Positions 1 through 57,935 of a stretch of DNA of 57,935 bases are shown piece after piece. Numbering within the stretch: the first letter of the stretch is position 1; each line of letters starts with the position of its first letter. The DNA comes from an uncultured Planctomycetales bacterium. Lineage in GTDB: Bacteria > Omnitrophota > Gorgyraeia > Zapsychrales > Fredricksoniimonadaceae. The translations under genes and the position numbers were made by a program. The notes below the pieces were generated by a model. It was not told the origin of the DNA. It saw only the letters and a list, made by a program, of their open reading frames with translations, and did no database searches. The stretch spans positions 1 to 57,935 of the forward strand of contig CAZFNI010000002.1 in assembly GCA_964520655.1 (NCBI GenBank), given 5' to 3'.

Positions 1-52
<52 letters not shown>

Positions 53-103
53 AAATAACTTGGCTTTTTATAAACTTGGCTGTACTTCTTTTTTGGACAA
101 CAT

Positions 104-115
104 TTGTCAAAGAAC
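104..115 (-). promoter_or_regulatory. boxA-like antitermination element in the rRNA leader
   Basis: The minus strand reads GTTCTTTGACAA, a 10/12 match to the classical rrn boxA core GCTCTTTAACAA. It lies between the promoters and the 16S 5' end. Confidence 0.4.
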
Positions 116-172
116 GTTACAAAATATTTCCGAAGCTTTTCGCTTTGGATTCAACCTAGATTTTGGTAAAAC

Positions 173-220
173 CAAAATTTGAGGTTCAATAAGAATACCA
201 GATAAAACTTTTATGTCAAC
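173..220 (-). repeat. rRNA promoter module, copy 1 (proximal) of a ~48-nt direct repeat
   Basis: The sequence caaaatttgaggttcaataagaataccagataaaacttttatgtcaac recurs about 105 nt further on (278-324) with only a few substitutions or indels. Confidence 0.85.
192..219 (-). promoter_or_regulatory. Candidate sigma70-type rRNA promoter (proximal)
   Basis: On the minus strand there is TTGACA (219-214), a 16-nt spacer and TATTCT (197-192), upstream of the 16S 5' end. Confidence 0.5.
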
Positions 221-277
221 TTTTAATTATTTATTTATTGCGCGATACTTTTGATCAACTTGATTGCAGTGCGAATC

Positions 278-324
278 AAAATTGAAGTTCAATAAGAATA
301 CCAGATAAACTTTTAGTGTCAAGT
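278..324 (-). repeat. rRNA promoter module, copy 2 (distal) of the direct repeat
   Basis: The sequence tcaaaattgaagttcaataagaataccagataaacttttagtgtcaag is about 90% identical by eye to 173-220. Confidence 0.85.
296..323 (-). promoter_or_regulatory. Candidate sigma70-type rRNA promoter (distal)
   Basis: On the minus strand there is TTGACA (323-318), a 16-nt spacer and TATTCT (301-296). The architecture is identical to the proximal copy. Confidence 0.5.
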
Positions 325-335
325 ATTTTTTTAAA

Positions 336-1244
336 CTATTTTTTCAGAAGACGTGAAATATTGCCTCCACAGAGACTTATTCTGTCTTCCGTCGACAAAA
401 CATGCGAACTAACCGCGCTCAAAGAACCAGAAAGATTTTGATTGGCTGGAAAATCACTCCCCCAACAAATATGATCAATATTAACAACCTCTAACGCCGC
501 GCTCAGCGAAGCTGTCGATCGCGATCCACTCATATCCACATACAAGTTCTTAAAATAGTCCGATGGAGCCTTCCCCAAATCCTTGACAAAATTACGCTTG
601 CGCAGCATGGCATAGGTGGAATCAAAACGCTCTTTGACCAAAGGCAGCACACCGCCATAATGAGCAAAAATGAAATCAACTTCAGGAAACCGGCTAAAAA
701 CTCCGGACATCATCATTTTGCCAATGCATATGCTCACATCAAAGACATACTCAAGCACAGGGGTCAGTAAAGGATCGTTAACCCGTTCAATACCAATAGG
801 ATTGAGAATTTGAGAGTGCACATGGATAGGTATCCGGTGCTTTTGGGCAAATTCAAATACGGGATCAAAAAGCGGACTATCCAGATAAATCCCTTCATAA
901 CTGGAAGCAAGGGATAATATCTCAAGCCCAAGATCACGAATACGGCTCAATTCTGAAGGCATCGCCTCCGGCTTATCAACCGGGAGAATGCCACCCCCGA
1001 TAAATCGCCCATTGGAATTCTTGACTATATCAGCGATCTTCTGATTATAGATCCCGCACACAAAAGACCATCCGCCCATCTGCAGGTGCGCATCTGTCGT
1101 CGGGTATAACAACACCGCCTGATCCACCCCATATTCATCCATCACCTTAAGATGAGCATCCGCATCCGACCAAAACTGCTTAAAGAAAGCCGTATGTTGG
1201 GCTATCTCTGGCGGGATATAATGACTGTGAGCATCGATGACCAT
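336..1244 (-). CDS. Amidohydrolase-2 family metal-dependent hydrolase/decarboxylase (ACMSD/LigW-like)
   Basis: 302-aa ORF with IDAHSH at the N-terminus, then HVHS, FAHYGG and WGSDFP motifs typical of the TIM-barrel amidohydrolase-2 family. It is the last gene of the PKS operon and abuts the SDR gene with no gap. Confidence 0.75.
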   Translation of the reverse strand: MVIDAHSHYIPPEIAQHTAFFKQFWSDADAHLKVMDEYGVDQAVLLYPTTDAHLQMGGWSFVCGIYNQKIADIVKNSNGRFIGGGILPVDKPEAMPSELSRIRDLGLEILSLASSYEGIYLDSPLFDPVFEFAQKHRIPIHVHSQILNPIGIERVNDPLLTPVLEYVFDVSICIGKMMMSGVFSRFPEVDFIFAHYGGVLPLVKERFDSTYAMLRKRNFVKDLGKAPSDYFKNLYVDMSGSRSTASLSAALEVVNIDHICWGSDFPANQNLSGSLSAVSSHVLSTEDRISLCGGNISRLLKK

Positions 1245-2030
1245 CTATTTAGCCTGGGTTTGTTTGTAATCAATAATGGGTTTAGTCCAGGTGGTCAACT
1301 GATTAATGACCGCGAGCTCAAGCGGATTAGCATTGGCTGGCGCGGAAAGCGCGAATGTGACCATGTCCGCAACATCACTTGGATTCATCAGCCTGTCGCG
1401 CTGTTCTTTGGCCACATCTTTCAAATGGTCGGTCAGATCAGAATTAACCACCCCCGGAAGCAGCGAAGTGACTTTAATATTGTATTCTCTCATTTCCCAG
1501 AATAAGCCTTTTAAGAATGCACGCAGCCCCATTTTCAATGAACTGTATGTGAGAAATCCCCGAGGTATTGGATCAACAAGGGTTGAACCCGAGACCACAT
1601 TGATCAAATGACCGTCCTTACGCGCCACCATGTCCGGAATAACCAGACGGATCAAACGCACATAACCTAAATAATTGACATGAGCCAACATTTCAAAATC
1701 TTCGATCGGCTGTTCGTGAAAAGGATATTGACTAGAAACTCCAGCCACATTGATCAAAATATCGATCTGTCCAAAATTCTTTTTACCTTGCTCAACTAAA
1801 TTCTTTAAGTCTTCTAGCTTGGCCACATCGCAGGACACCCCGACCGCATTGATGCCGTATTTTTTCCTTAACTCATTGACCGTTTCATCCAGCGGACCTT
1901 GTTTGCGCGCCGCCAAGATCAAATTAGCGCCGTGTTCTGCCATACGCGTGGCGATCGCGCGGCCGATACCCCGGCTAGCCCCCGTGATCATGGCTGTTTT
2001 GCCCTTGAGATTAACTGTCGCATTGGCCAT
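1245..2030 (-). CDS. SDR-family oxidoreductase (candidate polyketide ketoreductase)
   Basis: 261 aa. Carries the TGASRGIGRAIA dinucleotide-binding motif, NVAG, and the YSSLK catalytic Tyr-x3-Lys. Confidence 0.85.
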   Translation of the reverse strand: MANATVNLKGKTAMITGASRGIGRAIATRMAEHGANLILAARKQGPLDETVNELRKKYGINAVGVSCDVAKLEDLKNLVEQGKKNFGQIDILINVAGVSSQYPFHEQPIEDFEMLAHVNYLGYVRLIRLVIPDMVARKDGHLINVVSGSTLVDPIPRGFLTYSSLKMGLRAFLKGLFWEMREYNIKVTSLLPGVVNSDLTDHLKDVAKEQRDRLMNPSDVADMVTFALSAPANANPLELAVINQLTTWTKPIIDYKQTQAK

Positions 2031-3191
2031 CTAAATATCCTTTCGTTGAACACTCATTTGAGACACTAATATTAACAATAAACCCATCAAAAATCCAATG
2101 ATCAAAAAGGTCAAACCAAAATTCTTCTGAACAAAATTACCGCTGATCCAGAAACCAATGCCGCCGCTAAAAAAACGCACCGCAGAATTAAGCGCAGCCA
2201 GCTCAGCCCGATACGTCGCCGAGAAATCCGTGAGAATGGTGGATATGCCATTGTGGGCGATCGTCCACCCGATCGAGATCATCGACAAAACACTTGTTAA
2301 CACAATAATTTGATAATGCCCATACAGTGCCATGATCGAGAAACTCACAATGGTTATGCCGATATAACACGCTTTGATACGTCCTACTTTATCGGAAATA
2401 AATCCCCCCAAGATCTGCCCTAATGATCCAGCGATCGATGTGACAATAATAATGAAGCTGATCATTTTTTGATCAAGACCGTAAACAGAATCCAAAAAAA
2501 CCCCGTACCACTTGCACACACCATGAAAGAACATGCTCATGAAAAAGATTAACACAAGTATCCGCCTCAAACCGCCGATACGCAGCGCGTCTTGATAATT
2601 GATCCTAATATGCGGATTGGATTCCATCCCATTCTTGGGACCCAAGATAAAACCGACCGCTACTAACATTCCTAAAATAGAAGGAACAATGAACAACCAA
2701 TGCCAGGAAGCGAATTCGCTGACGATCAACCCTAAAGTCGAACCAAAAAATGAAGCCCCAAAGAATAATCCTATGACCCTTCCATGAACTTTTTTCTCAA
2801 AGACCTTACCTAACGTCATCAACGCCATTGGTGTCACCGCGGCTGCCGCAACCCCAGCGATCACACGCCCCGCTAAAATAATACCTATATCATCAGACCA
2901 AAGACAGATCCAGCTCCCTAAGGCAAACAATACGCTGGAAACGATCATGATCATACGAACAGAATGTTTCGTGGCTAAATGCGCATAATACAACGCACAG
3001 AGTCCATAAGGGATCATATAAAACGAGATCATTGCTGCTACATCGCCTGCCGGCTTGTTCAAAGAACGGGCGATCGTCGGGATCGTGGCGATCAACGCCG
3101 AGATATTATAAGCGACCAGTATTCCTGACAGGCAAAACAACAGGAGGATATGCCGGCGATAACTATTTTTTGGCATGTGCTTGTGCTTCAA
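2031..3191 (-). CDS. MFS transporter (candidate exporter)
   Basis: 386 aa, hydrophobic throughout with about 12 helices. Has the MFS motif-A-like GGFISDKVGRIK. An alternative start (MPKNSYRR) lies at 3176. Confidence 0.8.
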   Translation of the reverse strand: MKHKHMPKNSYRRHILLLFCLSGILVAYNISALIATIPTIARSLNKPAGDVAAMISFYMIPYGLCALYYAHLATKHSVRMIMIVSSVLFALGSWICLWSDDIGIILAGRVIAGVAAAAVTPMALMTLGKVFEKKVHGRVIGLFFGASFFGSTLGLIVSEFASWHWLFIVPSILGMLVAVGFILGPKNGMESNPHIRINYQDALRIGGLRRILVLIFFMSMFFHGVCKWYGVFLDSVYGLDQKMISFIIIVTSIAGSLGQILGGFISDKVGRIKACYIGITIVSFSIMALYGHYQIIVLTSVLSMISIGWTIAHNGISTILTDFSATYRAELAALNSAVRFFSGGIGFWISGNFVQKNFGLTFLIIGFLMGLLLILVSQMSVQRKDI

Positions 3192-3612
3192 TGACTTTCT
3201 TAAATATCTTCATGTTATGCTGGGAGTGCTCGTTGACAAAACCCTCGATCTGCGCTGCCGTAAATTTCGTGAACTTAGGATCAAGCTCAAAATCCTGTAT
3301 CCAGGTCATTTTGATCCCGTCTTCCTGTGCCGTATACAGCCACATGATCTTCATATACTTAAAAGGGAAAAGCGGATCATGACGCTGGGCATAAGCAAAG
3401 TTCAATTCCTTAAATAACCAGCGTTTGGACACCCATGATTTACCCTCTTCATCCGTTAAACGAAAGGTGATCTCATTGCCCTTGCGCTCCAAGACATCCG
3501 CCTTGGCATATTCATCGCCAAATAATTCCGTCCAGCGTTCGATCTTATTAGAAATATCAAAAACCAGCTCGTAAGGAGCAGTGATAACAATCGAATTGAC
3601 CGTGTGTCCCAT
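3163..3612 (-). CDS. TcmN-type polyketide aromatase/cyclase (SRPBCC fold, mono-domain ARO/CYC)
   Basis: 149 aa. NSIVITAPYELVFDISNKIERWTELF, FKYMKIMWLYT, MTWIQDFELDP and HNMKIFKKVIE closely track the conserved blocks of TcmN-like ARO/CYC domains as I recall them. A strong SD (AAAGGAG) lies 6 nt before the ATG. Confidence 0.8.
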   Translation of the reverse strand: MGHTVNSIVITAPYELVFDISNKIERWTELFGDEYAKADVLERKGNEITFRLTDEEGKSWVSKRWLFKELNFAYAQRHDPLFPFKYMKIMWLYTAQEDGIKMTWIQDFELDPKFTKFTAAQIEGFVNEHSQHNMKIFKKVIEAQAHAKK

Positions 3613-3626
3613 AAAATTCTCCTTTA

Positions 3627-3699
3627 AAAAATAGGGGACAGCGCCCTATTTTTGCACTTTATTGATTGTCTCAAAATTAGGGTGCTGTCCCCTATTTTT
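3627..3699. repeat. Pair of palindromic terminator-like hairpin elements in inverted orientation
   Basis: 3627-3653 reads aaaaataggggacagcgccctattttt. The reverse complement of 3673-3699 reads aaaaataggggacagcaccctaatttt, a 25/27 match. Each copy can itself fold into a 10-bp stem (aaaaataggg/ccctattttt) with a 7-nt loop, flanked by A- and T-tracts. Confidence 0.8.
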
Positions 3700-3706
3700 A
3701 CCCCCA

Positions 3707-4096
3707 TTATTTCATTGTGATGTTGTCATTTTTCTTACGACTGTTTATATACTTTACACAAAATGCATAAGATAACCGAACAGGAATAAAGATCAAACAC
3801 CATATAATAGTTGGTAAAATTGAAGGATAAAACCCTTCTCTCATATAACGGGAATAACTCCATGCTGGGCTCTTTCCTGGAACAGGCATAGACAGACACA
3901 AAATAAAAAAGAAATGCCAAACCCACACCAACATCAAAGAAAAAGACACAATATTAGTACAGATATTCACTGATTGTGCAGAAAGTTTGCTTTTAAATAT
4001 TTTTACTACTAAGAAGCGAACTACCCAATAAAGCAAGATTGGTATCAATAAAAACACTATCAATATATAAAGAATTGGGTGCAAGAAAAAAAACAT
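3707..4096 (-). CDS. Hypothetical small integral membrane protein (about 4 TM), compositionally atypical
   Basis: The ORF track gives 3707-4132. I prefer the ATG at 4096 (MFFFLHPILY...) because AGGAG lies 5 nt upstream and it avoids overlapping the cyclase gene. The segment is AT-rich and I recognise no family motif. Confidence 0.5.
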   Translation of the reverse strand: MFFFLHPILYILIVFLLIPILLYWVVRFLVVKIFKSKLSAQSVNICTNIVSFSLMLVWVWHFFFILCLSMPVPGKSPAWSYSRYMREGFYPSILPTIIWCLIFIPVRLSYAFCVKYINSRKKNDNITMK

Positions 4097-4104
4097 CAAC
4101 GCTC

Positions 4105-4950
4105 CTAGATGATCACGACCACACGACTCCACCCTGCCCCAGCATTTCTAACTTTGACAGGTAGACAACTAACGGTAAACCCATAAGGCTTAGGTATCGC
4201 TCCCAAATTACCCAGACGCTCCATGTGGCAATATTCACGGCGTCTACCAAGAAAATGACACGGCCAAATCTTACTTTTATCTTTCGTTGTTAAGAATTCC
4301 TTAAACATCAGAAAACAAGGTCGATCAAGCCCAATTGTGTCAATCCCCATCATTTTGATCCCTTGATCCAACAAATACTCAACCGCATCGATCTGCATCC
4401 CGACATATTTATTCACATAATCATCCGTACCCAATAATTTATCGCCGCCGGTATAGATCAACACGATATCCATTGGTTTTAAGGTATATTTAATCTTTTT
4501 GAGAGCTTCAACAACATGCCCCTTATTGATCGCATCAGGAAACTTAAGATGAGTGAAGTCAAGCACAACACCCGGACCATAACACCATTCCAATGGCACA
4601 TCCATGATCTGTTTGGCAGGTTTGCCCTCGCAGGTCGAACCATAATGGAACGGGGCATCTACGTGTGACCCCATATGGACGGAAGAATTAACGATCTCAA
4701 GTGACAGCATCTCCCCCTCTGGGATCTCCTGTGCTGTTGCCACCCGCTCGCCTTTGTCAAAACGCTCCTGACCGCCCGGCTGCTTGGACATGACAACCCA
4801 ATTAAAGTGCTCAACCCCAGCTTTGTGCGTGATCCGCTCTATCGTTGCCGCATGGGTTTCGACCAAACTATCATCTATGGGAAGACTTAAGTCAATGATC
4901 TTCATATCAGTGTTTACATCCACACGAATGGCTGCCGCATCCGCCGTCAC
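4105..4950 (-). CDS. Cyclase-family protein (PF04199 'putative cyclase' / kynurenine-formamidase fold)
   Basis: HMGSHVDAPFHY matches the HxGTHxDxPxH metal-binding signature of this family. The 4950 start is GTG. An ATG start at 4905 (MKIIDLSLPID) would remove the overlap with the ACP tail. Confidence 0.75.
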   Translation of the reverse strand: MTADAAAIRVDVNTDMKIIDLSLPIDDSLVETHAATIERITHKAGVEHFNWVVMSKQPGGQERFDKGERVATAQEIPEGEMLSLEIVNSSVHMGSHVDAPFHYGSTCEGKPAKQIMDVPLEWCYGPGVVLDFTHLKFPDAINKGHVVEALKKIKYTLKPMDIVLIYTGGDKLLGTDDYVNKYVGMQIDAVEYLLDQGIKMMGIDTIGLDRPCFLMFKEFLTTKDKSKIWPCHFLGRRREYCHMERLGNLGAIPKPYGFTVSCLPVKVRNAGAGWSRVVVII

Positions 4951-5191
4951 CTGTTTTTGATTTAAGCAAAGCGACGATCGCGTTTAAGGAATGAGATTTC
5001 TTTAATTCATTATCTTTTAGAGCAACCCCTAATTCCTTCTTGATCGCAACGGATATTTCGACCATTTCTGTCGAATCAACATCCAAAGACTCTTCCAGAG
5101 AAGCATCAACAATGATCTCACTGTCTTTAACGTCCAACACCTTCTTTAGAATACCTTTAACCTTTGTTTCCAACTCTGCTTGTGTTTGCAT
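4907..5191 (-). CDS. Acyl carrier protein (type II PKS ACP) with an unusual Cys/His-rich C-terminal tail
   Basis: SLDVDSTEMVEISVAI contains the phosphopantetheine-Ser (DS) motif. The likely start is MQTQAELE at 5191, with AAAGGA upstream. The core four-helix length is followed by GDGGCGSHSCGCKH. Confidence 0.85.
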   Translation of the reverse strand: MQTQAELETKVKGILKKVLDVKDSEIIVDASLEESLDVDSTEMVEISVAIKKELGVALKDNELKKSHSLNAIVALLKSKTGDGGCGSHSCGCKH

Positions 5192-5196
5192 AACCA

Positions 5197-6429
5197 CTAT
5201 CCTTTCTGTAACACCATCACACAATTGATACCGCCTCGTCCGCGGTTAATGATCAATGCATTCTTTATTGGACGTTCCACGGGATGAGCCTTAATGATAT
5301 TGAGATCACATTGAGGGTCAATATTATCCACATTGATCGTCGGAGGAATAACGCCGTGTTCCATTGCCAGCACAGTCGTGATCACATCCAGTACCCCGCA
5401 CGCGCCCAGCATATTACCGTAAATAGATTTAGGCGCCGACACCGGCACCTTTAAGGCATATTGACCAAAAGCTTTTTTAATCGCTTTGACCTCACTGATA
5501 TCGCCGTCTTTCGTGGCCGCACCATCTGCACAAATGTAATCGATATTCTCTGGAGACAGCCCCGCATCCTTTAACGCTAACTCGATCGCCCTAGCCAATT
5601 CTTGCCCATCATTCGCTGGATCAATACGGTTGACCGCATCAGTTGTTGAGGCAACGCCGACGATATTGGCATAGACGTTAGCTTTCCTTTTGTCAACGCG
5701 AGAATGAGGCTCAAGCGTCAATACTCCAGCCCCTTCAGCGATCACTAAACCGTCTCGATCACGATCAAAAGGACGATACGCTTGGGCCGGCCGATCATTC
5801 TGACGACTTAAGACCCCCGATGTATTCGCACACAACAAGGCATACGGCGTCACCGGAGCTTCCATACCGCCGGCTAAAATAAAATCACATTTCCCCCGAT
5901 TGATCGTTTGTGCCGCATAACCGATCGCCATCAAAGAACTGGCCCGGTCAGAGACGATCGTCTTGCTAAAACCCTTGATCCCATAATGGATGGAGATCTG
6001 CCCTTGAGGAGCCGCTGGGAACCATGCAGATGCCATAAAGGGACTAACCCCCTCGCGTCCCTCCAAATACATATCACGCAGCTCCGTCTCCGCGTACAAC
6101 CAGCCGCCTAATGCATTGCCCATGAAAATACCGACACGTTTTAGATCTTCCTGGGATAGATTGATCTTAGCATCTTCCAAACACATTTCGGAAGCCACAA
6201 GGGCCATGTGCGAGAATAGGTCGATCTTCTTTAAAAGTCTTGAGGAAACATTACTGTACGCATCCAGCTCTTTAACGTGCCCGGCGATACGGGAAGGATA
6301 AAGCGAGGCATCAAAACGCTCTATTTTCTCTACCGCGCTTCGTCCTGATTTAATATTTGCCCAGAAAACACGTTTATCAATGCCACTAGGAGATATAACA
6401 CCTAAACCTGTGATCGCGATCGGTTGCAT
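5197..6429 (-). CDS. Ketosynthase beta / chain-length-factor-like subunit (catalytically inactive KS homologue)
   Basis: 410 aa, KS fold, collinear with KSalpha. VSDRASSLMA replaces STGCTAGTDS (no Cys). TDAVNRID replaces CNAYHMTD, and CADGAAT replaces SAHGSST (no His). It starts 4 nt after the KSalpha stop. Confidence 0.85.
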   Translation of the reverse strand: MQPIAITGLGVISPSGIDKRVFWANIKSGRSAVEKIERFDASLYPSRIAGHVKELDAYSNVSSRLLKKIDLFSHMALVASEMCLEDAKINLSQEDLKRVGIFMGNALGGWLYAETELRDMYLEGREGVSPFMASAWFPAAPQGQISIHYGIKGFSKTIVSDRASSLMAIGYAAQTINRGKCDFILAGGMEAPVTPYALLCANTSGVLSRQNDRPAQAYRPFDRDRDGLVIAEGAGVLTLEPHSRVDKRKANVYANIVGVASTTDAVNRIDPANDGQELARAIELALKDAGLSPENIDYICADGAATKDGDISEVKAIKKAFGQYALKVPVSAPKSIYGNMLGACGVLDVITTVLAMEHGVIPPTINVDNIDPQCDLNIIKAHPVERPIKNALIINRGRGGINCVMVLQKG

Positions 6430-6433
6430 AAAT

Positions 6434-7699
6434 TTAACCCTTATATCGTTTTAAGACCATCGCGGAATGTATTCCTGAAAAACCGCTCGATGTCTTTAAA
6501 ATACAGTTAACTTTTTTTGATAACGCTTGATTCGGGATATAATTAAGATCACACAATGGATCCGGCTCCTCCTGATTGATCGTCGGCGGCAAAATATTCC
6601 GCTCAAACATCAAGGAACTCAATGCCAACTCAATACCATTGGCCCCTGCCAAAGGATGACCGATCATGGATTTGACCGATGAGATAGGGATATTATAGGC
6701 TTGCTTGCCCAGAGCCATTTTATAGGCACTGGTTTCGAACACATCGTTCTGACGCGTTGATGATCCGTGCGCGCTGATATAATCGATCTCTTCCGCCTTG
6801 ATCCCAGCATCATCCATGGCTAGCGTAATGCTGTCCGCCATAGCATCACCTTCAGGCGGTAGGTCTGTCATATGATACGCATTGCAGGTCGTGCCAAAGC
6901 CAACCACTTCACAATAAATGCGCGCCCCGCGTTTTAAGGCATGCTCTAATTCTTCGCAGATCAAGATCCCTGCCCCTTCTGAGATCACAAATCCATTGCG
7001 TTTATTATCAAAGGGCCTGCTGGCTTTGGCAGGTTCGTCATTGTGAACAGAAAGCACATTGACTGTATCGAATGCACCAAAAGTGATCGGCGTGATCGGC
7101 GCTTCCGAAGCTCCACACACCATCACATCCGCGTCACCGTCTGCGATCGTCTCGAAGGCAAAACCAACTGAATCCGTTCCCGCCGTACAGCCCGTTGATA
7201 TGGTATTACAGACCGCTTTCAGTCCATATTTGGCCGATATCTCTGAGGAAGGCGTATTAAACATCGCCGCATCATACAAATCTGGCCGTACGATCGCTGG
7301 ATTAATGGGATTTTTACCGCTATCCGTCACCAACGCAAATTCTTCTTCCATGTATTTTGTGCCGCAGATCGCGTTCGCCAGCGAAACTCCCATTCGTTTA
7401 AGATCCACTTGCTGCAAATTAAGTCTCGAATCTTCCAAGGCCATGCGCGCAGCGACCATGGCGAACTGAACGTATCGATCCATGCGCATCGCCTCTTCAA
7501 AGGTCAAGCCTAAAGCAATGGGATCAAAATCAGAAACTTGAGCAGCGATCTTTGTATTAAAGATCGAGACATCAAACTCTGTGACCCTCCGTATAGCACT
7601 GACTCCTTTGATCATCGCGGAGAAACAGGCATCATTGCCAATACCGTTAGGCGCGATGATCCCAACCCCAGTAACCACAACCCGTCGCTTTTTTTGCAT
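6434..7699 (-). CDS. Type II PKS ketosynthase alpha
   Basis: 421 aa. Has the active-site ISTGCTAGTDSV (type II PKS-style STGC), plus the AYHMT and AHGSST histidines and GFSGIHSAMV near the C-terminus. Confidence 0.9.
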   Translation of the reverse strand: MQKKRRVVVTGVGIIAPNGIGNDACFSAMIKGVSAIRRVTEFDVSIFNTKIAAQVSDFDPIALGLTFEEAMRMDRYVQFAMVAARMALEDSRLNLQQVDLKRMGVSLANAICGTKYMEEEFALVTDSGKNPINPAIVRPDLYDAAMFNTPSSEISAKYGLKAVCNTISTGCTAGTDSVGFAFETIADGDADVMVCGASEAPITPITFGAFDTVNVLSVHNDEPAKASRPFDNKRNGFVISEGAGILICEELEHALKRGARIYCEVVGFGTTCNAYHMTDLPPEGDAMADSITLAMDDAGIKAEEIDYISAHGSSTRQNDVFETSAYKMALGKQAYNIPISSVKSMIGHPLAGANGIELALSSLMFERNILPPTINQEEPDPLCDLNYIPNQALSKKVNCILKTSSGFSGIHSAMVLKRYKG

Positions 7700-7718
7700 A
7701 AATTAACCTTTAGTCTAT

Positions 7719-8150
7719 TTATCCTCTGATCGTCTCGTCCACAAGATTGTTATGACTGGCGATCACGACCCATTTATCACCGGATTTTTTCCAAGTCATC
7801 GTGTAGCGACGGATAACGCGTTTACCGCCTTCGCTGTTGATCTCAACCGTAAAAATGAAATATTGCAGGATAGCGATATCCCCGTGCAATTTGATCTGTA
7901 TAGGACGCAGTTCACAGATCGCGATGTTCGTCGACTTTGTCCAAAAACCAACCCATTTCCCCAACCAAGGCTTATCGACCGGCAAAGGACTTTCATGCCC
8001 GTAGCCGATCATGTCTGGATGGATATATTCCAGGAATTGTTCCACCCGTTTATTGATCAAATGATCCCAATGGGTCTCTAAACATCCCCAAATTTCTTTT
8101 TCTGTCTTTCCCCAATGTTCCGGCGTCCAAGATGCTAAATTCGAACTCAT
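7719..8150 (-). CDS. NTF2-like (SnoaL/DUF4440-type) protein, candidate polyketide cyclase
   Basis: 143 aa. Its size and alpha+beta pattern (…LEYIHPDMIGYG…AILQYFIFTV…YTMTWKKSGDKWVVIASHNN) are typical of the NTF2-like superfamily. It overlaps the next gene by 4 nt. Confidence 0.55.
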   Translation of the reverse strand: MSSNLASWTPEHWGKTEKEIWGCLETHWDHLINKRVEQFLEYIHPDMIGYGHESPLPVDKPWLGKWVGFWTKSTNIAICELRPIQIKLHGDIAILQYFIFTVEINSEGGKRVIRRYTMTWKKSGDKWVVIASHNNLVDETIRG

Positions 8151-9157
8151 ACGGATATCTCCTTCAGGTTAAAGGCTTCTTTCACTTGTACCAGACTAAA
8201 ATATTTACCACTGCGCTCAACCTCATGAACCATCGCCAGCATCTTAGTGTTAAGTGGTGCTGGTACTTTGATATGGGCAGCGACCTGAACAACTTCGCCA
8301 TTGATAAAATCGATCTCACTAGCGCGTCCGCGCATAATACTTTGAAGGATCGATCCATAAAGCGGCTCTTTGCTTAATCCCGTCAGTGTTTTATGCATAA
8401 TACCGGCCGCCTGTTCAAGCGGCATCTGTGCCAAGCCAATGATACGTTCTTTAGTAAAGTTCGGCATATCCTCAAGCTCGATCTTTGCCTCTTTAATGAC
8501 CATCAATCCTTCCTTTAAAAGATGAATACTTAATCGGCACATGTCCATATCCGTAAAAGTTTCTTGCATTGAACGCCCCAGCAGCGCCGGGATACAATTA
8601 TTGAAATTCACAAAGAGCTTCAAATATTTAGCCCCCATGATGTTAGGAGAAACAACGACATTGAATGCTTTATCCAAGATCTTTGCGGTTTCATGCACTG
8701 TTGGATCAGACAATGAAAAAGGCCTTCCCAGTATCCAATCGCCGTCGAAATTAAACATGATCTCGCCAGGATTGACGTATGTAGCCCCGAACATTACGAT
8801 CGAGGACATTTGTTTGGACTTATCATAATGGCAGCTGAGAATATTATCCGCCTGTACGCCATTCTGGGTTGTCAACACCAGACCACTTTCTAAGAATTCA
8901 TTATTCCACTGGTACGCCGCTTCCAGATCCTGTGTCTTTGTTGAAAAAATAACCAGATCATAGGACTTATCCAATTTGGGTCGCACGTTAAGCCGGAAAT
9001 TCTCTCTTCCCCGGACGCCGTCAATGGTCAATCCCTTCTCTTTGATCACAGCACACTGATCAGGTTTAGCAATGAGGGTCACATCGCATCCGGCTTTCGT
9101 CAGATACGCGGCCACAACACCACCAATAGCCCCAGCTCCAATGACCGCGATCGTCAT
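8147..9157 (-). CDS. Ketopantoate reductase (ApbA/PanE) family oxidoreductase
   Basis: The N-terminal IAVIGAGAIGGVVAAYL Rossmann motif and the C-terminal SILQSIMRGRASEIDFINGEVV block are characteristic of the ApbA_C domain. Confidence 0.75.
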   Translation of the reverse strand: MTIAVIGAGAIGGVVAAYLTKAGCDVTLIAKPDQCAVIKEKGLTIDGVRGRENFRLNVRPKLDKSYDLVIFSTKTQDLEAAYQWNNEFLESGLVLTTQNGVQADNILSCHYDKSKQMSSIVMFGATYVNPGEIMFNFDGDWILGRPFSLSDPTVHETAKILDKAFNVVVSPNIMGAKYLKLFVNFNNCIPALLGRSMQETFTDMDMCRLSIHLLKEGLMVIKEAKIELEDMPNFTKERIIGLAQMPLEQAAGIMHKTLTGLSKEPLYGSILQSIMRGRASEIDFINGEVVQVAAHIKVPAPLNTKMLAMVHEVERSGKYFSLVQVKEAFNLKEISV

Positions 9158-9432
9158 TTCATGGCTCCGTATTTCTTATAATCAAAACCAGCCTCGTCCA
9201 TGATCCTCACCATCAGCGAATAGAATGCCTTAGGCACTTCAGTTGTGAACGCATGCACAATATCACATTCTTCAACCTGGGATGACCCTCGTCCCTTGGC
9301 GTTTTGTTCCGCTTTTTTATTGACCACTTCTTTGGCTAAGCTTCTGTGGAATATCGGGATCAGCTGAAGCATTCTGTTATATTTTGCCAGCGCTCCGCTT
9401 TCCCAATTCATTGTTGTCACGACCATCGTCAT
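9154..9432 (-). CDS. Small PCP_red-like domain protein (partner of BchE-type radical SAM enzymes)
   Basis: WESGALAKYNRMLQLIPIFHRSLAKEVVNKKAEQNAKGRG resembles the W..eA...l..iP.f.R...r...E..A domain (protochlorophyllide reductase 57 kD subunit-type). The start at 9432 (MTMVV) avoids overlapping the radical SAM gene. Confidence 0.45.
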   Translation of the reverse strand: MTMVVTTMNWESGALAKYNRMLQLIPIFHRSLAKEVVNKKAEQNAKGRGSSQVEECDIVHAFTTEVPKAFYSLMVRIMDEAGFDYKKYGAMK

Positions 9433-9433
9433 A

Positions 9434-10906
9434 TTATTTCCCCGCCTCAACCCGAGAATTAGCTTCCCACTTGGCGATATTGTTCATAAAATCCTTCACG
9501 CACAATTTCACCTTGATATTGTAATTGCTTTCCATGATGCGGTGAATGCGTTCAGGTTTGGAATAATATTCCCGCATGCACCAGGCGCCCAAACGACCCA
9601 CTTCTTCAATGCTTAAAAAATCCGTCGGAACGACCGGATGCTGAAAATCCCACTGGCGCAGATCGATCTTTTCCGGATCAAACCACCCTTGCTTGATCGC
9701 ATATCGCCAATCCGGTGAATTGGGGACAGGCGTCATATAATCCAGCGCAAATATATCCGGGTCGATCTCATCCGCCACGCGCAGCCGTTCTTTGATCTTG
9801 GCTTCCGTATCTTCTTTTAACCCGATCAAAACCGTACCAACGCTGCCGATATCATTCTCCCGCAGGATATTGACCGTTTTCTTGATCTGAGCGATCGTCA
9901 CCCCTTTGCCTGTTTTGTTAAGCGTCATATCATCCTCAACCTCGACACCCGTCAGGGCTAAAAATAGCCCCGCCTTTTTCATCAGCGGCAAAATGTCATG
10001 CTGTGAGATCCACTGGTCAGCACGCCCCAAACAGACCCATTCGATCTTATTACCGCGCTTTAATTTCTCTTCACAGAATTCAATCATGGCCTCAGTATCG
10101 GTATTAAAGGCATCATCTTGGAACACCACGGTTGTAATGCCGTATTTTTTCTCCAATATTTCCAGTTCATCAACAATACGCTTGCCTTTAAGCCCGCGCC
10201 ATGAAGTAAAGTCTTTCGTCGCTGTTCGGCTGTCATAAAGAGCCCATTCATAACAGAAATGGCATTTTCCTGGACAGCCGCGGGAAGTCATTAATTCCGC
10301 GAACGGCTTCCAATAGGTATGCCCGACATATTTTTCCATCGGGAAAAGATCATACGCCGGCATTGGCAGCACATTTAAGTCTGGGATCAAGTCCCGGTGG
10401 GGGCCAACAACGATCGTGCCGCTTTTATCCCGTGAAACCAGCCCTGGGATATCCCGTTCTGGTTTTGGATTAACCGCCTTTAAATTAATGATCAGTTCCT
10501 CCAGCGTCAATTCCGCTTCGCCCAGCATGATATAATCAATGGTCGGATTTAACCGCATTTGACGTTCATAATCTCCAGAATACCAGAGACCTCCAGCGAC
10601 AGTCTTGACATGCGGCATCGCTTCTTTGATCACACGTAAGCCCTCATTAAAATACCAGATGACCGCGGCCCCGCATGTCGAATGCAGTAATTCACCTACA
10701 AACACGATATCTGGAGCGCTTTTCTTGACATACGCCAACATGGCGTCCCAATCCATTTCAAGCGCTCTGGAATCCAGCGCATCAACAGCCCCCAATCCTT
10801 TCTCGCGCACATAGGCCGCCAGCTGGGCATGCATTTGATTAGCAGCTTTGTGATTCCCGTGAGAATCCCAGGCTTTCAGCGGCGGTGTCAAAAAGAGCAC
10901 TTTCAT
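9434..10906 (-). CDS. Cobalamin-binding-domain radical SAM enzyme (class B / BchE-like)
   Basis: 490 aa. An N-terminal Rossmann-like B12-binding region (MKVLFLTPP...) is followed by SRGCPGKCHFCYEW, the CxxxCxxC radical SAM cluster motif. GAGGAG lies 4 nt upstream of the start. Confidence 0.85.
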   Translation of the reverse strand: MKVLFLTPPLKAWDSHGNHKAANQMHAQLAAYVREKGLGAVDALDSRALEMDWDAMLAYVKKSAPDIVFVGELLHSTCGAAVIWYFNEGLRVIKEAMPHVKTVAGGLWYSGDYERQMRLNPTIDYIMLGEAELTLEELIINLKAVNPKPERDIPGLVSRDKSGTIVVGPHRDLIPDLNVLPMPAYDLFPMEKYVGHTYWKPFAELMTSRGCPGKCHFCYEWALYDSRTATKDFTSWRGLKGKRIVDELEILEKKYGITTVVFQDDAFNTDTEAMIEFCEEKLKRGNKIEWVCLGRADQWISQHDILPLMKKAGLFLALTGVEVEDDMTLNKTGKGVTIAQIKKTVNILRENDIGSVGTVLIGLKEDTEAKIKERLRVADEIDPDIFALDYMTPVPNSPDWRYAIKQGWFDPEKIDLRQWDFQHPVVPTDFLSIEEVGRLGAWCMREYYSKPERIHRIMESNYNIKVKLCVKDFMNNIAKWEANSRVEAGK

Positions 10907-10986
10907 ATTTTTCTCCTCGTTAGTTTCTTATACTGTGATGCGATCTGCGTTAATAAATATATCCAAACAACTCCCAGCTTGCTTAG

Positions 10987-12480
10987 TCAGAACCAGGACG
11001 TGACAAGCGACCTTCCGCCCGGCGTCTGGTCTGTGACAATATTTTTTACTTGTGTATATTCATTTAAGCCGTCAATTCCCAATTCCCGTCCAAAGCCGCT
11101 TTTTTTACAACCACCAAATGGCGCTTCATTCAAGAAAACACCGTATGTATTGATCCAAACCGTACCGCAGCGCAACCGTTTGGCCAGGCTATTAGCTTTC
11201 ACCAGATCTTTGCTCCAGATCATCGCGGCTAATCCATAAGGACTATCATTAGCAATGGCAAGCGCCTGTTCAATCGATGAAAATGGGATCACGCACAGAA
11301 CCGGCCCAAAGATCTCTTCCTGGGCAACGCGCATATTATTTCGGACGTCGATCAAGATCGAGGGCTCAATATAGGCCCCATTATCAAACCCAGAAGGAAT
11401 TTTTCCGCCACACGCTAATTTTGCCCCTTCTTTGATCCCCTGCTGGACAAACTTCAACACATGATCACGCTGCTCTTGGCTGACAAGTGGTCCAAATTCC
11501 GTCTCATAACTATAGGCCGGACCGATCTTTAAACTTCGCGCCCGCTCAACCAACTTATTGACAAACTCATGATAGATCTTTTCCTCAACCAGAAGACGGG
11601 ATCCTGCTGTACACATCTGTCCCTGGTTTAAAAAGATCGCTGATAAACTCCCCCCAACAGCCGCATCCATATCACAATCGGCGAACACAAGATTAGGCGA
11701 CTTTCCGCCAAGTTCCATGATTGAACGCTTGACGCCTTTTGCAGCAGCAGCCATTACCTTCATCCCCGTAGTCGTTCCGCCAGTAAAGGAGATCATATCC
11801 AAATCTGGATGGCTGACGATCAAATCCCCTATCCCTTCATGCGCAGAAGAAATGATATTGACCACACCTTTAGGCAAACCAATTGATGCGATCAACCCGG
11901 CAAAATACATGATCGAGGTATTTGCCAAACGAGATGTTTTTAGTAAGACGGTATTTCCCGCCAGCAGCGCAGGTGCCAATTTCCAAGCTGTCATGATCAA
12001 CGGGTAATTCCAGGGAATGATCATACCGACCACACCAACAGGTTCGCGCTCAATGCGGCTTGATACAGGAGCAGAAACGTCAAGCATTTGGTGATCAAGG
12101 CTCCCTGACAAGCGGCCGAAATACTCGAATGTATCCGCGCAAGTCGGCACATCAATGAAAGTGGCATGCTTGATCGTTTTTCCGCCAGCAAGACATTCCA
12201 GCTCAGCAAGTTCCTTGGCATGCTCACGGACCAAAGCGCCAATCTTAAGCAAGAACTCCCCGCGCTCTTTGACCGTTAACCTCGGCCAAGAACCATGGTC
12301 AAAAGCCAAACGAGCCGCATTAATGGCGATCTGAGTATCTACATCATCAGCGTCTGCCATCCTGGCAAATACCTCCCCATTCGACGGGTTAATGGCATCA
12401 TAATATTTCCCCGCCAGTGGAGGCGTCATCCTGCCTTCTAATAAAAGTTCAAACTGCTTGATGTGAGTTTTGGTATTCAT
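10987..12480 (-). CDS. NAD(P)-dependent aldehyde dehydrogenase
   Basis: 497 aa. Has ELGGKSPNLVF (catalytic Glu), GQMCTAGSRLLV (catalytic Cys) and EEIFGPV. Confidence 0.9.
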   Translation of the reverse strand: MNTKTHIKQFELLLEGRMTPPLAGKYYDAINPSNGEVFARMADADDVDTQIAINAARLAFDHGSWPRLTVKERGEFLLKIGALVREHAKELAELECLAGGKTIKHATFIDVPTCADTFEYFGRLSGSLDHQMLDVSAPVSSRIEREPVGVVGMIIPWNYPLIMTAWKLAPALLAGNTVLLKTSRLANTSIMYFAGLIASIGLPKGVVNIISSAHEGIGDLIVSHPDLDMISFTGGTTTGMKVMAAAAKGVKRSIMELGGKSPNLVFADCDMDAAVGGSLSAIFLNQGQMCTAGSRLLVEEKIYHEFVNKLVERARSLKIGPAYSYETEFGPLVSQEQRDHVLKFVQQGIKEGAKLACGGKIPSGFDNGAYIEPSILIDVRNNMRVAQEEIFGPVLCVIPFSSIEQALAIANDSPYGLAAMIWSKDLVKANSLAKRLRCGTVWINTYGVFLNEAPFGGCKKSGFGRELGIDGLNEYTQVKNIVTDQTPGGRSLVTSWF

Positions 12481-13542
12481 TTATTCCACCGGAACCTGTG
12501 CCCACAACTGAAAAATACGGCTGCAAGGCGCATACCATTTAGAGATGCGCGCGAAATCCCCACGCAAATTCATCTTTTTCTGCGTTGTCGCCACAAAAGG
12601 ATCGATCTGGCGGTTAAAGACCGCGCGCCAGATCTCTTCGCTGGCAGTAATCAAGAATTCTGCGTTTACGTCTTTTCCTGTTTCGATGATCTGACCATTG
12701 CGGAATTTGAAACTATGAACAACTCCCGTTTCCTGCAGGCACACAGCCAGATCCATATTCATGGCCGTCTTTGTTCCTAATTCTTGCATTTGGGGATCAT
12801 TGTTAACAATGTGAACGATTTCTTTTATCTGTTCATTAGAAAACAACTTGTATTTCTTGCCGCCAACGGGTGACGCGGGATCAGTTTGTTTTGACCGCAG
12901 CGTCAGGGGGTCAATGGCTTCATCTCCTGCTACCCCACGGGGGGATGGGTGACGCGAGGACGAAACAAACTGTCCCGCGGCAGGACCCGTTCCTGCTCTA
13001 TAATGAATATCCACCAAATCCATCTTGACCTGCTCTTCTAACTCCTGTATCAATACGAACGCATCGAAAATATTTTTACTAACAGCCACAACACCATGGT
13101 TGCGAAGAACCACAATATTATTGCTTTTTAGTTCAGCCAACACAGGCTCAACATCTGTCACGGATGGCGTCGATTGCTCAACAGACTTAACCTCTCCCAA
13201 ATAAAATCTAGCCTCAAATGTTTTCGGTGTAAAAACTGTGTTACTTAGAAAGAACCCATTGGTATAGGTAGGATGCGTGTGAACGATAGCAGCAACGTCA
13301 GGAAAATTCTTATAAACTTCCGTATGCATCAACTTCTCGGAGGAAGCCTTGCCCTCGCCCACCACCTCACCAGCGATCTTCATAAACAAAACATCTTCCG
13401 GTTTTAAATAACCCAAACATGTCCCCGTCGCGGTGATCAACAGTGTTTCCTGGTCTATGCGGGCGCTGATATTCCCGTTATACCCAGTAACAAGGCCTTT
13501 GTCCCACAACAATTTCCCTATCTCAATGATCTTATTTTTCAT
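12481..13542 (-). CDS. Class II aldolase/adducin-fold enzyme fused to a C-terminal SCP2-like lipid-binding domain
   Basis: The N-terminal domain has GNISARI, MHTEVY...AIVHTHPTY and LRNHGVVAV (metal-ligand His pattern of FucA/MtnB/Ald2-type enzymes). A Pro/Gly/Ser-rich, GC-rich linker of about 50 aa follows. The C-terminal ~110 aa end in KKMNLRGDFARISKWYAP, which is SCP2-like. The ATG at 13542 forms an ATGA overlap with the upstream stop. Confidence 0.75.
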   Translation of the reverse strand: MKNKIIEIGKLLWDKGLVTGYNGNISARIDQETLLITATGTCLGYLKPEDVLFMKIAGEVVGEGKASSEKLMHTEVYKNFPDVAAIVHTHPTYTNGFFLSNTVFTPKTFEARFYLGEVKSVEQSTPSVTDVEPVLAELKSNNIVVLRNHGVVAVSKNIFDAFVLIQELEEQVKMDLVDIHYRAGTGPAAGQFVSSSRHPSPRGVAGDEAIDPLTLRSKQTDPASPVGGKKYKLFSNEQIKEIVHIVNNDPQMQELGTKTAMNMDLAVCLQETGVVHSFKFRNGQIIETGKDVNAEFLITASEEIWRAVFNRQIDPFVATTQKKMNLRGDFARISKWYAPCSRIFQLWAQVPVE

Positions 13543-14012
13543 TTTAGATATTTCCCTGGAACCCATTCTACTAAAGGCGCATAACCTTTAGTCCCTAGCG
13601 GGGCGATCTGGACATTCTCAAAACGTGTTATGCTCTTTGGATCCCCTAAGAATCGTGATCTAAGCTTGCTCTGGATCAATTGCACCGGCACCCGATGTTT
13701 CCTGGCTAGAACAGCATAGATCAATGCGCCGGTATCACATAATGCACCGCTCTTATCCGCGTATTGACATGCGAGCACCAAACGATGAACAAGTCCCTTG
13801 GCAAACAAGAACCCAGCCATGTTATCTGATATAACCGTCGGCGTTAGACCGGACTTCAAAAAGAACTTAACGTTCTCTTTTGCTGATTCCAACGAAGGTC
13901 TTCCCTCTGTTAGAAATACATGTTTGCCCTTAGGGGCTTTACACGCTTTCCCCTGATCTGAGGCGATCACGCCGCAATACAAAATGATCGACGACGGTTT
14001 ATAATCCAGCAT
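13539..14012 (-). CDS. Half-length eIF-2B/MtnA-family paralogue (C-terminal Rossmann-like half only)
   Basis: 157 aa. LTEGRPSLESAK...GLTPTVISDNMAGFL mirrors ETRPYMQGSKLT...LVTLVPDNAVGIL of the neighbouring full-length isomerase. The N-terminal domain is absent and the GxDR..ANGD block has diverged (CQYADKSGALCDTG). Confidence 0.6.
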   Translation of the reverse strand: MLDYKPSSIILYCGVIASDQGKACKAPKGKHVFLTEGRPSLESAKENVKFFLKSGLTPTVISDNMAGFLFAKGLVHRLVLACQYADKSGALCDTGALIYAVLARKHRVPVQLIQSKLRSRFLGDPKSITRFENVQIAPLGTKGYAPLVEWVPGKYLK

Positions 14013-14955
14013 GAATCGGTATCGCTTTCGTTATCAATTGATGCGGGACAACATCAAACCCAGGATAAAATCCCCGGACATTCTTCCCATACAAATGTTT
14101 TCCTTGAAATTCCACTATTTCCGACTCTTCACGCAATTCAATAGGCATATCTCGACCTGTTTTAACGCCCTTTGACGGCTGTGTCAGCACAATAACGGGA
14201 ACACCAAATTCCTTTGCCAGGACAGAAATTTGATAGCTGCCCACCTTATTGGCAATATCACCGTTAGCGGCACTGCGGTCTGACCCGATGATCACTTTAT
14301 TCACGCGCCCTTCCGATAATAATATCCCAACGGCATTATCGGGAACCAGCGTCACCAAAGCTTTTACCTGAGTTAATTCCCACACCGTTAATTTGGAACC
14401 CTGCATATACGGCCTGGTCTCCGTGGCATAGAATTTAACATTCCTGCCTTCTTTGAGCGCGATCGCCGCCGCCATAGCCAGCTCACCGCTGACATTGCAA
14501 TGCGTTAATATCACATCGCCATCCTTCATATTGGCCGCTATTTGAGCTACTCTCTCTAATCGGCGGCCGCGAATTCCTGCTAAGAACCCACCAACCGTTT
14601 TCACCACTGTGCTTCGCACATCACCGCCATTTGTTGCCGCTTTATGGGCTGCGCCCACAATGATCCCGGTCACTTCAGCGAATGGAAAAGTCGGACGGGA
14701 ATGATTCAATTGATGCGCGACTTTTTGTAAATGAGCGAGTAGATCCCCCTGATGATCAAGCTCCAATAAAAATGTATTAAGAACGACCAGGAACTGACCG
14801 AATGCACGGGTTTTCATCGAACGGATCACGGCTACCGCACCCCGGACATTCTTGACGGGGATATATTTTAATCGTTTAGGAACAAGTGTTTCATCAAGCA
14901 CATATAGCACCTGATCCTTAACATACGCTGGCCAAAATAATGGCGACTCGTACAT
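13999..14955 (-). CDS. MtnA-type (eIF-2B family) 5-methylthioribose/5-deoxyribose-1-phosphate isomerase
   Basis: 318 aa. Has ILTHCNVSG (catalytic Cys block), ATETRPYMQG, GSDRSAANGDIANKVGSY (catalytic Asp block) and DVVPHQLIT near the C-terminus. Confidence 0.8.
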   Translation of the reverse strand: MYESPLFWPAYVKDQVLYVLDETLVPKRLKYIPVKNVRGAVAVIRSMKTRAFGQFLVVLNTFLLELDHQGDLLAHLQKVAHQLNHSRPTFPFAEVTGIIVGAAHKAATNGGDVRSTVVKTVGGFLAGIRGRRLERVAQIAANMKDGDVILTHCNVSGELAMAAAIALKEGRNVKFYATETRPYMQGSKLTVWELTQVKALVTLVPDNAVGILLSEGRVNKVIIGSDRSAANGDIANKVGSYQISVLAKEFGVPVIVLTQPSKGVKTGRDMPIELREESEIVEFQGKHLYGKNVRGFYPGFDVVPHQLITKAIPIHAGL

Positions 14956-14957
14956 GC

Positions 14958-15722
14958 TTATTTACCTTCTCTGGCTTTGATCAGATTTAATGCAATATTG
15001 ATCAAAGACCCTTCAGCCATGTAATAATCCGGATTTAAGAAACCCATTTGGCCTGTCATTAAATTATCTGATACAGCAAGGATTGAAACAGCTGGTATCT
15101 TATAGATCTGTGCCAATGTTAAGAACACCGAGCTGACCATGTCCACCGCGACCGCCCCCTGGTCAACAACCCCATTGACCACTTCTTTGGTTTCGCGCAG
15201 GATCGCATCAGTACTCCATACTTTTCCGGTATGCACATTTAAACCAGATGCTTTGGCAGCTGTGATCAAGGCATTGTTCAATGACTCATCGGGCTTGGTG
15301 ATAAAATCTTTCTCCACATAATAAGGACTGACACCGTCGCCGCGCACAGCTCCCGTCGCGATAACCAGATCGCCGATATTGATATTCTTTGATAATGAAC
15401 CGCAGGAACCGATGCGGATCAAACACTGAGCCTGTGCATTACACAATATCTCAGTCGTGATAGCTGTATCTGCCGCAAAACGACCTCCATTGATCGCAGT
15501 GACACCGATCCCCTGATAAGTACCGGTGAACATCGTATATTCCATGAACGCAAAATTCTTAACAGGATTGTCGATCTTCTTGATCAAGCTATCAAGACGT
15601 TCCTTGGGTCCCGGGACAATGGCATATTTGCCGATATCTTTAGGACGTAACTGCACCATGTTCATCAGGTCTTTGCCCGTTAAATGCACATCCCTGGTCA
15701 TGCGCTCTGCCGTGTTTGACAT
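14958..15722 (-). CDS. PNP/UDP-family nucleoside phosphorylase (candidate MTA/5'-deoxyadenosine phosphorylase)
   Basis: 254 aa. AIVPGPKERL, RIGSCGSL and GDLVIATGAVRGDGVSPYY resemble hexameric PNP/uridine-phosphorylase-type enzymes. Substrate specificity is not readable from the sequence. Confidence 0.75.
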   Translation of the reverse strand: MSNTAERMTRDVHLTGKDLMNMVQLRPKDIGKYAIVPGPKERLDSLIKKIDNPVKNFAFMEYTMFTGTYQGIGVTAINGGRFAADTAITTEILCNAQAQCLIRIGSCGSLSKNINIGDLVIATGAVRGDGVSPYYVEKDFITKPDESLNNALITAAKASGLNVHTGKVWSTDAILRETKEVVNGVVDQGAVAVDMVSSVFLTLAQIYKIPAVSILAVSDNLMTGQMGFLNPDYYMAEGSLINIALNLIKAREGK

Positions 15723-15734
15723 AAATATCCTTTC

Positions 15735-17243
15735 TTAAATAAGTGCTTCCGACTTTAAGATCTCTTTATCGATCTTCCCTGTCCGGTTCTTCGGTAAATT
15801 GGTCCGGATCTCAATTGTTTGCGGGACCTTAAAATTCGCCAAATGTTCTTTAACAAAATATTTCAGTTGTAAACCATCCACGTCCGCATCTTCTTTCAGG
15901 ACAACAAAAGCCTTAACAGCTTCGCCGCGCATCGTATCTGGAACACCGATCACCGCTGCCTCTAAAACGTCTTTATGCTTGCAAAGAGCAGCCTCAACCT
16001 CAGGAGCATAGACGATCTGCCCGGCCACTTTGATCATTTCTTTCTTGCGCCCCGCAATATACAAAAATCCCTCGCTATCGAATCGTCCCAGGTCGCCTGT
16101 ATGGAAATATCCATTGCGTTTGGCAGCCTTTGTCGCCTCAGAATCCTTATAATATTCCTGCATCACAACCCAACCTTTAATGACGATCTCGCCGATCTCT
16201 CCAGCAGCAAGTGGCTTATCCTGATCATCAACGATCAAGATCTCACAATTTGGTGCCGGCTTGCCTACACTCTCGATCTTATCGCTGTTAAGCGGCGTTA
16301 CCGTATTGGGCGGACATGTTTCCGTCATCCCCCAACCATTTAACAATCGGGCATTAGGGCAATAGCGGTGGAAACGTTCAAGGATCTCTTTCGATGACGG
16401 AGCCCCAAAGACCACTACCCATCGCAAACTACTGAGGTCAAACTGATCCAAATGCTTCAGTGTCAATAGCGCCGTATACATCGGAGGCACAATATGAAAA
16501 CATGTGACTTTATAGGTAACAACATTCTTTAGGAATTCCAATGGATGAAAACGATCCATCAATACCAGTGTGATGCCAAAAATAATACAATTCTGGATAT
16601 AAATAAACCCGCCAATATGGCTTAAAGGAATCGCGCATAATTTGACATCTTTATCCGTCAGATCCACAAAATGGTGCATCGCTTCCGGAGACCCATCCAA
16701 ATGCTTATAATTAAGCACTATGCCTTTGGGGGCACCCGTTGTACCCGATGTGTACATCAACAGGGCCGGATCGTTCTCCTGGAGATCAACAGGTGAAAAG
16801 CCATTGTGAGCTGCCACATCTTGAAAAGGCACCTCCCATGAGACCCCAAGAGCATCGCCTAAAAAAACAACTTTTTTCAAAGAAGCAACGGCTGCCTTGA
16901 TCGCGCTAACATCAATATCCTGTTTATATTGCATGACGAGGATCTCAGCTTCGCCATGACTAAGACAAGATATTAATTCATCATTTTTAAGCATGTAATC
17001 TAACGGAATAACGGTAGCGCCGCAGCAAAATGAGGATAAATACGTCAACACATACTCAGGAGTATTGGGTAAATAAACGGCAATGCGGCTGGATTTTTTG
17101 ATATTTAAAGAACGCAGGCCTTGAGCAAGTGATAATACCTGGGAATGGAGGTCAGAGAAAGACACCACTCTGTCTTTAAAAATAATAGCGTTCTTATTGC
17201 CAAAACGCTTAGCTGCCGATCCAAGAAGATTATATATATTCAT
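15735..17243 (-). CDS. AMP-dependent acyl-CoA/acyl-ACP synthetase (adenylate-forming ligase)
   Basis: 502 aa. Has YTSGTTGAPKGI (A3 motif), GWGMTE, YFHTGDLG and GRKKEMIKVAG. It is the first gene of the PKS operon. Confidence 0.9.
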   Translation of the reverse strand: MNIYNLLGSAAKRFGNKNAIIFKDRVVSFSDLHSQVLSLAQGLRSLNIKKSSRIAVYLPNTPEYVLTYLSSFCCGATVIPLDYMLKNDELISCLSHGEAEILVMQYKQDIDVSAIKAAVASLKKVVFLGDALGVSWEVPFQDVAAHNGFSPVDLQENDPALLMYTSGTTGAPKGIVLNYKHLDGSPEAMHHFVDLTDKDVKLCAIPLSHIGGFIYIQNCIIFGITLVLMDRFHPLEFLKNVVTYKVTCFHIVPPMYTALLTLKHLDQFDLSSLRWVVVFGAPSSKEILERFHRYCPNARLLNGWGMTETCPPNTVTPLNSDKIESVGKPAPNCEILIVDDQDKPLAAGEIGEIVIKGWVVMQEYYKDSEATKAAKRNGYFHTGDLGRFDSEGFLYIAGRKKEMIKVAGQIVYAPEVEAALCKHKDVLEAAVIGVPDTMRGEAVKAFVVLKEDADVDGLQLKYFVKEHLANFKVPQTIEIRTNLPKNRTGKIDKEILKSEALI

Positions 17244-17288
17244 TATCAGAAGAGTCTTGGGTGTTGATGGTAAAATTTTATTACTACG

Positions 17289-17316
17289 ATTTTATTAGAT
17301 AAGCGGCTTTAGTCAA
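17289..17316 (-). promoter_or_regulatory. Candidate sigma70 promoter for the PKS operon
   Basis: On the minus strand there is TTGACT (17316-17311), a 16-nt spacer and TAAAAT (17294-17289), about 45 nt upstream of the ligase ATG at 17243. Confidence 0.4.
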
Positions 17317-17327
17317 GAAATCTTTAC

Positions 17328-17345
17328 ATCCTAACAGGTTAGGAT
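17328..17345. promoter_or_regulatory. Perfect 7-bp/4-nt-loop palindrome: candidate PadR operator or padR terminator
   Basis: atcctaa-cagg-ttaggat lies 10 nt after the padR stop and 12 nt upstream of the candidate -35. No T-tract follows on the minus strand, so an operator role is at least as likely as a terminator. Confidence 0.35.
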
Positions 17346-17354
17346 AACCCGATC

Positions 17355-17867
17355 TCAAAGCCTTTCGATCAAATCAGTGGTGGAGCGGATCTCTGCATGT
17401 ATTAATTCGAGGCTGTGCTGATGGATCAGGAAAGATTGAGCCGAGTCTTGCTGCGCTCTATCCCTTAATACCGACACTTCTCTAGCGATCTTTTTTAAGA
17501 ACGCTATCCGCGCCTTTAGACGACGTTTGGCAATCGGTTTATTCGTCAAATGGATAAAATATAACGAGAGATCGATCTGGAAAAATGGACGTTCAACAGA
17601 AGAAAAACTTTCCTGCATCAACAGATCGAATTTCTTTCTGCCTTTATCAGTGATACGATACACATACTTCTCAGGGAATCTACCCTGCCGGCCCGTTTCC
17701 TTGGCAACAAGGCCGTCCTTTTCCATTTTCATCAAAGGGTAATAGATCGATTTGATCTTAAGACCGGCACTTTGCTTAAGATCATCATGGATCTGCCGCT
17801 TGATCTCATAGCCATGCTTTGGACGGTCAACGAGTAATCCAAGAAAAAGTAATTCATTCTCGATCAT
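17355..17867 (-). CDS. PadR-family transcriptional regulator
   Basis: 170 aa. LLVDRPKHGYEIKRQI...IYYPLMKMEKDGLV is the PadR winged-helix signature. Confidence 0.85.
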   Translation of the reverse strand: MIENELLFLGLLVDRPKHGYEIKRQIHDDLKQSAGLKIKSIYYPLMKMEKDGLVAKETGRQGRFPEKYVYRITDKGRKKFDLLMQESFSSVERPFFQIDLSLYFIHLTNKPIAKRRLKARIAFLKKIAREVSVLRDRAQQDSAQSFLIHQHSLELIHAEIRSTTDLIERL

Positions 17868-17873
17868 AGTATT

Positions 17874-18326
17874 TTAATTCTGCGTCTTTAGATCCTGTTC
17901 ATCTTCAGACACAGGGTCAGGCGGGAGCAAGCCAAAATGAATATCCAAACCATGAAAAACATTCTTCGATACGATACGTTTCGCATTGGTGCTCAGCGAC
18001 GACACTTCCACCCGCGTCTGGTGGTCGTTCTCCTCTACGAAAAAAACACCAACCTCCGTCGTATTAACACTTCCTTTAATCCCCATAAGAACAAAATACC
18101 CTTTGATATCATCCTCTTTAAAGATCACATACCCTTTCTTTAAAACAACTTCTTTAGCCCCTTTGACAACATCCCAATACGGAGAATAGTATGTCTTTGC
18201 TGTCGCCTCACTCCTTGCCTTTTCCAAAGATTCTGTGGACGAACCCCAAAGCTTCTTGACTACTTCAGTTCCGCCGGCGCAACCAGCAGAAACGATCAAC
18301 ACAGCGATCAATAAAATTATTTTCAT
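17874..18326 (-). CDS. Hypothetical lipoprotein
   Basis: Signal peptide with lipobox (LIVSAGC). No family recognised. Confidence 0.5.
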   Translation of the reverse strand: MKIILLIAVLIVSAGCAGGTEVVKKLWGSSTESLEKARSEATAKTYYSPYWDVVKGAKEVVLKKGYVIFKEDDIKGYFVLMGIKGSVNTTEVGVFFVEENDHQTRVEVSSLSTNAKRIVSKNVFHGLDIHFGLLPPDPVSEDEQDLKTQN

Positions 18327-19111
18327 GCGCTCTTCTCTTCCACCTGGATACGGTAATTTTCACAAATTCTTTCTAAACCCGCCACTTGCGCGCGCTGGCG
18401 CATAAGCTCCTGCTGGAACATTTGGGTCTGATTGAACATATTCTCATTGGACACATGCAGCTTGTCATTAGTTTCTCGCAACGTCGACAATTCCATCTGC
18501 ATCTCAAGGATCTGCGTTTTAGCCTCTTCCAGCTCTCGATTAACAGATTGGGAACTTTGAGATGAATTTTCCCGATTTAGCACAATAGCTTCTTTTTCCA
18601 ACTTCAGGTCCTCAATGGTTTTCTGGGCAACCTTGATGTCCTCTTCCATCCGTGATCGGATCGCCGCCGCCTCATCTTGAAGCTCCACGACTTTTGCCTG
18701 CGCCTGTTCCAGCTGGTTTGACAATAAAAAATTATCCTGACGAAGCTGATCCGCCTGTTTCTGCGCTTCGATCAATTCCTCATTATCAACAGGGGCCTGC
18801 ATCTTTTCCATCTTAAGGTCTTGATTCTCTTTGGTCAGTCGATCGATCAGTCCCAGCGCCTCGCTGGCCTGCATCGTACCCTTTTCTGAGATCTCTTTTA
18901 ACTCTGCTTCCAATTCATCAACACGCCGTTTGTACTCCAATTCAGCCATCGTAGGACCATGGGAATCGGATGGTCCTTTATCCGGCATTAAAGAAACAGG
19001 CTCAATTTTCTCGACAAGCGGTTTACCAGCCTCTTTACTAAAAAGATAAAACAAAAAACCAACAACCCCACCTGCCGCGACCACAATTCCAATGAGCACA
19101 TAGACAATCAT
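18323..19111 (-). CDS. Membrane-anchored coiled-coil protein
   Basis: An N-terminal TM helix is followed by about 200 aa of heptad-like, E/K/Q/L-rich sequence. Confidence 0.5.
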   Translation of the reverse strand: MIVYVLIGIVVAAGGVVGFLFYLFSKEAGKPLVEKIEPVSLMPDKGPSDSHGPTMAELEYKRRVDELEAELKEISEKGTMQASEALGLIDRLTKENQDLKMEKMQAPVDNEELIEAQKQADQLRQDNFLLSNQLEQAQAKVVELQDEAAAIRSRMEEDIKVAQKTIEDLKLEKEAIVLNRENSSQSSQSVNRELEEAKTQILEMQMELSTLRETNDKLHVSNENMFNQTQMFQQELMRQRAQVAGLERICENYRIQVEEKSA

Positions 19112-19121
19112 AGCCTCTCCC

Positions 19122-20093
19122 CTACCATATCCGTTTGTCTTTTAGATACAGGCAATAATCCTTGATCGCTTCTTCCAGCGATAGAAATGACTTATCGTAC
19201 CCCACAGACCTAAGCTTTCGCATATCGCCCTGGGTAAAATATTGGTATTTATCGCGCAGCACCTGCGGCATTTCAATATATTCGATGGTCTGCGTCTTTC
19301 CCGTTGCAGCAAACAAGGCCTTGGCAAGATCATTCCACGTCCTGGCATGCCCCGTTGCCACATTGAATATCCCATTAGCGTAGGGATCTCTCATGAAGAA
19401 CAGAACAACATCCACAACATCTTTAACATAAACAAAATCCCTCTTCTGTTCTCCATCCTTGTAATGAGGATGATACGACTTGAACAACACCATCTTCCCC
19501 TCATCGATCACACGATCATAGGATTTAGCGATCACGCTGCGCATGTCACCTTTATGATATTCGTTAGGGCCGAACACATTAAAGAACTTCAAGCCAACAG
19601 TCTTATGTTGATACCCATTGGCTAAGATCCATTGATCAAAACGCTGTTTGGAATCACCATACAAATTCAAAGGCTTAAGGCGCGGTATGATCGCTTCATC
19701 ATCACTATAACCAAGCTCTCCATCCCCGTAAGTCGCTGCAGAGGACGCATAAATAAAACGGGCATTATACTTTAAGGCCCACTGCGCTACCGTTATGGAA
19801 TATTCATAGTTATTCTTCTGGAAATAATCGGCATCAGAAACCGTGGTCGAACTGCACGCCCCCATATGAAGGATGCAGTCCACGTCAAAATCGAACTGGT
19901 CTCGTTTTAATAATTTTAAATATTCCGCCTTATCAAAATAGCGGACATACTTCTTATTGGAAAGGTTGCGCCTGGACAGATCCTGATCAGTCTCATAATG
20001 ATCGACTACGATCAGATCATTTCGGCCAAGCTCATTAAGTTTGGCCACAAGACAGCTTCCAATAAAACCCGCCGCACCGGTTACGACGATCAC
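19122..20093 (-). CDS. hldD: ADP-L-glycero-D-manno-heptose 6-epimerase
   Basis: 323 aa, collinear with enterobacterial HldD: MIVVTGAAGFIGS, GACSSTT, YASSAATYG, LNLYGDSK, FNVFGPNEYHKG, KRDFVYVKDV, YQYFTQGDM and GYDK. Confidence 0.85.
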   Translation of the reverse strand: MIVVTGAAGFIGSCLVAKLNELGRNDLIVVDHYETDQDLSRRNLSNKKYVRYFDKAEYLKLLKRDQFDFDVDCILHMGACSSTTVSDADYFQKNNYEYSITVAQWALKYNARFIYASSAATYGDGELGYSDDEAIIPRLKPLNLYGDSKQRFDQWILANGYQHKTVGLKFFNVFGPNEYHKGDMRSVIAKSYDRVIDEGKMVLFKSYHPHYKDGEQKRDFVYVKDVVDVVLFFMRDPYANGIFNVATGHARTWNDLAKALFAATGKTQTIEYIEMPQVLRDKYQYFTQGDMRKLRSVGYDKSFLSLEEAIKDYCLYLKDKRIW

Positions 20094-20647
20094 GGGTCCT
20101 CCTTAGAAGCATGTTTGATAATGAAATTCCCAACAGCCTCCCCAATGCTCAAGGCTGCCTGCATCGCATTCTCTTTAGAGATGTTAAATGGCTTGGAAGC
20201 CGCAAAACTCAAGACCCTTAATCCAGTTTTGCGGTCATAAATTTCCCCGCTGATGCTGATGCGGGAACGGTGTTTAAATAAGAGGGTTTTAGAAAGTTTT
20301 CCTGGTTGAGAATATTCTTCAATATACCCGTCCAAGATCAAATTTGCCTCATGAGGATCATTGGTCACGGAAATGCCGGCATCATTATTCTGCAGCGCAT
20401 CAATAGCCCCTTGAATGATCTTTAAAGAGACCCTGTCAGTCTGCTCATCGGCAACGGCTAAAGGCCCTGCTTTCAGATCCGTGAACGCCAGCTTCCCTCC
20501 GCTGCCTAGTTTATGGGCATCAACAATATTCCCAGAAATAGTCACGCCAGCATTGGAAATTAAAGCAGGCTTGGGATTTTGATGTGAATGTGCTGCACAA
20601 CCAGCAAGAAATACGACAGCGATAAGAATTATTGATTTATTTGGCAT
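20090..20647 (-). CDS. Hypothetical lipoprotein
   Basis: Lipobox VVFLAGC. 4-nt overlap with hldD. Confidence 0.5.
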   Translation of the reverse strand: MPNKSIILIAVVFLAGCAAHSHQNPKPALISNAGVTISGNIVDAHKLGSGGKLAFTDLKAGPLAVADEQTDRVSLKIIQGAIDALQNNDAGISVTNDPHEANLILDGYIEEYSQPGKLSKTLLFKHRSRISISGEIYDRKTGLRVLSFAASKPFNISKENAMQAALSIGEAVGNFIIKHASKEDP

Positions 20648-20678
20648 TGATGAATATTAACATAGTAAAAATGGGGGC

Positions 20679-21674
20679 TCAAGTAGTTTTCGAGCGGGAT
20701 ATCATTTTAAAACGGACATCTTTTTCATCATATATCTCTCCAAACAGCTCTTCCAACACATCTTCCATCGTGACCAAACCGATATTATGGCCGTAATTAT
20801 CCTGTACGATGAATAAGTGCTGGTGGAACGATTGGAACTTTTCCATCAAGCCATCAGCCTTCATCATATGATTGACAAAGATCGGTTTTAACATCCAGTC
20901 GCTGATCTTTGCAGAATAATTATCCTTGGCCATCTCCCTCAATAAGATCCGGTGCTGAACGATCCCGACAACATTCTTTCGTTCCAAATGATACACCACT
21001 ATCCTGTTGTAAGGGGACGCCAGGATCTCCTCTTCGACTTCGCCGATCGTTTTGCTTTGATCGATCATATAAATATCTTTGAGCGGTTTCATGATCTGCC
21101 CAGCCCGCAGATCATTGAGCTTAAAAACCCTGTTGATCAATATCTCCTCATCTAACTCCACTGTTCCTGAGTCTCGCCCGATCTTCAACATCATTTTGAT
21201 CTCGTCCTCGCTGACCCTGGTTTTCTCTCCGTGGACAAAAGGCCAGGTGATCAAACGCGCAAACCACATCATCGGCCTGAAAACCCACAAGAGCAAACGA
21301 ACAGGCTTGGCGAACAGAAGGGCTACAGGGATCTTATATCGTTCTCCGATCCCCTTTGGGATCACTTCTCCAAAGATTATAATAGAAAAGGTCAGAACAC
21401 CCGTGGCAACGCCTAAATACGCGTCGCCCAACACCTCAGTGATCTGGTGACCTATGTACATTGATCCTGCGATATTAATGGTGTTATTGATGATGACGAT
21501 CGTGGCGATGGCAGCGGTGATATTTTCTTTGACAAAAAGCAGGTCTTTGGCGTTCAAGCGCTTTTCTTCAACAAGCATTCGCGCCCTTAGGATCGGCAGA
21601 CTTAAGATCGCTGCTTCAATCATAACGCATACGAAGGAAGAAAAGATCAATATTGATGCGGACAAAAAGATCAT
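20679..21674 (-). CDS. CNNM/DUF21 + CBS-pair membrane protein (CorC/TlyC-like)
   Basis: The N-terminal 4-TM DUF21 region contains GEVIPK, followed by two CBS-like repeats. Confidence 0.8.
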   Translation of the reverse strand: MIFLSASILIFSSFVCVMIEAAILSLPILRARMLVEEKRLNAKDLLFVKENITAAIATIVIINNTINIAGSMYIGHQITEVLGDAYLGVATGVLTFSIIIFGEVIPKGIGERYKIPVALLFAKPVRLLLWVFRPMMWFARLITWPFVHGEKTRVSEDEIKMMLKIGRDSGTVELDEEILINRVFKLNDLRAGQIMKPLKDIYMIDQSKTIGEVEEEILASPYNRIVVYHLERKNVVGIVQHRILLREMAKDNYSAKISDWMLKPIFVNHMMKADGLMEKFQSFHQHLFIVQDNYGHNIGLVTMEDVLEELFGEIYDEKDVRFKMISRSKTT

Positions 21675-21680
21675 GATAAA

Positions 21681-22838
21681 TTAATGAAGAACAATGGACC
21701 TTAAAGCAGACATATCAACATCCGAGGAAGGCTTTTTGAAATAATACCCTTGTCCAAGACCAACTCCTAAACCCATAACAATATCCAGATCCTCTTTTGT
21801 CTCAATCCCTTCTGCAATACAGATTATCCCGCTTTCTACGCAAAACTCAACCATTAATCGCACTAAGCTTCTTTTGAAATGATCGTGAGCAACCCCGTTG
21901 ATGATATGCTTATCGATCTTGACCACTTCAGGCTTAGTTTGCACGATCACATCCAGGCTGGAATAACCAGCTCCGACATCATCGACAGCGATCTTAAAGC
22001 CCTGCTCCCTGAAACTGGCTACCTGTTTTAAAAAATTCGCATAGACAGAGATCGCTGAACGTTCCGTGACCTCTAAGAATACATGTCGTTGCACCATATC
22101 GAATCCATTAAATACTTCTTTGATTCGGTTAGCATCCTTACTTTCTATAAGATATGGATTACAATTCAAGAATAGATGTTCTGCACCAAATGTCTGCTGG
22201 GCAACCGCCAAGGCCTTTTTCCACACGATCATTTCCAATTCATAATAACATCCAAAACGCATAGCCACTTTAAATAAAGCCTCAGGATTTGACAATGCTC
22301 CTTGACATTGCGGCCTTGACAATACTTCAAGCCCAAACAATCGAAAAGGCTTTAACTGATAAATTGGCTGAAAATATGGAATGACATTCTGCTGGTCCAC
22401 AATATCGTGCAGCTCATCTAACATCTCAATGTTTGCATCCTCCTGGATCCTTTGCGCGACCTGAGCCCTTAAGATAGAGTCTTCTACTCTCGTCATAAGG
22501 TCATACAGATCCACCGGCTTTCTCACATAATCGTCAGCCCCGACATGAAAAGACTCAACCTTTTCTGATCGTCTGTCATTGTTACTTAAAATAATAACCG
22601 GGATGTGTTTTGTGCTGCGATCGATCTTAAGCAAATGGCATAACCTTAAACCATCATAATCCGGCAAGGCCATATCCAGCAAGATCAGATCCACATCAGC
22701 GTGTGCCTTGTTTAATCCATCCTGTCCAGACTCTGCCCTTAATACACCGTACCCCCTGGTCACGAGAATACTGGAGATAAACTCGGAAATTTCAGAAGAG
22801 TGACTCACCAGCAGCACGGACTGTTTATTAGGCACCAT
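21681..22838 (-). CDS. Response-regulator receiver + EAL domain c-di-GMP phosphodiesterase
   Basis: The REC domain has LILLDMALPDYDG. The EAL domain has all the catalytic blocks: EVTER, NCNP, DDVGAGYSSL, KIDK, EGIET and GQGYYF. Confidence 0.85.
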   Translation of the reverse strand: MVPNKQSVLLVSHSSEISEFISSILVTRGYGVLRAESGQDGLNKAHADVDLILLDMALPDYDGLRLCHLLKIDRSTKHIPVIILSNNDRRSEKVESFHVGADDYVRKPVDLYDLMTRVEDSILRAQVAQRIQEDANIEMLDELHDIVDQQNVIPYFQPIYQLKPFRLFGLEVLSRPQCQGALSNPEALFKVAMRFGCYYELEMIVWKKALAVAQQTFGAEHLFLNCNPYLIESKDANRIKEVFNGFDMVQRHVFLEVTERSAISVYANFLKQVASFREQGFKIAVDDVGAGYSSLDVIVQTKPEVVKIDKHIINGVAHDHFKRSLVRLMVEFCVESGIICIAEGIETKEDLDIVMGLGVGLGQGYYFKKPSSDVDMSALRSIVLH

Positions 22839-22879
22839 ACGATTTACACCTGTTTAAAATAGTCAAGGGACTTAATGAA

Positions 22880-22909
22880 AGTATAAAGCCAATTAGCAGG
22901 TAATGCCAA
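22880..22909 (-). promoter_or_regulatory. Candidate promoter for the REC-EAL gene
   Basis: On the minus strand there is TTGGCA (22909-22904), an 18-nt spacer and TATACT (22885-22880). Confidence 0.3.
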
Positions 22910-22933
22910 GAATTTACGTCGAGAAAACGCTTT

Positions 22934-23464
22934 CTATAGAGAATATTCTTCGAAATGACAGGAGACAGCGTTTTCCTGTAACACAGGAGAGCTTTGCTTC
23001 AAATGAAAACGGCTGGGGATCGGGGGGAAAAAAACATCACAATGGAAAGAACCGCGGATGCGGGTAATGAACAACCCGGCACATGCCGGATGTCCAATGG
23101 CCTGAGAATATAGATTAGCGCCGCCAATAATAAAGACCCTGTTGATCTTATCCATGGTCGACACATGGGAAAGGGCCTGGGAAAGATCGTCAAATATAAA
23201 AACATCCGGGACCTTAGGATAGTCTTTCTGGCGGGTTAAAATAATATTGATGCGTCCAGGAAGAGGCCGGAATTTCGAAGGCAGCGATTCCCATGTCCTG
23301 CGCCCCATGATCAACACATTCTTGAACAATGGGTTATGTGAAGCCGTAGTTATTTCTTTAAAATGTTTCAAGTCAGCCGATAGACGCCAGGCCAGATCAC
23401 CGCCGACACCTAAACCCTGCTCTTCATCCATAGCCGCGATTATGTAAAAGGGCTTCTGAGCCAT
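22934..23464 (-). CDS. folA: Dihydrofolate reductase
   Basis: 176 aa. Has IIAAMDEEQGLG, DLAWRL..DLKHFKEIT and IMGRRTWESLP. It lies immediately downstream of thyA. Confidence 0.85.
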   Translation of the reverse strand: MAQKPFYIIAAMDEEQGLGVGGDLAWRLSADLKHFKEITTASHNPLFKNVLIMGRRTWESLPSKFRPLPGRINIILTRQKDYPKVPDVFIFDDLSQALSHVSTMDKINRVFIIGGANLYSQAIGHPACAGLFITRIRGSFHCDVFFPPIPSRFHLKQSSPVLQENAVSCHFEEYSL

Positions 23465-24289
23465 TTACACCGCAATTGGGAATTTAATAAAGGCTGCCGG
23501 TTTATAACCAGTCATTTTAAAATCTTCAAAACGGTAATCTAAAACATTCTTTTTGGGCAATTCAAGCACAGGAAGGACGCCCGGAGTTCGGTCTAATTGC
23601 AGCTTAATCCCCTCTAAGTGGTTCAAATAAAGATGCGCGTCTCCCAGAGTGTGGGTCAGAATTCCAGGAGTCAAATCACACTCCTTAGCAAACATTGTCA
23701 TTAATAATGCATAACTGGCAATATTAAACGGCACCCCTAAGGCAACATCAGCTGAACGTTGATATAATTGACAATCTAACCGCCCCCCAGAAACATAAAA
23801 TTGAAAGAACGCATGGCACGGGGGTAAAGCCATGCGATCAATATCCGATACATTCCAGGCGCTGACAATGATCCTTCTTGAGTTGGGATTCGTTTTGATC
23901 AGTTCCAGGGCTTGCGCGATCTGATCAACATAAGTCTGACGGTATGATTTGGACTGCTCATCAAAAAGTATCTTTGGCCATCGTCGCCATTGATATCCGT
24001 AGATCGGGCCAAGCTCGCCGTCCGGTTTAGCCCATGCATTCCAGATAGGCGTATGCTGGGTCAGGTCATCATTTATATTGGTCGCCCCTTTAAGGAACCA
24101 TAAAAGTTCATAGACAACCGCATCAAAAAGGACTTTTTTTGTCGTTAATAGAGGGAACCCCTCACGCAAATCGTACTTTGATTGGTAACCAAATACTGAG
24201 ATCGTACCTGTTCCGGTACGATCTTCTTTCTTTTCCCCATTTTCAAGGATGAATTTAACTAGGTCCAGGTACTGCTTCATGTCCGCCAC
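23465..24289 (-). CDS. thyA: Thymidylate synthase
   Basis: 274 aa. Has [32 protein letters not shown] and [16 protein letters not shown]. Confidence 0.95.
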
Positions 24290-26271
24290 ATCTTATCACG
24301 GTACTGTTCGACCATGCGCTGGGTATTAAAGAACGCCGCTCGATACACACAATTGATCATCTTGTCGATCCAAGCACTGCGGTTATCAATAATCCCGTTA
24401 TTATTAGTTTGATAATACAAGGTCATAACACTTTTTAAGGCCTGACACAGCGCTGCCGAATCCTCATCCAGCCGCAGCTGGCTTTCAGAACCGATCTCTG
24501 TGCCATGATGTTCGTATCCGAATATCCAGCCGATATTATCTTTCTCGGCTTCAACGACCCAACCATCAAGGGTCGAGAGTTGAACAACGCCATTTAAAAT
24601 AGCTTTCATCCCGCTTGTGCCCGATGCCTCAAAAGGAGGCAAAGGGTTGTTTAACCAAACATCAACAGAATTACTTAAAAGCTTGCCAAAATACGTATCA
24701 TAATTCTCCAGGATAAGCACCTTGACCACATCATAATGGGCATTTAATTGATCAATATGACTTAGAATGTCCTGAATATGCGCAGCCCCGATATTATCAT
24801 TGGGGTGTGCTTTGCCAGCTAAAATGATCTGAAGAGGGCCGATAGTCTTCGCCAACTGGAGCACCTCATCAATACGGTGGAATAACAGCGACGGCCGTTT
24901 ATAACCAGTAATGCGTCTGGCCCAACTGATCGTCAGCACATTCTCATTTAATTTCCAAGGCTTGACCACATCAAACAACGCGCGTTTGTTTTGTTGATGA
25001 GCATTGAAAATGTCTTGCCGAAAGGCCTGGTCATTGGATAATTTCAGGACCTGAGCCAGATTTACAGGATCAGCCCGCCAATCACCAAAAACATGATTAT
25101 ACTTATCAAACAATTGCCCAAAACTTTCTGAAAGCCATGTATGGACGTGGATGCCGTTGGTGATCGCATCAATATGGTCAGCAAAATCCGGGAATTGCAG
25201 GCGCATGATATCACCGTGTTTCTGGGCAACAGCATTGGTCCTGCGGCAATTATTCAGGCAAATATAGGTTAAATTCACATCATTGGATTTTTCTGTTTCC
25301 CTGCCATACTTCTCCATCACCCGGATATAGTCCTTATTGAATATATCGGCGAGGTCTTTTATTCCAAAACGATCGTGTCCAGCCGCAACTGGCGTATGGC
25401 AGGTATACACAAATTTCTTTTTCTCAACAGCCATAAGTTTAGGATCATTGATCTGCAGATCCCTCTCAACCAATGCAAATGCCGCGTGCCCCTCATTAAG
25501 ATGATATGTGGCGGGTTCAATACCCATGACATTCAGCGCTTTCATCCCCCCAATACCGAGAATGGACCTCTGAAAAATACGCCAGGAGACATGGTCGCTG
25601 CGGTATAACTGATCGGTTAATTGACGAAAATGTTCTGTGTTTTCCGGGACATTGGAATCAAGCAGGACCAGCGGACAAACATTGGCCTTATCGTAGCTGT
25701 ACACGTAATACTTCCATAGTCTTAAATGCAGATCACCATTATTCGTCGGAATAACCACCCGGTCTTTCAGAGGGATAAGCCCCGGGTAACTTAAAGGATC
25801 CCAACTCAATTCCTCAGGTACTTGACCATGCTTATACCAGAAATTCTGTTTAAAATACCCTTTATTCCACAGAATACCCAGTGCAACGACCGGCAGCCCT
25901 AGGTCAGCGATACTTTTGACCGTATCTCCCGCCAAGACCCCTAGCCCGCCGCTGTAAATAGGGATATCCAGCATCTTATTAATATTGATCTTAAAAACAT
26001 AGTCAGATAACCAGTAATTCGAAAAGACTTCATGTTTAAAGAACTGATTCTTTGGACTCATGCTGCGGTTAAGTTTAAGTGAATTATAAATACTGGGAGC
26101 AAGGCCGTATTCCATGGAGAAATAGGCCACAGATCCTGATTTTTTATTCAGCAGCTTTTCTTCGGCTTTGAGAATAGGGTCAATGGGAAAACCAAAATAC
26201 GTCTGCGCATTGATATCTTGGGCGTAATGATTAAAATTCTCGATCTTGTGGATGAATTGTTCGTAGGTCAT
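24277..26271 (-). CDS. glgP: Alpha-glucan (glycogen/maltodextrin) phosphorylase, GT35
   Basis: 664 aa. Has [34 protein letters not shown] and EASGTSGMK (PLP-Lys block). Confidence 0.85.
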
Positions 26272-26304
26272 TTGAGTTTTTATTATAACAAAAGGGATAT
26301 TATT

Positions 26305-27849
26305 TCAAAATCCTAAATCGTAAATAAATATATTCCCCTTATTATTGGCATTCCTTAAGAAACGGATCGATATCAACAAGTCCTGATTATGATCAAGGAC
26401 AAAACGTTCCAGCATGACGCTGTTCAAATGAGGAACAACCGCCAGAAGAGGCGCTTGGGTACGCAGTCGCGCGATAAAATCCAACTCGGATAGGCTAAAC
26501 CGCTTAGTGTCTTGCGTCCAAGATATATACAATTGAGGGTCAATGAGCAAATAGCGATAACCATCTTTGACAAGCATCGCCGTTTCTTCAAGGGTTTTCG
26601 GCATTGCGGTGATATCCAATTCTTGAGGGACAAACAATTTCTCAACGACTGGCTGGGTAGCAATGATCTTAGCATTGGCGTCACGGGATTTGACCCATTG
26701 CAGCGCGCGTTCATAAGCTGTATTACTAAAAACGATCCCCGAAAGGGAAAAATAGAACCCTCCCAGCATCAATACCAATACGACAACGAACATTTTCAAG
26801 CTGCGCTTATAAATATGATCCGCCACCGCCGCAACCGTCATTGCCGCGAACGGCAGGACCGCGCATAAATATCGAGCCCCCTTTTCAGCCGCAAAAGAAA
26901 ACAGGAACATTTGAAGCAGGACGATCAACAATGGCAGAGGTCCGTATTCTTTCTTCTGCCAGCACACATAAAAACCAAAAAAGAACAAAACGCCGAATAT
27001 GACATTCTCCAACTTGAATAAATAATACGGGAACGAAAGGAAATTGTACCATTGACGATACCCCATCGACTCCCCTGCCTGATTTAACATCCACGCGGCA
27101 TTGACCTTAAGATTGATGCCGTTCTCAAGTATCCCCAATATGACAAAGCCGCATAGATAGACCACCCCAAAGATCACGATCCTTTTAAGATCAAAATGTC
27201 TTTTACCAGCCCAAGCTTCCAGCGCTTCCATCAACAAAAGGAACACCGGTGCAACCACCATCCTATAATTAGTGAGAAATACCAAAAACAAGAACAACGC
27301 CGATAGGATCGCTGATAAATTCGGTCTGTTCTTAATTGATAAAAAGCAATATAGACCAAGCAAGAACAACAAGCCGCTTAATGATTCCTGCATCCCCAAC
27401 CGCGAATAAAACACGTGACTTGGCAGCAATAATAAAATAACAGCACTCAACACGCCTAGATTAACAGACTTGAAATATTGTTTTGCCCAATAATATGTTA
27501 GAACCACGGTACCTATCCCACAGGACGCCGACAGAATACGGGCATAATAATAACCTTCAGCGCCACTCACAAACACTCGCAAGTTAACCAGAAAAAACCA
27601 TAAAGCCTTTGGCGTCGCTAATGCCGCTTTCCACATTAACCCAATGATGATCCACAGGTCGTTAAGATTCTGCGGTGGATTATTAGCGACCAAATTCAAA
27701 AAGGCACGGTTATACCCCAAATACATGCCCTCATCATAAAAAAGGAGATCATTGCTGGTGATCCGGTATAAACGGAAAAATAATGCGCTTATCCCCAGGA
27801 AAAGCAAAACCCAGTTAACGGTAGATCTGGAAAAGTAAAGTATTCTCAT
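26305..27849 (-). CDS. GT-C-fold membrane glycosyltransferase (ArnT/PMT-like, GT39/83-type)
   Basis: 514 aa with more than 10 TM helices. An acidic first-loop motif (FYDEGMY) is followed by a soluble C-terminal domain, the architecture typical of polyprenyl-phosphate-sugar-dependent GT-C enzymes. Confidence 0.5.
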   Translation of the reverse strand: MRILYFSRSTVNWVLLFLGISALFFRLYRITSNDLLFYDEGMYLGYNRAFLNLVANNPPQNLNDLWIIIGLMWKAALATPKALWFFLVNLRVFVSGAEGYYYARILSASCGIGTVVLTYYWAKQYFKSVNLGVLSAVILLLLPSHVFYSRLGMQESLSGLLFLLGLYCFLSIKNRPNLSAILSALFLFLVFLTNYRMVVAPVFLLLMEALEAWAGKRHFDLKRIVIFGVVYLCGFVILGILENGINLKVNAAWMLNQAGESMGYRQWYNFLSFPYYLFKLENVIFGVLFFFGFYVCWQKKEYGPLPLLIVLLQMFLFSFAAEKGARYLCAVLPFAAMTVAAVADHIYKRSLKMFVVVLVLMLGGFYFSLSGIVFSNTAYERALQWVKSRDANAKIIATQPVVEKLFVPQELDITAMPKTLEETAMLVKDGYRYLLIDPQLYISWTQDTKRFSLSELDFIARLRTQAPLLAVVPHLNSVMLERFVLDHNQDLLISIRFLRNANNKGNIFIYDLGF

Positions 27850-28735
27850 CCCAATGATGAAGCTCCTCTATATCGACCATTCGTTGCCAACCATTTTTCC
27901 CTTGAAAGAACTTGGCATTTCCCATGTCTGTCTTTGCCGTGGACACATCCCCGATCTCATTTGACAGCATCGCTTTCAATTCACACGCTTTGGCGTAGTT
28001 AGGCGCAATGGTCAATGCCCTGATGATAAAACCAAGCGATTCTTTGACATATCCGTTTTTATAGGCCCCCAGCGATGCGTAATAAAATATCTCCGGATCA
28101 TCCGGAAAAATCTTAATGGCTGCTGCCGCATAGCCTAAAAGCTCTTCATAGGACTTTAAAAACGTTAAACTTTCCAGCAAATGCACATATGCCATTTGCT
28201 GGTCCCACGGCACACGATTTTGATAATAATACTCAAACATCATTTGTGAACGGTATTTTGCAGAAATATGCAGTTGATCCAACAACTCTTCTTTATTTTT
28301 GGGCAGCAGAAATATCGATTTTCTAAACATGTCAACAGCCTTTAAATGATCCCCTTGTGACTGAGCAATCAGCCCCCGATCAAAATAAAATGCATACATT
28401 TTCTGGTCCATCTGGATCGCTTTATCATAATTCCTTATTGCTCCAGATATGTTTTTTAAATAATGATCACAGAAGCCAAGGTTGGCATGCATCGCTGCCG
28501 TCGAAAACTTCCCTGAGATCAGTGTTTGATAGTAAGCCTTTGCCCTCTTGAATTCATTCACATCGAACGGCTTCGTCCGGTAAGAAAAGAAATGGAGATA
28601 ATCGGCGCTTGGCCGCGACGTATTAAGCACATCATCCGCGACTTGATTGCGGTCAAAAAAGAAGAACAAGAGCACGAACATCAATGCGTAAACGACCCAG
28701 CCTCTGTTAAACAATGAAAATACCCATTGCCACAT
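27815..28735 (-). CDS. Membrane-anchored TPR-repeat protein
   Basis: An N-terminal TM helix is followed by several 34-aa TPR-like repeats (A..Y...I......A..NLG, Y.KAI..D...). Confidence 0.6.
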   Translation of the reverse strand: MWQWVFSLFNRGWVVYALMFVLLFFFFDRNQVADDVLNTSRPSADYLHFFSYRTKPFDVNEFKRAKAYYQTLISGKFSTAAMHANLGFCDHYLKNISGAIRNYDKAIQMDQKMYAFYFDRGLIAQSQGDHLKAVDMFRKSIFLLPKNKEELLDQLHISAKYRSQMMFEYYYQNRVPWDQQMAYVHLLESLTFLKSYEELLGYAAAAIKIFPDDPEIFYYASLGAYKNGYVKESLGFIIRALTIAPNYAKACELKAMLSNEIGDVSTAKTDMGNAKFFQGKNGWQRMVDIEELHHWDENTLLFQIYR

Positions 28736-28738
28736 AAC

Positions 28739-30733
28739 TTAGACCCGCTTCCTGAATGATAAATAAACACAGAACGCAAAGAACACATAAAAGAATAACA
28801 ACACACCTAAATAAAGAGCGTTCCCTCCCGGTGGATCAAACTCAAAACGCACATGTGATGTCCCCGCAGGCAAAACAACACCTTTAAAAGCAAAATTAAC
28901 TCGCTGCAATTTCACCGGTCGATCATTTACAAAAACCTTCCAATAGGGGTGATAACTGTCGTTATAGACAAAAAACATACCCCTGGGGTTCCGCATTGTA
29001 AAATGAAGCTGATTGGCATTGAATCGATCAATGACCAGACCATCAGAAGCCCCTGAAATAAAACGCCCTGGAGGTGAAACCTCTGACCAATGCACAAAGT
29101 CCTCCGGACTAAAAAATGATGGGGGTTGATATGGGGCCTCATAGAGTACGAATTTATGCTGCACATACGCTGTCAACTGGGGCACATTCATCGATAAGGC
29201 CGCCAATTGCTTTGACCACACGGTAGGATAACCATAACTAAAGGTGATGAAACGATCCGCATCCTTCATCGCGATCATATGCCAGTTATAAAGTCGGTAC
29301 ACATCATTAGGCTTTAATCCATCACTGACAGAAACTGGTCTGACAAATGAAAACACCGGTTTTTCTAAAGGCAAGGACACCGATCTTTGGATCAGATCAG
29401 AATGTTCCATTAACGCGAATTTTTGCGCATGCGCGGACAATACCGGCCATGCTGCGAACATGGTCATCATAATGATGGCCGCTTTGATCCCAGTTTTTGC
29501 TGTCGAATAACGGTCAAATATCCGAAGAATAAATCCTTTTGATGCTTCAAGGGCCAACGCAATATACGCAACATAAATGAACGGGATCAGAATGAATAGG
29601 TTCCGGAACATCTTAAAAAAGAAAATATGATCATAGAGAAAATGATAAAATCCGGACAGTCTGGTTATTGCGATCAGGAATAACGTAAAACTTACCGCCC
29701 CCCACAGCAGAAAATGCCTGTTAAGCTTAGCCAGAACCCCCGCCATCACACATAAATGCGCTACGATCGGCAAATAAAATATCCTTTGATTATCGAAGGA
29801 AATGGTGTCCAACGTAAAAATAGATTTGGCATGTTCCAAGATCGGCATCTTTAACATTTGGATCAATACCGAAAAGAGGGAATTATCCCTGAGGATATCG
29901 GATATCAAGACCCCTGAATCCTTGATAGAATCGTAACTCACATCTGTCGGCCTGGCTAACACGATAAAATTAGATTTCAAAAAAAGCCAGTTGAGGAAAC
30001 TAACGCCGACCCCAGCCCCGATCGAACAAAGGGCCAGCATGAACACAAATGGTTTTGTGCAAACAAAAAATTTGATCGCTGTGAACATATTCCAGCACAC
30101 TCGCGGGAAAATGATCACGCCAAACACCAGTAGAACCCCCATCACGATCAAAAAATAAAACGGTATATAAGTCGTTGTGATCAACATGAGGCAGAATGTC
30201 ATGCACAACACACTGGGAACACTGCGAGAAACATAAAAATCTCCCAGAAATTTCAGGAACCATACAACAGGCACGAACAACAGAACGATCGTGACCTGGG
30301 TAAAAACGATCATGGGGAACCCAGAGAACAGAAAGAACAAATAACCCAGATAGGCCAGGAAACGGTCTTTGAATATCAAGAGCAGCAGATAATAAACACC
30401 TATCACGCCAGCAAACATGTATAAGATCACTGTCCACAGAAAGGAATGATAGAAACTAACACCAAGGCCGTTTAACACATATGTGAAAAGCCACATCGGG
30501 TTATATTCACCCACCTGGCAGATATGCCCCATGCCCCAATGAATGAAAGGATTCCAGTGCGCAAAAATACCGGTTTTAAGGTTTGCCAGGAAATATTTTA
30601 CAACGGCATAAACAGCAAAAGTATCCTCGCTGACATTGAGAGCACCAAATAAAAGTCCGCGATAAATACAGCACCACACAACGATCGGCAAGATGAATTT
30701 GAGGGAATTTTTAAGGCTTGTGGATAAGGCCAT
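28739..30733 (-). CDS. YfhO-like GT-C membrane glycosyltransferase
   Basis: 664 aa, polytopic. The C-terminal block YHPYWKVFVNDRPVKLQRVNFAFKGVVLPAGTSHVRFEF, followed by a terminal TM helix, is typical of the YfhO family. Confidence 0.55.
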   Translation of the reverse strand: MALSTSLKNSLKFILPIVVWCCIYRGLLFGALNVSEDTFAVYAVVKYFLANLKTGIFAHWNPFIHWGMGHICQVGEYNPMWLFTYVLNGLGVSFYHSFLWTVILYMFAGVIGVYYLLLLIFKDRFLAYLGYLFFLFSGFPMIVFTQVTIVLLFVPVVWFLKFLGDFYVSRSVPSVLCMTFCLMLITTTYIPFYFLIVMGVLLVFGVIIFPRVCWNMFTAIKFFVCTKPFVFMLALCSIGAGVGVSFLNWLFLKSNFIVLARPTDVSYDSIKDSGVLISDILRDNSLFSVLIQMLKMPILEHAKSIFTLDTISFDNQRIFYLPIVAHLCVMAGVLAKLNRHFLLWGAVSFTLFLIAITRLSGFYHFLYDHIFFFKMFRNLFILIPFIYVAYIALALEASKGFILRIFDRYSTAKTGIKAAIIMMTMFAAWPVLSAHAQKFALMEHSDLIQRSVSLPLEKPVFSFVRPVSVSDGLKPNDVYRLYNWHMIAMKDADRFITFSYGYPTVWSKQLAALSMNVPQLTAYVQHKFVLYEAPYQPPSFFSPEDFVHWSEVSPPGRFISGASDGLVIDRFNANQLHFTMRNPRGMFFVYNDSYHPYWKVFVNDRPVKLQRVNFAFKGVVLPAGTSHVRFEFDPPGGNALYLGVLLFFYVFFAFCVYLSFRKRV

Positions 30734-31217
30734 GTAGATGCCCAGCTAAAAAGTCCAGGATAAAAAAAACATTGTGGGTTTTCCCCAGCACATATTTACC
30801 ATTTTCCAGCCTGATATCCCCGGAACCCTGAAGTCTCTTTAATCTGTTATCCAAGATGACCCGTTCATTATATTGGTCAAGGATCTCCTCGCGTGTTTTG
30901 CCCTGGACTGCGGTGGAAATCTCCCTGATCAGTCTCATGCGGATCGATGTCTCAAAAGGTCCAAAAATACATAGGATATAGACAAAAGCACTTAATCCGT
31001 AAATCCCTAAAGACATAATTAACGGGAAAAAAGTCAATTTGAATATAAGCAATGTCACGAGAATAAGAAATACCGCGGCCCCTGCGAATGTGGCAATGAT
31101 CCCTTGAAATAGCTTCTCATCTTTCAGGCGCCGAAAGGTAATAAAATGCGCAGCCAAAAAAATTAAGAAAGATAAAACCGAGGATAAAACGATCGCGATA
31201 TCTGTATTGGATGCCAT
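30711..31217 (-). CDS. Hypothetical membrane protein with a C-terminal ~55-aa soluble module (paralogue B)
   Basis: I prefer the ATG at 31217 (MASNTDIAIV...), which overlaps the upstream TAA by 1 nt (TAATG). It has three to four TM helices, then KTREEILDQYNERVILDNRLKRLQGSGDIRLENGKYVL. Confidence 0.45.
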   Translation of the reverse strand: MASNTDIAIVLSSVLSFLIFLAAHFITFRRLKDEKLFQGIIATFAGAAVFLILVTLLIFKLTFFPLIMSLGIYGLSAFVYILCIFGPFETSIRMRLIREISTAVQGKTREEILDQYNERVILDNRLKRLQGSGDIRLENGKYVLGKTHNVFFILDFLAGHLHGLIHKP

Positions 31218-31696
31218 TAGCCACCCACCCCTCGTCCTAAGATCTTTCCAAAGATCTCTAGAAATGATGCCAGTGTCGCCCCTGAAGGCGTCAAAGCATA
31301 ACGATCTCTCAATGTCCTGACGCATCCGCTCTCAACCAACTCATCCAAACGAGATCCAACCAGATTCTCCTTCTTAAGAAAACTCAATAATTCTTCATAA
31401 GTCAACCCTGACGATTGAGATAATGATTTAAGGATCTTTTTAGAGGGACTGACCAATTCTGTCGTGACATACACGATCAAATACATTGGGAGAAGCAAAA
31501 CGTAGAATAATACTGATGTCCACAACAGAGGCAGAGACAACACCACCCCTAACAAGATCAGCAGGAGAAGTCCACCGCCGCTGATCTGCATGAACAACTT
31601 CCCTTTGAGGTTCTTAACAGGACTCATATAACAAAACAGGACATGGAGGAGCGCCGCCATAATAAATATCAAAAATGAAAGAATGATGGTGATCAT
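31217..31696 (-). CDS. Hypothetical membrane protein with a C-terminal ~55-aa soluble module (paralogue A)
   Basis: 159 aa. It has three to four TM helices, then LTYEELLSFLKKENLVGSRLDELVESGCVRTLRDRYAL, which aligns with the neighbouring ORF (shared RL..L..SG.(V/I)R....Y.L). Confidence 0.45.
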   Translation of the reverse strand: MITIILSFLIFIMAALLHVLFCYMSPVKNLKGKLFMQISGGGLLLLILLGVVLSLPLLWTSVLFYVLLLPMYLIVYVTTELVSPSKKILKSLSQSSGLTYEELLSFLKKENLVGSRLDELVESGCVRTLRDRYALTPSGATLASFLEIFGKILGRGVGG

Positions 31697-31706
31697 ATCG
31701 GATCAG

Positions 31707-32423
31707 CTATTTTGAAGGCCAATAAATATCCCTTGTCAGAACAACAATGGTTGTGATAACAGCTTTAATGCTTTTAAAATTCAACGCTTTTGATCTATCG
31801 TGTTTGCGCCCGATGTGTTCAAAATAGATCGTCTTATAGCTTCGACCTGCCCTTAATAAACGGATAATGCATTCAGCCAACGCTGCCAATCCTGTGGATT
31901 TGATCGGAATGGATTGCAGCAAGTCTCGACGGCAAATGAAAGCGCCATTGTAATATTTCAACTTTAGGCCAAATATAATGTTCATTAAGCCAACGAACAT
32001 CCAGGACAAGAATCGTCTTAAATATGAACGGCGATCCGTTTTTCTCATGTAAGAAATGACAATGTCCGCCTGGCCTCTGGCAAGAACCAGGTCTTTTAAC
32101 GACTGTGCAGCCATGTCATTGTCGCCGGGAAAGACCGTAACAAAATCTTTGGTCGTCATCTTAACGCCCCGCGCGAAGGAATAACCAAAACCCTGATTGC
32201 TGGCATTGACGGCCACGCGGATATTAGGGTTCGCTTCGGCCTTGATCCTGGCGAACTCACCTGTCTTATCAGGACTCCCGTCGTCAACAACAATGATCTC
32301 ATAATCAGCAACGACAGAAGAAACAGCAGCTACCGCATTCTCGATAGCCGCCTCAATATTCTCTTCTTCTCGAAAAGCCGGAATGACAACACTAACGCTC
32401 TTATTGGAATGATCAATGGACAT
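31707..32423 (-). CDS. GT2 polyprenyl-phosphate glycosyltransferase (GtrB/CsbB/DPM1-like)
   Basis: 238 aa. Has VSVVIPAFREEENI and EIIVVDDGSPDKTGE (DxD region). The size and lack of a TM-rich C-terminus are typical of this subgroup. Confidence 0.8.
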   Translation of the reverse strand: MSIDHSNKSVSVVIPAFREEENIEAAIENAVAAVSSVVADYEIIVVDDGSPDKTGEFARIKAEANPNIRVAVNASNQGFGYSFARGVKMTTKDFVTVFPGDNDMAAQSLKDLVLARGQADIVISYMRKTDRRSYLRRFLSWMFVGLMNIIFGLKLKYYNGAFICRRDLLQSIPIKSTGLAALAECIIRLLRAGRSYKTIYFEHIGRKHDRSKALNFKSIKAVITTIVVLTRDIYWPSK

Positions 32424-33456
32424 TGTTCGTTCTTAAAATTATGCGCCCTGCCTCACCTTGTGCCAGGACAGCGAATGCTTGGTTAATTGCTTCAAGATCG
32501 AATCGGTGAGTGATCATCTTGTCGAAAGAAAGCCTGCCGGAAGAAAAATCCCGGACATATTTAGGGATATCCCGGTCCGGAAGGGATTCTCCGCCCCATG
32601 TTCCTACGATCCGTTTTCCTTTGATCAGATCAAATGGATGCAAAGAGATCTTTTCATCTTTGCTTAAATTACCAGCAATGACGCAAATACCGCTTTTTTC
32701 CTTTACTGAAGCGAATGCATTTTCCATCGCCTGCTTATTACCTGAAGCATCTACGGCATAATCCAGCCCTTGGGGAGTTATCTTAGCGATCTCCTCCAAT
32801 AGATCAGGAGATTTTGCATTCAAGGTATGCGTCGCCCCCAGATGCTTGGCAAAATCCAGTTTTTTCTGTTCAATATCGATCGCAATAATCGTCTGACATC
32901 CTCTACGCTTCGCCCCCAGAACGACACTTAGACCAATCCCGCCGACACCAAAAACCGCGACTGAAGAACCTTTCTGAGCCATCAATGTATTGCCCATGAT
33001 CCCGCATCCCGTCAGGATCGCGCACCCTAAGATCGACGCGACATCAGGACTAATGGACTTGGGGATCTTCGTCACCCGGTTCTCAGACACTATGGTCACA
33101 TCGGCAAAGGTTGTCACACCGCCGGCGTTGATCGTTTGGCCGTTTAGCTTATATTGACTATTGATCCCGTCTAAGCCTTCACCCTTGATCCAGGACAGGC
33201 AGACATAATCATCCTTTTTGACCTTGGTCACACCAGGCCCAATGTCGATCACGATCCCTGATGCTTCATGGCCGAGTAAATGCGGCAAGAATTTATCCGG
33301 GCCTTTAAGCCCGATCATTTCGTTATACTGTGCGCGGCAAATGCCTGTATATAAGACAGACACCAACACCTGCCCCCTTTTTAATGCGGGGACCTCAACA
33401 TCGTCGAGAACAAGGGGTTTATGTAATTCCCAAAGGATAGCGGCTCGTGTCTTCAT
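32413..33456 (-). CDS. Zinc-dependent medium-chain alcohol dehydrogenase
   Basis: Has GICRAQ...LGHEASGIV (catalytic Zn ligands) and GVGGIGLSV (NAD fold). The start at 33456 (MKTRAAIL) abuts the upstream stop. Confidence 0.85.
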   Translation of the reverse strand: MKTRAAILWELHKPLVLDDVEVPALKRGQVLVSVLYTGICRAQYNEMIGLKGPDKFLPHLLGHEASGIVIDIGPGVTKVKKDDYVCLSWIKGEGLDGINSQYKLNGQTINAGGVTTFADVTIVSENRVTKIPKSISPDVASILGCAILTGCGIMGNTLMAQKGSSVAVFGVGGIGLSVVLGAKRRGCQTIIAIDIEQKKLDFAKHLGATHTLNAKSPDLLEEIAKITPQGLDYAVDASGNKQAMENAFASVKEKSGICVIAGNLSKDEKISLHPFDLIKGKRIVGTWGGESLPDRDIPKYVRDFSSGRLSFDKMITHRFDLEAINQAFAVLAQGEAGRIILRTNNVH

Positions 33457-34109
33457 GGAATAAACCAATAAAAATCACCGGTATAACCAACTTCCTGAAA
33501 GAGCCTCTTCCAGGCATCGACATGCATATATGTCAAGGCAGTCAGGTTCCAGGCATCCATGCGTTCTTTTTCCTCCGGGGTACGATACGCATCCATAGTG
33601 ATAAAGGAACCTTTGCGGGCAATACGCTGGATCTCACGTAAGGATTGTTTGCATTCTTCAAGAGGCAAATTATGGACTGTGTTGATCGAGATCACCACAT
33701 CAAAACTTTTATCAGGAAAAGGCAGTTTCTTGGCATCCCCCTGGCGGACAAATGGCTTGACCTGTTCTAGTGTATGATCAATGGCATATTGGGAAATATC
33801 AATGCCAGCAACCTTGATCCCTGGGACAGCCAGCATAAGGTCGTAAAGCATGAACCCTTTGCCGCTGCCGACATCCAGTACGGAACTATTCTTTGTTAAA
33901 CCAAAATGTTCAATGAACGTAGGCATGACCGGCTGCCAGAACCGCGCATTATAATTATAACCGCCATAGCCAAATCGGCGGTCACCGTCGAAATACTCCT
34001 GACCAAATTGACGGCCGATGCGGCGGTCCTCTTCTGTTTTCTCCTGTCCGCGTTCGTGGACATTGCGTTTTGTTTTTGGGTAGTTGACAAGAAGGTCGAT
34101 CTCAGCCAT
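33453..34109 (-). CDS. Class I SAM-dependent methyltransferase
   Basis: Has VLDVGSGKGFM (motif I) and FDVVISINTVHNL. Confidence 0.8.
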   Translation of the reverse strand: MAEIDLLVNYPKTKRNVHERGQEKTEEDRRIGRQFGQEYFDGDRRFGYGGYNYNARFWQPVMPTFIEHFGLTKNSSVLDVGSGKGFMLYDLMLAVPGIKVAGIDISQYAIDHTLEQVKPFVRQGDAKKLPFPDKSFDVVISINTVHNLPLEECKQSLREIQRIARKGSFITMDAYRTPEEKERMDAWNLTALTYMHVDAWKRLFQEVGYTGDFYWFIP

Positions 34110-35865
34110 TTTCGGACACTTTCATGATAGCTTTTAATTCTTCAGGTTGAAGTTTAGGGTTCAGGTCTTCCAATCCGGAACCAAATTTTAACATCGGCTC
34201 GATCTTCTGATCAGGGTCGATCATGAGTTCGCAGACAACAGGGCCAGATGTTGTCAGGACCTTCTTTATCCCTGATCGAAGTTCCTGATGGTTGGCAATG
34301 CGTACCGCAGGTAATCCAAACGCTTCCGCAGTTTTAATAAAATCTGGAAAACATAAACCAGTTTTCTGGTCGACAGCCGCATAATTGGAATTTAGCCATG
34401 TATCCATGGTCTGTTTCTGGATGGCGTGACCGTCATTGCTGAAAATAAACACTTTCACATTCATGTTATAACGCCGTATGGTTGCCAACTCTTCGATATT
34501 CATCATCAGCCCGCCATCGCCCGTCAAACACAATACCCTTGGCGCGCCTGCGGCGATAGCTCCCACACTCGCGGATAACGCATACCCCATCGGTGTATGA
34601 TTCCAGGCAGAGAACATCCGCTGCCCCAGCTTCATCTCAACAGCCTGAAGCGTCCAGGAAATATTGGCACCTGTATCCGTTATGTACACGTCACTGGCAT
34701 CAGAAGCCTTGGAGATCTCTTTTACAAAAACATGCCCGTCGACAAAATCCTTACGGTCATATTTAGAAGCCGGACAAATGGGATACTGCTTCTCCCATTG
34801 CCTGATCTGCGCCCGCCACTGTTCATAACGGTCCTGTTTGTCTCCAGCCAATGAGATCATCAGTTTGAAGAACAACGGCAATGGCGATTGAATGCCCATG
34901 TCCAACTTGAAATCATTTTGGGTGAACTTATTTAGTTCATGAGGATCAATATCAATGAGCACCTTTTTAGCTTTTGGGGCGAATAATGTTGTTTTTCCTC
35001 CCGTGATCATTTGGGAAAGCCTGGTTCCGGCTCCTATGATCAAATCCGCGTTCTGGGCGGCAAAATTCCCCCAGCGCGGTCCTACGACACCCAGACCTCC
35101 CATATTCAGAGGATCATCATGCGCCATGATGTCTTTACCGCCCCACGTCAACAGGACAGGGATACCCTGGTGACGGGCAAAATTCAAAACCGGCTCTATC
35201 GCATGCGCGATCCGGATACCGGCACCCAGGATCAAGACCGGTCTTTTCGCGCGCTTGATCAATGTCATTAACTGACTGGCTTGATCCGTGCATTCGGTAT
35301 AATGTTCTTTCGCAGGAACAGGGAATTCCCTCAACTGGCTGACATCAATATCCGAGCGCTGCAGATCATCAGGAATGTCCAGCATCACGGGTCCAGGACG
35401 TTCATGGGTGGCGATGTAGATGGCCTTCTGCAGTTCATATTTGATGTCGTATGGGTCCATGATCCGCACCGAATACTTGGTGATTGAGGAGAACAACGAA
35501 ACAACATCAGTTTCCTGGAAACCCTTCTGGCGCAATTGATCACTGGGACGCAGCCTCGGTGTCGTTACCTGGCCACAAATGAACAAACAGGGAATGGAAT
35601 CAAAATAAGCGTTGCAAATGCTTGTCGTCAAATTCGTCGCCCCTGGACCAGAGGTGACCATGACCGTGCCGACCTTGCCGCTCACGCGCGAATACGCATC
35701 GGCCGCCGCACCGCCGGCCTGTTCATGCTGGACACAAATATACTGCATGTCCGGATGCCGCGCGACCGAATCAATGGAATGGATAATTGCACCGCCGGAC
35801 ACAACGAACACATGCTTGATCTCCTGCGCATGCAGGAATTGTACAATATAATCCGCTAGTTTCAT
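34102..35865 (-). CDS. Thiamine-diphosphate enzyme of the acetolactate-synthase/YerE type
   Basis: 587 aa with three domains. Has TSGPGATNL, and GDGGLMMNIEELATIRRYNMNVKVFIFSNDG (ThDP GDG-x24-NN motif). Confidence 0.9.
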   Translation of the reverse strand: MKLADYIVQFLHAQEIKHVFVVSGGAIIHSIDSVARHPDMQYICVQHEQAGGAAADAYSRVSGKVGTVMVTSGPGATNLTTSICNAYFDSIPCLFICGQVTTPRLRPSDQLRQKGFQETDVVSLFSSITKYSVRIMDPYDIKYELQKAIYIATHERPGPVMLDIPDDLQRSDIDVSQLREFPVPAKEHYTECTDQASQLMTLIKRAKRPVLILGAGIRIAHAIEPVLNFARHQGIPVLLTWGGKDIMAHDDPLNMGGLGVVGPRWGNFAAQNADLIIGAGTRLSQMITGGKTTLFAPKAKKVLIDIDPHELNKFTQNDFKLDMGIQSPLPLFFKLMISLAGDKQDRYEQWRAQIRQWEKQYPICPASKYDRKDFVDGHVFVKEISKASDASDVYITDTGANISWTLQAVEMKLGQRMFSAWNHTPMGYALSASVGAIAAGAPRVLCLTGDGGLMMNIEELATIRRYNMNVKVFIFSNDGHAIQKQTMDTWLNSNYAAVDQKTGLCFPDFIKTAEAFGLPAVRIANHQELRSGIKKVLTTSGPVVCELMIDPDQKIEPMLKFGSGLEDLNPKLQPEELKAIMKVSENG

Positions 35866-36539
35866 TTAACCCCCACACCCATCCCAAAAATATAATGACA
35901 CATCGGAGCGTACCCTGTGTGCAGAACCTCATCATTCATCCCGAACATGAACACGCGCTTGAAATATTTCTCCATCAGCGCTTTCAACGTTTTTTGGCTG
36001 TGCAAATTGATGTGCTGAACACGGCTGCGTTCTGAAGCATACTCATTAGCCGTGATATTCGGTGTGCCAATGATGCAAACACCGTCTTTTTTCAAGATCT
36101 GCGCCTGGCTTCTGACAAAAGGATCATTTAAATGTTGGTCCAAATGCTCGATCACATCAATGGAATATGCCCCGTCGAATTTACCCTTCGGCAGTTTCAG
36201 GTCCTGGATCGTCCCGCAGCGGAATTCAACATTCTTGATCTTGGCCAGTCTTTTTTTATTGCTTTCAATGTGCCGGGCATCCGGCTCGATCGCCAAGACT
36301 TTGTTAACATGCTGGGCCACGATCGGTGTACCGAAGGCATCCCCGCAGCCCACTTCGATGGCAGAATCAAACCCATCAAACATTTTCGCCGGGAATTTAT
36401 AACGGGACAAGACAAACCCCATATGTTTTGGATCATGTAGAAGACTGTAGGAGGTCCATGGCCCCAGATCGATCGAGTCAATGAATTGATAATCTGTTCC
36501 TAAACGGTATGCTTCCTGCTGAGATATTTTCTTTGCCAT
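35862..36539 (-). CDS. Class I SAM-dependent methyltransferase
   Basis: Has AIEVGCGDAFGT (motif I) and FDGAYSIDVIEHL. Confidence 0.75.
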   Translation of the reverse strand: MAKKISQQEAYRLGTDYQFIDSIDLGPWTSYSLLHDPKHMGFVLSRYKFPAKMFDGFDSAIEVGCGDAFGTPIVAQHVNKVLAIEPDARHIESNKKRLAKIKNVEFRCGTIQDLKLPKGKFDGAYSIDVIEHLDQHLNDPFVRSQAQILKKDGVCIIGTPNITANEYASERSRVQHINLHSQKTLKALMEKYFKRVFMFGMNDEVLHTGYAPMCHYIFGMGVGVK

Positions 36540-36553
36540 AGCGCTCTTTCTTT

Positions 36554-37366
36554 CTATTGCAGGAAGGTATTGCCTTGCCTGCGTAATTTATACATATCAG
36601 CGTCCTTAAGCAACGCCTTGACCAACCTATCCCTGGTCTTCTCCTTCCAGGGATCATATACGATAGAGAAATTCCTCCCAGAAACCACACTTTTGCCCTG
36701 CGCGCGCAGCCATTCTATGCTGTTAAAAATATCCTCGAGCGGCGTACCTTCCTTTTCCTTTAGAAAATCTTTAGTCTCTTTCACCTTCGCTTTTGCCGTT
36801 CGCTTGTCGCTTAAGATCGTGTGATGGATCTTGGTCTTCGTCCACCCAGGGCCGACTATAAAAATATTCATATCCTTATTTTCCGCATCTAAAAACTCGC
36901 ACATCTTGGCCAGCATGATCTTTGAGACAGTATAGGCGGAAAAATTAAGAACTGTGCCGTTCATGCCGCCTCCGGCAAAAAGGATAACGTCGCTGACAAC
37001 TTTATTGCGGAACGGATAAAGCGCATGAAGCGCCTGCAATTGAGCTAAACAATTCGTATTGACTGACGCAGACCATTCCTCAAAGTCGCTTTCAAAAAAA
37101 GGCACAACAGGCAAAGGATGCCCAACGCACGAAATAAAAACATCCCAGGTCGATCCATTCTTTTTAAATCTTGCTGCCAGAGCTTTGATATCTTTAGATC
37201 GGGACACGTCGCATTTGATCAATACGCAATTCTTGTTCGCGCGCAGATCTTTTAAATGAAGGTCACTGCGGTATGTGCCAATGACCTTAAAACCTGAATC
37301 CAGATAACGTCTTGCCAGATCAAGACCAATATCGCTGCTTATGGACAATATAAAAACAGTGCGCAT
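36554..37366 (-). CDS. SDR-like oxidoreductase (atypical glycine motif)
   Basis: 270 aa. Has ILSISSDIGLDLA at the N-terminus and YTVSK (Tyr-x3-Lys). Confidence 0.65.
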   Translation of the reverse strand: MRTVFILSISSDIGLDLARRYLDSGFKVIGTYRSDLHLKDLRANKNCVLIKCDVSRSKDIKALAARFKKNGSTWDVFISCVGHPLPVVPFFESDFEEWSASVNTNCLAQLQALHALYPFRNKVVSDVILFAGGGMNGTVLNFSAYTVSKIMLAKMCEFLDAENKDMNIFIVGPGWTKTKIHHTILSDKRTAKAKVKETKDFLKEKEGTPLEDIFNSIEWLRAQGKSVVSGRNFSIVYDPWKEKTRDRLVKALLKDADMYKLRRQGNTFLQ

Positions 37367-38400
37367 TAATAGGGACCAACAAAAGTATCTGCCGCTTTTT
37401 CCTTAAAGTCGAACTTGTCCTTGCGTTCCAAAAGCTCATAGGCCGCAGCGATGAGCGTCTCAAAATTTGGATAGAATGCTTCTTCTAATGGCTTTGATAC
37501 CGGACAGGGTGACTCGGGCCAGGTGATACGCTTCACAGGTGCTTTTAGGGAACTAAACGCTTTATCTGCAGCGATGGCGGCGACTTCGGAGGCAAACCCA
37601 CATTTAGCCCAGCTGGTATCCGCCGCGATCAACCTTCCTGTTTTGGTGACAGATCGGATGATCGCTGCTTCATCAAGCGGCGTGATCGTGACTGGATCAA
37701 TGATCTCCATGCTGATCCCAACCTTTTCTAACTGCTCGGCGGCTTTCTGGGCTTGATCAACCATCCAGGAAGTAGCCACAACCGTCACATCTTTCCCAGG
37801 ACGAACAATACGGGCGACCCCAAAAGGAATGGTGTAATATTCTTGCGGCACCACCGACTTTAGATCATACAAAGACCTGTGCTCTAATATCGCCACAGGC
37901 GAATCACTTTTAAGGGATTGCAGAATGATCCCTTTGATATCACAGGCATTGCTTGGCATGGCCACGATCAATCCAGGAAAATGCGCCAGGATAGATTGAA
38001 TGCTTTGGGAATGCGTCGGCCCTTGTCCCCACCCTTTGCCGATGATCCCGCGTACCACGATCGGTACAATGGACTTCCCCGCATAGGTATATTTCCATTT
38101 AGCGGCGTTATTGATCATTTGATCAAGGGCCAGGAACATGAAATCATTACGCGCGTGTACTAAGACTGGACGCTTTTTATTAAGTGCGGCACCGATGGCA
38201 ACACCTGTCAATGCGTTCTCTGAAGCAGGCGTATCAAACACGCGGGTTGAACCAAATTTTAAAAATGCTTCCCTGGTCGTGTTAAAGATCCCTTTATAAT
38301 CATCGACCCCAAGCCCAAAGATAAACACATTGGGATCTTTCTCCATTCCCTGACAAAGAGCTTCACTGATCGCCTGAGCATATGTGATCTCACGGTTCAT
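37366..38400 (-). CDS. 2-oxoacid dehydrogenase/transketolase-type E1 component, beta subunit
   Basis: 344 aa. Has REITYAQAI.EAL, FGLGVDD, VFDTPASENA and a transketolase C-terminal domain. Confidence 0.9.
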   Translation of the reverse strand: MNREITYAQAISEALCQGMEKDPNVFIFGLGVDDYKGIFNTTREAFLKFGSTRVFDTPASENALTGVAIGAALNKKRPVLVHARNDFMFLALDQMINNAAKWKYTYAGKSIVPIVVRGIIGKGWGQGPTHSQSIQSILAHFPGLIVAMPSNACDIKGIILQSLKSDSPVAILEHRSLYDLKSVVPQEYYTIPFGVARIVRPGKDVTVVATSWMVDQAQKAAEQLEKVGISMEIIDPVTITPLDEAAIIRSVTKTGRLIAADTSWAKCGFASEVAAIAADKAFSSLKAPVKRITWPESPCPVSKPLEEAFYPNFETLIAAAYELLERKDKFDFKEKAADTFVGPY

Positions 38401-38401
38401 A

Positions 38402-39358
38402 TCAATACACCGACCTTAATAATTCCTCAGTATCCGGCCATGGGCTTGCTAATGCCCTCTGATAGGCTTCGTCTGAACGTTTTGACCATTTTAGATTCAA
38501 CGCATCAATATCTGTTTGTGACAGGATCTTTTCCTTGATAAGCTTTTCGCTAAACCTCTTGATCGGGCACTTTGCCATCCAGGAATCCACTTCCTCTTTT
38601 GTTCGGTATCCCCTGTCATAATCAAACAGCGGACCCACATGTTCCCGAAAACGATAGGTCAAGCATTCAACAAATTGAGGTTTTTGTTCCTTACGTATCT
38701 GCTCAATGACGCGATGTAATGTCTCGTAAACCAGCTCCACATCATTACCGTCGATCTGTGTTGTCTTCAGGTCCGGAGACGATAAACGTTTATAGATCGC
38801 AGAAGGCGGCTGACGAACGCCTAAGGGAGAATGCGTCGAATAAAGGTTGTTCTCACATAAAAACAGGACTGGTAGCTGTTTTGCTAATGCAAAATTCACG
38901 CTTTCGGGAAAAGCCCCCTCCTCGATCGTGGCATCACCAAAAATAGATACCGCAACATTATCTTTACGGTCCATTTTAAACGACAAGGCCGCCCCTACAG
39001 CCACTGGGATCATCGCGCCTAAGATCGGCGATGAATAAATGTGCACGGATGGATCCGTTAAATGCGCTGACCCCGCCCTGCCTCGTGATATACCCGATAC
39101 CCGTCCGCATAATTCCGCAAAAAAACCATCGAAATCACCGCCCTTGGCCAAATAGGCCGCATGGCATCGGTGGCCGGTAAATATCTGGTCATCAAGACGC
39201 AGCGCCAAAGACAACCCCGCTGCTACTGCCTCTTGCCCAATGGACAAATGGGTGGGCGTTTTCATCATTTGTTCTTTAGCATACACAGCAACGATCTTTT
39301 CTTCCGCCTGACGGATCTTGATCATTTGCTCTAGCAACTGGTGCTTGATCTGACTCAT
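38402..39358 (-). CDS. ThDP-dependent E1 component, alpha subunit
   Basis: 318 aa. Has GQEAVAAG, and GDATIEEGAFPESVNFALAKQLPVLFLCENNLYS (ThDP-binding motif). Confidence 0.9.
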   Translation of the reverse strand: MSQIKHQLLEQMIKIRQAEEKIVAVYAKEQMMKTPTHLSIGQEAVAAGLSLALRLDDQIFTGHRCHAAYLAKGGDFDGFFAELCGRVSGISRGRAGSAHLTDPSVHIYSSPILGAMIPVAVGAALSFKMDRKDNVAVSIFGDATIEEGAFPESVNFALAKQLPVLFLCENNLYSTHSPLGVRQPPSAIYKRLSSPDLKTTQIDGNDVELVYETLHRVIEQIRKEQKPQFVECLTYRFREHVGPLFDYDRGYRTKEEVDSWMAKCPIKRFSEKLIKEKILSQTDIDALNLKWSKRSDEAYQRALASPWPDTEELLRSVY

Positions 39359-40350
39359 TGTAAATTAACCGCCTGCATGGTCTTGATATTGTAATATTTG
39401 TTATCTGTCATAGAATTTGGTACTTTACCGGCTTCAAAAGCTTTGCGCAGATCAACGACCGCGTCCGCGATCGTATGTTTTGGTTTAAACCCAAGTTCTT
39501 TCAATATCTTCTCAGAAGAAATGTGATAGGAACGGTTGTCATTGGTCGGTTCAACCACAATTTCGATCGAGGGCCGATCCAGATTGTCTTTGACCATTTG
39601 TGCGATCTGGCTGACCGAATGGTTCTCATAACCGGCATTGAATATTTTACCGGCGATCTTTTCAGAAGGGTATTTCAAGGATTCTATATAAAGATCGGTC
39701 ATGTCCTCAATATGAATGTTAGGACGTTTCTGTCCGCCGCCAAACACCTTGATGCGGTTATTATTGATCGCATGATTGGTCAAGATATTAACGGTAAGGT
39801 CCAAACGCAAACGCGGTGAATATCCGCAAACCGTCGCGGGACGTAAGATCAATACCGTAAAATCTTTCGTCTGCTCTTTGAGCAAAACATCTTCGCATAA
39901 GGCCTTATATTTAGAATAATCCGTCAAGGGCTCAAGAGGAAGGTCTTCAGTCACATTGGGTGTTTCTTTAACACCGTACACACTGGAACTGGACGCATAA
40001 ATAAAGCGCTTGACCTTGTTCTTTTTGGAAATAGCGACCAGAGGCAAAAAAGCGTCATAATTGATCGTTTTGGCCAGGTTAGGGTTTAGTTCATAACTGG
40101 GGTCATTGGAAATACACGCCAGATGGATCACCGCATCAGTGCCCGGGATATGTTTTTCCAGCAATTGCACATCACGTATATCGCCTTTGATGCAGGTTAG
40201 ATTAGGATCTTTGGCGACAGATGGGAATACATCTTCTCCGTAAAGAAAAAGATCCAATACTTTCACTTGATACCCCGCCTTTAATAGCTTGGGGATCAAT
40301 ACCGCTCCAACGTAACCAGCCCCACCCGTGACAAACACGTTCTTGATCAT
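39355..40350 (-). CDS. NAD-dependent sugar-nucleotide epimerase/dehydratase (extended SDR)
   Basis: Has VTGGAGYVGAVL and YSKYK (YxxxK). The start at 40350 (MIKNVFVTGG) gives a 4-nt overlap with GT9. Confidence 0.85.
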   Translation of the reverse strand: MIKNVFVTGGAGYVGAVLIPKLLKAGYQVKVLDLFLYGEDVFPSVAKDPNLTCIKGDIRDVQLLEKHIPGTDAVIHLACISNDPSYELNPNLAKTINYDAFLPLVAISKKNKVKRFIYASSSSVYGVKETPNVTEDLPLEPLTDYSKYKALCEDVLLKEQTKDFTVLILRPATVCGYSPRLRLDLTVNILTNHAINNNRIKVFGGGQKRPNIHIEDMTDLYIESLKYPSEKIAGKIFNAGYENHSVSQIAQMVKDNLDRPSIEIVVEPTNDNRSYHISSEKILKELGFKPKHTIADAVVDLRKAFEAGKVPNSMTDNKYYNIKTMQAVNLQ

Positions 40351-41273
40351 GATAAAAACTCCTTGCACTTGCGGGCAACATCCGCAGGTAAAATAAAATT
40401 CATACAAAAATCTTTATTGGTGCAATACGGCATATAACACGGCATTTGATGGCAATTGGCAGTTGACGCGATGACTTCCACATTGGGGATCCCCTGCATG
40501 CGCAGGTAATTCGTCGGCCCATACAATGTAATGACCTTCTTGCCTAACGCCTGCCCGATCGCCTGTCCCAGCGAATCAGATGTGACAATAATACGACAGC
40601 TGTCGATCCATTCAATATATTTTGTTAAATTCTTGTGTCCCTGCTGCCAGGAGACCGTATACCCCTTTTGCAGCAGCATTTCCAACTTTTTCCAGTGATC
40701 CATAGGCCACGCTTTTGTCGGCCATTTGCTGCCGACCGAATGGTTGAAACCGACATCATATTTGATCCGCGTCCTGCGTTTGTTCCCCAGGATCAGTCCC
40801 TGACCATTCCACTTCTTCCCCACCGTCTCAAACAATAATTCCAACGCATTCTTTGGAATATCCCTCTGATTCTCCTGTCCGGATAATAAATACCGCGTAG
40901 ATCTCTTGCGCGTTGTGATCTGATGGGATTTATCATTAAAATAAAAACCATACTTCTTCTTAGACACAATGCCGTTGATCATCGTACAGATCCCGATGTC
41001 TTTCTCAAGATTGATCAAGACATCAAACTGCTCCTGCATCAGATCATGCACGGTTTTTGTGCTAAAGATCAATAACCTGTTTATATATGGATTAAACTTA
41101 AGGAGTTGTTTAGCTTGCCAGTCTGTGAGCCAGACCACCTCATCATTCTTATAAACATGAAGAAGGGCTGTACATATCAGAACATCCCCCAGACTGACCG
41201 TTGTAGAAATGCCCCTATCAAGAAACTCAGAAAACCCTGTTTTAATGATGAGAACTTTTTTTTGTTGTTTCAT
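40347..41273 (-). CDS. GT9-family glycosyltransferase (heptosyltransferase-like)
   Basis: Has KVLIIKTG...SLGDVLICTALL at the N-terminus and SDSLGQAIGQALGKKVITLYGPTN near the C-terminus, both GT9 hallmarks. Confidence 0.7.
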   Translation of the reverse strand: MKQQKKVLIIKTGFSEFLDRGISTTVSLGDVLICTALLHVYKNDEVVWLTDWQAKQLLKFNPYINRLLIFSTKTVHDLMQEQFDVLINLEKDIGICTMINGIVSKKKYGFYFNDKSHQITTRKRSTRYLLSGQENQRDIPKNALELLFETVGKKWNGQGLILGNKRRTRIKYDVGFNHSVGSKWPTKAWPMDHWKKLEMLLQKGYTVSWQQGHKNLTKYIEWIDSCRIIVTSDSLGQAIGQALGKKVITLYGPTNYLRMQGIPNVEVIASTANCHQMPCYMPYCTNKDFCMNFILPADVARKCKEFLS

Positions 41274-41299
41274 GAGTACATCTTTTGGATCATTGCGGA

Positions 41300-42262
41300 C
41301 TAACGGATAATGGCACCTGCAGTCGCATCCTGTTTGCCGTAGGTATTGACAACTTCTTCCACATATTCAAGGTTTGACGCATAAGGCTCGCCGATCGCGC
41401 GGATCTCAACCGATGAGTGACCATATTCCTGAAAACGGTTATTCTTTACTTTAATATCGCAAGAATTGCATTTTCCATAAACAGAACAGGGAACCCATTC
41501 ACCCAAAAGTTTAGGCGGCTGCTCATCCAATAAATGCCCAAGTGGAAAACGATTGGCGTAAAGGTCTGAATGGCAACGAAAAATATACCCGGCTGGATCG
41601 ATCAGGAATTCCGTAGTGCGGCATTCACAGCTGCGCACCATTCTGGCATTGACCGCTTCTGGATATCTCATCGTTCCATAATTAGTCCCATTATAAGGCC
41701 CCAGGAATTCTTTAAGCCTGAAATCGATCCCCATATTTTCAGCCTGTTTCTGGACTTTACGTGTTTCATCCATATATTCCGGGTGGTCAACAGCCCAAAC
41801 GCCGATGTGATACCCTTTATCCATAAAATACTTAACACGCTTAAGCAATACATCCGGGTCCTGCTGACCTCGATGGTAGGAAACACGAATAGATCCATAA
41901 GGCGCATCACGCTTTATGCGCTCTGGACCAATGTGGCTCATAAACACCTCAGGATCAACCTCTAAATTCGTCAACAGGTCAATGGGGAAATCCCCCCTTA
42001 GACCTTTGACGATCTCATAAAAATGTTTATGGACAGTCGGCTCCCCACCTTGAAACGTAATGGGAACATCCCCATTCTTAGATCGTATGCGGTTAAGACC
42101 ACGGATCCAATCTTCACCGGACATCCAGCGCTTTTTTACCAGATCACCGCCGTGATGATTAATGCAGTAACTGCAACGCAGCATGCACGCGAAAGATAGG
42201 AAAGCTGCGACATAATTGAAATTCTCAGGAAGTATGATCGGTTTCAGGTCGGTATTGGACAT
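41300..42262 (-). CDS. Radical SAM enzyme (non-B12), Cys-rich C-terminus
   Basis: Has FACMLRCSYCINH (CxxxCxxC) and ITFQGGEPT. Additional C-terminal cysteines (CECR...FRCHSD...CSVYGKCNSCD) suggest an auxiliary cluster. Confidence 0.8.
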   Translation of the reverse strand: MSNTDLKPIILPENFNYVAAFLSFACMLRCSYCINHHGGDLVKKRWMSGEDWIRGLNRIRSKNGDVPITFQGGEPTVHKHFYEIVKGLRGDFPIDLLTNLEVDPEVFMSHIGPERIKRDAPYGSIRVSYHRGQQDPDVLLKRVKYFMDKGYHIGVWAVDHPEYMDETRKVQKQAENMGIDFRLKEFLGPYNGTNYGTMRYPEAVNARMVRSCECRTTEFLIDPAGYIFRCHSDLYANRFPLGHLLDEQPPKLLGEWVPCSVYGKCNSCDIKVKNNRFQEYGHSSVEIRAIGEPYASNLEYVEEVVNTYGKQDATAGAIIR

Positions 42263-42317
42263 GGATTAATAGTAATATAAAAGAAATAAATGGGCAATAA
42301 AATAATCCAAAAGAACA

Positions 42318-44579
42318 TTATACAAATAGCGCCAGAAGAACAAATAATGTAAAGAAAAATAACACAGTGATGAAAAATCCCGCCATCAACCATGGCGGAG
42401 TGAACTTAAAATGAACCTCTGAGGCACCTTTGGGAACAACTACCCCCATAAATATATGGTCCGAAAGTACGACAGGAGATTGTTGGCCGTTGACATATGC
42501 TCTCCATCCCGAATGGAATGACTTTGGCAGCACAACCATCTTAGAGTCTGTGGCCTGGACATTAAACACAACATCATCAGACCCTTGTTCAACATAATTC
42601 CTATAAACATCATTAGTCCGCGGATAGATATTAACCCCTTTATTCAAATCTTCAGCAACTTCCTGAATGGTTCTCGTTGATGATCCATCTTTAAAGAAAA
42701 CCCTGATCGGTTCACCCTCCCTGCCCCAGATATCAAACCTGTCACCATCAATCAATTTCTTAAAATTGCGCCAGGGCAGCACCTTATGATGATCAACCCA
42801 GGAAAAATCCACGGGCCAGAAATTCGTCATGGCCTCAGTTGGCCTTTCTATCCAGTAATTCCTGATGATGCGGGAATGTTCAGGTGAGAAATGGTTCAGA
42901 TAAAATATAAAATCATTAAAATGCTTTGAAGGAATGGGAATAAATCCCGTCAAACCCTTGACACCATAAAGAAGATTATAATTATCATACACAGGCAAAT
43001 AGTAGGAAAATGGCAAAAAGAATTTGCCCGACGCGTTCTTGTAAAAATTATACTCCGGTGAGCTCATGCCAAATTGTTCTTTGGAAGTACAAAGCCCCTT
43101 ATCATTCCACATGAATGACATCCAAAATGATCGCACCCCTAAAGAGATCAAAAAACCAAATAGGGCCAGACAACAAACCCATCGCATGAATTTATGGATA
43201 CGCGGACCTAACATAAAGAACACGACGATCAGCCAATATGTTAAGGCAAGCCCCCAAAAGAACTTGTGTCCAAAGATCTTAAAACGCTCTAAAAGGAAAG
43301 GTGTGCCCGATTGGACATTCATGATCCATGCCGCCACAACCACCCACAAACAACCCGCAAGTACCAGCAAAACAGACAATGATTTCTTTCGTCGAAAGAA
43401 TCCCCAACCATCTAGACCGTGAGTCATTCGCGAGAAAACCACGACAACGATCAGTACAAGCAAAAAATCCATGTAATACACACCATAAATAAAAGAGATC
43501 TTGCTGAACAAATTCAAAAATGGCATTTGATGGGGGAAATATCGCAGCAATGTGTCAAATATAGATGGTGAGGAAAAATACAAAAGAATAGATGCTACGA
43601 TCGCAAAGAATAACTTTCTTTCACGAACATCTTTGAATATTTCCCGATAACACCCGATCGCGAAGATCAGTGCTATGATCAAAAGCATTAAAAATGTGAC
43701 AGCTGATTTGACAGAGGAGAAAACAAAGGTCGCTGCGATCATTTTAAAAAGCGACATTTCAAAATTGCCTTGTGTTGGCCATAGCGGAAAAGAATTAACA
43801 GGATAGGCTCCTTCATACCTGGCCGCTTCAAAAAGCACATTGTGTATCGTTGGAAGGATCTGTACCGCAGCCGATGAGATCGCGCCCAGGGACAAAATAC
43901 CCATGGATACAACGCTTAACCACAAAGCCCTCTTGATCGGATAATTTAGCAGCACATAAACAATGATAAATAATACTTCCCAATAAATGGTCTGAAGGAA
44001 TTGGCCCGCCCCTCCCATCAAGAACTGCAGACCTGTCGTAGCCGACATCAAAAAAAGAGCCAGGTATATATTCCTTTTTTCCCATGATAAGAACACACTT
44101 AAAGCCAGCGGCATCATCACAACACCGCTGATCATGATCGGGGTCAAGACCAGATTCCCCTGCCTTCCGATATTAAGCCCCATATAGATCAAAGCTCCAG
44201 CGATAGCGAGAGGCCAGCGGATACGAAAATGATGAACGAACAGGAAAATCGTCAGGGTCAAACCGAACACATAAGGTTCGATCAACTTGAATAGATAAAA
44301 TTGGGCGTCATTTAAGAACAATGCCGCAATATTAGTGGGAAATAAGACCGGATACGATCCTGATGTGAATAAACTTACACCGCCTAAACCTTCATCCCAG
44401 AATGTCAAATGACCGCTGCGCCATTTATGAGCGACGTCAATGATCAACCCCCAATAGACATTGCTTAATTCATTACTTGGGGTACCGTACGGAGGGAATG
44501 TTGAACGTTTCCAGAGATAGACCCCCCCCGCAAGACCAACGATCAGGCAAAGAAAAAATCTGCGGATGGTGATATTCAT
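42318..44579 (-). CDS. YfhO-like GT-C membrane glycosyltransferase (second copy)
   Basis: Polytopic. The C-terminal HSGWRAYVNGQQSPVVLSDHIFMGVVVPKGASEVHFKFTPPW plus a terminal TM helix match the family. The start at 44579 (MNITIRR) avoids overlap with terC; the track ORF extends to 44654. Confidence 0.55.
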   Translation of the reverse strand: MNITIRRFFLCLIVGLAGGVYLWKRSTFPPYGTPSNELSNVYWGLIIDVAHKWRSGHLTFWDEGLGGVSLFTSGSYPVLFPTNIAALFLNDAQFYLFKLIEPYVFGLTLTIFLFVHHFRIRWPLAIAGALIYMGLNIGRQGNLVLTPIMISGVVMMPLALSVFLSWEKRNIYLALFLMSATTGLQFLMGGAGQFLQTIYWEVLFIIVYVLLNYPIKRALWLSVVSMGILSLGAISSAAVQILPTIHNVLFEAARYEGAYPVNSFPLWPTQGNFEMSLFKMIAATFVFSSVKSAVTFLMLLIIALIFAIGCYREIFKDVRERKLFFAIVASILLYFSSPSIFDTLLRYFPHQMPFLNLFSKISFIYGVYYMDFLLVLIVVVVFSRMTHGLDGWGFFRRKKSLSVLLVLAGCLWVVVAAWIMNVQSGTPFLLERFKIFGHKFFWGLALTYWLIVVFFMLGPRIHKFMRWVCCLALFGFLISLGVRSFWMSFMWNDKGLCTSKEQFGMSSPEYNFYKNASGKFFLPFSYYLPVYDNYNLLYGVKGLTGFIPIPSKHFNDFIFYLNHFSPEHSRIIRNYWIERPTEAMTNFWPVDFSWVDHHKVLPWRNFKKLIDGDRFDIWGREGEPIRVFFKDGSSTRTIQEVAEDLNKGVNIYPRTNDVYRNYVEQGSDDVVFNVQATDSKMVVLPKSFHSGWRAYVNGQQSPVVLSDHIFMGVVVPKGASEVHFKFTPPWLMAGFFITVLFFFTLFVLLALFV
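44522..44529 (-). repeat. G8 homopolymer inside codons 17-20 of the YfhO-like gene
   Basis: The plus strand reads a-cccccccc-g. The coding strand reads GCG GGG GGG GTC (A G G V). Confidence 0.95.
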
Positions 44580-44589
44580 AAAAAGCAAA

Positions 44590-45360
44590 TTAATGGTTAA
44601 CAGCCTTCTTATCCCTGATCGATAAAAGAACAGCTCCAACCAATACAAAAACAATGAATATCAACTTGAGTTGGACGCTGATAACAAGCACATGTTCTAA
44701 AAGCATGGTGGCTCCGACAAAGACAAGGATCATGCCCAGAGCATAATGCAAATATGTGAACATCGGCATGACCGCAGCCAAGGCAAAATACATTGCCCGG
44801 AGCCCAATGATCGCGAAAACATTAGACGTCCAAACGATGAATGGATCCTTCGTGATCGCAAATATGGCAGGGATCGAATCCAACGCAAATAATAGATCCG
44901 TCACCTCAACGATGATCAATATGACGATCCAAGGTTTTAATTGAGGAAAATGTTTACGACAGAAGACCAGGATCTGATTATCCTGCATATGGACATCTTT
45001 TTCTTTCTCCACGAACATTTTGATACCCATCACCACCAGGAAGAACCCCAGAATATAAAGCAACCACGAGAACATGGTGATCAGTTTGATCCCAACAACG
45101 ATCAATACCGCCCTCATCAACTGCGCTCCCCAAACACCCCATGTCAGGATCCTCGCCTGCTCCTTGGATTCGCATTTAAAATACTTGAAAATAAGCAGGA
45201 ACACGAAGATATTATCAACACTCAGAGATATTTCGATCAAATATCCCGTTAAGAATTCGAGAGCTTTCTGTTGTCCATAAAAGACATATATACCCACATT
45301 AAATGCCATTGCCGCCAGCACCCAGAGTGTGCTAATGATGATCGCTTTGCGTACGTTCAT
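44590..45360 (-). CDS. TerC/Alx-family integral membrane protein
   Basis: Has EISLSVDNIFVF and VEVTDLLFALDSIPAIFAIT, the duplicated TerC motifs. Confidence 0.85.
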   Translation of the reverse strand: MNVRKAIIISTLWVLAAMAFNVGIYVFYGQQKALEFLTGYLIEISLSVDNIFVFLLIFKYFKCESKEQARILTWGVWGAQLMRAVLIVVGIKLITMFSWLLYILGFFLVVMGIKMFVEKEKDVHMQDNQILVFCRKHFPQLKPWIVILIIVEVTDLLFALDSIPAIFAITKDPFIVWTSNVFAIIGLRAMYFALAAVMPMFTYLHYALGMILVFVGATMLLEHVLVISVQLKLIFIVFVLVGAVLLSIRDKKAVNH

Positions 45361-45788
45361 TTTTTATATACCCCGCTTTTGCCGCCGCTTTTATGATTTA
45401 AACAAATACCCTCAATGACCATTTCCTGACCGGCCCATTTCATCATGTCATAGATCGTCAAACAGGCCGCGCTGACCGCAGCCAGACTTTCCATCTCCAC
45501 ACCTGTCTTGCCGCTGCACAATACTTCTGCCTGGACCAACACAGAACATTCCTTTTTACAGACCTCAAAAATGATCGATACTTTCTCTAGATTCAAAGGA
45601 TGACAATACGGGATCACCGCTGGGGTCAATTTAGCCCCATTAATACCTGCGATCTTGGCAGCCTCGAATATATCCCCTTTTGGAGACCCCTTCTTCATCA
45701 ATTCCTTAAAAATAGCCGGACTGAGAACGATCTTGCCGCTGGCAACGGCACGCCTAACCGTGACAAGTTTCTGACTAATATCAATCAT
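45357..45788 (-). CDS. moaC: Cyclic pyranopterin monophosphate synthase
   Basis: Has MIDISQK..TVRRAVA and IPYCHPL. The start at 45788 matches the MoaC N-terminus; the track ORF extends to 45827. Confidence 0.85.
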
Positions 45789-46146
45789 CTGTCCCCACTC
45801 CTTTGCGGTGCGATTTCTTTTGGGCATGCTTCTTTTTGTCAGCCAGCATCCGCTCTTTTGCCGAAGCAGACCGTTTACGGTTCTGCCGCCTGATCTTTTC
45901 TTTCAGGTGTTTTCTTTGCTGTTGCCGGAAAACTTCCCTCTCCTGCAGAGCCTTTTCAAGCAACTCCCATGCGCGCTGACGGTTTTGAAATTGACTGCGA
46001 AATTCCTGACATTTGACTAATATACCCGTCGGTTTATGGATAAGCAGAACACACGTCTCAACCTTGTTGACATTCTGCCCTCCAGGACCACTGGAGCGTA
46101 CAAATGATTCGATCACTTGTTCTTTTGAAATAAGTATCCGGCCCAT
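45781..46146 (-). CDS. arfB: Peptidyl-tRNA hydrolase ArfB (class I release-factor-like ribosome rescue factor)
   Basis: Has the [17 protein letters not shown] motif and a basic C-terminal tail ([24 protein letters not shown]). The probable start MGRILIS at 46146 still overlaps the prmA 3' end by 34 nt. Confidence 0.8.
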
Positions 46147-46991
46147 TCTTTTGCCTTGATAGCCTGGCATAAATAGAAACCAGACAGTTTAAAATTATTT
46201 TCAAAACGAGGACAATTCTCCAGGGAAATACCTGATACAGCCAAAAATCCACCCGGAGCAACAAAACGGGCAATTTTCTTCTGATATTGAATAAGGTCCT
46301 GGGTAACTAAATTCGCTGCGACAAAATCATAAACACGAACATGTTCAAACCTATTGATGTCCGCTTTAGAAACTTGTGCCCTTAAATGATTGACCTTAAG
46401 ATTTTTCTTCGCGGCTTCTATGGAAAGATCTTCCAGGTCAATCCCGCGAACATCAGGGACACCATGTTTTTTGGCTACCATCATTAAGATGCCCGTGCCA
46501 GTACCTATATCGAACAACGACTTGATCTGACCGCGATGATCCTCGATCATCTGTGAAACGATCTGCGTCGTCTCATGCAGCCCTGTTCCAAATGACAAGA
46601 CAGTATCCATCAAAATATGATCACGTCCCTTTACATTCTTATACTTCTCTTGACACCATACAGGAACAACATCAAGCAACCGGGTGAGTTTCGCCGGCTT
46701 CCAATTCTTCTTCCAGAGAGTTAACCAGTCTTTAGGCAGCAGTGTTTGCTGTTTGACCTTTAAACCATTTAACGATAATTTAATGAATAACTTTCTGATC
46801 TTTTGGGCAAAAAGGCTATCCATTGGATAAAACCTTAAAGATGCTGCCCCTATATTCTCATCATCAATGATCTCATGGTTTTTGATCCCCAATGAAACCA
46901 GGATCGCCCGGACCATCAGTAGATCATTAGGGTCTTTTGCATGAAACGATAGTTCTAATACACGTTGTGGAATGCGTTCGGAAGTGCTCAA
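46113..46991 (-). CDS. prmA: Ribosomal protein L11 methyltransferase
   Basis: Has [10 protein letters not shown] and [11 protein letters not shown]. Confidence 0.85.
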
Positions 46992-47950
46992 GGACTAGGT
47001 AAATGATGGACGTTATTATCATAATAATGGCACTGATCCCCGCCATTAGACTTGGAGAGATACAACACCTGATCCGCGGCCTTGATCAACTCTCTTCCTG
47101 TTTCTTGCCCCGTCGCTGGGAATGCGCTGACGCCGACACTAAAGGTGACGTTCAATGTCTTACCTTTCTGACGGAACTCAAGAGCGGATCTTGAACTCTG
47201 CAGAAAACGCTCCACAGGGATCCTGGATTGCTCCACAGTTGTTTCCGGCATGATGATAATGAACTCATCCCCGCCCAAACGTCCAATAATATCCGTCTTC
47301 CTTAATGTCGATTTTAAAAGATTAACAGCAGCGCGCAGGCACCTGTCTCCATATAAATGACCCAACTGATCATTAACTTTTTTAAAATTATCCAGGTCCA
47401 CCAGCACGCATCCTAAGTTAAGATCATAACGTTTCGCACGTGAAAGCTCTTCATCCAAACGCTGCAGAACTGCGCGCCGATTATAAACCCCTGTCAATCC
47501 ATCCAATTGAGACAATTTCTTTAAAAAATTCTCTTTACGGCGAACTTCGGTCACATCATGAAAAGCTAAAATAACATGCTGCGGCCCAGAGGCAAATTGG
47601 GCAGGGATATACGCCACCCGCATGAACACATACACATGATTACGGCGCATGGTCGGTAGCTTGACCTCATGCTCAAAAAAGTCACCTTTCACCCTGGCAC
47701 TGAGTAATTCCAACAATACCTTTGTGCTTATCTTTGTAGGGAATGAAGGGAACCAGTCATCAAATTGTTTACGATCCTGACTGGAGAATAATTGCAACGC
47801 CGCTTGATTGGCATTTAAGACCTGGAACGAAGAATTCCATATGCCTTCGATCAAAGGCACCGGGGCAAGGTCAAACAATAATTTAAACTTGTCCTTAGGG
47901 ACTTTGACCAATGTCGTAATAAAACTATTGCGCTGATTGATCTTGCTCAT
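46988..47950 (-). CDS. PAS-like sensor + GGDEF diguanylate cyclase
   Basis: Has DGLTGVYNRR and RLGGDEFIIIM, with an RKTD I-site (RxxD) five residues upstream. Confidence 0.85.
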   Translation of the reverse strand: MSKINQRNSFITTLVKVPKDKFKLLFDLAPVPLIEGIWNSSFQVLNANQAALQLFSSQDRKQFDDWFPSFPTKISTKVLLELLSARVKGDFFEHEVKLPTMRRNHVYVFMRVAYIPAQFASGPQHVILAFHDVTEVRRKENFLKKLSQLDGLTGVYNRRAVLQRLDEELSRAKRYDLNLGCVLVDLDNFKKVNDQLGHLYGDRCLRAAVNLLKSTLRKTDIIGRLGGDEFIIIMPETTVEQSRIPVERFLQSSRSALEFRQKGKTLNVTFSVGVSAFPATGQETGRELIKAADQVLYLSKSNGGDQCHYYDNNVHHLPSP

Positions 47951-49578
47951 TTGAACTTTATCAATGACGGTGCATAGTCTTTGGGAGCTTCAAACCCAAG
48001 TAAATTAAGTAATGTAGCTGCCACATTGGCAAGTCCGCGTTCTTTTAGGTCAGCCATTTGATATTCCCCCTGATAGTTGGGGTCAACGATCGCACACGGC
48101 ACAGGGTTTAAAGAATGCGCCGTACTTACTTGCCTTTTACCGTTCTTAACAGTGAACATTTCATCAGCATTGCCATGATCAGCCAGAACAAGAGCAATAC
48201 CGTTAGTTTGACGTATCACATTTAGGATCTTTGCTAAGCCCTCATCCACAGCCTCTACAGACTTGATAATAGCTTCCGTCACACCCGTATGACCCACCAT
48301 ATCCCCATTAGGATAATTGATACGGCCGAATTTGTATTGGCCAGTTTTGATCAATTCAATGGTCTTGTCCGTGATCTCATCCGCCTTCATCCGCGGAGCC
48401 TGATCAAAACGGATCTTGTCCGAAGGGATCTCAACATAGGTTTCAAGAGCAGGGTCAATATACCCGCTTTTATTGCCGTTCCAAAAATAAGTGACATGAC
48501 CGTATTTCTGGGTTTCAGAGATCGCGAATGCCTTGATGCCGTTGGCACACATATAGACCCCCACCGGCCCTTCGATCTGCGGCGGATTGACCAGATAATG
48601 CCTGGGGATGTGCAGATCACCGTCATATTCCATCATGCCGGCAAAAAGAACATCCGGAGTGCGAACACGGTCAAATTTGTCAAAATCAGGGCTGTCAAAA
48701 GCCATCGATAATTCAATGGCGCGGTCGCCCCGGAAATTAAAGAACACAACGCTATCCCCATCTTCGATCGTGCCGACAGGTGAGCCGTCATCTTCGATGA
48801 CAAAGGAATCCAGATACTGGTCGGTTATCTTAGGGTCTTCTTTGTAATATGTTTCAACGGCCTCTTTCGCTGACGCAAATCTTCTGCCGCGGCCCAAGAC
48901 ATGGGCTTTCCAGCCGCGCTCAACAATTGTCCAATCCGCATTATAACGATCCATCGTCGTCACCATGCGGCCGCCGCCGGATGCGATGCGGTAATCGTAG
49001 GTGCGGTTGGCAGAGTTGATCGACTTTAACAGTTCTTCTGTGCGTTCAATGTATGTCAACGCGGACTTTTCGTAAACATCGCGGCCGTCTAGGAGCACAT
49101 GCAAGCAAAGACGCCGGACGCCTTCCTTGGCACATTGATTAACGAGCGCAAAAAGCTGATCAATATGAGAATGAACATTGCCATCAGACAGCAGACCGAT
49201 AAAATGAAAAACCTTATTATCTTTTTTTACTCTATTGACCAATTGTTTCCATGTGTCGGTCTGATAGATCTCGCCAGAATCGATCGAACGAGAAACAAGC
49301 TTAGCTCCCTGATCAAATACACGTCCCGCGCCTAAAGCATTATGACCAACCTCTGAATTGCCCATATCATCATCACTTGGCATACCAACAGCTTTCCCAT
49401 GGGCTTTCAGCGTCGTATATAATTTAGATCCCATCAATTCATCCAACACAGGGGTCTTGGCCAAAAAAACACCGTCGCTGTCATCTTGCTTACCGATCCC
49501 CATACCGTCCATAATGACAAGCAGGACAGGTCCCTGGCGACCGTTAAAATTAGGCAATTTCTTTAATTCGTAACTCAT
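47947..49578 (-). CDS. gpmI: 2,3-bisphosphoglycerate-independent phosphoglycerate mutase
   Basis: 543 aa. Has LVIMDGMGIG, NSEVGHNALGAGR, LLSDGNVHSH and ADHGNADEM. Confidence 0.9.
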   Translation of the reverse strand: MSYELKKLPNFNGRQGPVLLVIMDGMGIGKQDDSDGVFLAKTPVLDELMGSKLYTTLKAHGKAVGMPSDDDMGNSEVGHNALGAGRVFDQGAKLVSRSIDSGEIYQTDTWKQLVNRVKKDNKVFHFIGLLSDGNVHSHIDQLFALVNQCAKEGVRRLCLHVLLDGRDVYEKSALTYIERTEELLKSINSANRTYDYRIASGGGRMVTTMDRYNADWTIVERGWKAHVLGRGRRFASAKEAVETYYKEDPKITDQYLDSFVIEDDGSPVGTIEDGDSVVFFNFRGDRAIELSMAFDSPDFDKFDRVRTPDVLFAGMMEYDGDLHIPRHYLVNPPQIEGPVGVYMCANGIKAFAISETQKYGHVTYFWNGNKSGYIDPALETYVEIPSDKIRFDQAPRMKADEITDKTIELIKTGQYKFGRINYPNGDMVGHTGVTEAIIKSVEAVDEGLAKILNVIRQTNGIALVLADHGNADEMFTVKNGKRQVSTAHSLNPVPCAIVDPNYQGEYQMADLKERGLANVAATLLNLLGFEAPKDYAPSLIKFK

Positions 49579-49590
49579 ACTTTCTCCATT

Positions 49591-50157
49591 CTAGAACTTG
49601 ACCACAGGTACTTGTGCCGCAGCTTCTGCCGCTTTATAGTAAACCGCTGGTTGTGTTTTTCCTGTTGCAGACGCAAAGAAACGTCCAAAAAAACTTTGTT
49701 GATTGGCATTGAATGCCTGTACTGATTGATTGTAACGCATCCGTTCAACTGAGATCCGATTCTCTGTTCCCTCCAATTGGTTCTGTAGATTCAAGAAATT
49801 CTGATCCGCCTTCAGATTTGGATAATTTTCCGAAACAAGAAGCAGCTTGGAGAGCGCACCTGTTAATTGGTTAGCGGCTTCCACTTTATCAGAAACTGTT
49901 GCTGCCGCACCCCACTGACTGCGCAGGCGCGTCACTTCTTGTAAAATACCCTTTTCATGTTCTGCGTAACCTTTAACCGTGCTAACAAGATTGGGAATAA
50001 GATCAAAACGCCGCTGCAGCACCACATCGACCTGGCTCCAACTGGACTGCACCTGTTGATCCAAACTGATCATAGTATTAAAACCATTTTGATACCAGCC
50101 GAAAGCCATGACTGCTAAAAGTATTATTCCACCGACAAAATACCACACTTTATTCAT
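49591..50157 (-). CDS. LemA-family protein
   Basis: An N-terminal TM helix is followed by VDVVLQRRFDLIPNLV and YPNLKADQNFLNLQNQLEGTENRISVERMRYN. Confidence 0.85.
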   Translation of the reverse strand: MNKVWYFVGGIILLAVMAFGWYQNGFNTMISLDQQVQSSWSQVDVVLQRRFDLIPNLVSTVKGYAEHEKGILQEVTRLRSQWGAAATVSDKVEAANQLTGALSKLLLVSENYPNLKADQNFLNLQNQLEGTENRISVERMRYNQSVQAFNANQQSFFGRFFASATGKTQPAVYYKAAEAAAQVPVVKF

Positions 50158-50172
50158 ATCATAACCCTTTCT

Positions 50173-50913
50173 TTACCAACTTCCGCTGGAGCCGCCTCCT
50201 CCGCTGGAACCGCCTCCAAATCCCCCAAACCCGCCACTAAAACCACCGCCCGAACCTCCGCCAAAACCTCCTCCGTAATACCCGCCGCCTGCATATCCAT
50301 AACCGCCGCGCCCGCCGCCTCGAAAAATGATCAACAGAACAAATATTCCGATAAAGATCAACACAAAGAACAGATCCGATGAAGAACCGGAAACAATATC
50401 CGCACCTGATCGAAGCTCACCAGAGATCTGGATATTATACTCTTTTGCAACCAAGCTGACAATAGCCCAAGAACCTTTTAATACACCCGACGAAAAATCC
50501 CCTGCTTTAAATTCAGGAACGATGACCTCATTGATAATTCGATGGCTTTGCAGATCTGTGATAGCCCCTTCTAAACCATAGCCCACCTCGATCCGCAATT
50601 TTCTTTCTTTTGCGGCAATCAAAAGCAGCACACCGTTATCCTTATGCTTCTGCCCTATACCCCATTTCTCAAACACTTTAACGGCATATGACTCGATCGT
50701 CTCATCCCCGATCGTCTCAACCGTGAGCACAGCCAGCTCAGCACCTGATCTTTGTTTAAGCTCTTCTCCCCAAGCCTTGATCTTTTCTTGATCGACATCA
50801 CGGATAATACCCGCACGATCAACGCAATAATTTACTGGAGATGGGATGTCCTGTGCTGACAGGCAATAGGCCCCGAACAACATAAAAACCATCATCAGCA
50901 ATAGCTTCTTCAT
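50173..50913 (-). CDS. TPM-domain (YgcG-like) protein with a Gly-rich C-terminal tail
   Basis: Has a signal peptide and ELAVLTVETIG...NGVLLLIAAKERKLRIEVGYGLEG, then a TM helix and a GGGxGG-rich tail. Confidence 0.8.
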   Translation of the reverse strand: MKKLLLMMVFMLFGAYCLSAQDIPSPVNYCVDRAGIIRDVDQEKIKAWGEELKQRSGAELAVLTVETIGDETIESYAVKVFEKWGIGQKHKDNGVLLLIAAKERKLRIEVGYGLEGAITDLQSHRIINEVIVPEFKAGDFSSGVLKGSWAIVSLVAKEYNIQISGELRSGADIVSGSSSDLFFVLIFIGIFVLLIIFRGGGRGGYGYAGGGYYGGGFGGGSGGGFSGGFGGFGGGSSGGGGSSGSW

Positions 50914-51653
50914 AATGAATCAATACGATCGGAAAGTTGGGTGAGAAGATGCAAGTAGTCCTGCAAATATTTAGGAACAAATGATACAGCTATCACAGAG
51001 CTTCCGTACCGATCGTCGTACAACGGGATAATATGATCAGGATTTAGCTCAAATGACTGACAAAACTGTTCCAATAATTCCCGTTTATGTGTTTTAGGCA
51101 GAATATTCCTGATCATAAGCAATTGTCTAAAGATCGGGAGCAGTCCGTTCAAAGAATCATGCATGATCTTCCTTAATAATCGCTCATCTCCACCAGAATC
51201 GATATATGACTGGTAAATAAGCAAGATCTTCCCTTTAACCTGTTCTTCGCAGAATAAACGTATGTTTTTGGGATCAATGATAATGTCATTAAAGACATCT
51301 TCACCGTAAAGAAGAATATGATTATCTTTGATCTCACTGAATTCGATCGGAAAAACATCCAGCGAAGACAAGATATATTGTTTGGTAAAAAAAAGCGGCC
51401 TTGCAAAACGCTTACTCTTGTTCTCTGCTAAAATATTAAGACTCTTTGAGAGCATTGGAATGCTAAGCTCTTTAACAATAACTGCTGAATTAATGTCCGA
51501 GACTTTGGGATCATAATTTGGCCCTGCAACTGAACCAAAAACAACGATCCCCTCTATGTTTTCTGATTGTAGATCCAGTAATTGATGGATAAAACACTCG
51601 ATTTTCGCAACCGCCGAAGCTGGCAGCAGCTCAAGATTGATTAAACGCGGCAT
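50910..51653 (-). CDS. Nucleotidyltransferase-fold (MNT-like) domain protein with an uncharacterised helical C-terminal half
   Basis: VVFGSVAGPNYDPKVSDINSAVIV resembles the GS-x9-12-(D/E)xD minimal NTase motif, with the second Asp replaced by Asn. The start at 51653 (MPRLINL) avoids overlap. Confidence 0.35.
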   Translation of the reverse strand: MPRLINLELLPASAVAKIECFIHQLLDLQSENIEGIVVFGSVAGPNYDPKVSDINSAVIVKELSIPMLSKSLNILAENKSKRFARPLFFTKQYILSSLDVFPIEFSEIKDNHILLYGEDVFNDIIIDPKNIRLFCEEQVKGKILLIYQSYIDSGGDERLLRKIMHDSLNGLLPIFRQLLMIRNILPKTHKRELLEQFCQSFELNPDHIIPLYDDRYGSSVIAVSFVPKYLQDYLHLLTQLSDRIDSL

Positions 51654-51655
51654 AA

Positions 51656-51847
51656 CTATGCTTTCGGATTCTTCTTCGTTTTTTGGTGGTAATTGATCCA
51701 TGCAGCGGCGTGATTCTTCAGCCAGTCATCTGCGGCCGCCTGAAAACCGATATCATAACCGGCGATCTCGCTCTCCAGCCACTTGTGCCGGTTTATCTCA
51801 GCAATGACTTTCTTATCACGAAGGAGTTTTTTTGGGTCAATGTCCAT
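51656..51847 (-). CDS. Small conserved-looking hypothetical protein (63 aa)
   Basis: Has the motif INRHKWLESEIAGYDIGFQAAADDWL. I cannot assign a family with confidence. Confidence 0.4.
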   Translation of the reverse strand: MDIDPKKLLRDKKVIAEINRHKWLESEIAGYDIGFQAAADDWLKNHAAAWINYHQKTKKNPKA

Positions 51848-51919
51848 AGAATTATTGTACCCCTGACGGCACTGAAAACAAGAACAATAATTATCCTGTT
51901 AAATAGTCGTGACCGCCGT

Positions 51920-53401
51920 TTATGCCGCGACAGCCTCTGCTTGAAGCCCCAGTGTTAACGCGCTGCCAGATTCAGGTCTTTTCTTCAATATTCCCTGGAC
52001 GATCGTTTCAATAGCACCAACAGCCGCGATAATATCGGCGTTGGAAGAATTAAGCTCTTCAATGGTGGCAATGACAGTGTGGAGATATTTATAGAATTCC
52101 ACCGACTTATCACGAGTCTTCTCCGTGGAAATGCGCATCTGTCCAAAAACAATATTGAACCGATTCCCGTTGTCCCCAAGACGCGACGCTTCAATACATC
52201 CTAAAACATCCGTCCGCTCCAGATCCCTGATCATCTTGCTGATAATTTCTAGAACAGTGATGATCCGATGAATTCTCTTGGCAAGAGGGTTCAAAATACT
52301 GTTGACCTTATCAAAAGTATTAACGAACAGCTGCACTAAAAGCAGGATGTCTTTACTCACCTGTTGAAAATCTTCCGAGGAAAAACTCCCACGGTTTGAA
52401 AGTTCATACGACTCCAAGGCAAAGAAACTGATCATATCCGCCTGCATTCTCGAAGATGCCAGTAACAGCCCAAGCTGCTGGGTTCTGGCAGAGATATCTG
52501 CCGCTTCGCTTGAGATCGTTGAAGCCTGCATCTCGATCTCTTCCGAATATTTCTTGATCTGTTTGGAAATGACCGCCAAGGTCAACCCCTGTGCTCCTAA
52601 ACTATGGGTTTCAATACTGGCATTCAATGACAAAATGGAAATGAATTCCGAAAAATCAATAACAGCTTTGGTGTTGGTGTTGGTCATTTGTTCAATGTTT
52701 AGCAAATTCTCGAAACTTTTGAACAATAGATCGAAAATACCACTTATTGTTTGGCAATGACGGCTAACATTATTGATCTGTTCAATCAATGCCCTTTGAT
52801 CTTCGATCTTCGTTGGAACATCCTTCTGTTTCGAAGAAGAAAGGAATTCCAATTTCGTCGTCTCCTGTGCGATCATTTTCTGCCGGGAGGTCAGCTCCTC
52901 CATCAGCACTTTGGACATGAACGCATCATAATCCTTAAATCCTGCCGATTGTATCGTCGAAAGCAAGAGATCCAACGAAGAGTTCATCCCGCCAGATTCC
53001 TCAGCGGCCAGGACTTTCTTATATACGCCAGGTATTATCTTGAAAAAATCACTGGAAGGCTTTAAACGTATGGACACATATCCGCCGTCCACAGGATAAA
53101 CGGCCGCCAAGACCCAATAATACCGACCGTCTTTGGCCATATTCTTAACATAAGCCGCAATAATATTGCCCGCTTTCAAATAATCCCAAAGAACCTTGAA
53201 AACAACCCGCGGCATATCAGGATGGCGAATGATATTATGAGGACTGCCGATCAACTCTTCCTTACTAAATTGGCTAACCCTGACAAACACATTGTTCCCA
53301 GTCAGAATATTTCCGACTAGATCTGTCTTCGAGAAAAACAATTCCTTGAACAGATAAACACTTTCGACATCTTTGGGAACAACTTTCACTGATTTTGCCA
53401 T
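51920..53401 (-). CDS. Soluble PAS-domain methyl-accepting chemotaxis-type signalling protein
   Basis: The Aer-like PAS domain has LIGSPHNIIRHPDMPRVVFKVLWDYLKAG...KNMAKDGRYYWVLA. The MCP signalling-hairpin-like block is ILSLNASIETHSLGAQGLTLAVISKQIKKYSEE. The start at 53401 (MAKSVKVV) has GAAAGG upstream, and a TATAAT box lies inside the longer track ORF. Confidence 0.65.
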   Translation of the reverse strand: MAKSVKVVPKDVESVYLFKELFFSKTDLVGNILTGNNVFVRVSQFSKEELIGSPHNIIRHPDMPRVVFKVLWDYLKAGNIIAAYVKNMAKDGRYYWVLAAVYPVDGGYVSIRLKPSSDFFKIIPGVYKKVLAAEESGGMNSSLDLLLSTIQSAGFKDYDAFMSKVLMEELTSRQKMIAQETTKLEFLSSSKQKDVPTKIEDQRALIEQINNVSRHCQTISGIFDLLFKSFENLLNIEQMTNTNTKAVIDFSEFISILSLNASIETHSLGAQGLTLAVISKQIKKYSEEIEMQASTISSEAADISARTQQLGLLLASSRMQADMISFFALESYELSNRGSFSSEDFQQVSKDILLLVQLFVNTFDKVNSILNPLAKRIHRIITVLEIISKMIRDLERTDVLGCIEASRLGDNGNRFNIVFGQMRISTEKTRDKSVEFYKYLHTVIATIEELNSSNADIIAAVGAIETIVQGILKKRPESGSALTLGLQAEAVAA

Positions 53402-53449
53402 AACAAAACCTTTCTCAAGATCGGAAGTATTGTTGAACAAGTTTTTAAT

Positions 53450-53476
53450 ATTATAGCTTAAATTATTGGATATCAA
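53450..53476 (-). promoter_or_regulatory. Candidate promoter for the PAS-MCP gene
   Basis: On the minus strand there is TTGATA (53476-53471), a 15-nt spacer and a perfect TATAAT (53455-53450), about 45 nt upstream of the 53401 ATG. Confidence 0.35.
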
Positions 53477-53485
53477 TATTCTAAG

Positions 53486-53513
53486 TTGACAATATTTTCA
53501 TAACGCCTATCAT
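53486..53513 (+). promoter_or_regulatory. Candidate sigma70 promoter placed for leaderless expression of the sulfite/nitrite reductase
   Basis: There is TTGACA (53486-53491), a 16-nt spacer and TATCAT (53508-53513). Only 7 nt (atcgggt) separate the -10 from the ATG at 53521, and there is no SD. Confidence 0.4.
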
Positions 53514-53520
53514 ATCGGGT

Positions 53521-55347
53521 ATGAATAAAAAACCATTTACACCTCATTTTCACACAACACCCGATAAATTCGCCAAAGAAGAGCTGAATAAGCTGGCTTC
53601 CAAGAACAGCTTTGAGGGCAACATAAAGTCGGATTTTGCTGATAAGACCCGCGCTGATATTCCATGGGAATCTGAAGCCTTAGCCAAATCACACGGAGTT
53701 TATTTAGAGTTCAATCGAGCCTCGGAATCAGGAGAATCGAAAGAATGGATCTATTTGATCCGCATCTCGATCCCTGGAGGCGGCCCGTTAAATACCCAAC
53801 AATATAATCTCATTGATGAACTGGCGACAAAATACACCAAAGATCCGGACGGCATGCCCTCCATTCGTCTGACGAATCGGCAAAACATCCAATTCCACTG
53901 GGTCCGCAAAGAACATGTTTTGGAGATAATCAAGCGTATTGCTGAATCCGGCTTCAATTCTTTAAACGGCTGCGGGGATAATACACGCAATGTCATGGCT
54001 TGTCCCCTTGCTAGATTCTCAAAGATATTTAACGCCAACGCATGGGCCAGAAAAGCCGCGGACTATTTCCAGCTTCCGGTAGAGCCTTTCATCTCTGTTT
54101 GGGAGATCGATCCAACCCAGATCCGCAAACCAGGCGAATCATTCCAGTACGGCAAGAATTTATTGAACCGTAAATTCAAGATCGGTTTTGCCAATGTCTT
54201 AGAGGACCCTCAGACAGGCGCCTTGACCATCGATAACTGCGCGGAAGTCCTGACGGATGATATGGGCATTGTCCCCATCATTGAGAATAACATGGTCACT
54301 AAGTTCCAGATCTATATCGGCGGAGGTCAGGGCGAGAGGAACGGGAAACCGTCCATGGCCTCTTTGGGGGTCGCGTTAACTCAGGTCGATGAAGCAAATC
54401 TGCTTAAAACAATGGATGCCGTGGTTTCAGTCCATCAAACCTGGGGAGACAGGGAAAACCGTATTTGGGCTCGCCTGAAATTCGTTGTCAAGAAAATGGG
54501 CATCGACTGGTACCGTACTGAAGTGGAAAAAGTATTGGGACATAAACTCTCCCTCCCTGTTCCCAATCTTGATATTGGGAAACGCCACATGCATCACGGA
54601 TGGTTTGACCAGGGCAAGGACTTATGGACCTTTGGAGCCTTCATTGAGAATGGACGACTGATCGATAACAGTCCCAATGGCAAGCTCAAAGCCATGTGCC
54701 ATTTTGTCATGAATAAATATCATTGTGAGTTCATGATCACCCCCAATCAAGATGCGCTTTTCTGTAATATTCCGACTCATCTAAAATCAGCTTTTGAAGC
54801 GGATCTGGCTTCATTTGGTTATGGACTGCGTAACGGCAAAGCCTACTCCAAATTAAGAAGACTATCCGGAGCCTGCGTTGGCCGTGATACATGCCGCTTG
54901 ACCTATACGGATTCTGAAAAATTCGAACCTTATCTTATTGATGAATTAGAAAGTTTAGGTTGGGGAGATATTTCTGAATCTATTGGGATCACGGGTTGCG
55001 AACGCCAATGTTTCAGGCCCGCAACAAAGACCATTGGTTTAATCGGGTCTGGATTCAACCGCTATCAAATGAAACTTTTAGGAACAGAGGACGGAAAACA
55101 TCAAGGTCTTCCCCTGTTAAGTGAAGACGGCAGCGGCATTTACCTTAAATCGATCCCGCGTGAACGTGTCGCGAAAACGATTGATGTCTTGCTCAAATAC
55201 TGGAAAGCGAACGCCAAACCAGGTGAAGATCTGGGCTACTTCAATCGCCGCATCGGGATCGCGAACATTATCAAAAACTTCAAAGAATCCCTCGAAACCG
55301 CTGATCTAATGGCCAAAACACTACCCGCTGACTGTGTGATCGAATAA
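53521..55347 (+). CDS. Ferredoxin-type sulfite/nitrite reductase (siroheme-[4Fe-4S] hemoprotein family)
   Basis: 608 aa with duplicated NIR_SIR ferredoxin-like/4Fe-4S halves. Has TNRQNIQFHW, NGCGDNTRNVMACP, and SGACVGRDTC...TGCERQC (the Cys cluster ligating [4Fe-4S]/siroheme). Confidence 0.85.
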   Translation: MNKKPFTPHFHTTPDKFAKEELNKLASKNSFEGNIKSDFADKTRADIPWESEALAKSHGVYLEFNRASESGESKEWIYLIRISIPGGGPLNTQQYNLIDELATKYTKDPDGMPSIRLTNRQNIQFHWVRKEHVLEIIKRIAESGFNSLNGCGDNTRNVMACPLARFSKIFNANAWARKAADYFQLPVEPFISVWEIDPTQIRKPGESFQYGKNLLNRKFKIGFANVLEDPQTGALTIDNCAEVLTDDMGIVPIIENNMVTKFQIYIGGGQGERNGKPSMASLGVALTQVDEANLLKTMDAVVSVHQTWGDRENRIWARLKFVVKKMGIDWYRTEVEKVLGHKLSLPVPNLDIGKRHMHHGWFDQGKDLWTFGAFIENGRLIDNSPNGKLKAMCHFVMNKYHCEFMITPNQDALFCNIPTHLKSAFEADLASFGYGLRNGKAYSKLRRLSGACVGRDTCRLTYTDSEKFEPYLIDELESLGWGDISESIGITGCERQCFRPATKTIGLIGSGFNRYQMKLLGTEDGKHQGLPLLSEDGSGIYLKSIPRERVAKTIDVLLKYWKANAKPGEDLGYFNRRIGIANIIKNFKESLETADLMAKTLPADCVIE

Positions 55348-55353
55348 AACAAA

Positions 55354-55376
55354 AAGACCGCTTAAAAAGCGGTCTT
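55354..55376. terminator. Bidirectional intrinsic terminator hairpin
   Basis: aagaccgc-ttaaaaa-gcggtctt forms an 8-bp stem. On the minus strand it is followed by TTTTTGTTTTATT. On the plus strand it sits 7 nt after the reductase stop. Confidence 0.75.
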
Positions 55377-55395
55377 AAATTTAATTATGATAGCG

Positions 55396-55417
55396 GTTGG
55401 GCATTATTCTGCCCAAC
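55396..55417 (-). terminator. Hairpin immediately downstream of the 30-codon ORF
   Basis: gttgggca-ttattc-tgcccaac forms an 8-bp stem, 3 nt after the TAA at 55421-55423. Confidence 0.5.
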
Positions 55418-55420
55418 AGG

Positions 55421-55513
55421 TTAGATCAAAACGTTTGTTTCATCCCAAGCAAATGTTGCTTCATCTTCTTGCTCGGCTTTATCTTGCGACTGTTCGTTAT
55501 GCGGCCCTAACAT
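55421..55513 (-). CDS. Unannotated 30-codon ORF encoding an acidic peptide (MLGPHNEQSQDKAEQEDEATFAWDETNVLI)
   Basis: It is below the ORF-track size cut-off. AAGGAGG lies 8 nt upstream of the ATG (55513). It has its own promoter-like element (55579-55607) and two downstream hairpins. Confidence 0.4.
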   Translation of the reverse strand: MLGPHNEQSQDKAEQEDEATFAWDETNVLI

Positions 55514-55578
55514 AGGAATTACCTCCTTTAAGCTCCCATAGGGTTTATTGGCCCTTTATCTTGGGAAAAGATAGATGA

Positions 55579-55607
55579 AGTATAGCCTAAATCAGGAATT
55601 TTGCCAA
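55579..55607 (-). promoter_or_regulatory. Candidate sigma70 promoter for the small ORF
   Basis: On the minus strand there is TTGGCA (55607-55602), a 17-nt spacer and TATACT (55584-55579), downstream of the nuoN stop. Confidence 0.5.
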
Positions 55608-55651
55608 GTATTTTTTACAGCCCCCAAAACTATTAAAATTTTACTAAAATC

Positions 55652-57049
55652 TCACATGGGAAGCCATTGCAGGATGAATTGCGGAAAGATCCCAAGGATA
55701 ATATTCACAAAAACAGTTAAAAGCAAGGCGCTTAACAATACCGGTGAGAAAGTTTTTGGGAAATCTTCCTTGGGCTCATTAAAATACATCACCTTAATGA
55801 TGCGCAAATAGTAAAACAGAGCTACGACACTATTTAAAACAGCCGCAACAGCAAGTACATATAATTTAGCATCAACCGCAGCTGCTAAAACGATGAATTT
55901 GGCCATAAAACCCGCTAATGGGGGCAGTCCCGCCAATGACAGTAATGCGACCGCCATGATAAATGCTGTTAACGGCTGTTTTCGGGACAATCCAGAAAAC
56001 TCATCGATCTCCTGACGATTGACATAGATGGCACATCCGAACGCCCCGACATTCATAAAAACATAGACCATCAGATAAAAGAACAATGATCTAAGGCCAA
56101 TGCTGCTTAACGAGGCTAAAGCGATCAGCATAAAACCGGCATGCGCGATCGATGAGTAGGCCAGCATGCGTTTGACATTGCTTTGCTTTAATGCCGTGAT
56201 GTTACCCACCGTCATCGTGATGATCGACAACACCACCGCCACCCCTCCCCAATGTTCGATCATAACGGTCGGTCCGCTTAATAAAAAACGGGTCAGGATC
56301 GCGAAGCCCATGGCTTTAGAAGCGATCGAGAGATACGCCGTGACCGGGGTCGGCGCGCCTTGATAGGCATCCGGAACGGCAAAATGAAAAGGCGCAAGCG
56401 TACATTTAAACAGCAGACCTGCCAATACTAAAATGGATGCCAGGATAAAGATCGGGACGTGCGCCCCGCCTGTAAATGAGGCCACACTGATGTCCGTGAT
56501 GTCCAAAGACTGGCATAATCCGTAAAATAACGAGATCCCATAGAGCATGATCCCGGTTGAAAGTGCTCCAAAAATAAAATATTTCAATGCTGCTTCTGAA
56601 GAGAACCCGTCATTCTTTAAAAATCCGATCATAACATAGGAAATGATGGATACCGCCTCAACCGCGATATAAAGCATCATCAAATTATGGGAAGCAACCG
56701 CGATCATCATGCTGGCTGCCAGGTTCAGCAAGAAGAAATAGAACTCACCCCGGTCATTATCCTCGATCTGTTCAAATTCAAAGGAAATAAAGACCGCGAA
56801 GATCGTGGCGACTAAGATCAAGAACCTGAAAAACAGTGTTAACGCGTCCGCGTGAAGCAGCCCATGGAAAAAAGACCCAGCGGAATGCGGCGAAAGGATC
56901 AACAATAACAGCGACGCACATACAGCACTGTAAGCGGCAAAAGCCGTCCATAGTTTAGAAACCTTCAATACCCCCATGACTAGAACGACCAGCGACACGG
57001 TAAACAACAGAAGCTCAGGGATCAAAAATTGCAAGTCCATCAATGTCAT
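55652..57049 (-). CDS. nuoN: NADH-quinone oxidoreductase subunit N
   Basis: 465 aa, about 14 TM helices, antiporter-like subunit pattern (...LAYSSIAHAGF...). It follows nuoM. Confidence 0.9.
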   Translation of the reverse strand: MTLMDLQFLIPELLLFTVSLVVLVMGVLKVSKLWTAFAAYSAVCASLLLLILSPHSAGSFFHGLLHADALTLFFRFLILVATIFAVFISFEFEQIEDNDRGEFYFFLLNLAASMMIAVASHNLMMLYIAVEAVSIISYVMIGFLKNDGFSSEAALKYFIFGALSTGIMLYGISLFYGLCQSLDITDISVASFTGGAHVPIFILASILVLAGLLFKCTLAPFHFAVPDAYQGAPTPVTAYLSIASKAMGFAILTRFLLSGPTVMIEHWGGVAVVLSIITMTVGNITALKQSNVKRMLAYSSIAHAGFMLIALASLSSIGLRSLFFYLMVYVFMNVGAFGCAIYVNRQEIDEFSGLSRKQPLTAFIMAVALLSLAGLPPLAGFMAKFIVLAAAVDAKLYVLAVAAVLNSVVALFYYLRIIKVMYFNEPKEDFPKTFSPVLLSALLLTVFVNIILGIFPQFILQWLPM

Positions 57050-57057
57050 ATTTTTTC

Positions 57058-57935
57058 CTAGAATAAATGCGCTAAGACCAAAACCGCCGATTCCTGTACA
57101 CGCAATAAAATTTGGGGATATAAACCAACAACGACCGTGATCACGATCAACGGGACAACGGTTATCAGCTCACTCAACGACATGTCTTTATACGCCGCAC
57201 AACTGGAATTGATATCTCTTAACAAGACCCTCTCCAACATATATAAGAAATATCCGACAGTGATGATCAAAGCTATACCAGCAATGATCACCATATTAGG
57301 ATACGAACCAAACGCCGCCGCCAACACCATGAACTCTCCGGTAAAACCCGCCAGACCAGGTAACCCCAGTGTGGCTAATGTCATCATGCTTAAACAGAAC
57401 GCATATTTCGGCAGCACAGACGATAAGCCGCCAAAAGCATTGAGATCCCTGGTATGCGCCCGATCATATAAAACACCTACTAACAAGAACATGGCCCCGG
57501 TGATGATCCCGTGATTGAACATCTGCAGGATAGCCCCGTTATATCCCGCTTCATTGAGAGACGCCACTCCTAAGAGAACAAATCCCATATGACTGACGGA
57601 CGAATAAGCGATCATTTTTTTGAAATCAGTTTGAGCTAATGCGACGCACGCCCCATAGATGATACTGATGCATCCTAATAAGGCGAGTACCGGAGCAAGA
57701 TCATGAGCCGCGGTCTTAAATAATGGAAAACAAACACGTAAAATGCCGTATCCGCCCATTTTAAGCAAAACACCCGCCAGCAAAACACTAACCGGCGTCG
57801 GCGCTTCAACGTGCGCGTCTGGTAGCCAGGTATGAAATGGAAACACTGGAACCTTCACGGCAAAAGCTACAAAGAACGCCATGAACAATACCATCTGCCA
57901 GCGCGGATCAAATCCGGTCTTCGCCAGTTCAAGCA
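57058..57935 (-). CDS. nuoM: NADH-quinone oxidoreductase subunit M (C-terminal part; N-terminus beyond the right edge)
   Basis: Has FAVKVPVFPFHTWLPDAHVEAPTPVSVLLAGVLLKMGGYG and AYSSVSHMGFVLLG. The reading frame stays open to the window end. Confidence 0.9.
   Translation of the reverse strand, partial: LELAKTGFDPRWQMVLFMAFFVAFAVKVPVFPFHTWLPDAHVEAPTPVSVLLAGVLLKMGGYGILRVCFPLFKTAAHDLAPVLALLGCISIIYGACVALAQTDFKKMIAYSSVSHMGFVLLGVASLNEAGYNGAILQMFNHGIITGAMFLLVGVLYDRAHTRDLNAFGGLSSVLPKYAFCLSMMTLATLGLPGLAGFTGEFMVLAAAFGSYPNMVIIAGIALIITVGYFLYMLERVLLRDINSSCAAYKDMSLSELITVVPLIVITVVVGLYPQILLRVQESAVLVLAHLF

Follow-up and report, generated by a model that had tools for sequence, protein, structure and literature searches.

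The window, by which we mean the whole stretch of 57,935 nucleotides analysed here, very likely encodes an aromatic type II polyketide synthase (PKS), and this cluster is not isolated but conserved across Omnitrophota, where it adjoins the rRNA operon. The source of the window is Candidatus Omnitrophota, a phylum whose members are tiny, anaerobic and uncultured. The original prediction of a KSalpha/CLF/ACP aromatic type II PKS with an undescribed accessory set in a diderm, non-actinobacterial genome is borne out. All of its gene calls in 336-17867 on the minus strand hold (Table 1), and the low GC content (42-49% in the window), hldD (19122-20093; TIGR02197 370 bits, cutoff 275), a GT9 heptosyltransferase (40347-41273) and nuo genes (nuoM/N-like, 55652-57894) are present as it described. 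It had presupposed a full 16S rRNA gene, of which the window carries only the first 54 nt; the contig end falls within the rRNA operon, directly downstream of the cluster. Functions of the cluster enzymes are all assigned by homology.

Table 1. Features of the cluster and its flanks (window positions)
Feature	Position	Strand	Evidence
16S rRNA gene, first 54 nt	1..54	-	100% match to L010 16S positions 1-54; also read directly
50-nt element, copies at 175-224 and 278-327	175..327	-	direct repeat, 84% identical, 103 nt apart
Amidohydrolase-2, ACMSD/LigW/gamma-resorcylate decarboxylase type	336..1244	-	PF04909 89 bits
SDR, ketoreductase candidate	1245..2030	-	PF00106 164 bits; KR domain
MFS transporter, putative exporter	2031..3191	-	PF07690 140 bits
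TcmN/WhiE-type aromatase/cyclase (ARO/CYC), single-domain	3163..3612	-	Polyketide_cyc 26.1 bits (cutoff 23.4)
141-codon ORF, in 492-bp gap between cyclase and ARO/CYC	3707..4132	-	no family match
PF04199 putative cyclase	4105..4950	-	Pfam 100 bits; HxGxHxDxPxH metal motif
ACP	4907..5191	-	PF00550 PP-binding (ORF 4907-5224); likely start 5191
CLF-like KS homologue	5197..6429	-	ketoacyl-synt N and C domains; alignment to FabF
KSalpha	6434..7699	-	ketoacyl synthase Pfam match; C171/H311/H348
NTF2-like protein	7719..8150	-	DUF4440/PF14534 37 bits; weak SnoaL_3
ApbA/PanE reductase, ketopantoate-reductase family, NAD(P)H	8147..9157	-	PF02558, PF08546; TIGR00745 151 bits, over cutoff
Small conserved protein	9154..9432	-	weak PCP_red/DUF2621 similarity; likely start 9432
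B12-binding radical SAM enzyme (B12-rSAM)	9434..10906	-	PF02310, PF04055
Aldehyde dehydrogenase (ALDH), NAD(P)-dependent	10987..12480	-	PF00171 553 bits
Class II aldolase (FucA/DrdA-type, ketose-1-phosphate), disordered linker, C-terminal SCP2	12481..13542	-	PF00596 (ORF 12481-13566); likely start 13542
Mini-MtnA, 157 aa	13539..14012	-	IF-2B profile positions 125-266
MtnA-like aldose-ketose isomerase for 5-substituted ribose-1-phosphate	13999..14955	-	PF01008 164 bits
Nucleoside phosphorylase (PNP), hexameric-type, Udp/DeoD/archaeal MTAP-like	14958..15722	-	PF01048 124 bits
Fatty-acyl-CoA-ligase-like adenylating enzyme, first operon gene	15735..17243	-	PF00501, PF13193
PadR-family regulator, head of cluster	17355..17867	-	PF03551

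The predicted motifs STGCTAG, AYHMT and AHGSST of the KSalpha are present, and its catalytic triad is unchanged in 81/81 sequences. The adjacent KS homologue lacks all three catalytic residues, as claimed, and carries R162/D302/N339 (Cys to Arg, His to Asp, His to Asn), a combination kept in all 63 of the 63 true CLFs. It is 58% identical to the CLF of a deltaproteobacterial cluster described below. Canonical CLFs carry Gln at the position of the active-site Cys; the window CLF lacks this Gln and so may not prime by decarboxylation. The predicted DS motif of the ACP reads LDVDSTEMVE and its serine motif DSTEMVE is kept in related loci, while the Cys/His-rich C-terminal tail (GGCGSHSCGCKH) is restricted to a subset of lineages. 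The cluster contains no gene for a PPTase, a malonyl transacylase or a KSIII.

The cyclase families named in the original prediction pass their family models. The ARO/CYC matches TcmN (PDB 2rez, E = 1e-24) as well as WhiE (3tvr), and the equivalents of TcmN Y35, W65, S67, R69, W95, W108, Q110 and N136 are unchanged in 49/49 loci. The PF04199 protein is a candidate later-ring cyclase; its metal motif (HMGSHVDAPFH) is unchanged in 55/55 loci, it is 68-90% identical across Omnitrophota and it links weakly to kynurenine formamidase structures. The NTF2-like gene is a variable accessory found in some loci only; in others a weakly SRPBCC-like protein of 156-167 aa adjoins the ApbA reductase instead. 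A tblastn comparison with 80 related loci found no match to the ORF at 3707-4132, near which lies a palindromic hairpin (3627-3653); this ORF is probably no gene, or else lineage-specific.

The remaining tailoring, transport and regulatory genes are likewise of the families predicted. Nearest solved relatives of the amidohydrolase are 5-carboxyvanillate decarboxylase and ACMSD; in its N-terminal HxH the second His is kept in 36/36 loci and the first in 34, and orthologues of 34-40% identity occur in PKS clusters L081 and L085. The SDR, 62-85% identical among Omnitrophota loci, is generic FabG-like in the PDB search and is missing from the deltaproteobacterial PKS version, which has a 50% identical orthologue of the ApbA/PanE reductase. 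The MFS gene, with weak drug/efflux subfamily matches, is found in most loci, not all. Similarity of the small protein to DUF2621 (E = 2e-4) and PCP_red (E = 0.011) lies under both cutoffs; it is kept at 48-77% identity across loci, and a PCP_red protein is present in the related cluster L081. The ligase matches a long-chain-fatty-acid-CoA ligase subfamily (432 bits) and PDB 3ivr; ahead of its gene is a promoter-like site (17316-17289), and PadR lies upstream of it in 9 loci at 53-61% identity. As claimed, there is no oxygenase in the cluster, which fits an anaerobe.

About 45 species-level genomes share the whole 17-kb block in collinear order, with KSalpha 76-95% identical across these loci; species genomes gave 522 KSalpha relatives, and those kept are nearly all from Omnitrophota. 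In related loci the amidohydrolase is followed by a complete 16S-tRNA-tRNA-23S, and 16S begins 126-382 nt downstream in 28 of the 29 loci where it was found, at 69% to 100% identity to the L010 reference. Variable genes between the conserved ones, where examined, are mainly mobile, restriction-type or toxin-antitoxin genes. With 16S beside it, this block looks old and vertically inherited, and comparison of these loci makes it highly probable that the block is ancient and vertically inherited in Omnitrophota. The paired 50-nt elements each carry a TTGACA-16-TATTCT promoter-like site on the minus strand (219-192 and 322-295, consensus match only) and are presumably tandem rRNA promoters. In the literature the cluster appears only as a catalogue line, in which "Candidatus Omnitrophica" is one of 14 phyla with KS-CLF pairs (PMC10132072).

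The B12-radical SAM and "SAM by-product salvage" genes of the original prediction are present and together make up one six-gene module: B12-rSAM, nucleoside phosphorylase, MtnA, mini-MtnA, ALDH and a class II aldolase with a fused SCP2 domain. The phosphorylase matches uridine phosphorylase (93 bits) and Sulfolobus MTA phosphorylase (77 bits) in the PDB and, more weakly, HpnG and futalosine hydrolase. The MtnA-like isomerase scores 191-197 bits with mtnA models, under their cutoffs, and keeps the THCN Cys and NGD Asp motifs. Mini-MtnA is equivalent to the MtnA C-terminal catalytic domain with Cys and Asp kept (read directly); it is present in all loci at 38-64% identity and fused to MtnA in L091. 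The aldolase matches the folds of FucA and 5-deoxyribulose-1-P aldolase (6btd), and it has the metal and phosphate residues of FucA (read directly). Its SCP2 match is weak in the window (E = 0.006, below the Pfam threshold) and is recorded in orthologues, the signature being conserved across phyla. Nothing separates the aldolase stop from the ALDH gene, and in every lineage these two genes either abut or overlap. Among named families the B12-rSAM scores best with BchE (180 bits) and HpnJ (130 bits), in both cases far under the cutoff.

The module is an autonomous unit, also seen by itself in Fibrobacterales and in three metagenome contigs. L090, L092, L093 and L094 share the order PNP-MtnA-rSAM-miniMtnA-aldolase::SCP2-ALDH and carry B12-rSAM orthologues of 37-40% identity inside these stand-alone modules; ALDH orthologues (38-48%) directly follow the aldolase there and in L087. 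In L085 and L090 the module has MMPL, DUF1302 and DUF1329 on its flanks, a hint of a hydrophobic compound. 'Deltaproteobacteria' MAGs have the same PKS and module (14 gene orthologues) in a different order, with the module downstream of the PKS and the rSAM upstream. A ligase, ACP or acyltransferase adjoins the module in L091 and L092; the L091 ligase is a 37% identical orthologue, and a 39% identical B12-rSAM copy, interrupted by the contig end, lies just upstream of the PNP. From this gene neighbourhood we consider it moderately likely that the module is functionally coupled to the PKS. Alternatively, the module may be a plain route of 5'-deoxyadenosine disposal, or plain salvage. L093 and L094 carry it without PKS, ligase or ACP, so it has a function of its own; the AMP-ligase was not found in the 30 kb seen of the deltaproteobacterial PKS version, and four Omnitrophota loci (L014, L018, L047 and L080) have no B12-rSAM at this position while the rest is kept.

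The KSalpha of Omnitrophota and of the deltaproteobacterial MAGs form one clade (100% bootstrap). The window KSalpha is only marginally nearer to actinorhodin KS (384 bits, best PDB match) than to FabF (358 bits), and the CLF, with Arg in place of the canonical Gln, is nearer to FabF (297 bits) than to the act CLF (256 bits). In a neighbour-joining tree of moderate support, whose reference set is without labelled aryl-polyene KS, the window KSalpha does not nest in FabF but falls with act/Tcm/Ant KSalpha inside a KSalpha-type clade apart from FabF (79% bootstrap). Outside the phylum, the named proteins closest to it are 'minimal PKS KS alpha', Laceyella and Streptomyces TcmK-like proteins.

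Taking the cluster as a type II PKS coupled to the module, we lean slightly towards an operon that joins an oxygen-independent aromatic PKS to the module, with the ACP receiving an acid from the latter. KSalpha, the dead CLF and ACP would build a poly-beta-ketoacyl chain, unreduced at C-9, whose first rings the ARO/CYC would fold and aromatise; the PF04199 cyclase would close a further ring, the SDR and ApbA-type reductase would reduce carbonyls, the ACMSD/LigW-type enzyme would remove a carboxyl from an aromatic acid without oxygen, and in most lineages the MFS pump would export the product. As in the DHAP shunt, the module would convert a 5'-substituted 5'-deoxyadenosine through ribose-1-phosphate and ribulose-1-phosphate to DHAP and an aldehyde, which ALDH would oxidise to an acid. 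The ligase could activate this acid and hand it to the sole ACP as PKS starter, although we propose only tentatively that the module supplies the starter. The SCP2 fusion across phyla and the FACL-like ligase suggest a hydrophobic acid, as would arise if the radical SAM enzyme adds a 5'-deoxyadenosyl group to a hydrophobic substrate. Such adenosylation would follow the logic of MqnE/MqnB and HpnH/HpnG, but for the B12-rSAM it is speculative and rather unlikely; we know of no B12-binding radical SAM enzyme that transfers an adenosyl group. The product is probably a hydrophobic polycyclic phenol and, as that of an ancient rRNA-adjacent operon, may belong to core physiology rather than being an occasional antibiotic.

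The cluster had been likened to the Photorhabdus ant cluster. This likeness is superficial, with most defining features absent. AntD is among the best PDB matches of the KSalpha (366 bits). The window ligase shares only 23% identity with its counterpart in an ant-like cluster, and a two-domain aromatase, an AntI-type hydrolase and a PPTase are all missing from the window cluster. What is new here is the phylum-wide collinear block, the six-gene module as one unit, and the superficial nature of the resemblance to ant.

The cluster consists of about 20 co-directional genes on the minus strand, tightly packed with several 4-nt overlaps or zero-nt junctions, and Pfam assigns to them exactly the families that the original prediction had named (Amidohydro_2, SDR, MFS, Polyketide_cyc, PF04199, PP-binding, two KS, DUF4440 and ApbA/PanE). 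B12-binding and Radical_SAM, Aldedh, Aldolase_II, two IF-2B, PNP_UDP_1, AMP-binding and PadR are assigned in addition. The three cyclase folds claimed earlier are all matched, namely by Polyketide_cyc, PF04199 and DUF4440 (NTF2-like), and the claimed absence of an oxygenase holds, as no such family is present among the Pfam matches of the cluster. The ARO/CYC matches the TcmN crystal structures (2rez) with E = 1e-24 and the WhiE ARO/CYC with 3e-23, the amidohydrolase belongs to the ACMSD/LigW-type decarboxylase family, and a 92-aa small protein shows weak similarity to PCP_red. One ORF of 3707-4132 was considered as an extra gene and rejected, having neither a family match nor a homologue in the related loci; it is probably not a gene.

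The motifs STGCTAG, AYHMT and AHGSST are present in the KSalpha as predicted, with C171, H311 and H348 aligned to the actinorhodin KS. The gene for its homologue, the CLF, lies 4 nt downstream of the KSalpha gene, and the protein carries R162, D302 and N339 at the three catalytic positions, in agreement with the predicted loss of all three catalytic residues. The ACP (PF00550) has the expected DS motif within LDVDSTEMVE, of which DSTEMVE is kept in the related loci. Its C-terminus forms a Cys/His-rich tail, GGCGSHSCGCKH, and tails of this kind, ending like SCGCGH, are present in a subset of the Omnitrophota only (loci L006, L007, L011, L033, L034, L043 and L056). The tail could be a metal-binding or redox feature; we know of no other type II PKS ACP with a Cys/His-rich tail.

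Coordinates of the features, with the identity of window proteins to their counterparts in Omnitrophota loci (tblastn) and in the deltaproteobacterial lineage
Feature	Coordinates	Identity across Omnitrophota loci (%)	Identity to deltaproteobacterial orthologue (%)
Cluster, minus strand	336-17867		
First 54 nt of 16S	1-54		
16S start and the spacer upstream of it, with two 50-nt elements	1-327		
Amidohydrolase			40
ARO/CYC	3163-3612	65-89	56
ORF rejected as a gene	3707-4132		
PF04199 cyclase	4105-4950	68-90	46
ACP C-terminal tail	4907-4945		
CLF	5197-6429	67-81	58
KSalpha	6434-7699	76-90	63
ApbA-type reductase			50
Nucleoside phosphorylase (PNP)			48
MtnA			44
Aldolase::SCP2	12481-13542		38
ALDH		52-69	47
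B12-radical SAM			58
Two ORFs (150 aa, 262 aa) upstream of PadR	17874-19111		
Second co-directional block	32413-44654		
GT9 protein	40347-41273		
nuoM/N-like genes	55652-57894		
Insert, related locus L025	13125-16590		
Inserts, related locus L026	11409-14603; 15868-17154		
Insert, related locus L032	15993-20326		
AFOR genes, deltaproteobacterial L085/L087	4851-6824; 14177-16156		
AFOR gene, deltaproteobacterial L087	18194-20092		
Further PKS, L082	2060-13192		
Further PKS, L081	1-18816		

The surroundings of the cluster agree with the diderm setting proposed earlier. The hldD protein passes its equivalog cutoff, the GT9 and nuo genes are present, and the GC content of 42-49% is below that of actinobacteria. 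A full 16S gene, which the original prediction had mentioned, is not present: the window carries just its first 54 nt, no rRNA gene is found by Rfam, and both the Rfam search at gathering thresholds and the tRNA scan of the window gave no matches. Two ORFs are situated directly upstream of PadR and match no family. The shorter one is kept at 40-61%, likewise in front of PadR, in the related loci L014, L018, L072 and L080, and it may be part of the regulatory end of the cluster. Further along the window, a second co-directional block encodes a zinc alcohol dehydrogenase, two methyltransferases, an acetolactate-synthase-like TPP enzyme, an SDR, 2-oxoacid dehydrogenase E1 alpha/beta, a sugar epimerase, a GT9-like protein, a small radical SAM protein and YfhO-like membrane proteins, and looks like a glycan or cell-envelope modification cluster. 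Nearly all ORFs of at least 100 aa in the 58 kb are located on the minus strand, all directed towards the rRNA operon, and GC skew is negative across the whole window, with a steadily declining cumulative skew; these two features are consistent with a single replichore and strong gene co-orientation.

Database searches reveal that the cluster is conserved throughout the Omnitrophota. A search with KSalpha gave more than 8000 relatives, and each of the best 120 has an identity of 79% or more; the named entries among these 120 are Candidatus Omnitrophota/Omnitrophica and the rest are unattributed metagenome entries. A scan of one genome per GTDB species gave 522 relatives, and the 80 that were kept are 76-95% identical and come nearly all from Omnitrophota MAGs, some of them labelled "uncultured Planctomycetales". 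A tblastn comparison with 23 window proteins shows about 45 loci of more than 15 kb to be collinear with the window over the whole block, from the AMP-ligase to the amidohydrolase. The catalytic residues that were checked are uniformly conserved: the Cys-His-His triad of KSalpha is invariant in 81 of 81 sequences, Arg/Asp/Asn in 63 of 63 true CLFs, the cyclase motif HxxxHxDxxxH in 55 of 55, and the ARO/CYC equivalents of TcmN Y35, W65, S67, R69, W95, W108, Q110 and N136 in 49 of 49. For the HxH motif of the amidohydrolase, the second His is present in 36 of 36 sequences and the first in 34 of 36.

Several features vary between loci. In many of them a weakly SRPBCC-like protein of 156-167 aa takes the place of the NTF2-like one, some loci are without the MFS gene, and the radical SAM gene is missing at the cluster position in L014, L018, L047 and L080, where the remainder of the module is kept. 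Inserts are present between conserved genes in three loci (L025, L026 and L032), despite which the biosynthetic gene order is preserved. Their contents include mobile or selfish genes such as a Mutator-family transposase, a DNA methylase fragment, DUF2204/AbiEii-type nucleotidyltransferases, a DEAD-box helicase and an HSDR_N protein. The idea that variable inserts supply extra tailoring enzymes was rejected, as their family matches are to transposase, DNA methylase, toxin-antitoxin nucleotidyltransferases, helicase, ATPase and glutaredoxin; several of the inserted genes match no family. The variable genes inside the related clusters are thus mainly insertions.

The position of the cluster is constant as well. 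In 28 of the 29 loci where it was found, 16S starts 126-382 nt downstream of the amidohydrolase gene on the same strand; in one locus the distance is 1843 nt, and one other locus with room for 16S is without it. A full 16S-tRNA-tRNA-23S operon follows in L010, L042, L057 and L079. The window shares this arrangement, with 282 nt between the amidohydrolase gene and the 16S start. A 50-nt element occurs twice in the spacer, 103 nt apart, and both copies have a promoter-like site (TTGACA-16-TATTCT, with TG in front), from which the pair would presumably act as tandem rRNA promoters; the promoter and terminator scan gave overall no excess above chance. The 16S sequences of the loci are 69-94% identical to that of L010, except for four short contig-end matches at 98-100%, and this spread is an order- to class-level divergence. 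Given the collinearity, the position beside rRNA and the deep 16S divergence, the simplest reading is that the cluster is an old, vertically inherited operon and not a recent acquisition.

The original prediction had listed a B12-radical SAM gene and SAM by-product salvage genes as accessory to the PKS. Both are present, but together they form one autonomous module of six genes. The phosphorylase (PNP_UDP_1) is of the hexameric Udp/DeoD/archaeal-MTAP type, scoring 93 bits against uridine phosphorylase and 77 bits against the hexameric archaeal MTAP, with no MtnP model match. In the 318-aa IF-2B protein both catalytic residues of MtnA are retained, Cys in THCN and Asp in NGD, and mtnA models score 191-197 bits against it, which is under their equivalog cutoffs. 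A 157-aa "fragment" is in fact a conserved mini-MtnA that equals the catalytic domain, and one lineage (L091) has it as a fusion with MtnA. The radical SAM protein is past the cutoffs of PF02310 (41 bits) and PF04055 (56 bits) and reaches no equivalog cutoff, the best being BchE with 180 vs 481 bits. In every lineage, the genes for ALDH and aldolase either abut directly or overlap.

The aldolase keeps the metal and phosphate residues of FucA (SSE, HTH and NHG motifs), and in fold it corresponds to FucA and to the 5-deoxyribose-salvage aldolase 6btd. It is followed by a disordered linker of about 37 residues and a C-terminal domain, for which the window protein gives a weak Pfam SCP2 match (E = 0.006). 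A fold search with the aldolase model gave matches to the aldolase domain only. The C-terminal domain is nevertheless an SCP2 domain, on the basis of PF02036 matches recorded in aldolase orthologues, the SCP2 signature DPFxATxQKKxxLxxG...WYxP kept across all lineages, and the alpha-alpha-beta4-alpha-alpha-beta-alpha-alpha pattern of the model. It is joined to the aldolase in every lineage examined and is better conserved than the aldolase domain.

Stand-alone operons in distant lineages contain the radical SAM gene as well, so that the module with this gene included is an autonomous unit. Their order is PNP-MtnA-B12 radical SAM-miniMtnA-aldolase::SCP2-ALDH, each gene being 33-48% identical to the window protein; one is present on a contig of 36% GC after the dcw cell-wall cluster (L093) and one on a contig of 59% GC (L094). 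As for the other contexts, two AMP-ligases and an ACP precede the module in a Fibrobacterales MAG (L092), MMPL and DUF1302 genes flank it on a contig related to "Deltaproteobacteria" MAGs (L090), and a 37% identical AMP-ligase and an LpxL-type acyltransferase adjoin it in L091. With its aldolase::SCP2, mini-MtnA, B12-radical SAM and ALDH, the module is found in at least three phyla, and it may be a new kind of pathway. The searchable literature yielded no account of the cluster or of the module.

The PKS and the module are also present together in a second lineage, labelled "Deltaproteobacteria bacterium" at NCBI, which has orthologues of 14 window genes. Its KSalpha forms one clade with those of the Omnitrophota (100% bootstrap). 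The first part of the deltaproteobacterial order is MMPL, DUF1329, radical SAM, AFOR, ApbA, a 196-aa protein, KS, CLF, ACP, cyclase, ARO/CYC, MFS, AFOR, amidohydrolase and a DAO-like gene, and the second part is PNP, MtnA, miniMtnA, aldolase::SCP2, ALDH, DUF1329 and DUF1302; no AMP-ligase is present in the DNA seen of this version. It contains three AFOR genes where the Omnitrophota have a small protein and an SDR, which hints that acid/aldehyde redox is central to the pathway in anaerobes. Module and PKS have thus stayed together in a second phylum in spite of rearrangement, and this, with the recurrence of the module beside ligases, ACPs and an acyltransferase, argues for a functional link. 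However, a specific link is countered by the operons in L093 and L094, which are without assembly-line genes, by the lack of an AMP-ligase in the deltaproteobacterial DNA seen, and by the four Omnitrophota loci that have no radical SAM gene at the cluster position.

By homology, KSalpha, CLF and ACP would build a poly-beta-ketone. TcmN/WhiE regiochemistry is first-ring closure on an unreduced chain, and the TcmN-type ARO/CYC would likewise set the first rings of such a chain, after which the PF04199 cyclase, the two reductases and the ACMSD/LigW-type decarboxylase would finish a polycyclic phenol without oxygen. The module, also by homology, would convert a 5'-substituted 5'-deoxyadenosine to DHAP and an aldehyde, which the ALDH would oxidise to an acid. 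The ligase, which is of fatty-acyl type and not acetyl-CoA-synthetase-like, may then activate this acid and load it on the ACP as starter; a starter from the ligase would also account for a CLF without the priming Gln. In FucA, mutant studies indicate that a mobile C-terminal tail covers the aldehyde side of the active site, and it is possible to speculate that the SCP2 domain stands in for this tail. Equally speculatively, the ligase type and the lipid-export neighbours suggest a hydrophobic 5'-substituent, in which case the radical SAM enzyme must attach the adenosyl group to its substrate, as MqnE and HpnH do. Taken as a whole, the module might perform a radical-SAM-initiated two-carbon homologation: the 5'-deoxyadenosyl group would be joined to a hydrophobic substrate, the phosphorylase would remove adenine, MtnA and mini-MtnA would isomerise the 5-substituted ribose-1-phosphate, and the aldolase would release DHAP while the SCP2 domain holds the hydrophobic part, leaving an aldehyde for oxidation to the acid. 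This acid would start an O2-independent PKS, and the phenolic lipid or quinone so made would belong to the core physiology of the phylum. We put this complete scheme forward tentatively, as rather unlikely to hold in all its parts.

The main rival is that the module is a plain DHAP shunt, which converts 5'-deoxyadenosine and MTA to DHAP and acetate and is chemically unconnected to a PKS that is itself real. The substrate would come from the neighbouring radical SAM enzyme and other radical SAM enzymes of the cell, and the ligase would recycle the acid or serve the PKS otherwise. Phosphorylase, MtnA and class II aldolase are indeed a known triad (PMC10986504, PMC12632272); the kept MtnA catalytic residues, the match of the aldolase to 6btd, a resident radical SAM enzyme as source of substrate and the operons that stand alone like housekeeping units (L093, L094) all fit such a shunt. 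It leaves no role, however, for the mini-MtnA or for an SCP2 domain that is fused in every lineage examined, and a fatty-acyl-type ligase is not an acetyl-CoA synthetase. Nor does it explain why a second phylum, in spite of rearrangement, has this PKS and the module together, why ligases, an ACP and an acyltransferase adjoin the module in two further lineages, or why four Omnitrophota loci keep it without the radical SAM gene. On balance the plain shunt is a credible but doubtful explanation.

A different question is the role of the polyketide, which might be a redox-active quinone-type carrier or membrane phenolic lipid of core physiology and not a secondary metabolite, for example an electron carrier for a complex-I-type enzyme where ubiquinone/menaquinone pathways are incomplete. 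Mycobacterial polyketide quinones, made by type III PKSs, offer a precedent. Such a role would suit a KSalpha that is 76-95% conserved across loci whose 16S differs by up to about 20-30%, the fixed position beside the rRNA operon, the invariance of the catalytic residues checked, the nuoM/N-like genes of the window and the lipid-export genes that flank the related cluster; quinone pathways are also incomplete or absent in many Omnitrophota (Seymour et al. 2023, PMC10066038). Against it, the cluster has no prenyltransferase or quinone-forming enzyme, an MFS exporter and PadR fit a secreted or toxic compound, and the lineage-dependent variation of the NTF2 or SRPBCC-like gene and of the radical SAM gene implies variation in the product. 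We therefore regard a carrier or membrane lipid of this kind as improbable.

Because fabF is the top NCBIfam model for both KS proteins (451 and 392 bits, KSalpha being above the KASII subfamily cutoff), a test of the pair against FabF was needed. Among solved structures, KSalpha scores 384 bits against the actinorhodin KS, 366 against Photorhabdus AntD, 358 against the best FabF, and 266 and 230 against the polyene-type KS 9s5h and 6kxd. In a search of 1.84 billion representative proteins no relative outside the phylum exceeds 52% identity, and the named ones among the nearest are a "minimal PKS ketosynthase (KS alpha)", Laceyella/Thermoactinomyces proteins and a TcmK-like protein of Streptomyces glaucescens. 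With its TGCT(A/S)G signature, the Omnitrophota KSalpha falls inside a TGCxxG clade with the act KS, TcmK-like and AntD sequences, apart from the FabF (TACA) clade; support is moderate (79% of 200 bootstrap replicates), the tree being a simple neighbour-joining one without a labelled aryl-polyene set. The claim that KSalpha does not nest within FabF is thus upheld at that level of support. The CLF is nearer to FabF (297 bits) than to the act CLF (256 bits), and the canonical Gln at the Cys position is absent, with Arg in 63 of 63 true CLFs and also in the deltaproteobacterial one (ISDRASS). No dehydratase, enoyl reductase or aryl-polyene gene set is present in the cluster, and this, with the invariant TcmN-type ARO/CYC and PF04199 cyclase, points in the same direction as the tree. 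That the pair is instead a FabF-derived fatty-acid or polyene-type (aryl-polyene/ladderane-like) elongation system with a non-aromatic lipid product is very improbable: the fabF scores, the position of the CLF and the many non-actinobacterial pairs catalogued as FAS-like in PMC10132072 are outweighed by the missing dehydratase, enoyl-reductase and aryl-polyene genes, the cyclases with all ARO/CYC pocket residues kept, the KSalpha signature and clustering, and the far lower polyene-type scores. The assignment as a type II aromatic PKS, with a predicted aromatic product, is supported by its sequence features in all respects tested except the CLF glutamine.

The usual picture of type II PKSs is one of variable, horizontally mobile antibiotic clusters of actinomycetes. 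Here, the genes of a complete aromatic type II PKS have stayed collinear and under strong purifying selection throughout an uncultured phylum of mostly anaerobic, ultra-small cells. Conservation on this scale and the rRNA-adjacent position point to a physiological aromatic polyketide made without oxygenases. Solving the module would show either a wider biology of radical SAM by-products or a new route to carboxylic-acid building blocks from SAM. Expression of type II PKSs in E. coli-like hosts is a long-standing problem, for which the highly conserved KSalpha/CLF pair is a candidate.

Of the known systems, the tetracenomycin/WhiE type (TcmK/L/M, TcmN) likewise combines a Cys-His-His KSalpha, an inactive KS homologue and a discrete ACP, and has the same pocket residues in a single-domain ARO/CYC; the S. 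glaucescens TcmK-like protein is among the nearest named relatives of the window KSalpha. However, the identity to it is just about 45%, the window CLF has Arg in place of the canonical Gln, and the host is a low-GC diderm anaerobe in which the cluster has been passed on vertically across a phylum. Oxygenases, TcmI/TcmJ-type cyclases and O-methyltransferases are absent from the window cluster, which adds a PF04199 cyclase, an ApbA-type reductase, an ACMSD-type decarboxylase and the six-gene radical SAM/nucleoside module.

The ant cluster of Photorhabdus (AntA-I) is likewise a Gram-negative type II PKS, its AntD is the second-best structural match of the window KSalpha, and a PF04199 cyclase, a reductase and an AMP-ligase-type gene are common to both. 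The likeness to it that the original prediction had seen does not extend further, since the two-domain aromatase AntH, the chain-shortening hydrolase AntI and the PPTase AntB with its partner ligase AntG have no counterpart in the window cluster, where the ARO/CYC is single-domain. An ant-like metagenomic locus (L083) has a two-domain aromatase, an FrsA-type hydrolase and a ligase next to the ACP, and AntD groups with this locus and not with the Omnitrophota in the tree. An AntG-like role for the window ligase is not supported, as it is only 23% identical to the L083 ligase.

Two further PKS clusters were seen. In L082 (GCA_034438135.1, DAOTTL010000293.1), an 869-aa fused KS-CLF protein, the top representative match to KSalpha, is located among a UbiA prenyltransferase, three methyltransferases, a Lactamase_B-type cyclase, a SnoaL-like protein and an FAD monooxygenase, which suggests a prenylated, possibly quinone-like aromatic polyketide. 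The L081 contig (Logan SRR9651403) encodes four KS-type products (one a fused pair), two ACPs, Polyketide_cyc, PCP_red, a cupin, a patatin, a B12-radical SAM enzyme and an Amidohydro_2 protein 34% identical to that of the window, and is a further uncharacterised non-actinobacterial PKS type sharing several accessory families.

The module has a phosphorylase, an MtnA-type isomerase and a FucA/DrdA-fold aldolase in one operon in common with the DHAP shunt and 5-deoxyribose salvage (MtnP or Pfs+MtnK, MtnA, Ald2; DrdK/DrdI/DrdA). It differs in the SCP2 fusion of its aldolase and the extra mini-MtnA, neither of which is found in described shunts, in a phosphorylase that is Udp/DeoD-like and not MtnP-like, in having a B12-radical SAM and an aldehyde dehydrogenase as fixed members, and in repeatedly adjoining ligases, ACPs, a PKS or lipid exporters. 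With the futalosine (MqnE, MqnB) and hopanoid (HpnH, HpnG, HpnJ) routes it may share, by analogy, the logic of a radical SAM enzyme paired with a PNP_UDP_1 enzyme. The latter would remove adenine from a 5'-C-linked adenosine, and the futalosine route likewise includes the later loss of a C3 fragment from the ribose. Window proteins weakly match HpnG (49 bits), futalosine hydrolase (25 bits) and HpnJ (130 bits). However, MqnE and HpnH homologues are absent, the radical SAM enzyme of the module has a B12-binding domain, and trimming would run via the phosphorylated steps of the DHAP shunt.

'Candidatus Omnitrophica' is listed among 14 phyla with KS-CLF pairs in PMC10132072, whose excerpted text is a phylogenetic catalogue only and is silent on cluster content, conservation, position, module and product. 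The main text of a large Omnitrophota genomics paper (PMC10066038) is silent on secondary metabolism, ketoacyl synthases and radical SAM enzymes. Most notable are the phylum-wide vertical conservation beside rRNA, the oxygen-independent tailoring set, and an undescribed but widespread radical SAM/aldolase::SCP2 module.

What the first reader, a model, noticed from the sequence alone, without database searches (positions are those of the whole stretch)
10987..15722. Complete-looking DHAP-shunt (5'-deoxyadenosine/MTA salvage) module hard-wired into the PKS operon
Seen, as consecutive genes:
- A PNP/UDP-family nucleoside phosphorylase (14958-15722).
- A full-length MtnA/eIF-2B-type isomerase with LTHCN and GSDRSAANGD blocks (13999-14955).
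- A half-length paralogue of that isomerase.
- A class II aldolase-fold enzyme with the HTHP...NHG ligand pattern (12481-13542).
- An NAD-aldehyde dehydrogenase (10987-12480).

Known: phosphorylase (or nucleosidase + kinase) + MtnA-type isomerase + class II aldolase (Ald2) constitutes the 'DHAP shunt'. It converts 5'-deoxyadenosine and 5'-methylthioadenosine to DHAP plus acetaldehyde or (2-methylthio)acetaldehyde. It has been described in Rhodospirillum rubrum and extraintestinal pathogenic E. coli, with a related 5-deoxyribose route in Bacillus thuringiensis. 5'-deoxyadenosine is the inhibitory by-product of radical SAM enzymes.

Inferred: here the shunt sits immediately upstream of, and is co-transcribed with, a cobalamin radical SAM gene inside a biosynthetic cluster. 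The ALDH is positioned to dispose of the aldehyde. It looks like a dedicated by-product-clearance module for a BGC. I am not aware of this arrangement having been described.
Basis: partly seen in the sequence, partly recalled or inferred. Interest (0 to 1): 0.72.

Follow-up and report, generated by a model that had tools for sequence, protein, structure and literature searches.

The report
Nucleoside-cleaving module wired into polyketide operon
An uncultivated Omnitrophota bacterium carries a five-enzyme route that should break an adenosine-type nucleoside into a sugar phosphate and a small acid, and this route is always joined to the same polyketide gene cluster, so it more likely feeds that cluster than merely clears radical-SAM waste.

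Summary
On the minus strand, one tightly packed operon encodes acyl-AMP ligase, a DeoD/Udp-type purine nucleoside phosphorylase, an MtnA-type isomerase, a half-length non-catalytic isomerase paralogue, a class II aldolase, an aldehyde dehydrogenase (ALDH), a B12 radical SAM enzyme and a minimal type II PKS.

New findings:
- The aldolase is fused to an SCP2 lipid-binding domain.
- The phosphorylase lacks two canonical residues (DeoD Arg43 to Met, Glu181 to Val) in all 66 relatives.
- The chain-length factor (CLF) has Arg where Gln or Cys normally sits.

The arrangement is syntenic in at least 80 Omnitrophota species genomes and in further metagenome loci. The PKS never appears without the module, nor the module without the PKS, in this clade.

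The radical SAM gene is missing from 11 of 96 clusters, through at least 7 independent changes, while the module stays. This weakens the reading of dedicated clearance for that enzyme.

Phosphorylase, isomerase, aldolase and ALDH form the enzyme series of fluoroacetate biosynthesis (5'-X-5'-deoxyadenosine to X-acetate). With the ligase, the best reading is supply of a SAM-derived X-acetyl primer. X is unknown and nothing is biochemically shown.

It is a new variant of a known kind.

The parts
17355..17867 (-). PadR-family regulator, first gene of the conserved block
   Evidence: PF03551, E 7e-14. Upstream of the ligase wherever both neighbours are readable (45/45).
17289..17316 (-). Promoter-like site (TTGACT-16-TAAAAT) between PadR and the ligase gene
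   Evidence: Consensus scan, 10 of 12 matches. Pattern match only, not evidence of function.
15735..17243 (-). Acyl-AMP (CoA/ACP) ligase of the medium-chain/aryl type; proposed activator of the acid made by the module
   Evidence: PF00501 and PF13193. Best NCBIfam match PRK06187, 432 bits against a 476 cut-off. Nearest solved relatives are fatty-acyl, oxalyl, feruloyl, MenE, 4CL and anthranilate ligases. Invariant GWGMTET motif. Present in 60/60 loci with enough upstream DNA.
14958..15722 (-). Hexameric NP-I (DeoD/Udp/SsMTAP-type) purine nucleoside phosphorylase, atypical subfamily
   Evidence: PF01048. Nearest PDB relatives are Udp, S. solfataricus MTA phosphorylase and Bacillus PNP. Aligned with E. 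coli DeoD and Udp: His4, Arg24, Arg87, Ser90 and Asp204 equivalents are kept; Arg43 is Met and Glu181 is Val (EME becomes DMV). Both changes are invariant in 66 relatives. There is a 9-residue insertion after His13.
13999..14955 (-). MtnA-type aldose-1-phosphate to ketose-1-phosphate isomerase
   Evidence: PF01008. MtnA models score 191-197 bits against cut-offs of 271-279; the R15P isomerase model scores 126 against 314. Catalytic Cys (THCN) and Asp (GSDRSAANGD) align to MtnA structures and are invariant.
13539..14012 (-). Half-length IF-2B paralogue (C-terminal domain only), probably a non-catalytic partner of the isomerase
   Evidence: Aligns to residues 149-308 of the full isomerase, with the catalytic Asp replaced by Gln. 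Present in 74/74 loci but the least conserved gene, median 46% identity. Also found next to divergent aldolase-SCP2 genes (L172, L173, L176).
12996..13566 (-). Class II (metal-dependent, DHAP-forming) aldolase domain
   Evidence: PF00596. All FucA functional residues are kept: N29, T43, G44, S71, S72, E73, H92, H94, Y113, H155. AF2 model matches FucA, YgbL, B. thuringiensis DrdA (6btd/6btg) and aq_1979.
12481..12858 (-). SCP2 (sterol-carrier-protein-2-like) lipid-binding domain fused to the aldolase
   Evidence: PF02036 scores 27 bits in homologues and 17 bits in the window copy. AF2 pLDDT 92; Foldseek TM 0.83-0.86 to T. thermophilus SCP2, and also matches UbiJ-SCP2. Only 72 clusters hold this domain type in 1.84 billion representatives; those of about 320-340 aa carry it at the C-terminal end, as here.
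10987..12480 (-). NAD(P)-dependent aldehyde dehydrogenase; start codon abuts the aldolase stop
   Evidence: PF00171, E 6e-166. Catalytic ELGGKSP Glu and MCTAG Cys conserved. Present in 57/57 and 60/60 bracketed loci.
9434..10906 (-). B12-binding radical SAM enzyme (BchE/HpnJ-like), optional member of the cluster
   Evidence: PF02310 and PF04055. BchE model scores 180 bits against a 481 cut-off; HpnJ scores 130 against 578. Absent in 11/96 clusters.
9154..9450 (-). Small conserved protein (weak DUF2621 match)
   Evidence: Present in 56/56 bracketed loci.
8147..9157 (-). Ketopantoate-reductase-like (ApbA) oxidoreductase
   Evidence: PF02558 and PF08546. Present in 54/54 loci. Also next to a divergent aldolase-SCP2 gene in L168.
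7719..8150 (-). DUF4440/NTF2-like protein (subset of clusters)
   Evidence: Present in 17/54 loci.
6434..7699 (-). Ketosynthase (KS-alpha) with active-site Cys
   Evidence: PF00109 and PF02801. TGCTAG is invariant in 51 sequences.
5197..6429 (-). Chain-length-factor-like KS-beta with Arg at the Cys/Gln position
   Evidence: DRASSL in 44/44 true CLFs.
4907..5224 (-). Acyl carrier protein
   Evidence: PF00550.
4105..4950 (-). Cyclase (PF04199)
   Evidence: Median 87% identity across loci.
336..3612 (-). Downstream tailoring and export genes: SRPBCC polyketide cyclase (3163-3612), MFS transporter (2031-3191), SDR (1245-2030), amidohydrolase_2 (336-1244)
   Evidence: Found in the same order in many loci.

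Best explanation
The six genes from 17243 to 10987 form a precursor-supply branch of a conserved Omnitrophota type II polyketide pathway.

Proposed steps:
1. The atypical purine nucleoside phosphorylase removes the base, most likely adenine, from a 5'-substituted 5'-deoxyadenosine. This gives a 5-X-5-deoxyribose 1-phosphate.
2. The MtnA-type isomerase, probably working with its non-catalytic half-length partner, converts it to the ribulose 1-phosphate.
3. The class II aldolase-SCP2 cleaves it into DHAP and X-CH2-CHO.
4. The translationally coupled ALDH pulls this unfavourable cleavage forward by making X-CH2-COOH.
5. The acyl-AMP ligase that opens the operon activates that acid as the primer for KS/CLF/ACP. 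The CLF lacks the Gln associated with decarboxylative acetate priming.

Candidates for X are CH3S (from MTA, giving methylthioacetate), H (from 5'-deoxyadenosine, giving acetate) or a larger hydrophobic group.

The B12 radical SAM enzyme is an optional tailoring enzyme, not the reason the module exists.

Shown: gene content, conserved catalytic residues, operon packing, and two-way obligate linkage. Inferred: the substrate, the direction of flux, and the hand-over from ALDH to ligase to PKS.
For: 1. Catalytic equipment for each step is conserved.
   - Phosphorylase.
   - Isomerase.
   - Aldolase.
   - ALDH.
2. The operon is tightly packed, with no terminator-like site before the radical SAM and PKS genes.
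3. Linkage holds in both directions.
   - KS is present in 44/44 aldolase-anchored loci with at least 8 kb downstream, and the ligase in 60/60 with at least 4.5 kb upstream.
   - Every KS-anchored metagenome locus with enough upstream DNA has the module.
4. The radical SAM gene is lost in 11/96 clusters, with at least 7 independent changes, and the module is kept.
5. Phosphorylase, isomerase, aldolase and ALDH together are the known route from 5'-fluoro-5'-deoxyadenosine to fluoroacetate (PMC3999930; parallel noted in PMC6079011).
6. Aldol cleavage is thermodynamically unfavourable, with K about 1e-4 (PMC6079011). An ALDH abutting the aldolase therefore makes sense as a pull.
7. The CLF has Arg instead of Gln or Cys in 44/44 sequences. 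Acetate priming normally comes from KS/CLF malonyl decarboxylation, and ligase priming has precedent in EncN and AuaEII (PMC12664062).
8. The ligase groups with medium-chain and aryl acid ligases. From my own knowledge, its GWGMTET motif has Gly where acetyl-CoA synthetases place the pocket-closing Trp.
Against: - No substrate is identified and no biochemistry exists.
- If X = H the product is acetate, which a cell does not need a special route to make.
- The ligase could activate an unrelated acid. For example, the ApbA-like reductase could make a 2-hydroxy acid.
- The aldolase-SCP2 core also occurs in divergent relatives without a PKS within 6-10 kb (L168, L171, L174, L175). The module's ancestral role is therefore probably general sugar-phosphate or nucleoside salvage.
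- The radical SAM gene is still present in about 89% of clusters. It sits next to the module in a different gene order in L172, which hints at some functional tie.
- The Arg43-to-Met and Glu181-to-Val changes leave the phosphorylase's real substrate, and even its nucleophile, uncertain.
Confidence: 0.4

Rival explanations
1. One reading: a DHAP shunt placed in the cluster to clear inhibitory 5'-deoxyadenosine (and MTA or SAH-type by-products) made by the cobalamin radical SAM enzyme. ALDH, and possibly the ligase, recycle acetaldehyde to acetyl-CoA.
For: - Homologous phosphorylase/isomerase/aldolase trios are proven 5'-dAdo and MTA disposal routes (PMC6079011; PMC10986504).
- The radical SAM gene is adjacent in about 89% of clusters.
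- It also sits next to half-IF2B and aldolase-SCP2 in a rearranged order in L172.
- A possible radical SAM-aldolase-SCP2 fusion exists in L169.
Against: - 11 of 96 clusters lack the radical SAM gene but keep the whole module, through at least 7 independent changes.
- Flux from one tailoring enzyme is small compared with the cell's other radical SAM enzymes.
- In E. coli the shunt did not contribute to detoxification; base removal sufficed.
- The ligase is not of the acetyl-CoA synthetase type.
- The L169 fusion lies on a 2.3x-coverage contig with both domains truncated and may be chimeric.
Confidence: 0.2
2. A housekeeping nucleoside or SAM-by-product salvage operon (nucleoside to DHAP plus acyl-CoA) that merely travels with the PKS genes in Omnitrophota and has no chemical link to the polyketide.
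For: - Divergent aldolase-SCP2 genes sit beside PNP, IF-2B, ALDH, DeoC or Zn-ADH genes, with no PKS in view (L171, L175, L176, L170).
- Module genes evolve faster (median 46-67% identity) than the PKS core (72-87%).
Against: - Two-way obligate linkage, overlapping reading frames and a shared PadR-led operon hold across the about 100 loci that could be assessed.
- A housekeeping route would not be expected to sit under the promoter of a specialised pathway in every species.
Confidence: 0.12
3. Trimming of an adenosylated pathway intermediate, following the logic of HpnH/HpnG in hopanoids or MqnE/MqnB in futalosine. A radical SAM enzyme adds the 5'-deoxyadenosyl radical to a hydrophobic acceptor. 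The module then removes adenine and three ribose carbons as DHAP. This leaves a two-carbon carboxymethyl extension, which the ligase re-activates.
For: - The SCP2 lipid-binding domain on the aldolase.
- An invariant Met/Leu-rich insertion next to the His that contacts the ribose 5' position in related phosphorylases.
- An extra isomerase subunit.
- Weak similarity of the phosphorylase to HpnG and futalosine hydrolase models.
- Recurrent neighbourhood with a radical SAM gene.
Against: - The cluster's radical SAM enzyme is BchE/HpnJ-like with a B12 domain, unlike HpnH or MqnE, and it is dispensable in 11/96 clusters.
- HpnG and futalosine hydrolase models are far below cut-off: 49 bits against 187, and 25 against 125.
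- A divergent aldolase-SCP2 sits with DeoC and ADH, which suggests small aldehydes.
Confidence: 0.13
4. The three reversible enzymes run in the synthetic direction: aldehyde plus DHAP to ketose-1-P, then aldose-1-P, then nucleoside. This would build a C5'-extended purine nucleoside carrying a polyketide-derived tail.
For: Equilibria of aldolase and purine phosphorylase favour synthesis (the phosphorylase equilibrium is from my own knowledge). The SCP2 domain could hold a hydrophobic aldehyde.
Against: The ALDH, which is effectively irreversible (my own knowledge) and translationally coupled to the aldolase, would destroy the aldehyde substrate. No thioester reductase is present to release an aldehyde from the ACP.
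Confidence: 0.05

Closest known systems
DHAP shunt / 5-deoxyribose disposal (MtnP or MtnN+MtnK, MtnA/DrdI, Ald2/DrdA) of Rhodospirillum rubrum, ExPEC E. coli, Bacillus thuringiensis and Clostridium phytofermentans
   Same: It has the same three reaction types in the same order, encoded as adjacent genes. The isomerase is MtnA-like with conserved Cys and Asp. The aldolase is a class II enzyme structurally close to DrdA and FucA.
   Different: - The phosphorylase is the hexameric DeoD/Udp/SsMTAP type with Arg43 to Met and Glu181 to Val, not MtnP.
- There is an extra half-length isomerase paralogue.
- The aldolase is fused to SCP2.
- ALDH and an acyl-AMP ligase are added.
- The whole set is embedded in a type II PKS operon.
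- No protein reaches an equivalog cut-off.
[quoted passage not shown]
   Same: It is the only known pathway using the full series phosphorylase, MtnA-type isomerase, class II aldolase and aldehyde dehydrogenase to turn a 5'-substituted 5'-deoxyadenosine into a substituted acetic acid for secondary metabolism (PMC3999930).
   Different: No fluorinase or chlorinase (SAM halide/hydroxide adenosyltransferase family) was seen in the window or in the conserved cluster. Here all four genes are contiguous and followed by a ligase and PKS. In the actinomycetes the aldolase and dehydrogenase are scattered.
Ligase-primed type II PKSs (enterocin EncN, aurachin AuaEII/AuaE)
   Same: A stand-alone adenylate-forming enzyme in the cluster is the likely entry point for a non-acetate primer (PMC12664062). 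AuaEII is among the solved relatives of the window ligase.
   Different: In those systems the primer comes from aromatic amino-acid or shikimate metabolism, not from a nucleoside. The Omnitrophota CLF carries Arg at the active-site position.
Adenosylhopane (HpnH/HpnG) and futalosine (MqnE/MqnB) pathways
   Same: A PNP_UDP_1-family enzyme removes the base from a 5'-C-substituted adenosine inside a lipid or quinone biosynthetic pathway that contains radical SAM enzymes.
   Different: Model scores are far below cut-offs and there is no HpnH- or MqnE-type enzyme. Those pathways keep the ribose carbons, whereas this module would discard three of them as DHAP.

Membership tests
DHAP shunt (MtnP/MtnA/Ald2 or DrdK/DrdI/DrdA) | 5'-deoxynucleoside phosphorylase of the MtnP (trimeric MTAP) type, or nucleosidase plus kinase | tested here: not met
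   No MtnP/MTAP model appears among the 18 NCBIfam hits. The best are uridine phosphorylase (111 bits) and DeoD (94 bits), all below cut-off. The nearest enzyme with MTA activity is the hexameric S. solfataricus MTAP (77 bits). No kinase is in the cluster.
DHAP shunt (MtnP/MtnA/Ald2 or DrdK/DrdI/DrdA) | MtnA-type isomerase with catalytic Cys and Asp | tested here: met
   THCN and GSDRSAANGD align with the catalytic Cys and Asp of T. maritima and B. subtilis MtnA and are invariant in 69 relatives. The score is below the equivalog cut-off: 191 against 279.
DHAP shunt (MtnP/MtnA/Ald2 or DrdK/DrdI/DrdA) | Class II metal-dependent aldolase releasing DHAP | tested here: met
   All FucA metal ligands, the catalytic Glu and Tyr, and the phosphate-site residues are conserved. 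The fold matches FucA and DrdA.
DHAP shunt (MtnP/MtnA/Ald2 or DrdK/DrdI/DrdA) | Activity on 5'-dAdo/MTA, 5-deoxy- or 5-methylthio-ribulose-1-P | not testable with these tools
   Needs enzyme assays.
MtnB dehydratase / canonical methionine salvage | Aldolase-fold protein belongs to MtnB, and mtnC/D (or W/X) are present | tested here: not met
   MtnB models score 68-73 bits over residues 7-120 only, against cut-offs of 137-226. Aldolase models match full length at 109-118 bits. No mtnC/D/W/X/K or pfs lies in the 58 kb window. The rest of the genome could not be searched.
Fluorometabolite-type pathway | SAM-dependent fluorinase or chlorinase that makes the 5'-halo-5'-deoxyadenosine | tested here: not met
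   No such domain was seen among the window ORFs of 150 aa or more plus six shorter cluster ORFs. None appeared among the extra ORFs inspected in related clusters (by inspection of sequences only).
Fluorometabolite-type pathway | Phosphorylase, isomerase, aldolase and aldehyde dehydrogenase acting in series | tested here: met
   All four are encoded contiguously with conserved catalytic residues. Acting in series is inferred.
Archaeal pentose-bisphosphate pathway (AMP phosphorylase, R15P isomerase) | Ribose-1,5-bisphosphate isomerase (e2b2) type IF-2B protein | tested here: not met
   TIGR00511 scores 126 bits against a 314 cut-off. MtnA models score higher.
Hopanoid HpnG / futalosine MqnB nucleosidases | Membership of the HpnG or futalosine-hydrolase equivalog, with a partner adenosyl-adding radical SAM enzyme (HpnH/MqnE) | tested here: not met
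   HpnG scores 49 bits against 187 and fut_nucase 25 against 125. The cluster's radical SAM enzyme best matches BchE and HpnJ, with no HpnH or MqnE match.
Type II polyketide synthase | KS with active Cys, CLF without Cys, discrete ACP, cyclases | tested here: met
Type II polyketide synthase | CLF active-site Gln (decarboxylative acetate priming) | tested here: not met
   Arg at that position in 44/44 CLFs.
SCP2 sterol-carrier domain | SCP2 alpha/beta fold | tested here: met
   AF2 pLDDT 92. Foldseek TM 0.83-0.86, E 5e-9 to 2cx7 and 1wfr. Pfam PF02036 is above the gathering score in two homologues.

The most novel reading that the evidence does not exclude
SAM-derived adenosine is used as a building block rather than treated as waste. 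The module converts a 5'-substituted 5'-deoxyadenosine into a substituted acetyl primer for an anaerobe's type II PKS. The substrate could be MTA or, more boldly, a hydrophobic compound adenosylated by a radical SAM enzyme and held by the SCP2 domain. This would be a previously undescribed way to make a polyketide starter unit, or to add a two-carbon carboxymethyl group, and it would be conserved across a candidate phylum.
Probability: 0.3. Interest if true: 0.85.

Novelty: new variant of a known kind. Interest (0 to 1): 0.62.

Why it matters
If the module feeds the PKS, it would be the first link between the DHAP shunt and polyketide priming, and the first fluoroacetate-like logic seen outside the halogenating actinomycetes. 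It would show that SAM by-products can be deliberate building blocks.

It also defines three things:
- A phylum-wide, strongly conserved and wholly uncharacterised aromatic polyketide pathway in Omnitrophota, bacteria known only from metagenomes.
- An unusual aldolase-SCP2 fusion.
- A phosphorylase subfamily that lacks two residues treated as canonical in hexameric (DeoD/Udp-type) nucleoside phosphorylases.

If instead it is salvage, it still extends the shunt by two steps (ALDH and ligase) and gives a natural test of whether biosynthetic clusters carry their own by-product handling.

Tried and rejected
- **Dedicated clearance for the adjacent radical SAM enzyme.** Down-weighted after finding 11/96 clusters without that gene.
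- **Canonical methionine salvage or MtnB.** Rejected on HMM scores and on the absence of other mtn genes in the window (and the Pfam scans).
- **Fluorinase- or chlorinase-fed pathway.** No such gene is present.
- **Archaeal AMP/R15P pathway.** The isomerase scores much lower on the e2b2 model.
- **NovR/CloR/TqaM-like aromatic tailoring role for the aldolase-fold domain.** Rejected because the full sugar-phosphate binding site of FucA is conserved.
- **Accessory ORFs in related clusters as the source of the nucleoside.** They are mostly small membrane proteins and nucleotidyltransferase- and HEPN-like insertions (named by reading the sequences, not by HMM), plus an extra SRPBCC-like protein.
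- **Terminator between ALDH and the radical SAM gene.** None found.
- **Sequence search of the SCP2 domain against PDB.** This gave nothing, so the fold was established by prediction and Foldseek instead.
- **Radical SAM-aldolase-SCP2 single ORF (L169).** Considered as Rosetta-stone evidence but set aside as possibly chimeric.
- **Not possible here.** I could not obtain bona fide Ald2, DrdA or MtnB sequences for a proper phylogeny.

Full report
**What is in the sequence**

All genes of interest lie on the minus strand. In the order of transcription they are:

| Gene | Coordinates |
|---|---|
| PadR regulator | 17867-17355 |
| Acyl-AMP ligase | 17243-15735 |
| PNP_UDP_1 phosphorylase | 15722-14958 |
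| IF-2B/MtnA-like isomerase | 14955-13999 |
| 157-aa IF-2B fragment | 14012-13539 |
| Class II aldolase (353-361 aa) | 13566/13542-12481 |
| Aldehyde dehydrogenase (ALDH) | 12480-10987 |
| B12-binding radical SAM enzyme | 10906-9434 |
| Small protein | 9450-9154 |
| ApbA/ketopantoate-reductase-like oxidoreductase | 9157-8147 |
| DUF4440/NTF2-like protein | 8150-7719 |
| KS | 7699-6434 |
| CLF | 6429-5197 |
| ACP | 5224-4907 |
| PF04199 cyclase | 4950-4105 |
| SRPBCC cyclase, MFS transporter, SDR, amidohydrolase_2 | 3612-336 |

Neighbouring genes overlap or are 0-19 nt apart. The exception is an 80-nt gap between the ALDH and the radical SAM gene, which has no terminator-like hairpin. A promoter-like site lies between PadR and the ligase gene.

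It missed the ligase gene that opens the operon and the extra domain on the aldolase.

**Where it comes from and how conserved it is**

Homologues of the aldolase are nearly all from Candidatus Omnitrophota MAGs. A scan of one genome per GTDB species found the fusion in 146 genomes, and the 80 loci fetched are all Omnitrophota. Some of these carry the placeholder label 'uncultured Planctomycetales'.

tblastn of every window protein against these loci shows strict synteny. Counting only loci where the flanks allow a decision:

| Gene | Present / assessable |
|---|---|
| Phosphorylase | 64/65 |
| Isomerase | 68/68 |
| Half-length paralogue | 74/74 |
| ALDH | 57/57 |
| Ligase | 60/60 |
| KS | 44/44 |
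| Radical SAM | 52/57 |

The reciprocal test used a metagenome scan seeded with the KS. It found no KS locus with enough upstream DNA that lacks the module.

Pooling both sets, the radical SAM gene is cleanly absent from 11 of 96 clusters. On an ALDH tree this needs at least 7 changes, with presence as the root state.

The PKS core is more conserved than the module. Median identity to the window is KS 81%, cyclase 87% and radical SAM 82%, against phosphorylase 67%, ligase 63%, isomerase 60%, ALDH 59%, aldolase 57% and half-isomerase 46%.

**The enzymes one by one**

*Phosphorylase.*
- It is not MtnP-like. It belongs to the hexameric DeoD/Udp group, with Udp, S. solfataricus MTA phosphorylase and Bacillus adenosine/purine phosphorylases as the nearest solved relatives.
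- Aligned with E. coli DeoD and Udp, it keeps the His that contacts the ribose 5' position, Arg24, Arg87, Ser90 and the purine-protonating Asp204 (VSDN, as in SsMTAP).
- It has Met for Arg43 and Val for Glu181 (EME becomes DMV), and a 9-residue Met/Leu-rich insertion after the His.
- Both substitutions are invariant in 66 relatives. They recur in a 40%-identical homologue from a different context.
- Retention of two arginines and the serine argues for a phosphorylase rather than a hydrolase. This fits an isomerase that needs a 1-phosphate. That argument is inference.

*Isomerase.* It matches MtnA models best, though below cut-off, and keeps the catalytic Cys and Asp.

*Half-length paralogue.* It corresponds to residues 149-308 of the full enzyme and has Gln in place of the catalytic Asp. 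I read it as a non-catalytic partner.

*Aldolase domain.*
- It keeps every FucA residue known to bind the metal, the phosphate and the substrate: N29, T43, G44, S71, S72, E73, H92, H94, Y113 and H155. The residue roles are from my knowledge of the FucA literature.
- Its predicted fold matches FucA, YgbL, B. thuringiensis DrdA and aq_1979.
- MtnB models match only the N-terminal half and score far below cut-off.

*C-terminal domain of the aldolase.*
- The last 125 residues form an SCP2 domain. Pfam scores are above the gathering threshold in two homologues. The AF2 model has pLDDT 92, with Foldseek TM 0.83-0.86 to bacterial SCP2 and matches to UbiJ-SCP2.
- This domain type is rare: 72 clusters among 1.84 billion representatives. 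Those of about 320-340 aa carry the domain at the C-terminal end, as in the window protein.

*ALDH.* It keeps its catalytic Glu and Cys.

*Ligase.* It groups with medium-chain, dicarboxylate and aryl acid ligases, including the aurachin primer ligase AuaEII.

*KS and CLF.* The KS has its active Cys. The CLF has Arg where Cys or Gln normally sits, in 44 of 44 sequences.

**Context of divergent relatives**

Aldolase-SCP2 genes only 30-40% identical to the window protein show these neighbourhoods:

| Locus | Arrangement |
|---|---|
| L176 | IF-2B, half-IF-2B, aldolase-SCP2, ALDH |
| L172 | radical SAM C-terminus, half-IF-2B, aldolase-SCP2 |
| L173 | IF-2B, aldolase-SCP2 |
| L170 | aldolase-SCP2, ALDH, ferredoxin, flavodoxin-like reductase |
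| L171 | atypical phosphorylase, aldolase-SCP2 |
| L168 | aldolase-SCP2, small gene, ApbA |
| L175 | aldolase-SCP2, DeoC, Zn-ADH |
| L174, L177 | no related neighbour genes |

L168, L171, L174 and L175 have 6-10 kb of flank on at least one side and no PKS. The core of the module is therefore older and wider than its link to the PKS, and it always keeps company with nucleoside, sugar-phosphate or aldehyde enzymes.

One 694-aa ORF joins a truncated radical SAM domain to a truncated aldolase-SCP2 (L169). It sits on a 2.3x-coverage contig, and I do not rely on it.

**What it most likely does**

The chemistry encoded is that of the DHAP shunt (PMC6079011; PMC10986504), extended by an ALDH and a ligase.

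The series phosphorylase, isomerase, aldolase and ALDH is the route from 5'-fluoro-5'-deoxyadenosine to fluoroacetate (PMC3999930). In general terms it runs from 5'-X-5'-deoxyadenosine to X-acetate plus DHAP.

Aldol cleavage is unfavourable, with K about 1e-4. An ALDH whose start codon abuts the aldolase stop is therefore a sensible pull.

The acid then meets a ligase of a type known to prime type II PKSs (EncN, AuaEII; PMC12664062). The CLF of this system lacks the residue associated with self-priming by malonyl decarboxylation.

Together with the two-way obligate linkage, this makes supply of a primer the best-supported reading (confidence 0.4).

The identity of X is open:
- H would give plain acetate.
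- CH3S, from MTA, would give methylthioacetate.
- The SCP2 domain, the hydrophobic insertion in the phosphorylase and the extra isomerase subunit leave room for a bulkier hydrophobic group.

**Rivals**

It is supported by the usual adjacency of the radical SAM gene and by its reappearance next to the module in another gene order (L172). It is weakened by repeated loss of that gene with the module retained, by the small flux expected from one tailoring enzyme, and by the E. coli result that the shunt beyond base removal does not detoxify.
- **Unlinked housekeeping salvage operon (0.12).** It fits the PKS-free relatives but not the invariant shared operon.
- **Trimming of an adenosylated intermediate, as in hopanoid or futalosine pathways (0.13).** It fits the SCP2 domain but not the type or the dispensability of the radical SAM enzyme.
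- **Running the reversible steps backwards to build a C5'-extended nucleoside (0.05).** It conflicts with the coupled ALDH.

**Novelty**

I found no description of this arrangement. Omnitrophica KS-CLF pairs are only listed in a catalogue (PMC10132072). Omnitrophota are among the phyla in which ladderane-type clusters were reported in one survey (PMC9902471); whether those calls include this cluster is not known. Searches combining the DHAP shunt, radical SAM enzymes and gene clusters found only the known salvage papers.

It is a new variant of a known kind: known reactions, new composition and new wiring.

**Limits**

- Nothing here is biochemical.
- No reference Ald2, DrdA or MtnB sequences were available for a phylogeny.
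- Whole genomes could not be searched for housekeeping salvage genes.
- The tree used to count radical SAM losses is a rough neighbour-joining tree of one protein.

Noticed in passing
L033, L043, L047, L051, L013, L031, L048, L073, L074, L083 (intergenic gaps of the cluster): Small selfish-looking genes sit at varying positions inside the operon: aldolase|ALDH, ALDH|radical SAM, KS|CLF. They include nucleotidyltransferase-like and HEPN-like pairs and a 149-aa nucleotidyltransferase-fold family. They do not break the synteny. The names come from reading the sequences, not from HMM searches.
   Followed up: partly
L035, L037, L038, L043-L049, L051, L054, L058, L059, L062-L064, L070 (between the small gene and ApbA): A recurrent extra protein of about 170 aa, SRPBCC/START-like by eye, occurs in 17 clusters. 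These are mostly the clade that lacks the DUF4440 gene, which suggests alternative cyclase sets.
   Followed up: partly
L169:590-2674: A single 694-aa ORF combines Radical_SAM_N2, a truncated radical SAM core, a truncated class II aldolase, SCP2 and a histidinol-dehydrogenase tail. It lies on a 3.4 kb contig at 2.3x coverage. It is either a real fusion or an assembly chimera.
   Followed up: partly
window 3627-3694: Two hairpins flanked by A and T runs lie between the 141-aa membrane ORF (3707-4132) and the SRPBCC gene (3163-3612). They look like a bidirectional terminator and may mark the end of the main operon.
   Followed up: no
window 4907-5224 and 4105-4950: The ACP reading frame as listed overlaps the cyclase start by 44 nt and begins with TTG. 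The true ACP start is probably the internal Met (MQTQAELE...). The KS-CLF junction lacks the roughly 90-aa membrane ORF seen there in L003, L014 and L027.
   Followed up: no
window 41300-42262: A second, unrelated radical SAM gene sits inside a glycan/LPS-type region with heptosyltransferase, epimerases, E1 dehydrogenase subunits, a TPP enzyme, methyltransferases and two YfhO-like membrane proteins. MoaC lies at 45357-45827. The organism therefore has other sources of 5'-deoxyadenosine.
   Followed up: no
window 55652-57894: Two Proton_antipo_M (NuoM/N or Mrp-type) genes sit at the window edge. This is of interest only because a phylum-wide aromatic polyketide could conceivably be a redox-active quinone. 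Nothing was tested.
   Followed up: no
L001:1306-6111: One genome (GCA_044225175.1) has a 1601-aa protein with no Pfam domain inserted between PadR and the ligase gene.
   Followed up: no
L037: This is the only cluster that lacks the phosphorylase gene, and it also lacks the radical SAM gene. Two unrelated ORFs are inserted between the aldolase and the ALDH.
   Followed up: partly

Follow-up and report, generated by a model that had tools for sequence, protein, structure and literature searches.

The stretch of DNA analysed here (the window, 57,935 nucleotides) carries on its minus strand a set of sugar-tailoring genes. From 44654 down to 26305, each gene either overlaps the next by 1-23 nt or lies at most 55 nt away from it, so the tailoring block belongs to a longer run of co-directional genes. 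Besides the tailoring genes, this larger operon (26.3-44.7 kb) encodes three GT-C enzymes, a GT2 and a pair of small membrane proteins. The ten contiguous co-directional tailoring genes of the initial annotation are borne out by ORF calls and Pfam, with coordinates, minus strand and Pfam identities all in agreement, but the extent marked for the block was too short. The annotation had also placed GT-C enzymes on either side. Pfam matches and hydrophobic segments agree with this, showing a YfhO-like enzyme upstream and YfhO-like and PMT-like enzymes downstream.

The first gene of the unit (42318..44654) encodes a YfhO-like GT-C membrane glycosyltransferase of 778 aa with 12 hydrophobic segments (Pfam YfhO, 35.4 bits). 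This gene is missing from a locus of the same genus (L024). It is followed by a radical SAM protein of the SPASM/twitch class (41300..42262; 320 aa; Radical_SAM, 43.7 bits), a divergent glycosyltransferase of the GT9 (heptosyltransferase) family (40347..41273; 308 aa; Glyco_transf_9, 49.7 bits, cut-off 22) and an extended SDR (39355..40350; Epimerase, 120.5 bits). The ORF of the extended SDR reaches 40407, and Met20 at about 40350 is its most likely start. Next come an E1alpha-like ThDP subunit (38402..39358; E1_dh, 173.5 bits), an E1beta-like subunit (37366..38400; Transket_pyr and Transketolase_C), an atypical classical SDR (36554..37366; adh_short) and the class-I SAM methyltransferase MT1 (35862..36539; Methyltransf_11, 56.1 bits). 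The stop of MT1 is overlapped by 4 nt by the start of a YerE/JanthE-like ThDP carboligase of the decarboxylase superfamily (34102..35865; 587 aa; TPP_enzyme_N/M/C). The tailoring genes end with a second class-I SAM methyltransferase, MT2 (33453..34109; Methyltransf_25/11, about 72 bits), and an oxidoreductase of the Zn-dependent alcohol dehydrogenase (Zn-ADH) family (32413..33468; ADH_N and ADH_zinc_N) that scores below all NCBIfam equivalog cut-offs.

Downstream lies a soluble GT2 of 238 aa (31707..32423; Glycos_transf_2, 71.9 bits). Its best NCBIfam matches are of the ArnC, PgfS and PpgS types, far under cut-off (ArnC, 52.8 bits against 529), and on sequence grounds it is proposed as a candidate polyprenyl-phosphate sugar synthase. 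The GT2 comes after the tailoring genes in eight of nine Omnitrophota loci. Beyond the small membrane proteins, a second YfhO-like GT-C (28739-30733; Pfam YfhO, 25.9 bits, below the cut-off of 28.5), a protein with TPR repeats recognised by Pfam (27815-28735) and a PMT-like GT-C (26305-27849; Pfam PMT, 29.6 bits) complete the operon. The two GT-Cs have 9-14 hydrophobic segments, and we propose that these three genes (26305..30733) form a periplasmic transfer module.

The best PDB match of the ThDP enzyme is JanthE (8rph; 331 bits, residues 2-563), which is described in PMC12188165 as a YerE-like aldehyde-ketone carboligase. The best AHAS reaches about 263 bits. The RFDDR stretch of AHAS is missing from the window enzyme and from JanthE alike. 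In addition, the enzyme falls in a clade of 30 rows that is separate from IlvB and MenD. A true IlvB (574 aa) with its IlvN is encoded at C2:170709-172945 and is 30% identical to the window enzyme, whose gene, unlike the true ilvB, has no adjoining IlvN. This speaks against a bona fide IlvB, the alternative raised initially. The third ThDP enzyme of the genome adjoins a chorismate-binding enzyme and a UbiE-type methyltransferase and is therefore read as MenD. Sister loci with the paralogous ThDP clade match the erwiniose cluster in architecture (ErwE/ErwF/ErwI/ErwJ; PMC9306805) and carry a DmpG/DmpF-type or HpcH-type aldolase together with acetaldehyde dehydrogenase. The YerE-type identity given in the initial annotation is thus upheld by the JanthE match, a conserved adjacent reductase and these sister loci.

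The E1alpha subunit carries the ThDP motif GDA-x26-NN. Against NCBIfam PDH models, the pair scores 260 (alpha; cut-off 394) and 286 (beta; cut-off 321). The pair had been described as an orphan, and indeed no E2 or E3 domain was matched among the 57 window ORFs scanned. On contig C6, the genome's only E2 (PF00198) has an 895-aa AceE-type homodimeric E1 on one side and an E3 on the other. Since it is flanked by its own E1 and E3, the C6 complex is self-sufficient, and the window pair is without an adjacent E2/E3 genome-wide. The 2.3-Mb genome has only two E1 pairs, the one in the window and one on contig C22. The window E1alpha is 40-45% identical to the E1alpha of loci from other phyla and 35% identical to the C22 paralogue; the corresponding values for E1beta are 44-47% and 31%. 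Across phyla, E1s linked to the ThDP gene share 40-51% (alpha) and 44-55% (beta) identity among themselves, against 32-35% and 28-31% with the C22 pair, and they make up an orthologous group of their own. In true E1s, the histidines of alpha 'REH' and beta 'HSQ' serve lipoyl transfer. Both are retained here, so no sequence mark sets the window E1 apart from dehydrogenases. E1alpha/beta enzymes are documented as sugar C-branchers in antibiotic pathways, according to PMC12247030 and PMC4753412. The window pair is most likely a putative alphaKADH2-type sugar brancher.

The two SDRs differ in character. The atypical SDR, rightly so called in the initial annotation, has SISSDIG in place of TGxxxGxG and retains Y145xxxK; it is proposed to be a YerF/ErwF-like reductase of the acyl branch. 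The extended SDR contains GxxGxxG and YxxxK. Its best PDB match is 6vo6 (155 bits, residues 20-331; next match, 98 bits), which we take to be Cj1427. Cj1427 oxidises its sugar nucleotide without dehydration. The extended SDR probably supplies the keto acceptor as a nucleotide-heptose C4 dehydrogenase, not as a 4,6-dehydratase. The radical SAM protein has the CX3CX2C motif at C26/C30/C33, and C214, C230, C259, C265 and C268 are invariant in 40 homologues. The top structures matching its AF2 model (pLDDT 86.7) are tied: DesII (Z 14.8), SkfB (14.4), SuiB (14.2), MoaA (14.2) and BtrN (13.3).

Co-occurrence was examined in 23 non-redundant related loci, each with at least 12 kb of sequence, from Omnitrophota, Chlamydiota, Verrucomicrobiota and one Woesearchaeota MAG. 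A classical SDR accompanies the ThDP orthologue in 20 loci, adjoining it directly or with only MT1 between. In 16 loci the ThDP gene has an orthologous E1 pair no more than 10 kb away, and L093 has an alpha-beta fusion. With only two E1 pairs in the window's own 2.3-Mb genome, this association is beyond chance. The initial annotation had called the presence of both ThDP types in one locus unusual; this is not a one-off, as the module is conserved across phyla. MT2 is found in 15 of the 23 loci, the Cj1427-like SDR (the extended SDR orthologue) in 13, MT1 in 12, and an HldE-like fusion and the Zn-ADH in nine each, the latter usually adjoining MT2. Locus L029 carries MT1-ThDP cassettes in tandem. 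Six loci have no E1 within 10 kb of the ThDP gene. The minimal relative, L026, consists of SDR-MT1-ThDP-GT2 only, without the E1 pair, the Cj1427-like SDR or activation genes, so the ThDP step is independent of that particular dehydrogenase. Conversely, an aminosugar cluster on C22 of this genome has an E1 pair and no ThDP enzyme. The cassettes are thus separable, and the two carboligases need not share one sugar. The pathway is also present in environmental chlamydiae; a literature search found no paper on it.

Orthologues of the extended SDR (53-61% identity) adjoin heptose-activation genes in Chlamydiota. In seven of 11 chlamydial loci they lie beside a transaldolase that scores above its NCBIfam cut-off and beside GmhA-, HldE- and GmhB-like genes; for these three, NCBIfam ranks heptose enzymes first. 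The heptose-pathway matches in related loci are under the curated cut-offs (rfaE_dom_I, 124/345; GmhA, about 80/209; GmhB, 106/178), so a different ketose-derived sugar could be the one activated. In all four Omnitrophota loci that have the extended SDR, its immediate neighbour is a GT9-family gene. The window GT9 protein has no predicted TM segment, and NCBIfam heptosyltransferase models give it only about 20 bits. The initial annotation identified no nucleotidyltransferase, and the window contains no heptose-activation gene. Genome-wide, however, GmhA and a heptose-1-P adenylyltransferase are both found above cut-offs on contig C26, and a GT9 LPS-core cluster is present. Genes outside the window probably supply the activated precursor, as a nucleotide-heptose.

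Taken together, the block rather likely encodes the tailoring steps of an operon for envelope glycans, producing an acyl-branched, methylated nucleotide-sugar, most likely a heptose, built with YerE-type and E1-type (alphaKADH2) branchers. The earlier reading as a locus for a C-branched or methylated sugar is supported by the JanthE match, the co-occurrence and the erwiniose-like sister loci. The product, the substrates and any joint action of both carboligases on one sugar are inferred. In the proposed route, a heptose would be activated with a nucleotide by genes elsewhere in the genome, and the extended SDR would convert it to a keto-sugar by Cj1427-like oxidation without dehydration. The ThDP enzyme would then decarboxylate a 2-keto acid, probably pyruvate, and attack the ring ketone with the acyl anion, leaving a tertiary alcohol that bears an acyl branch. 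The atypical SDR would reduce the branch ketone in the YerF/ErwF role, and MT1 would methylate. E1alpha/E1beta may serve as another carboligase, of alphaKADH2 type, adding a further two-carbon unit at another keto position of the same sugar or on a second sugar, with the product processed by the Zn-ADH/MT2 cassette. The radical SAM enzyme could contribute an oxidation, deoxygenation or epimerisation. Finally, the GT9-like transferase would hand on the product and/or the GT2 would load polyprenyl phosphate, and the YfhO/PMT-type GT-Cs would attach the product outside the membrane.

The same genes could make two mono-branched sugars through independent SDR-MT1-ThDP and extended SDR-E1alpha-E1beta cassettes (the latter with MT2/Zn-ADH), the locus being a mosaic. 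We consider this a possible but less favoured explanation. The ThDP gene occurs without E1 in L026, L027 and L065 and the reverse is seen in C22, the locus occupies a fixed site between MoaC/TerC and phosphorylase/ThyA genes with content that varies among related loci, and the operon offers two delivery routes, GT9 and GT2 with the GT-Cs. However, the 16 loci with both enzymes span four groups at phylum level and differ in gene order, which, together with the orthologous E1 group, points to a shared task, and chlamydial loci have a single nucleotide-activation module beside both carboligases. It is unlikely that the substrate is instead a 4-keto-6-deoxyhexose nucleotide supplied by rml-/gmd-type genes outside the locus, or a polyprenyl-phosphate-linked sugar that the GT2 would make. 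At least four genes of the genome do resemble 4,6-dehydratases, the NTP_transferase model has eight matches, YerE-type enzymes are known to act on CDP-3,6-dideoxy-4-keto-glucose (PMC9306805), and both the gene content of L026 and the sub-cut-off heptose matches fit such a substrate. Against it stand the 6vo6 match of the extended SDR, compared with at most 98 bits for hexose epimerases/dehydratases, its heptose-type neighbours in Chlamydiota and the adjoining GT9 gene.

Readings outside sugar metabolism fare worse. Acetolactate synthase, AcoA/B-like E1, SDR and Zn-ADH are all enzyme classes known from acetoin/butanediol pathways, the atypical SDR weakly matches the BudC model (38.6 bits, cut-off 270), and the Ao:DCPIP oxidoreductase belongs to the alphaKADH2 superfamily, as stated in PMC12247030. 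An incidental placement of such a pathway among glycosyltransferases is nevertheless very improbable, given that no window ORF matches an E2, E3 or acetolactate decarboxylase, that the ThDP enzyme matches JanthE with 331 bits but catabolic acetolactate synthases with no more than 110-143 bits, that the set is kept with sugar-nucleotide genes across phyla, and that its start and stop codons overlap glycosyltransferase genes. Even more remote is a pair of spare central-metabolism copies, namely an additional AHAS isozyme plus a heterotetrameric PDH E1 that borrows the C6 E2/E3. The best NCBIfam names are indeed acetolactate synthase large subunit and PDH E1alpha/beta, and one E2 and one E3 exist to be borrowed. 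The ThDP enzyme, however, reaches 403 of the 538 bits required, the E1 subunits likewise fall short, neither IlvN nor the RFDDR stretch accompanies the gene, and C6 already has its AceE-type E1. Moreover, the ThDP enzyme has a patchy distribution, with orthologues in about 12 of 40 relatives; almost all of them have IlvB-like matches at about 30% identity.

Expression of the locus is supported by RNA-library contigs from two studies that match it at 99% or more. In run X1 they reach 26 of the 30 bins, and they span eight gene junctions; they carry no strand or level information and possibly reflect DNA carry-over. The two paralogous small membrane proteins (30711..31696) have 159 aa and, with 31217 as the most likely start of ORF 30711-31325, about 168 aa. 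They had no match in Pfam or NCBIfam, and Atlas gave only 'hypothetical' clusters. Each has 2-3 N-terminal hydrophobic segments, they are 25% identical to one another, and they come after the GT2 in L026, L027, L028, L032, L073, L075 and L076.

The tailoring genes belong to a longer series on the minus strand. From 44654 down to 26305, all genes run in this direction, and neighbours overlap by 1-23 nt or are separated by gaps of at most 55 nt. In Pfam and NCBIfam searches, the series opens with a YfhO-like GT-C (42318-44654), a radical SAM enzyme (41300-42262), a GT9-family transferase (40347-41273), an extended SDR (39355-40407, with Met20 as the likely start), and the subunits E1alpha (38402-39358) and E1beta (37366-38400). 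These are followed by an atypical classical SDR (36554-37366), the methyltransferase MT1 (35862-36539), a three-domain ThDP enzyme (34102-35865), a second methyltransferase, MT2 (33453-34109), and a Zn-ADH (32413-33468). The series closes with a GT2 of 238 aa (31707-32423), two small membrane proteins without a family (30711-31696), and a second YfhO-like GT-C, a TPR protein and a PMT-like GT-C (26305-30733). The initial annotation had the genes and coordinates of the block right, but the block it marked, 32413-42262, is only the tailoring half of this longer unit. Scans of 25600-45500 gave 49 promoter-like sites (41.1 +/- 5.8 in shuffles) and 26 terminator-like sites (20.4 +/- 4.4 in shuffles). 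Neither is an excess, and the operon limits are therefore not informed by the scan. The source genome, in which the window makes up C2:1-57935, comprises 2.31 Mb in 50 contigs and is 96% complete.

Expression of the locus is weakly supported by short contigs, at least 99% alike, in four RNA libraries that derive from two studies of wastewater and sludge. In the best run, 26 of 30 bins are covered. The contigs bridge eight gene junctions, from radical SAM/GT9 to MT2/Zn-ADH, which is no proof of a single transcript. The contigs carry neither strand nor level, and DNA carry-over is possible. Three bins (27294-27940, 31176-31822 and 41528-42174) have no cover in any of the four runs, which carries no meaning since the contigs are short.

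The block very probably encodes a C-branched sugar pathway. This is the interpretation first proposed for it, and the present evidence supports it and makes it more specific, pointing to a heptose and to a ketone made by a dehydrogenase. Such a pathway depends on the nature of the two ThDP enzymes, each of which could have an ordinary metabolic role. The three-domain enzyme might be a bona fide IlvB. It has the Pfam TPP_enzyme N, M and C domains, and the glutamate of HEQ and a GDG-x-NDG motif are seen in alignments. Its score against the acetohydroxyacid synthase (AHAS) model TIGR00118 is 403.3 bits, below the cut-off of 538.35, and it also falls below the cut-off of every other AHAS model. 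Among solved structures its best relative is 8rph (331 bits, residues 2-563), against about 263 bits for the best acetolactate synthase (all AHAS at most 264) and 110-143 bits for the catabolic enzymes. The structure 5ahk, presumably PpYerE, reaches only 262 bits, level with AHAS, so closeness to YerE-like enzymes as a group is not uniform. The RFDDR stretch of AHAS serves to bind the acceptor keto-acid. Alignments place TRLSQM at this position in the window enzyme and TRLAIP in JanthE (Janthinobacterium sp. HH01; PDB 8rph, 8rpi and 8rpj), as opposed to RFDDR in Arabidopsis AHAS and RWDDR in the genome's own IlvB. JanthE and the window enzyme thus both lack the AHAS stretch, and both keep the catalytic glutamate; they differ in the ThDP motif, which is CDG in JanthE and the canonical GDG in the window enzyme. 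JanthE is described as a YerE-like enzyme that joins 2-keto acids to ketones, yielding tertiary alcohols, and by the same account its physiological substrate is not known (PMC12188165). The match is therefore uninformative on the sugar.

The genomic context also separates the enzyme from acetolactate synthesis. The ThDP gene is flanked by methyltransferase genes, with no adjacent IlvN. The genome encodes three TPP_enzyme_N proteins, one of which is a 574-aa IlvB (C2:170709-172433, on the contig of the window) with IlvN directly downstream (to ~172.9 kb); it is 30% identical to the window enzyme. The third, which adjoins a chorismate-binding enzyme and a UbiE-type methyltransferase, is read from this context as MenD. 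The sub-cut-off AHAS scores and the true IlvB/IlvN pair elsewhere argue against a bona fide IlvB, and a YerE-like carboligase is the preferred reading. In a quick maximum-likelihood tree, the orthologues form one clade (30 rows, SH-aLRT 98), a paralogous second tier forms a clade of 6 with support 100, and IlvB and MenD fall outside; these two lie on very long branches, so the root is unreliable.

The E1 pair, in turn, could belong to a conventional dehydrogenase complex. E1alpha scores 260.2 bits against TIGR03182 (cut-off 393.85) and E1beta 286.4 bits against NF006667 (cut-off 321), and the ThDP motif of E1alpha (GDA-x26-NN) is intact. In true E1s, the histidines of the alpha 'REH' and beta 'HSQ' motifs serve lipoyl transfer. 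Loss of a lipoyl-transfer histidine was considered as a discriminator and discarded, since the window pair keeps both; the sequence alone does not mark the pair as a non-dehydrogenase, and the argument rests on context. A domain search of the scanned window ORFs found neither E2 nor E3, as the initial annotation had stated, and none was seen in the annotated related loci. The only E2 catalytic domain of the genome is on contig C6, between an 895-aa AceE-type E1 and an E3. That complex needs no E1 from the window to be complete, and the sole E2/E3 accompanies the AceE-type E1 rather than lying adjacent to the pair. The E1 pairs linked to the ThDP gene across phyla, including that of the window, share 40-51% identity in alpha and 44-55% in beta, whereas a second pair of the window's genome, on contig C22, is only 32-35% (alpha) and 28-31% (beta) identical to them. 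This defines the ThDP-linked pair as an orthologous group of its own, which travels with the module.

A carboligase role for the E1 pair has precedents. The pair has features of the alphaKADH2 type, namely an intact ThDP motif, no E2/E3, and sugar-nucleotide tailoring neighbours. Branching roles have been proposed for the E1alpha/E1beta pairs AviB1/AviB2 and Pau11/Pau12 (PMC4753412). These, the aldgamycin pair and KbDH-alpha/beta likewise occur without E2/E3 among sugar-nucleotide tailoring genes, and the likeness drawn here is one of gene context. Such pairs are described as adding an acetyl branch from pyruvate to C3 or C4 of a keto-sugar (PMC12247030, PMC4753412). However, they reside in secondary-metabolite clusters of Gram-positive actinomycetes that have no YerE-type enzyme, whereas the window pair is found in an envelope-glycan operon of the PVC group together with a YerE-like enzyme.

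Two other E1 arrangements were observed. The C22 pair (G000:C22:114-9771; L009:114-9771) is also an orphan and lies inside a classical NDP-aminosugar cluster with genes for a DUF2079 membrane protein, a 4,6-dehydratase, an NTP_transferase, a DegT aminotransferase, a methyltransferase, E1alpha, E1beta, a hexapeptide acyltransferase and a GT2. It looks like an alphaKADH2-type branched aminosugar pathway without a YerE-like enzyme. A Woesearchaeota MAG carries a 697-aa E1alpha-E1beta fusion (L093:18252-20345; E1_dh, Transket_pyr and Transketolase_C) near a ThDP orthologue (55% identity), a B12-radical SAM gene and an rSAM/SPASM gene.

The layout of known YerE-type systems recurs in the window. 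These systems consist of a ThDP enzyme and an adjacent NAD(P)H reductase in an envelope-glycan locus, sometimes with a SAM methyltransferase or with aldolase and acetaldehyde-dehydrogenase genes. According to Steitz et al. (2022), acyl-branched LPS sugars are made by a YerE-like ThDP enzyme and the adjacent reductase; longer branches additionally require a pyruvate aldolase and an acetaldehyde dehydrogenase (ErwI/ErwJ), and a putative cluster of Rhodopseudomonas palustris includes a SAM methyltransferase too (PMC9306805). The SDR-MT1-ThDP core of the window reproduces the layout of YerE/YerF (yersiniose A), ErwE/ErwF/ErwI/ErwJ, MMAR_2332 and MyGE. The likeness to the YerE and ErwE systems is in gene layout; among solved structures, the closest tie in sequence is to JanthE. 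Two Omnitrophota loci with second-tier ThDP enzymes have aldolase genes directly beside the ThDP gene, a DmpG/DmpF-type pair in L032 and an HpcH aldolase with an acetaldehyde dehydrogenase in L033, matching the erwiniose-type layout (PMC9306805). The differences concern substrate and enzyme number. The known YerE-type substrate is CDP-3,6-dideoxy-4-keto-glucose (PMC9306805), but the locus has no CDP-dideoxyhexose gene set, and its gene neighbourhood suggests a heptose whose ketone is introduced by a dehydrogenase. Known YerE-type systems also have one ThDP enzyme, whereas here an E1 pair is added. As outlined in a 2025 review, three ThDP superfamilies branch keto-sugars at C3 or C4: YerE-like enzymes in LPS; alphaKADH2 E1alpha/beta pairs, mainly in specialised metabolites (aldgamycin, kosinostatin, kibdelomycin, paulomycin and avilamycin); and split transketolases in miharamycin and amipurimycin (PMC12247030). 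The window holds the first two types in one operon, and the sister locus L028 has a split transketolase too.

Part of the case for a heptose comes from related loci. In Chlamydiota and Verrucomicrobiota, the ThDP-SDR-E1alpha-E1beta-MT2 set adjoins genes for a transaldolase, a SIS-domain isomerase and a HAD phosphatase. The same loci encode a protein of 503-634 aa in which a cytidylyltransferase-like domain is fused to a PfkB kinase. Two SDRs are also present: one is orthologous to the extended SDR of the window (53-61% identity), and the other is 4,6-dehydratase-like. The transaldolase exceeds its own NCBIfam cut-off. The best NCBIfam matches of these neighbours are HldE/rfaE domains I and II, GmhA and GmhB, all below the curated cut-offs. 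Seven HldE-like fusions (L082:3521-5071, L077:10660-12192, L092:2510-4414, L084:4906-6417, L080:4207-5790, L030:17673-19214 and L031:4099-5718) have the nucleotidyltransferase at the N-terminus and the PfkB kinase at the C-terminus, the reverse of the NCBIfam HldE order, and all are below the rfaE cut-offs.

The extended SDR of the window matches PDB 6vo6, which we take to be Cj1427, with 155 bits; the next best match has 98. Cj1427 functions in capsular heptose synthesis of Campylobacter jejuni, where this extended SDR is described as oxidizing C4 of a nucleotide-heptose without dehydration, enabling further tailoring (PMC10680097). In that organism, tailoring of the 4-keto-heptose stops at epimerisation and reduction, with no C-C bond formed, whereas carboligation is proposed here. 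The nucleotide may also differ, being GDP in C. jejuni, while the HldE/RfaE-like genes suggest ADP. The window contains no heptose-activation gene. A search of the genome, which the initial annotation had called for to find the missing sugar-nucleotidyltransferase, located GmhA and a heptose-1-phosphate adenylyltransferase (RfaE domain II) on contig C26, both over cut-off, and the genome has a GT9 LPS-core cluster on contig C1. The precursor is probably a nucleotide-heptose made elsewhere in the genome, and a dehydrogenase, not a 4,6-dehydratase, is the probable source of its ketone. On balance, we slightly favour a heptose as the substrate. Among the matches listed in our literature searches, no paper links heptose with YerE-type or E1-type branching. 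Elsewhere in the genome, a long O-antigen-type locus (G000:C3:143819-162910; L097) encodes GT4 and GT2 enzymes, a Wzy-like protein, a SIS isomerase, a transaldolase, an HpcH/HpaI aldolase, a HAD phosphatase, an FkbM methyltransferase, two SDRs, a CMP-type cytidylyltransferase (CTP_transf_3), a D-2-hydroxyacid dehydrogenase, a 4,6-dehydratase and an NTP_transferase. It may direct the synthesis of an unusual keto-deoxy sugar acid.

The module is widespread. Among 40 relatives, ThDP orthologues 59-90% identical to the window enzyme occur in about 12 genomes and second-tier enzymes (35-43%) in six; an IlvB-like match (~30%) is present nearly everywhere. Metagenome-derived proteins include at least 120 ThDP clusters at 54% identity or more, none of them characterised, and a species-level genome collection yielded 35 loci. 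These are found in Omnitrophota, in environmental Chlamydiota (relatives of Simkania and Parachlamydiales; ThDP identity 51-55%), in Verrucomicrobiota (43%), and in one Woesearchaeota MAG (55%). Gene content was counted in 23 non-redundant loci with at least 12 kb of sequence and a ThDP gene sharing 43% identity or more with that of the window; shorter loci, the window itself and six duplicate records were set aside. The classical SDR, the candidate YerF/ErwF-type reductase, is present in 20 of the 23, directly adjacent to the ThDP gene or separated from it only by MT1. The E1 pair occurs in 16, with one further alpha-beta fusion (L093). MT2 follows with 15 loci, the extended SDR (at least 44% identity) with 13 and MT1 with 12, while the Zn-ADH, the kinase/nucleotidyltransferase fusion and the Omnitrophota-type GT2 are each found in nine. 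GT9 and the radical SAM enzyme are each limited to four loci, all in Omnitrophota. The loci are mutually related, so these counts are not independent, yet they span four phylum-level groups with differing gene orders. Glycosyltransferases and sugar-nucleotide genes are present in all related loci annotated. A hopanoid or lipid pathway was also considered, on account of weak matches to HpnA, HpnB and HpnH, and rejected. Those scores fall far short of the cut-offs, and the genes conserved around the locus belong to sugar-nucleotide metabolism.

In Omnitrophota, the locus lies at one constant position, with MoaC/TerC on one side and a phosphorylase/ThyA pair on the other, and differs between genomes in the cassettes that it contains. 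The smallest version (L026) consists of SDR-MT1-ThDP-GT2 and two small membrane proteins. Such variation at a fixed chromosomal site suggests that the glycans are under diversifying selection, like O-antigens. Several variants stand out. L029:2607-8410 (G039) has the tandem cassettes SDR-MT1-ThDP'-MT1-ThDP, in which each ThDP gene has its own MT1; one enzyme is second-tier (36%) and the other of the orthologue class (59%). In L031:8218-10896 (G034), the second-tier enzyme has 892 aa, with about 290 extra N-terminal residues, and an altronate/galactarate dehydratase-like gene follows it. In L027:10951-19992 (G017) and L070, the E1/SDR/MT1 cassettes are replaced by an ORF that exceeds 3000 aa, has AAA_5 as its sole match and lies directly upstream of the ThDP gene. 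Related records bear the label Candidatus Omnitrophota, and some have the title 'uncultured Planctomycetales bacterium' (L062, L063, L065-L067, L069-L072, L074 and L076). The loci in the latter are syntenic with the Omnitrophota locus and 64-88% identical to it. Some of these records coincide with contigs of relatives from the window's own genus and family, and the titles are probably taxonomic mislabels.

Of the remaining genes of the operon, some would act in transfer and export of the sugar. The radical SAM enzyme has an invariant CX3CX2C motif (C26/C30/C33) and five invariant C-terminal cysteines (C214/C230/C259/C265/C268). Its confidently predicted model (pLDDT 86.7) matches DesII (Z 14.8), SkfB (14.4), SuiB (14.2), MoaA (14.2) and BtrN (13.3), several of which act on sugars or nucleotides. 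With Foldseek TM scores of at most 0.51 and tied VIA Z scores (DesII, SkfB, SuiB, MoaA, CteB and BtrN), no specific reaction can be assigned. The Pfam SPASM model does not match the protein; by its cysteine pattern and modelled fold it fits the SPASM/twitch class, with no clear nearest member. GT9 is recognized by Pfam (Glyco_transf_9, 49.7 bits; gathering score 22) and is very divergent from LPS heptosyltransferases I-III (~20 bits in NCBIfam). PDB sequence searches with MT1, the radical SAM enzyme and GT9 gave only faint matches.

Downstream, the best NCBIfam matches of GT2 are polyprenyl-phosphate glycosyltransferase models, with very low scores. The two small proteins that follow each combine 2-3 membrane segments at the N-terminus with a soluble tail, and they are 25% identical to each other; searches for a named family gave no Pfam match and only unnamed Atlas clusters. 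Three-component periplasmic glycosylation systems combine a GtrB/CsbB-type GT2, one small membrane protein and a GT-C, for example YfhO or ArnT; the window likewise has a short GT2 ahead of small membrane proteins and GT-Cs of the YfhO/PMT type. Unlike in those systems, the small proteins here are outside the GtrA family (no Pfam match) and form a paralogue pair with soluble tails, and there are three GT-C genes. By this analogy, GT2, the small membrane proteins and the three GT-Cs resemble a lipid-carrier route, with GT2 as the proposed carrier-lipid enzyme and glycosylation taking place outside the membrane.

That both carboligases act on one sugar is possible, although we lean against it. 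At its most speculative, the proposal, which we regard as rather unlikely in full, is an undescribed sugar: a methylated heptose with two ThDP-installed branches (YerE-like and E1-type) or a twice-extended branch, exported to the cell surface by way of a lipid carrier. Its pathway would either be an ancestral trait of Omnitrophota, environmental Chlamydiota and Verrucomicrobiota or have been exchanged widely among them. Split transketolases and pyruvate aldolases occur in the locus family as well, and each of the three known ThDP chemistries for sugar branching would then serve a single hypervariable surface-glycan site. ThDP-dependent C-branching, as surveyed in the 2025 review, is documented in two separate settings, with YerE-type enzymes acting in the LPS of a few cultured bacteria and E1-type enzymes in antibiotic pathways of actinomycetes (PMC12247030). 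The present locus family combines both types in one conserved envelope-glycan module, probably acting on a heptose, in lineages that are almost entirely uncultured. If this reading is correct, it would predict a new kind of higher-carbon branched sugar and give a sequence signature for such sugars in metagenomes. It would also yield new carboligases that accept ketones, a type in demand for the biocatalytic synthesis of chiral tertiary alcohols.

Other parts of the window also hold genes of interest. About 6 kb from the glycan operon is another extended-SDR epimerase/dehydratase gene (19122-20093, 323 aa), with two unannotated neighbours at 17874-19111. The region 5197-10906 contains two ketoacyl-synthase genes and genes for a DUF4440 protein, a ketopantoate-reductase-like protein and a B12-binding radical SAM protein.
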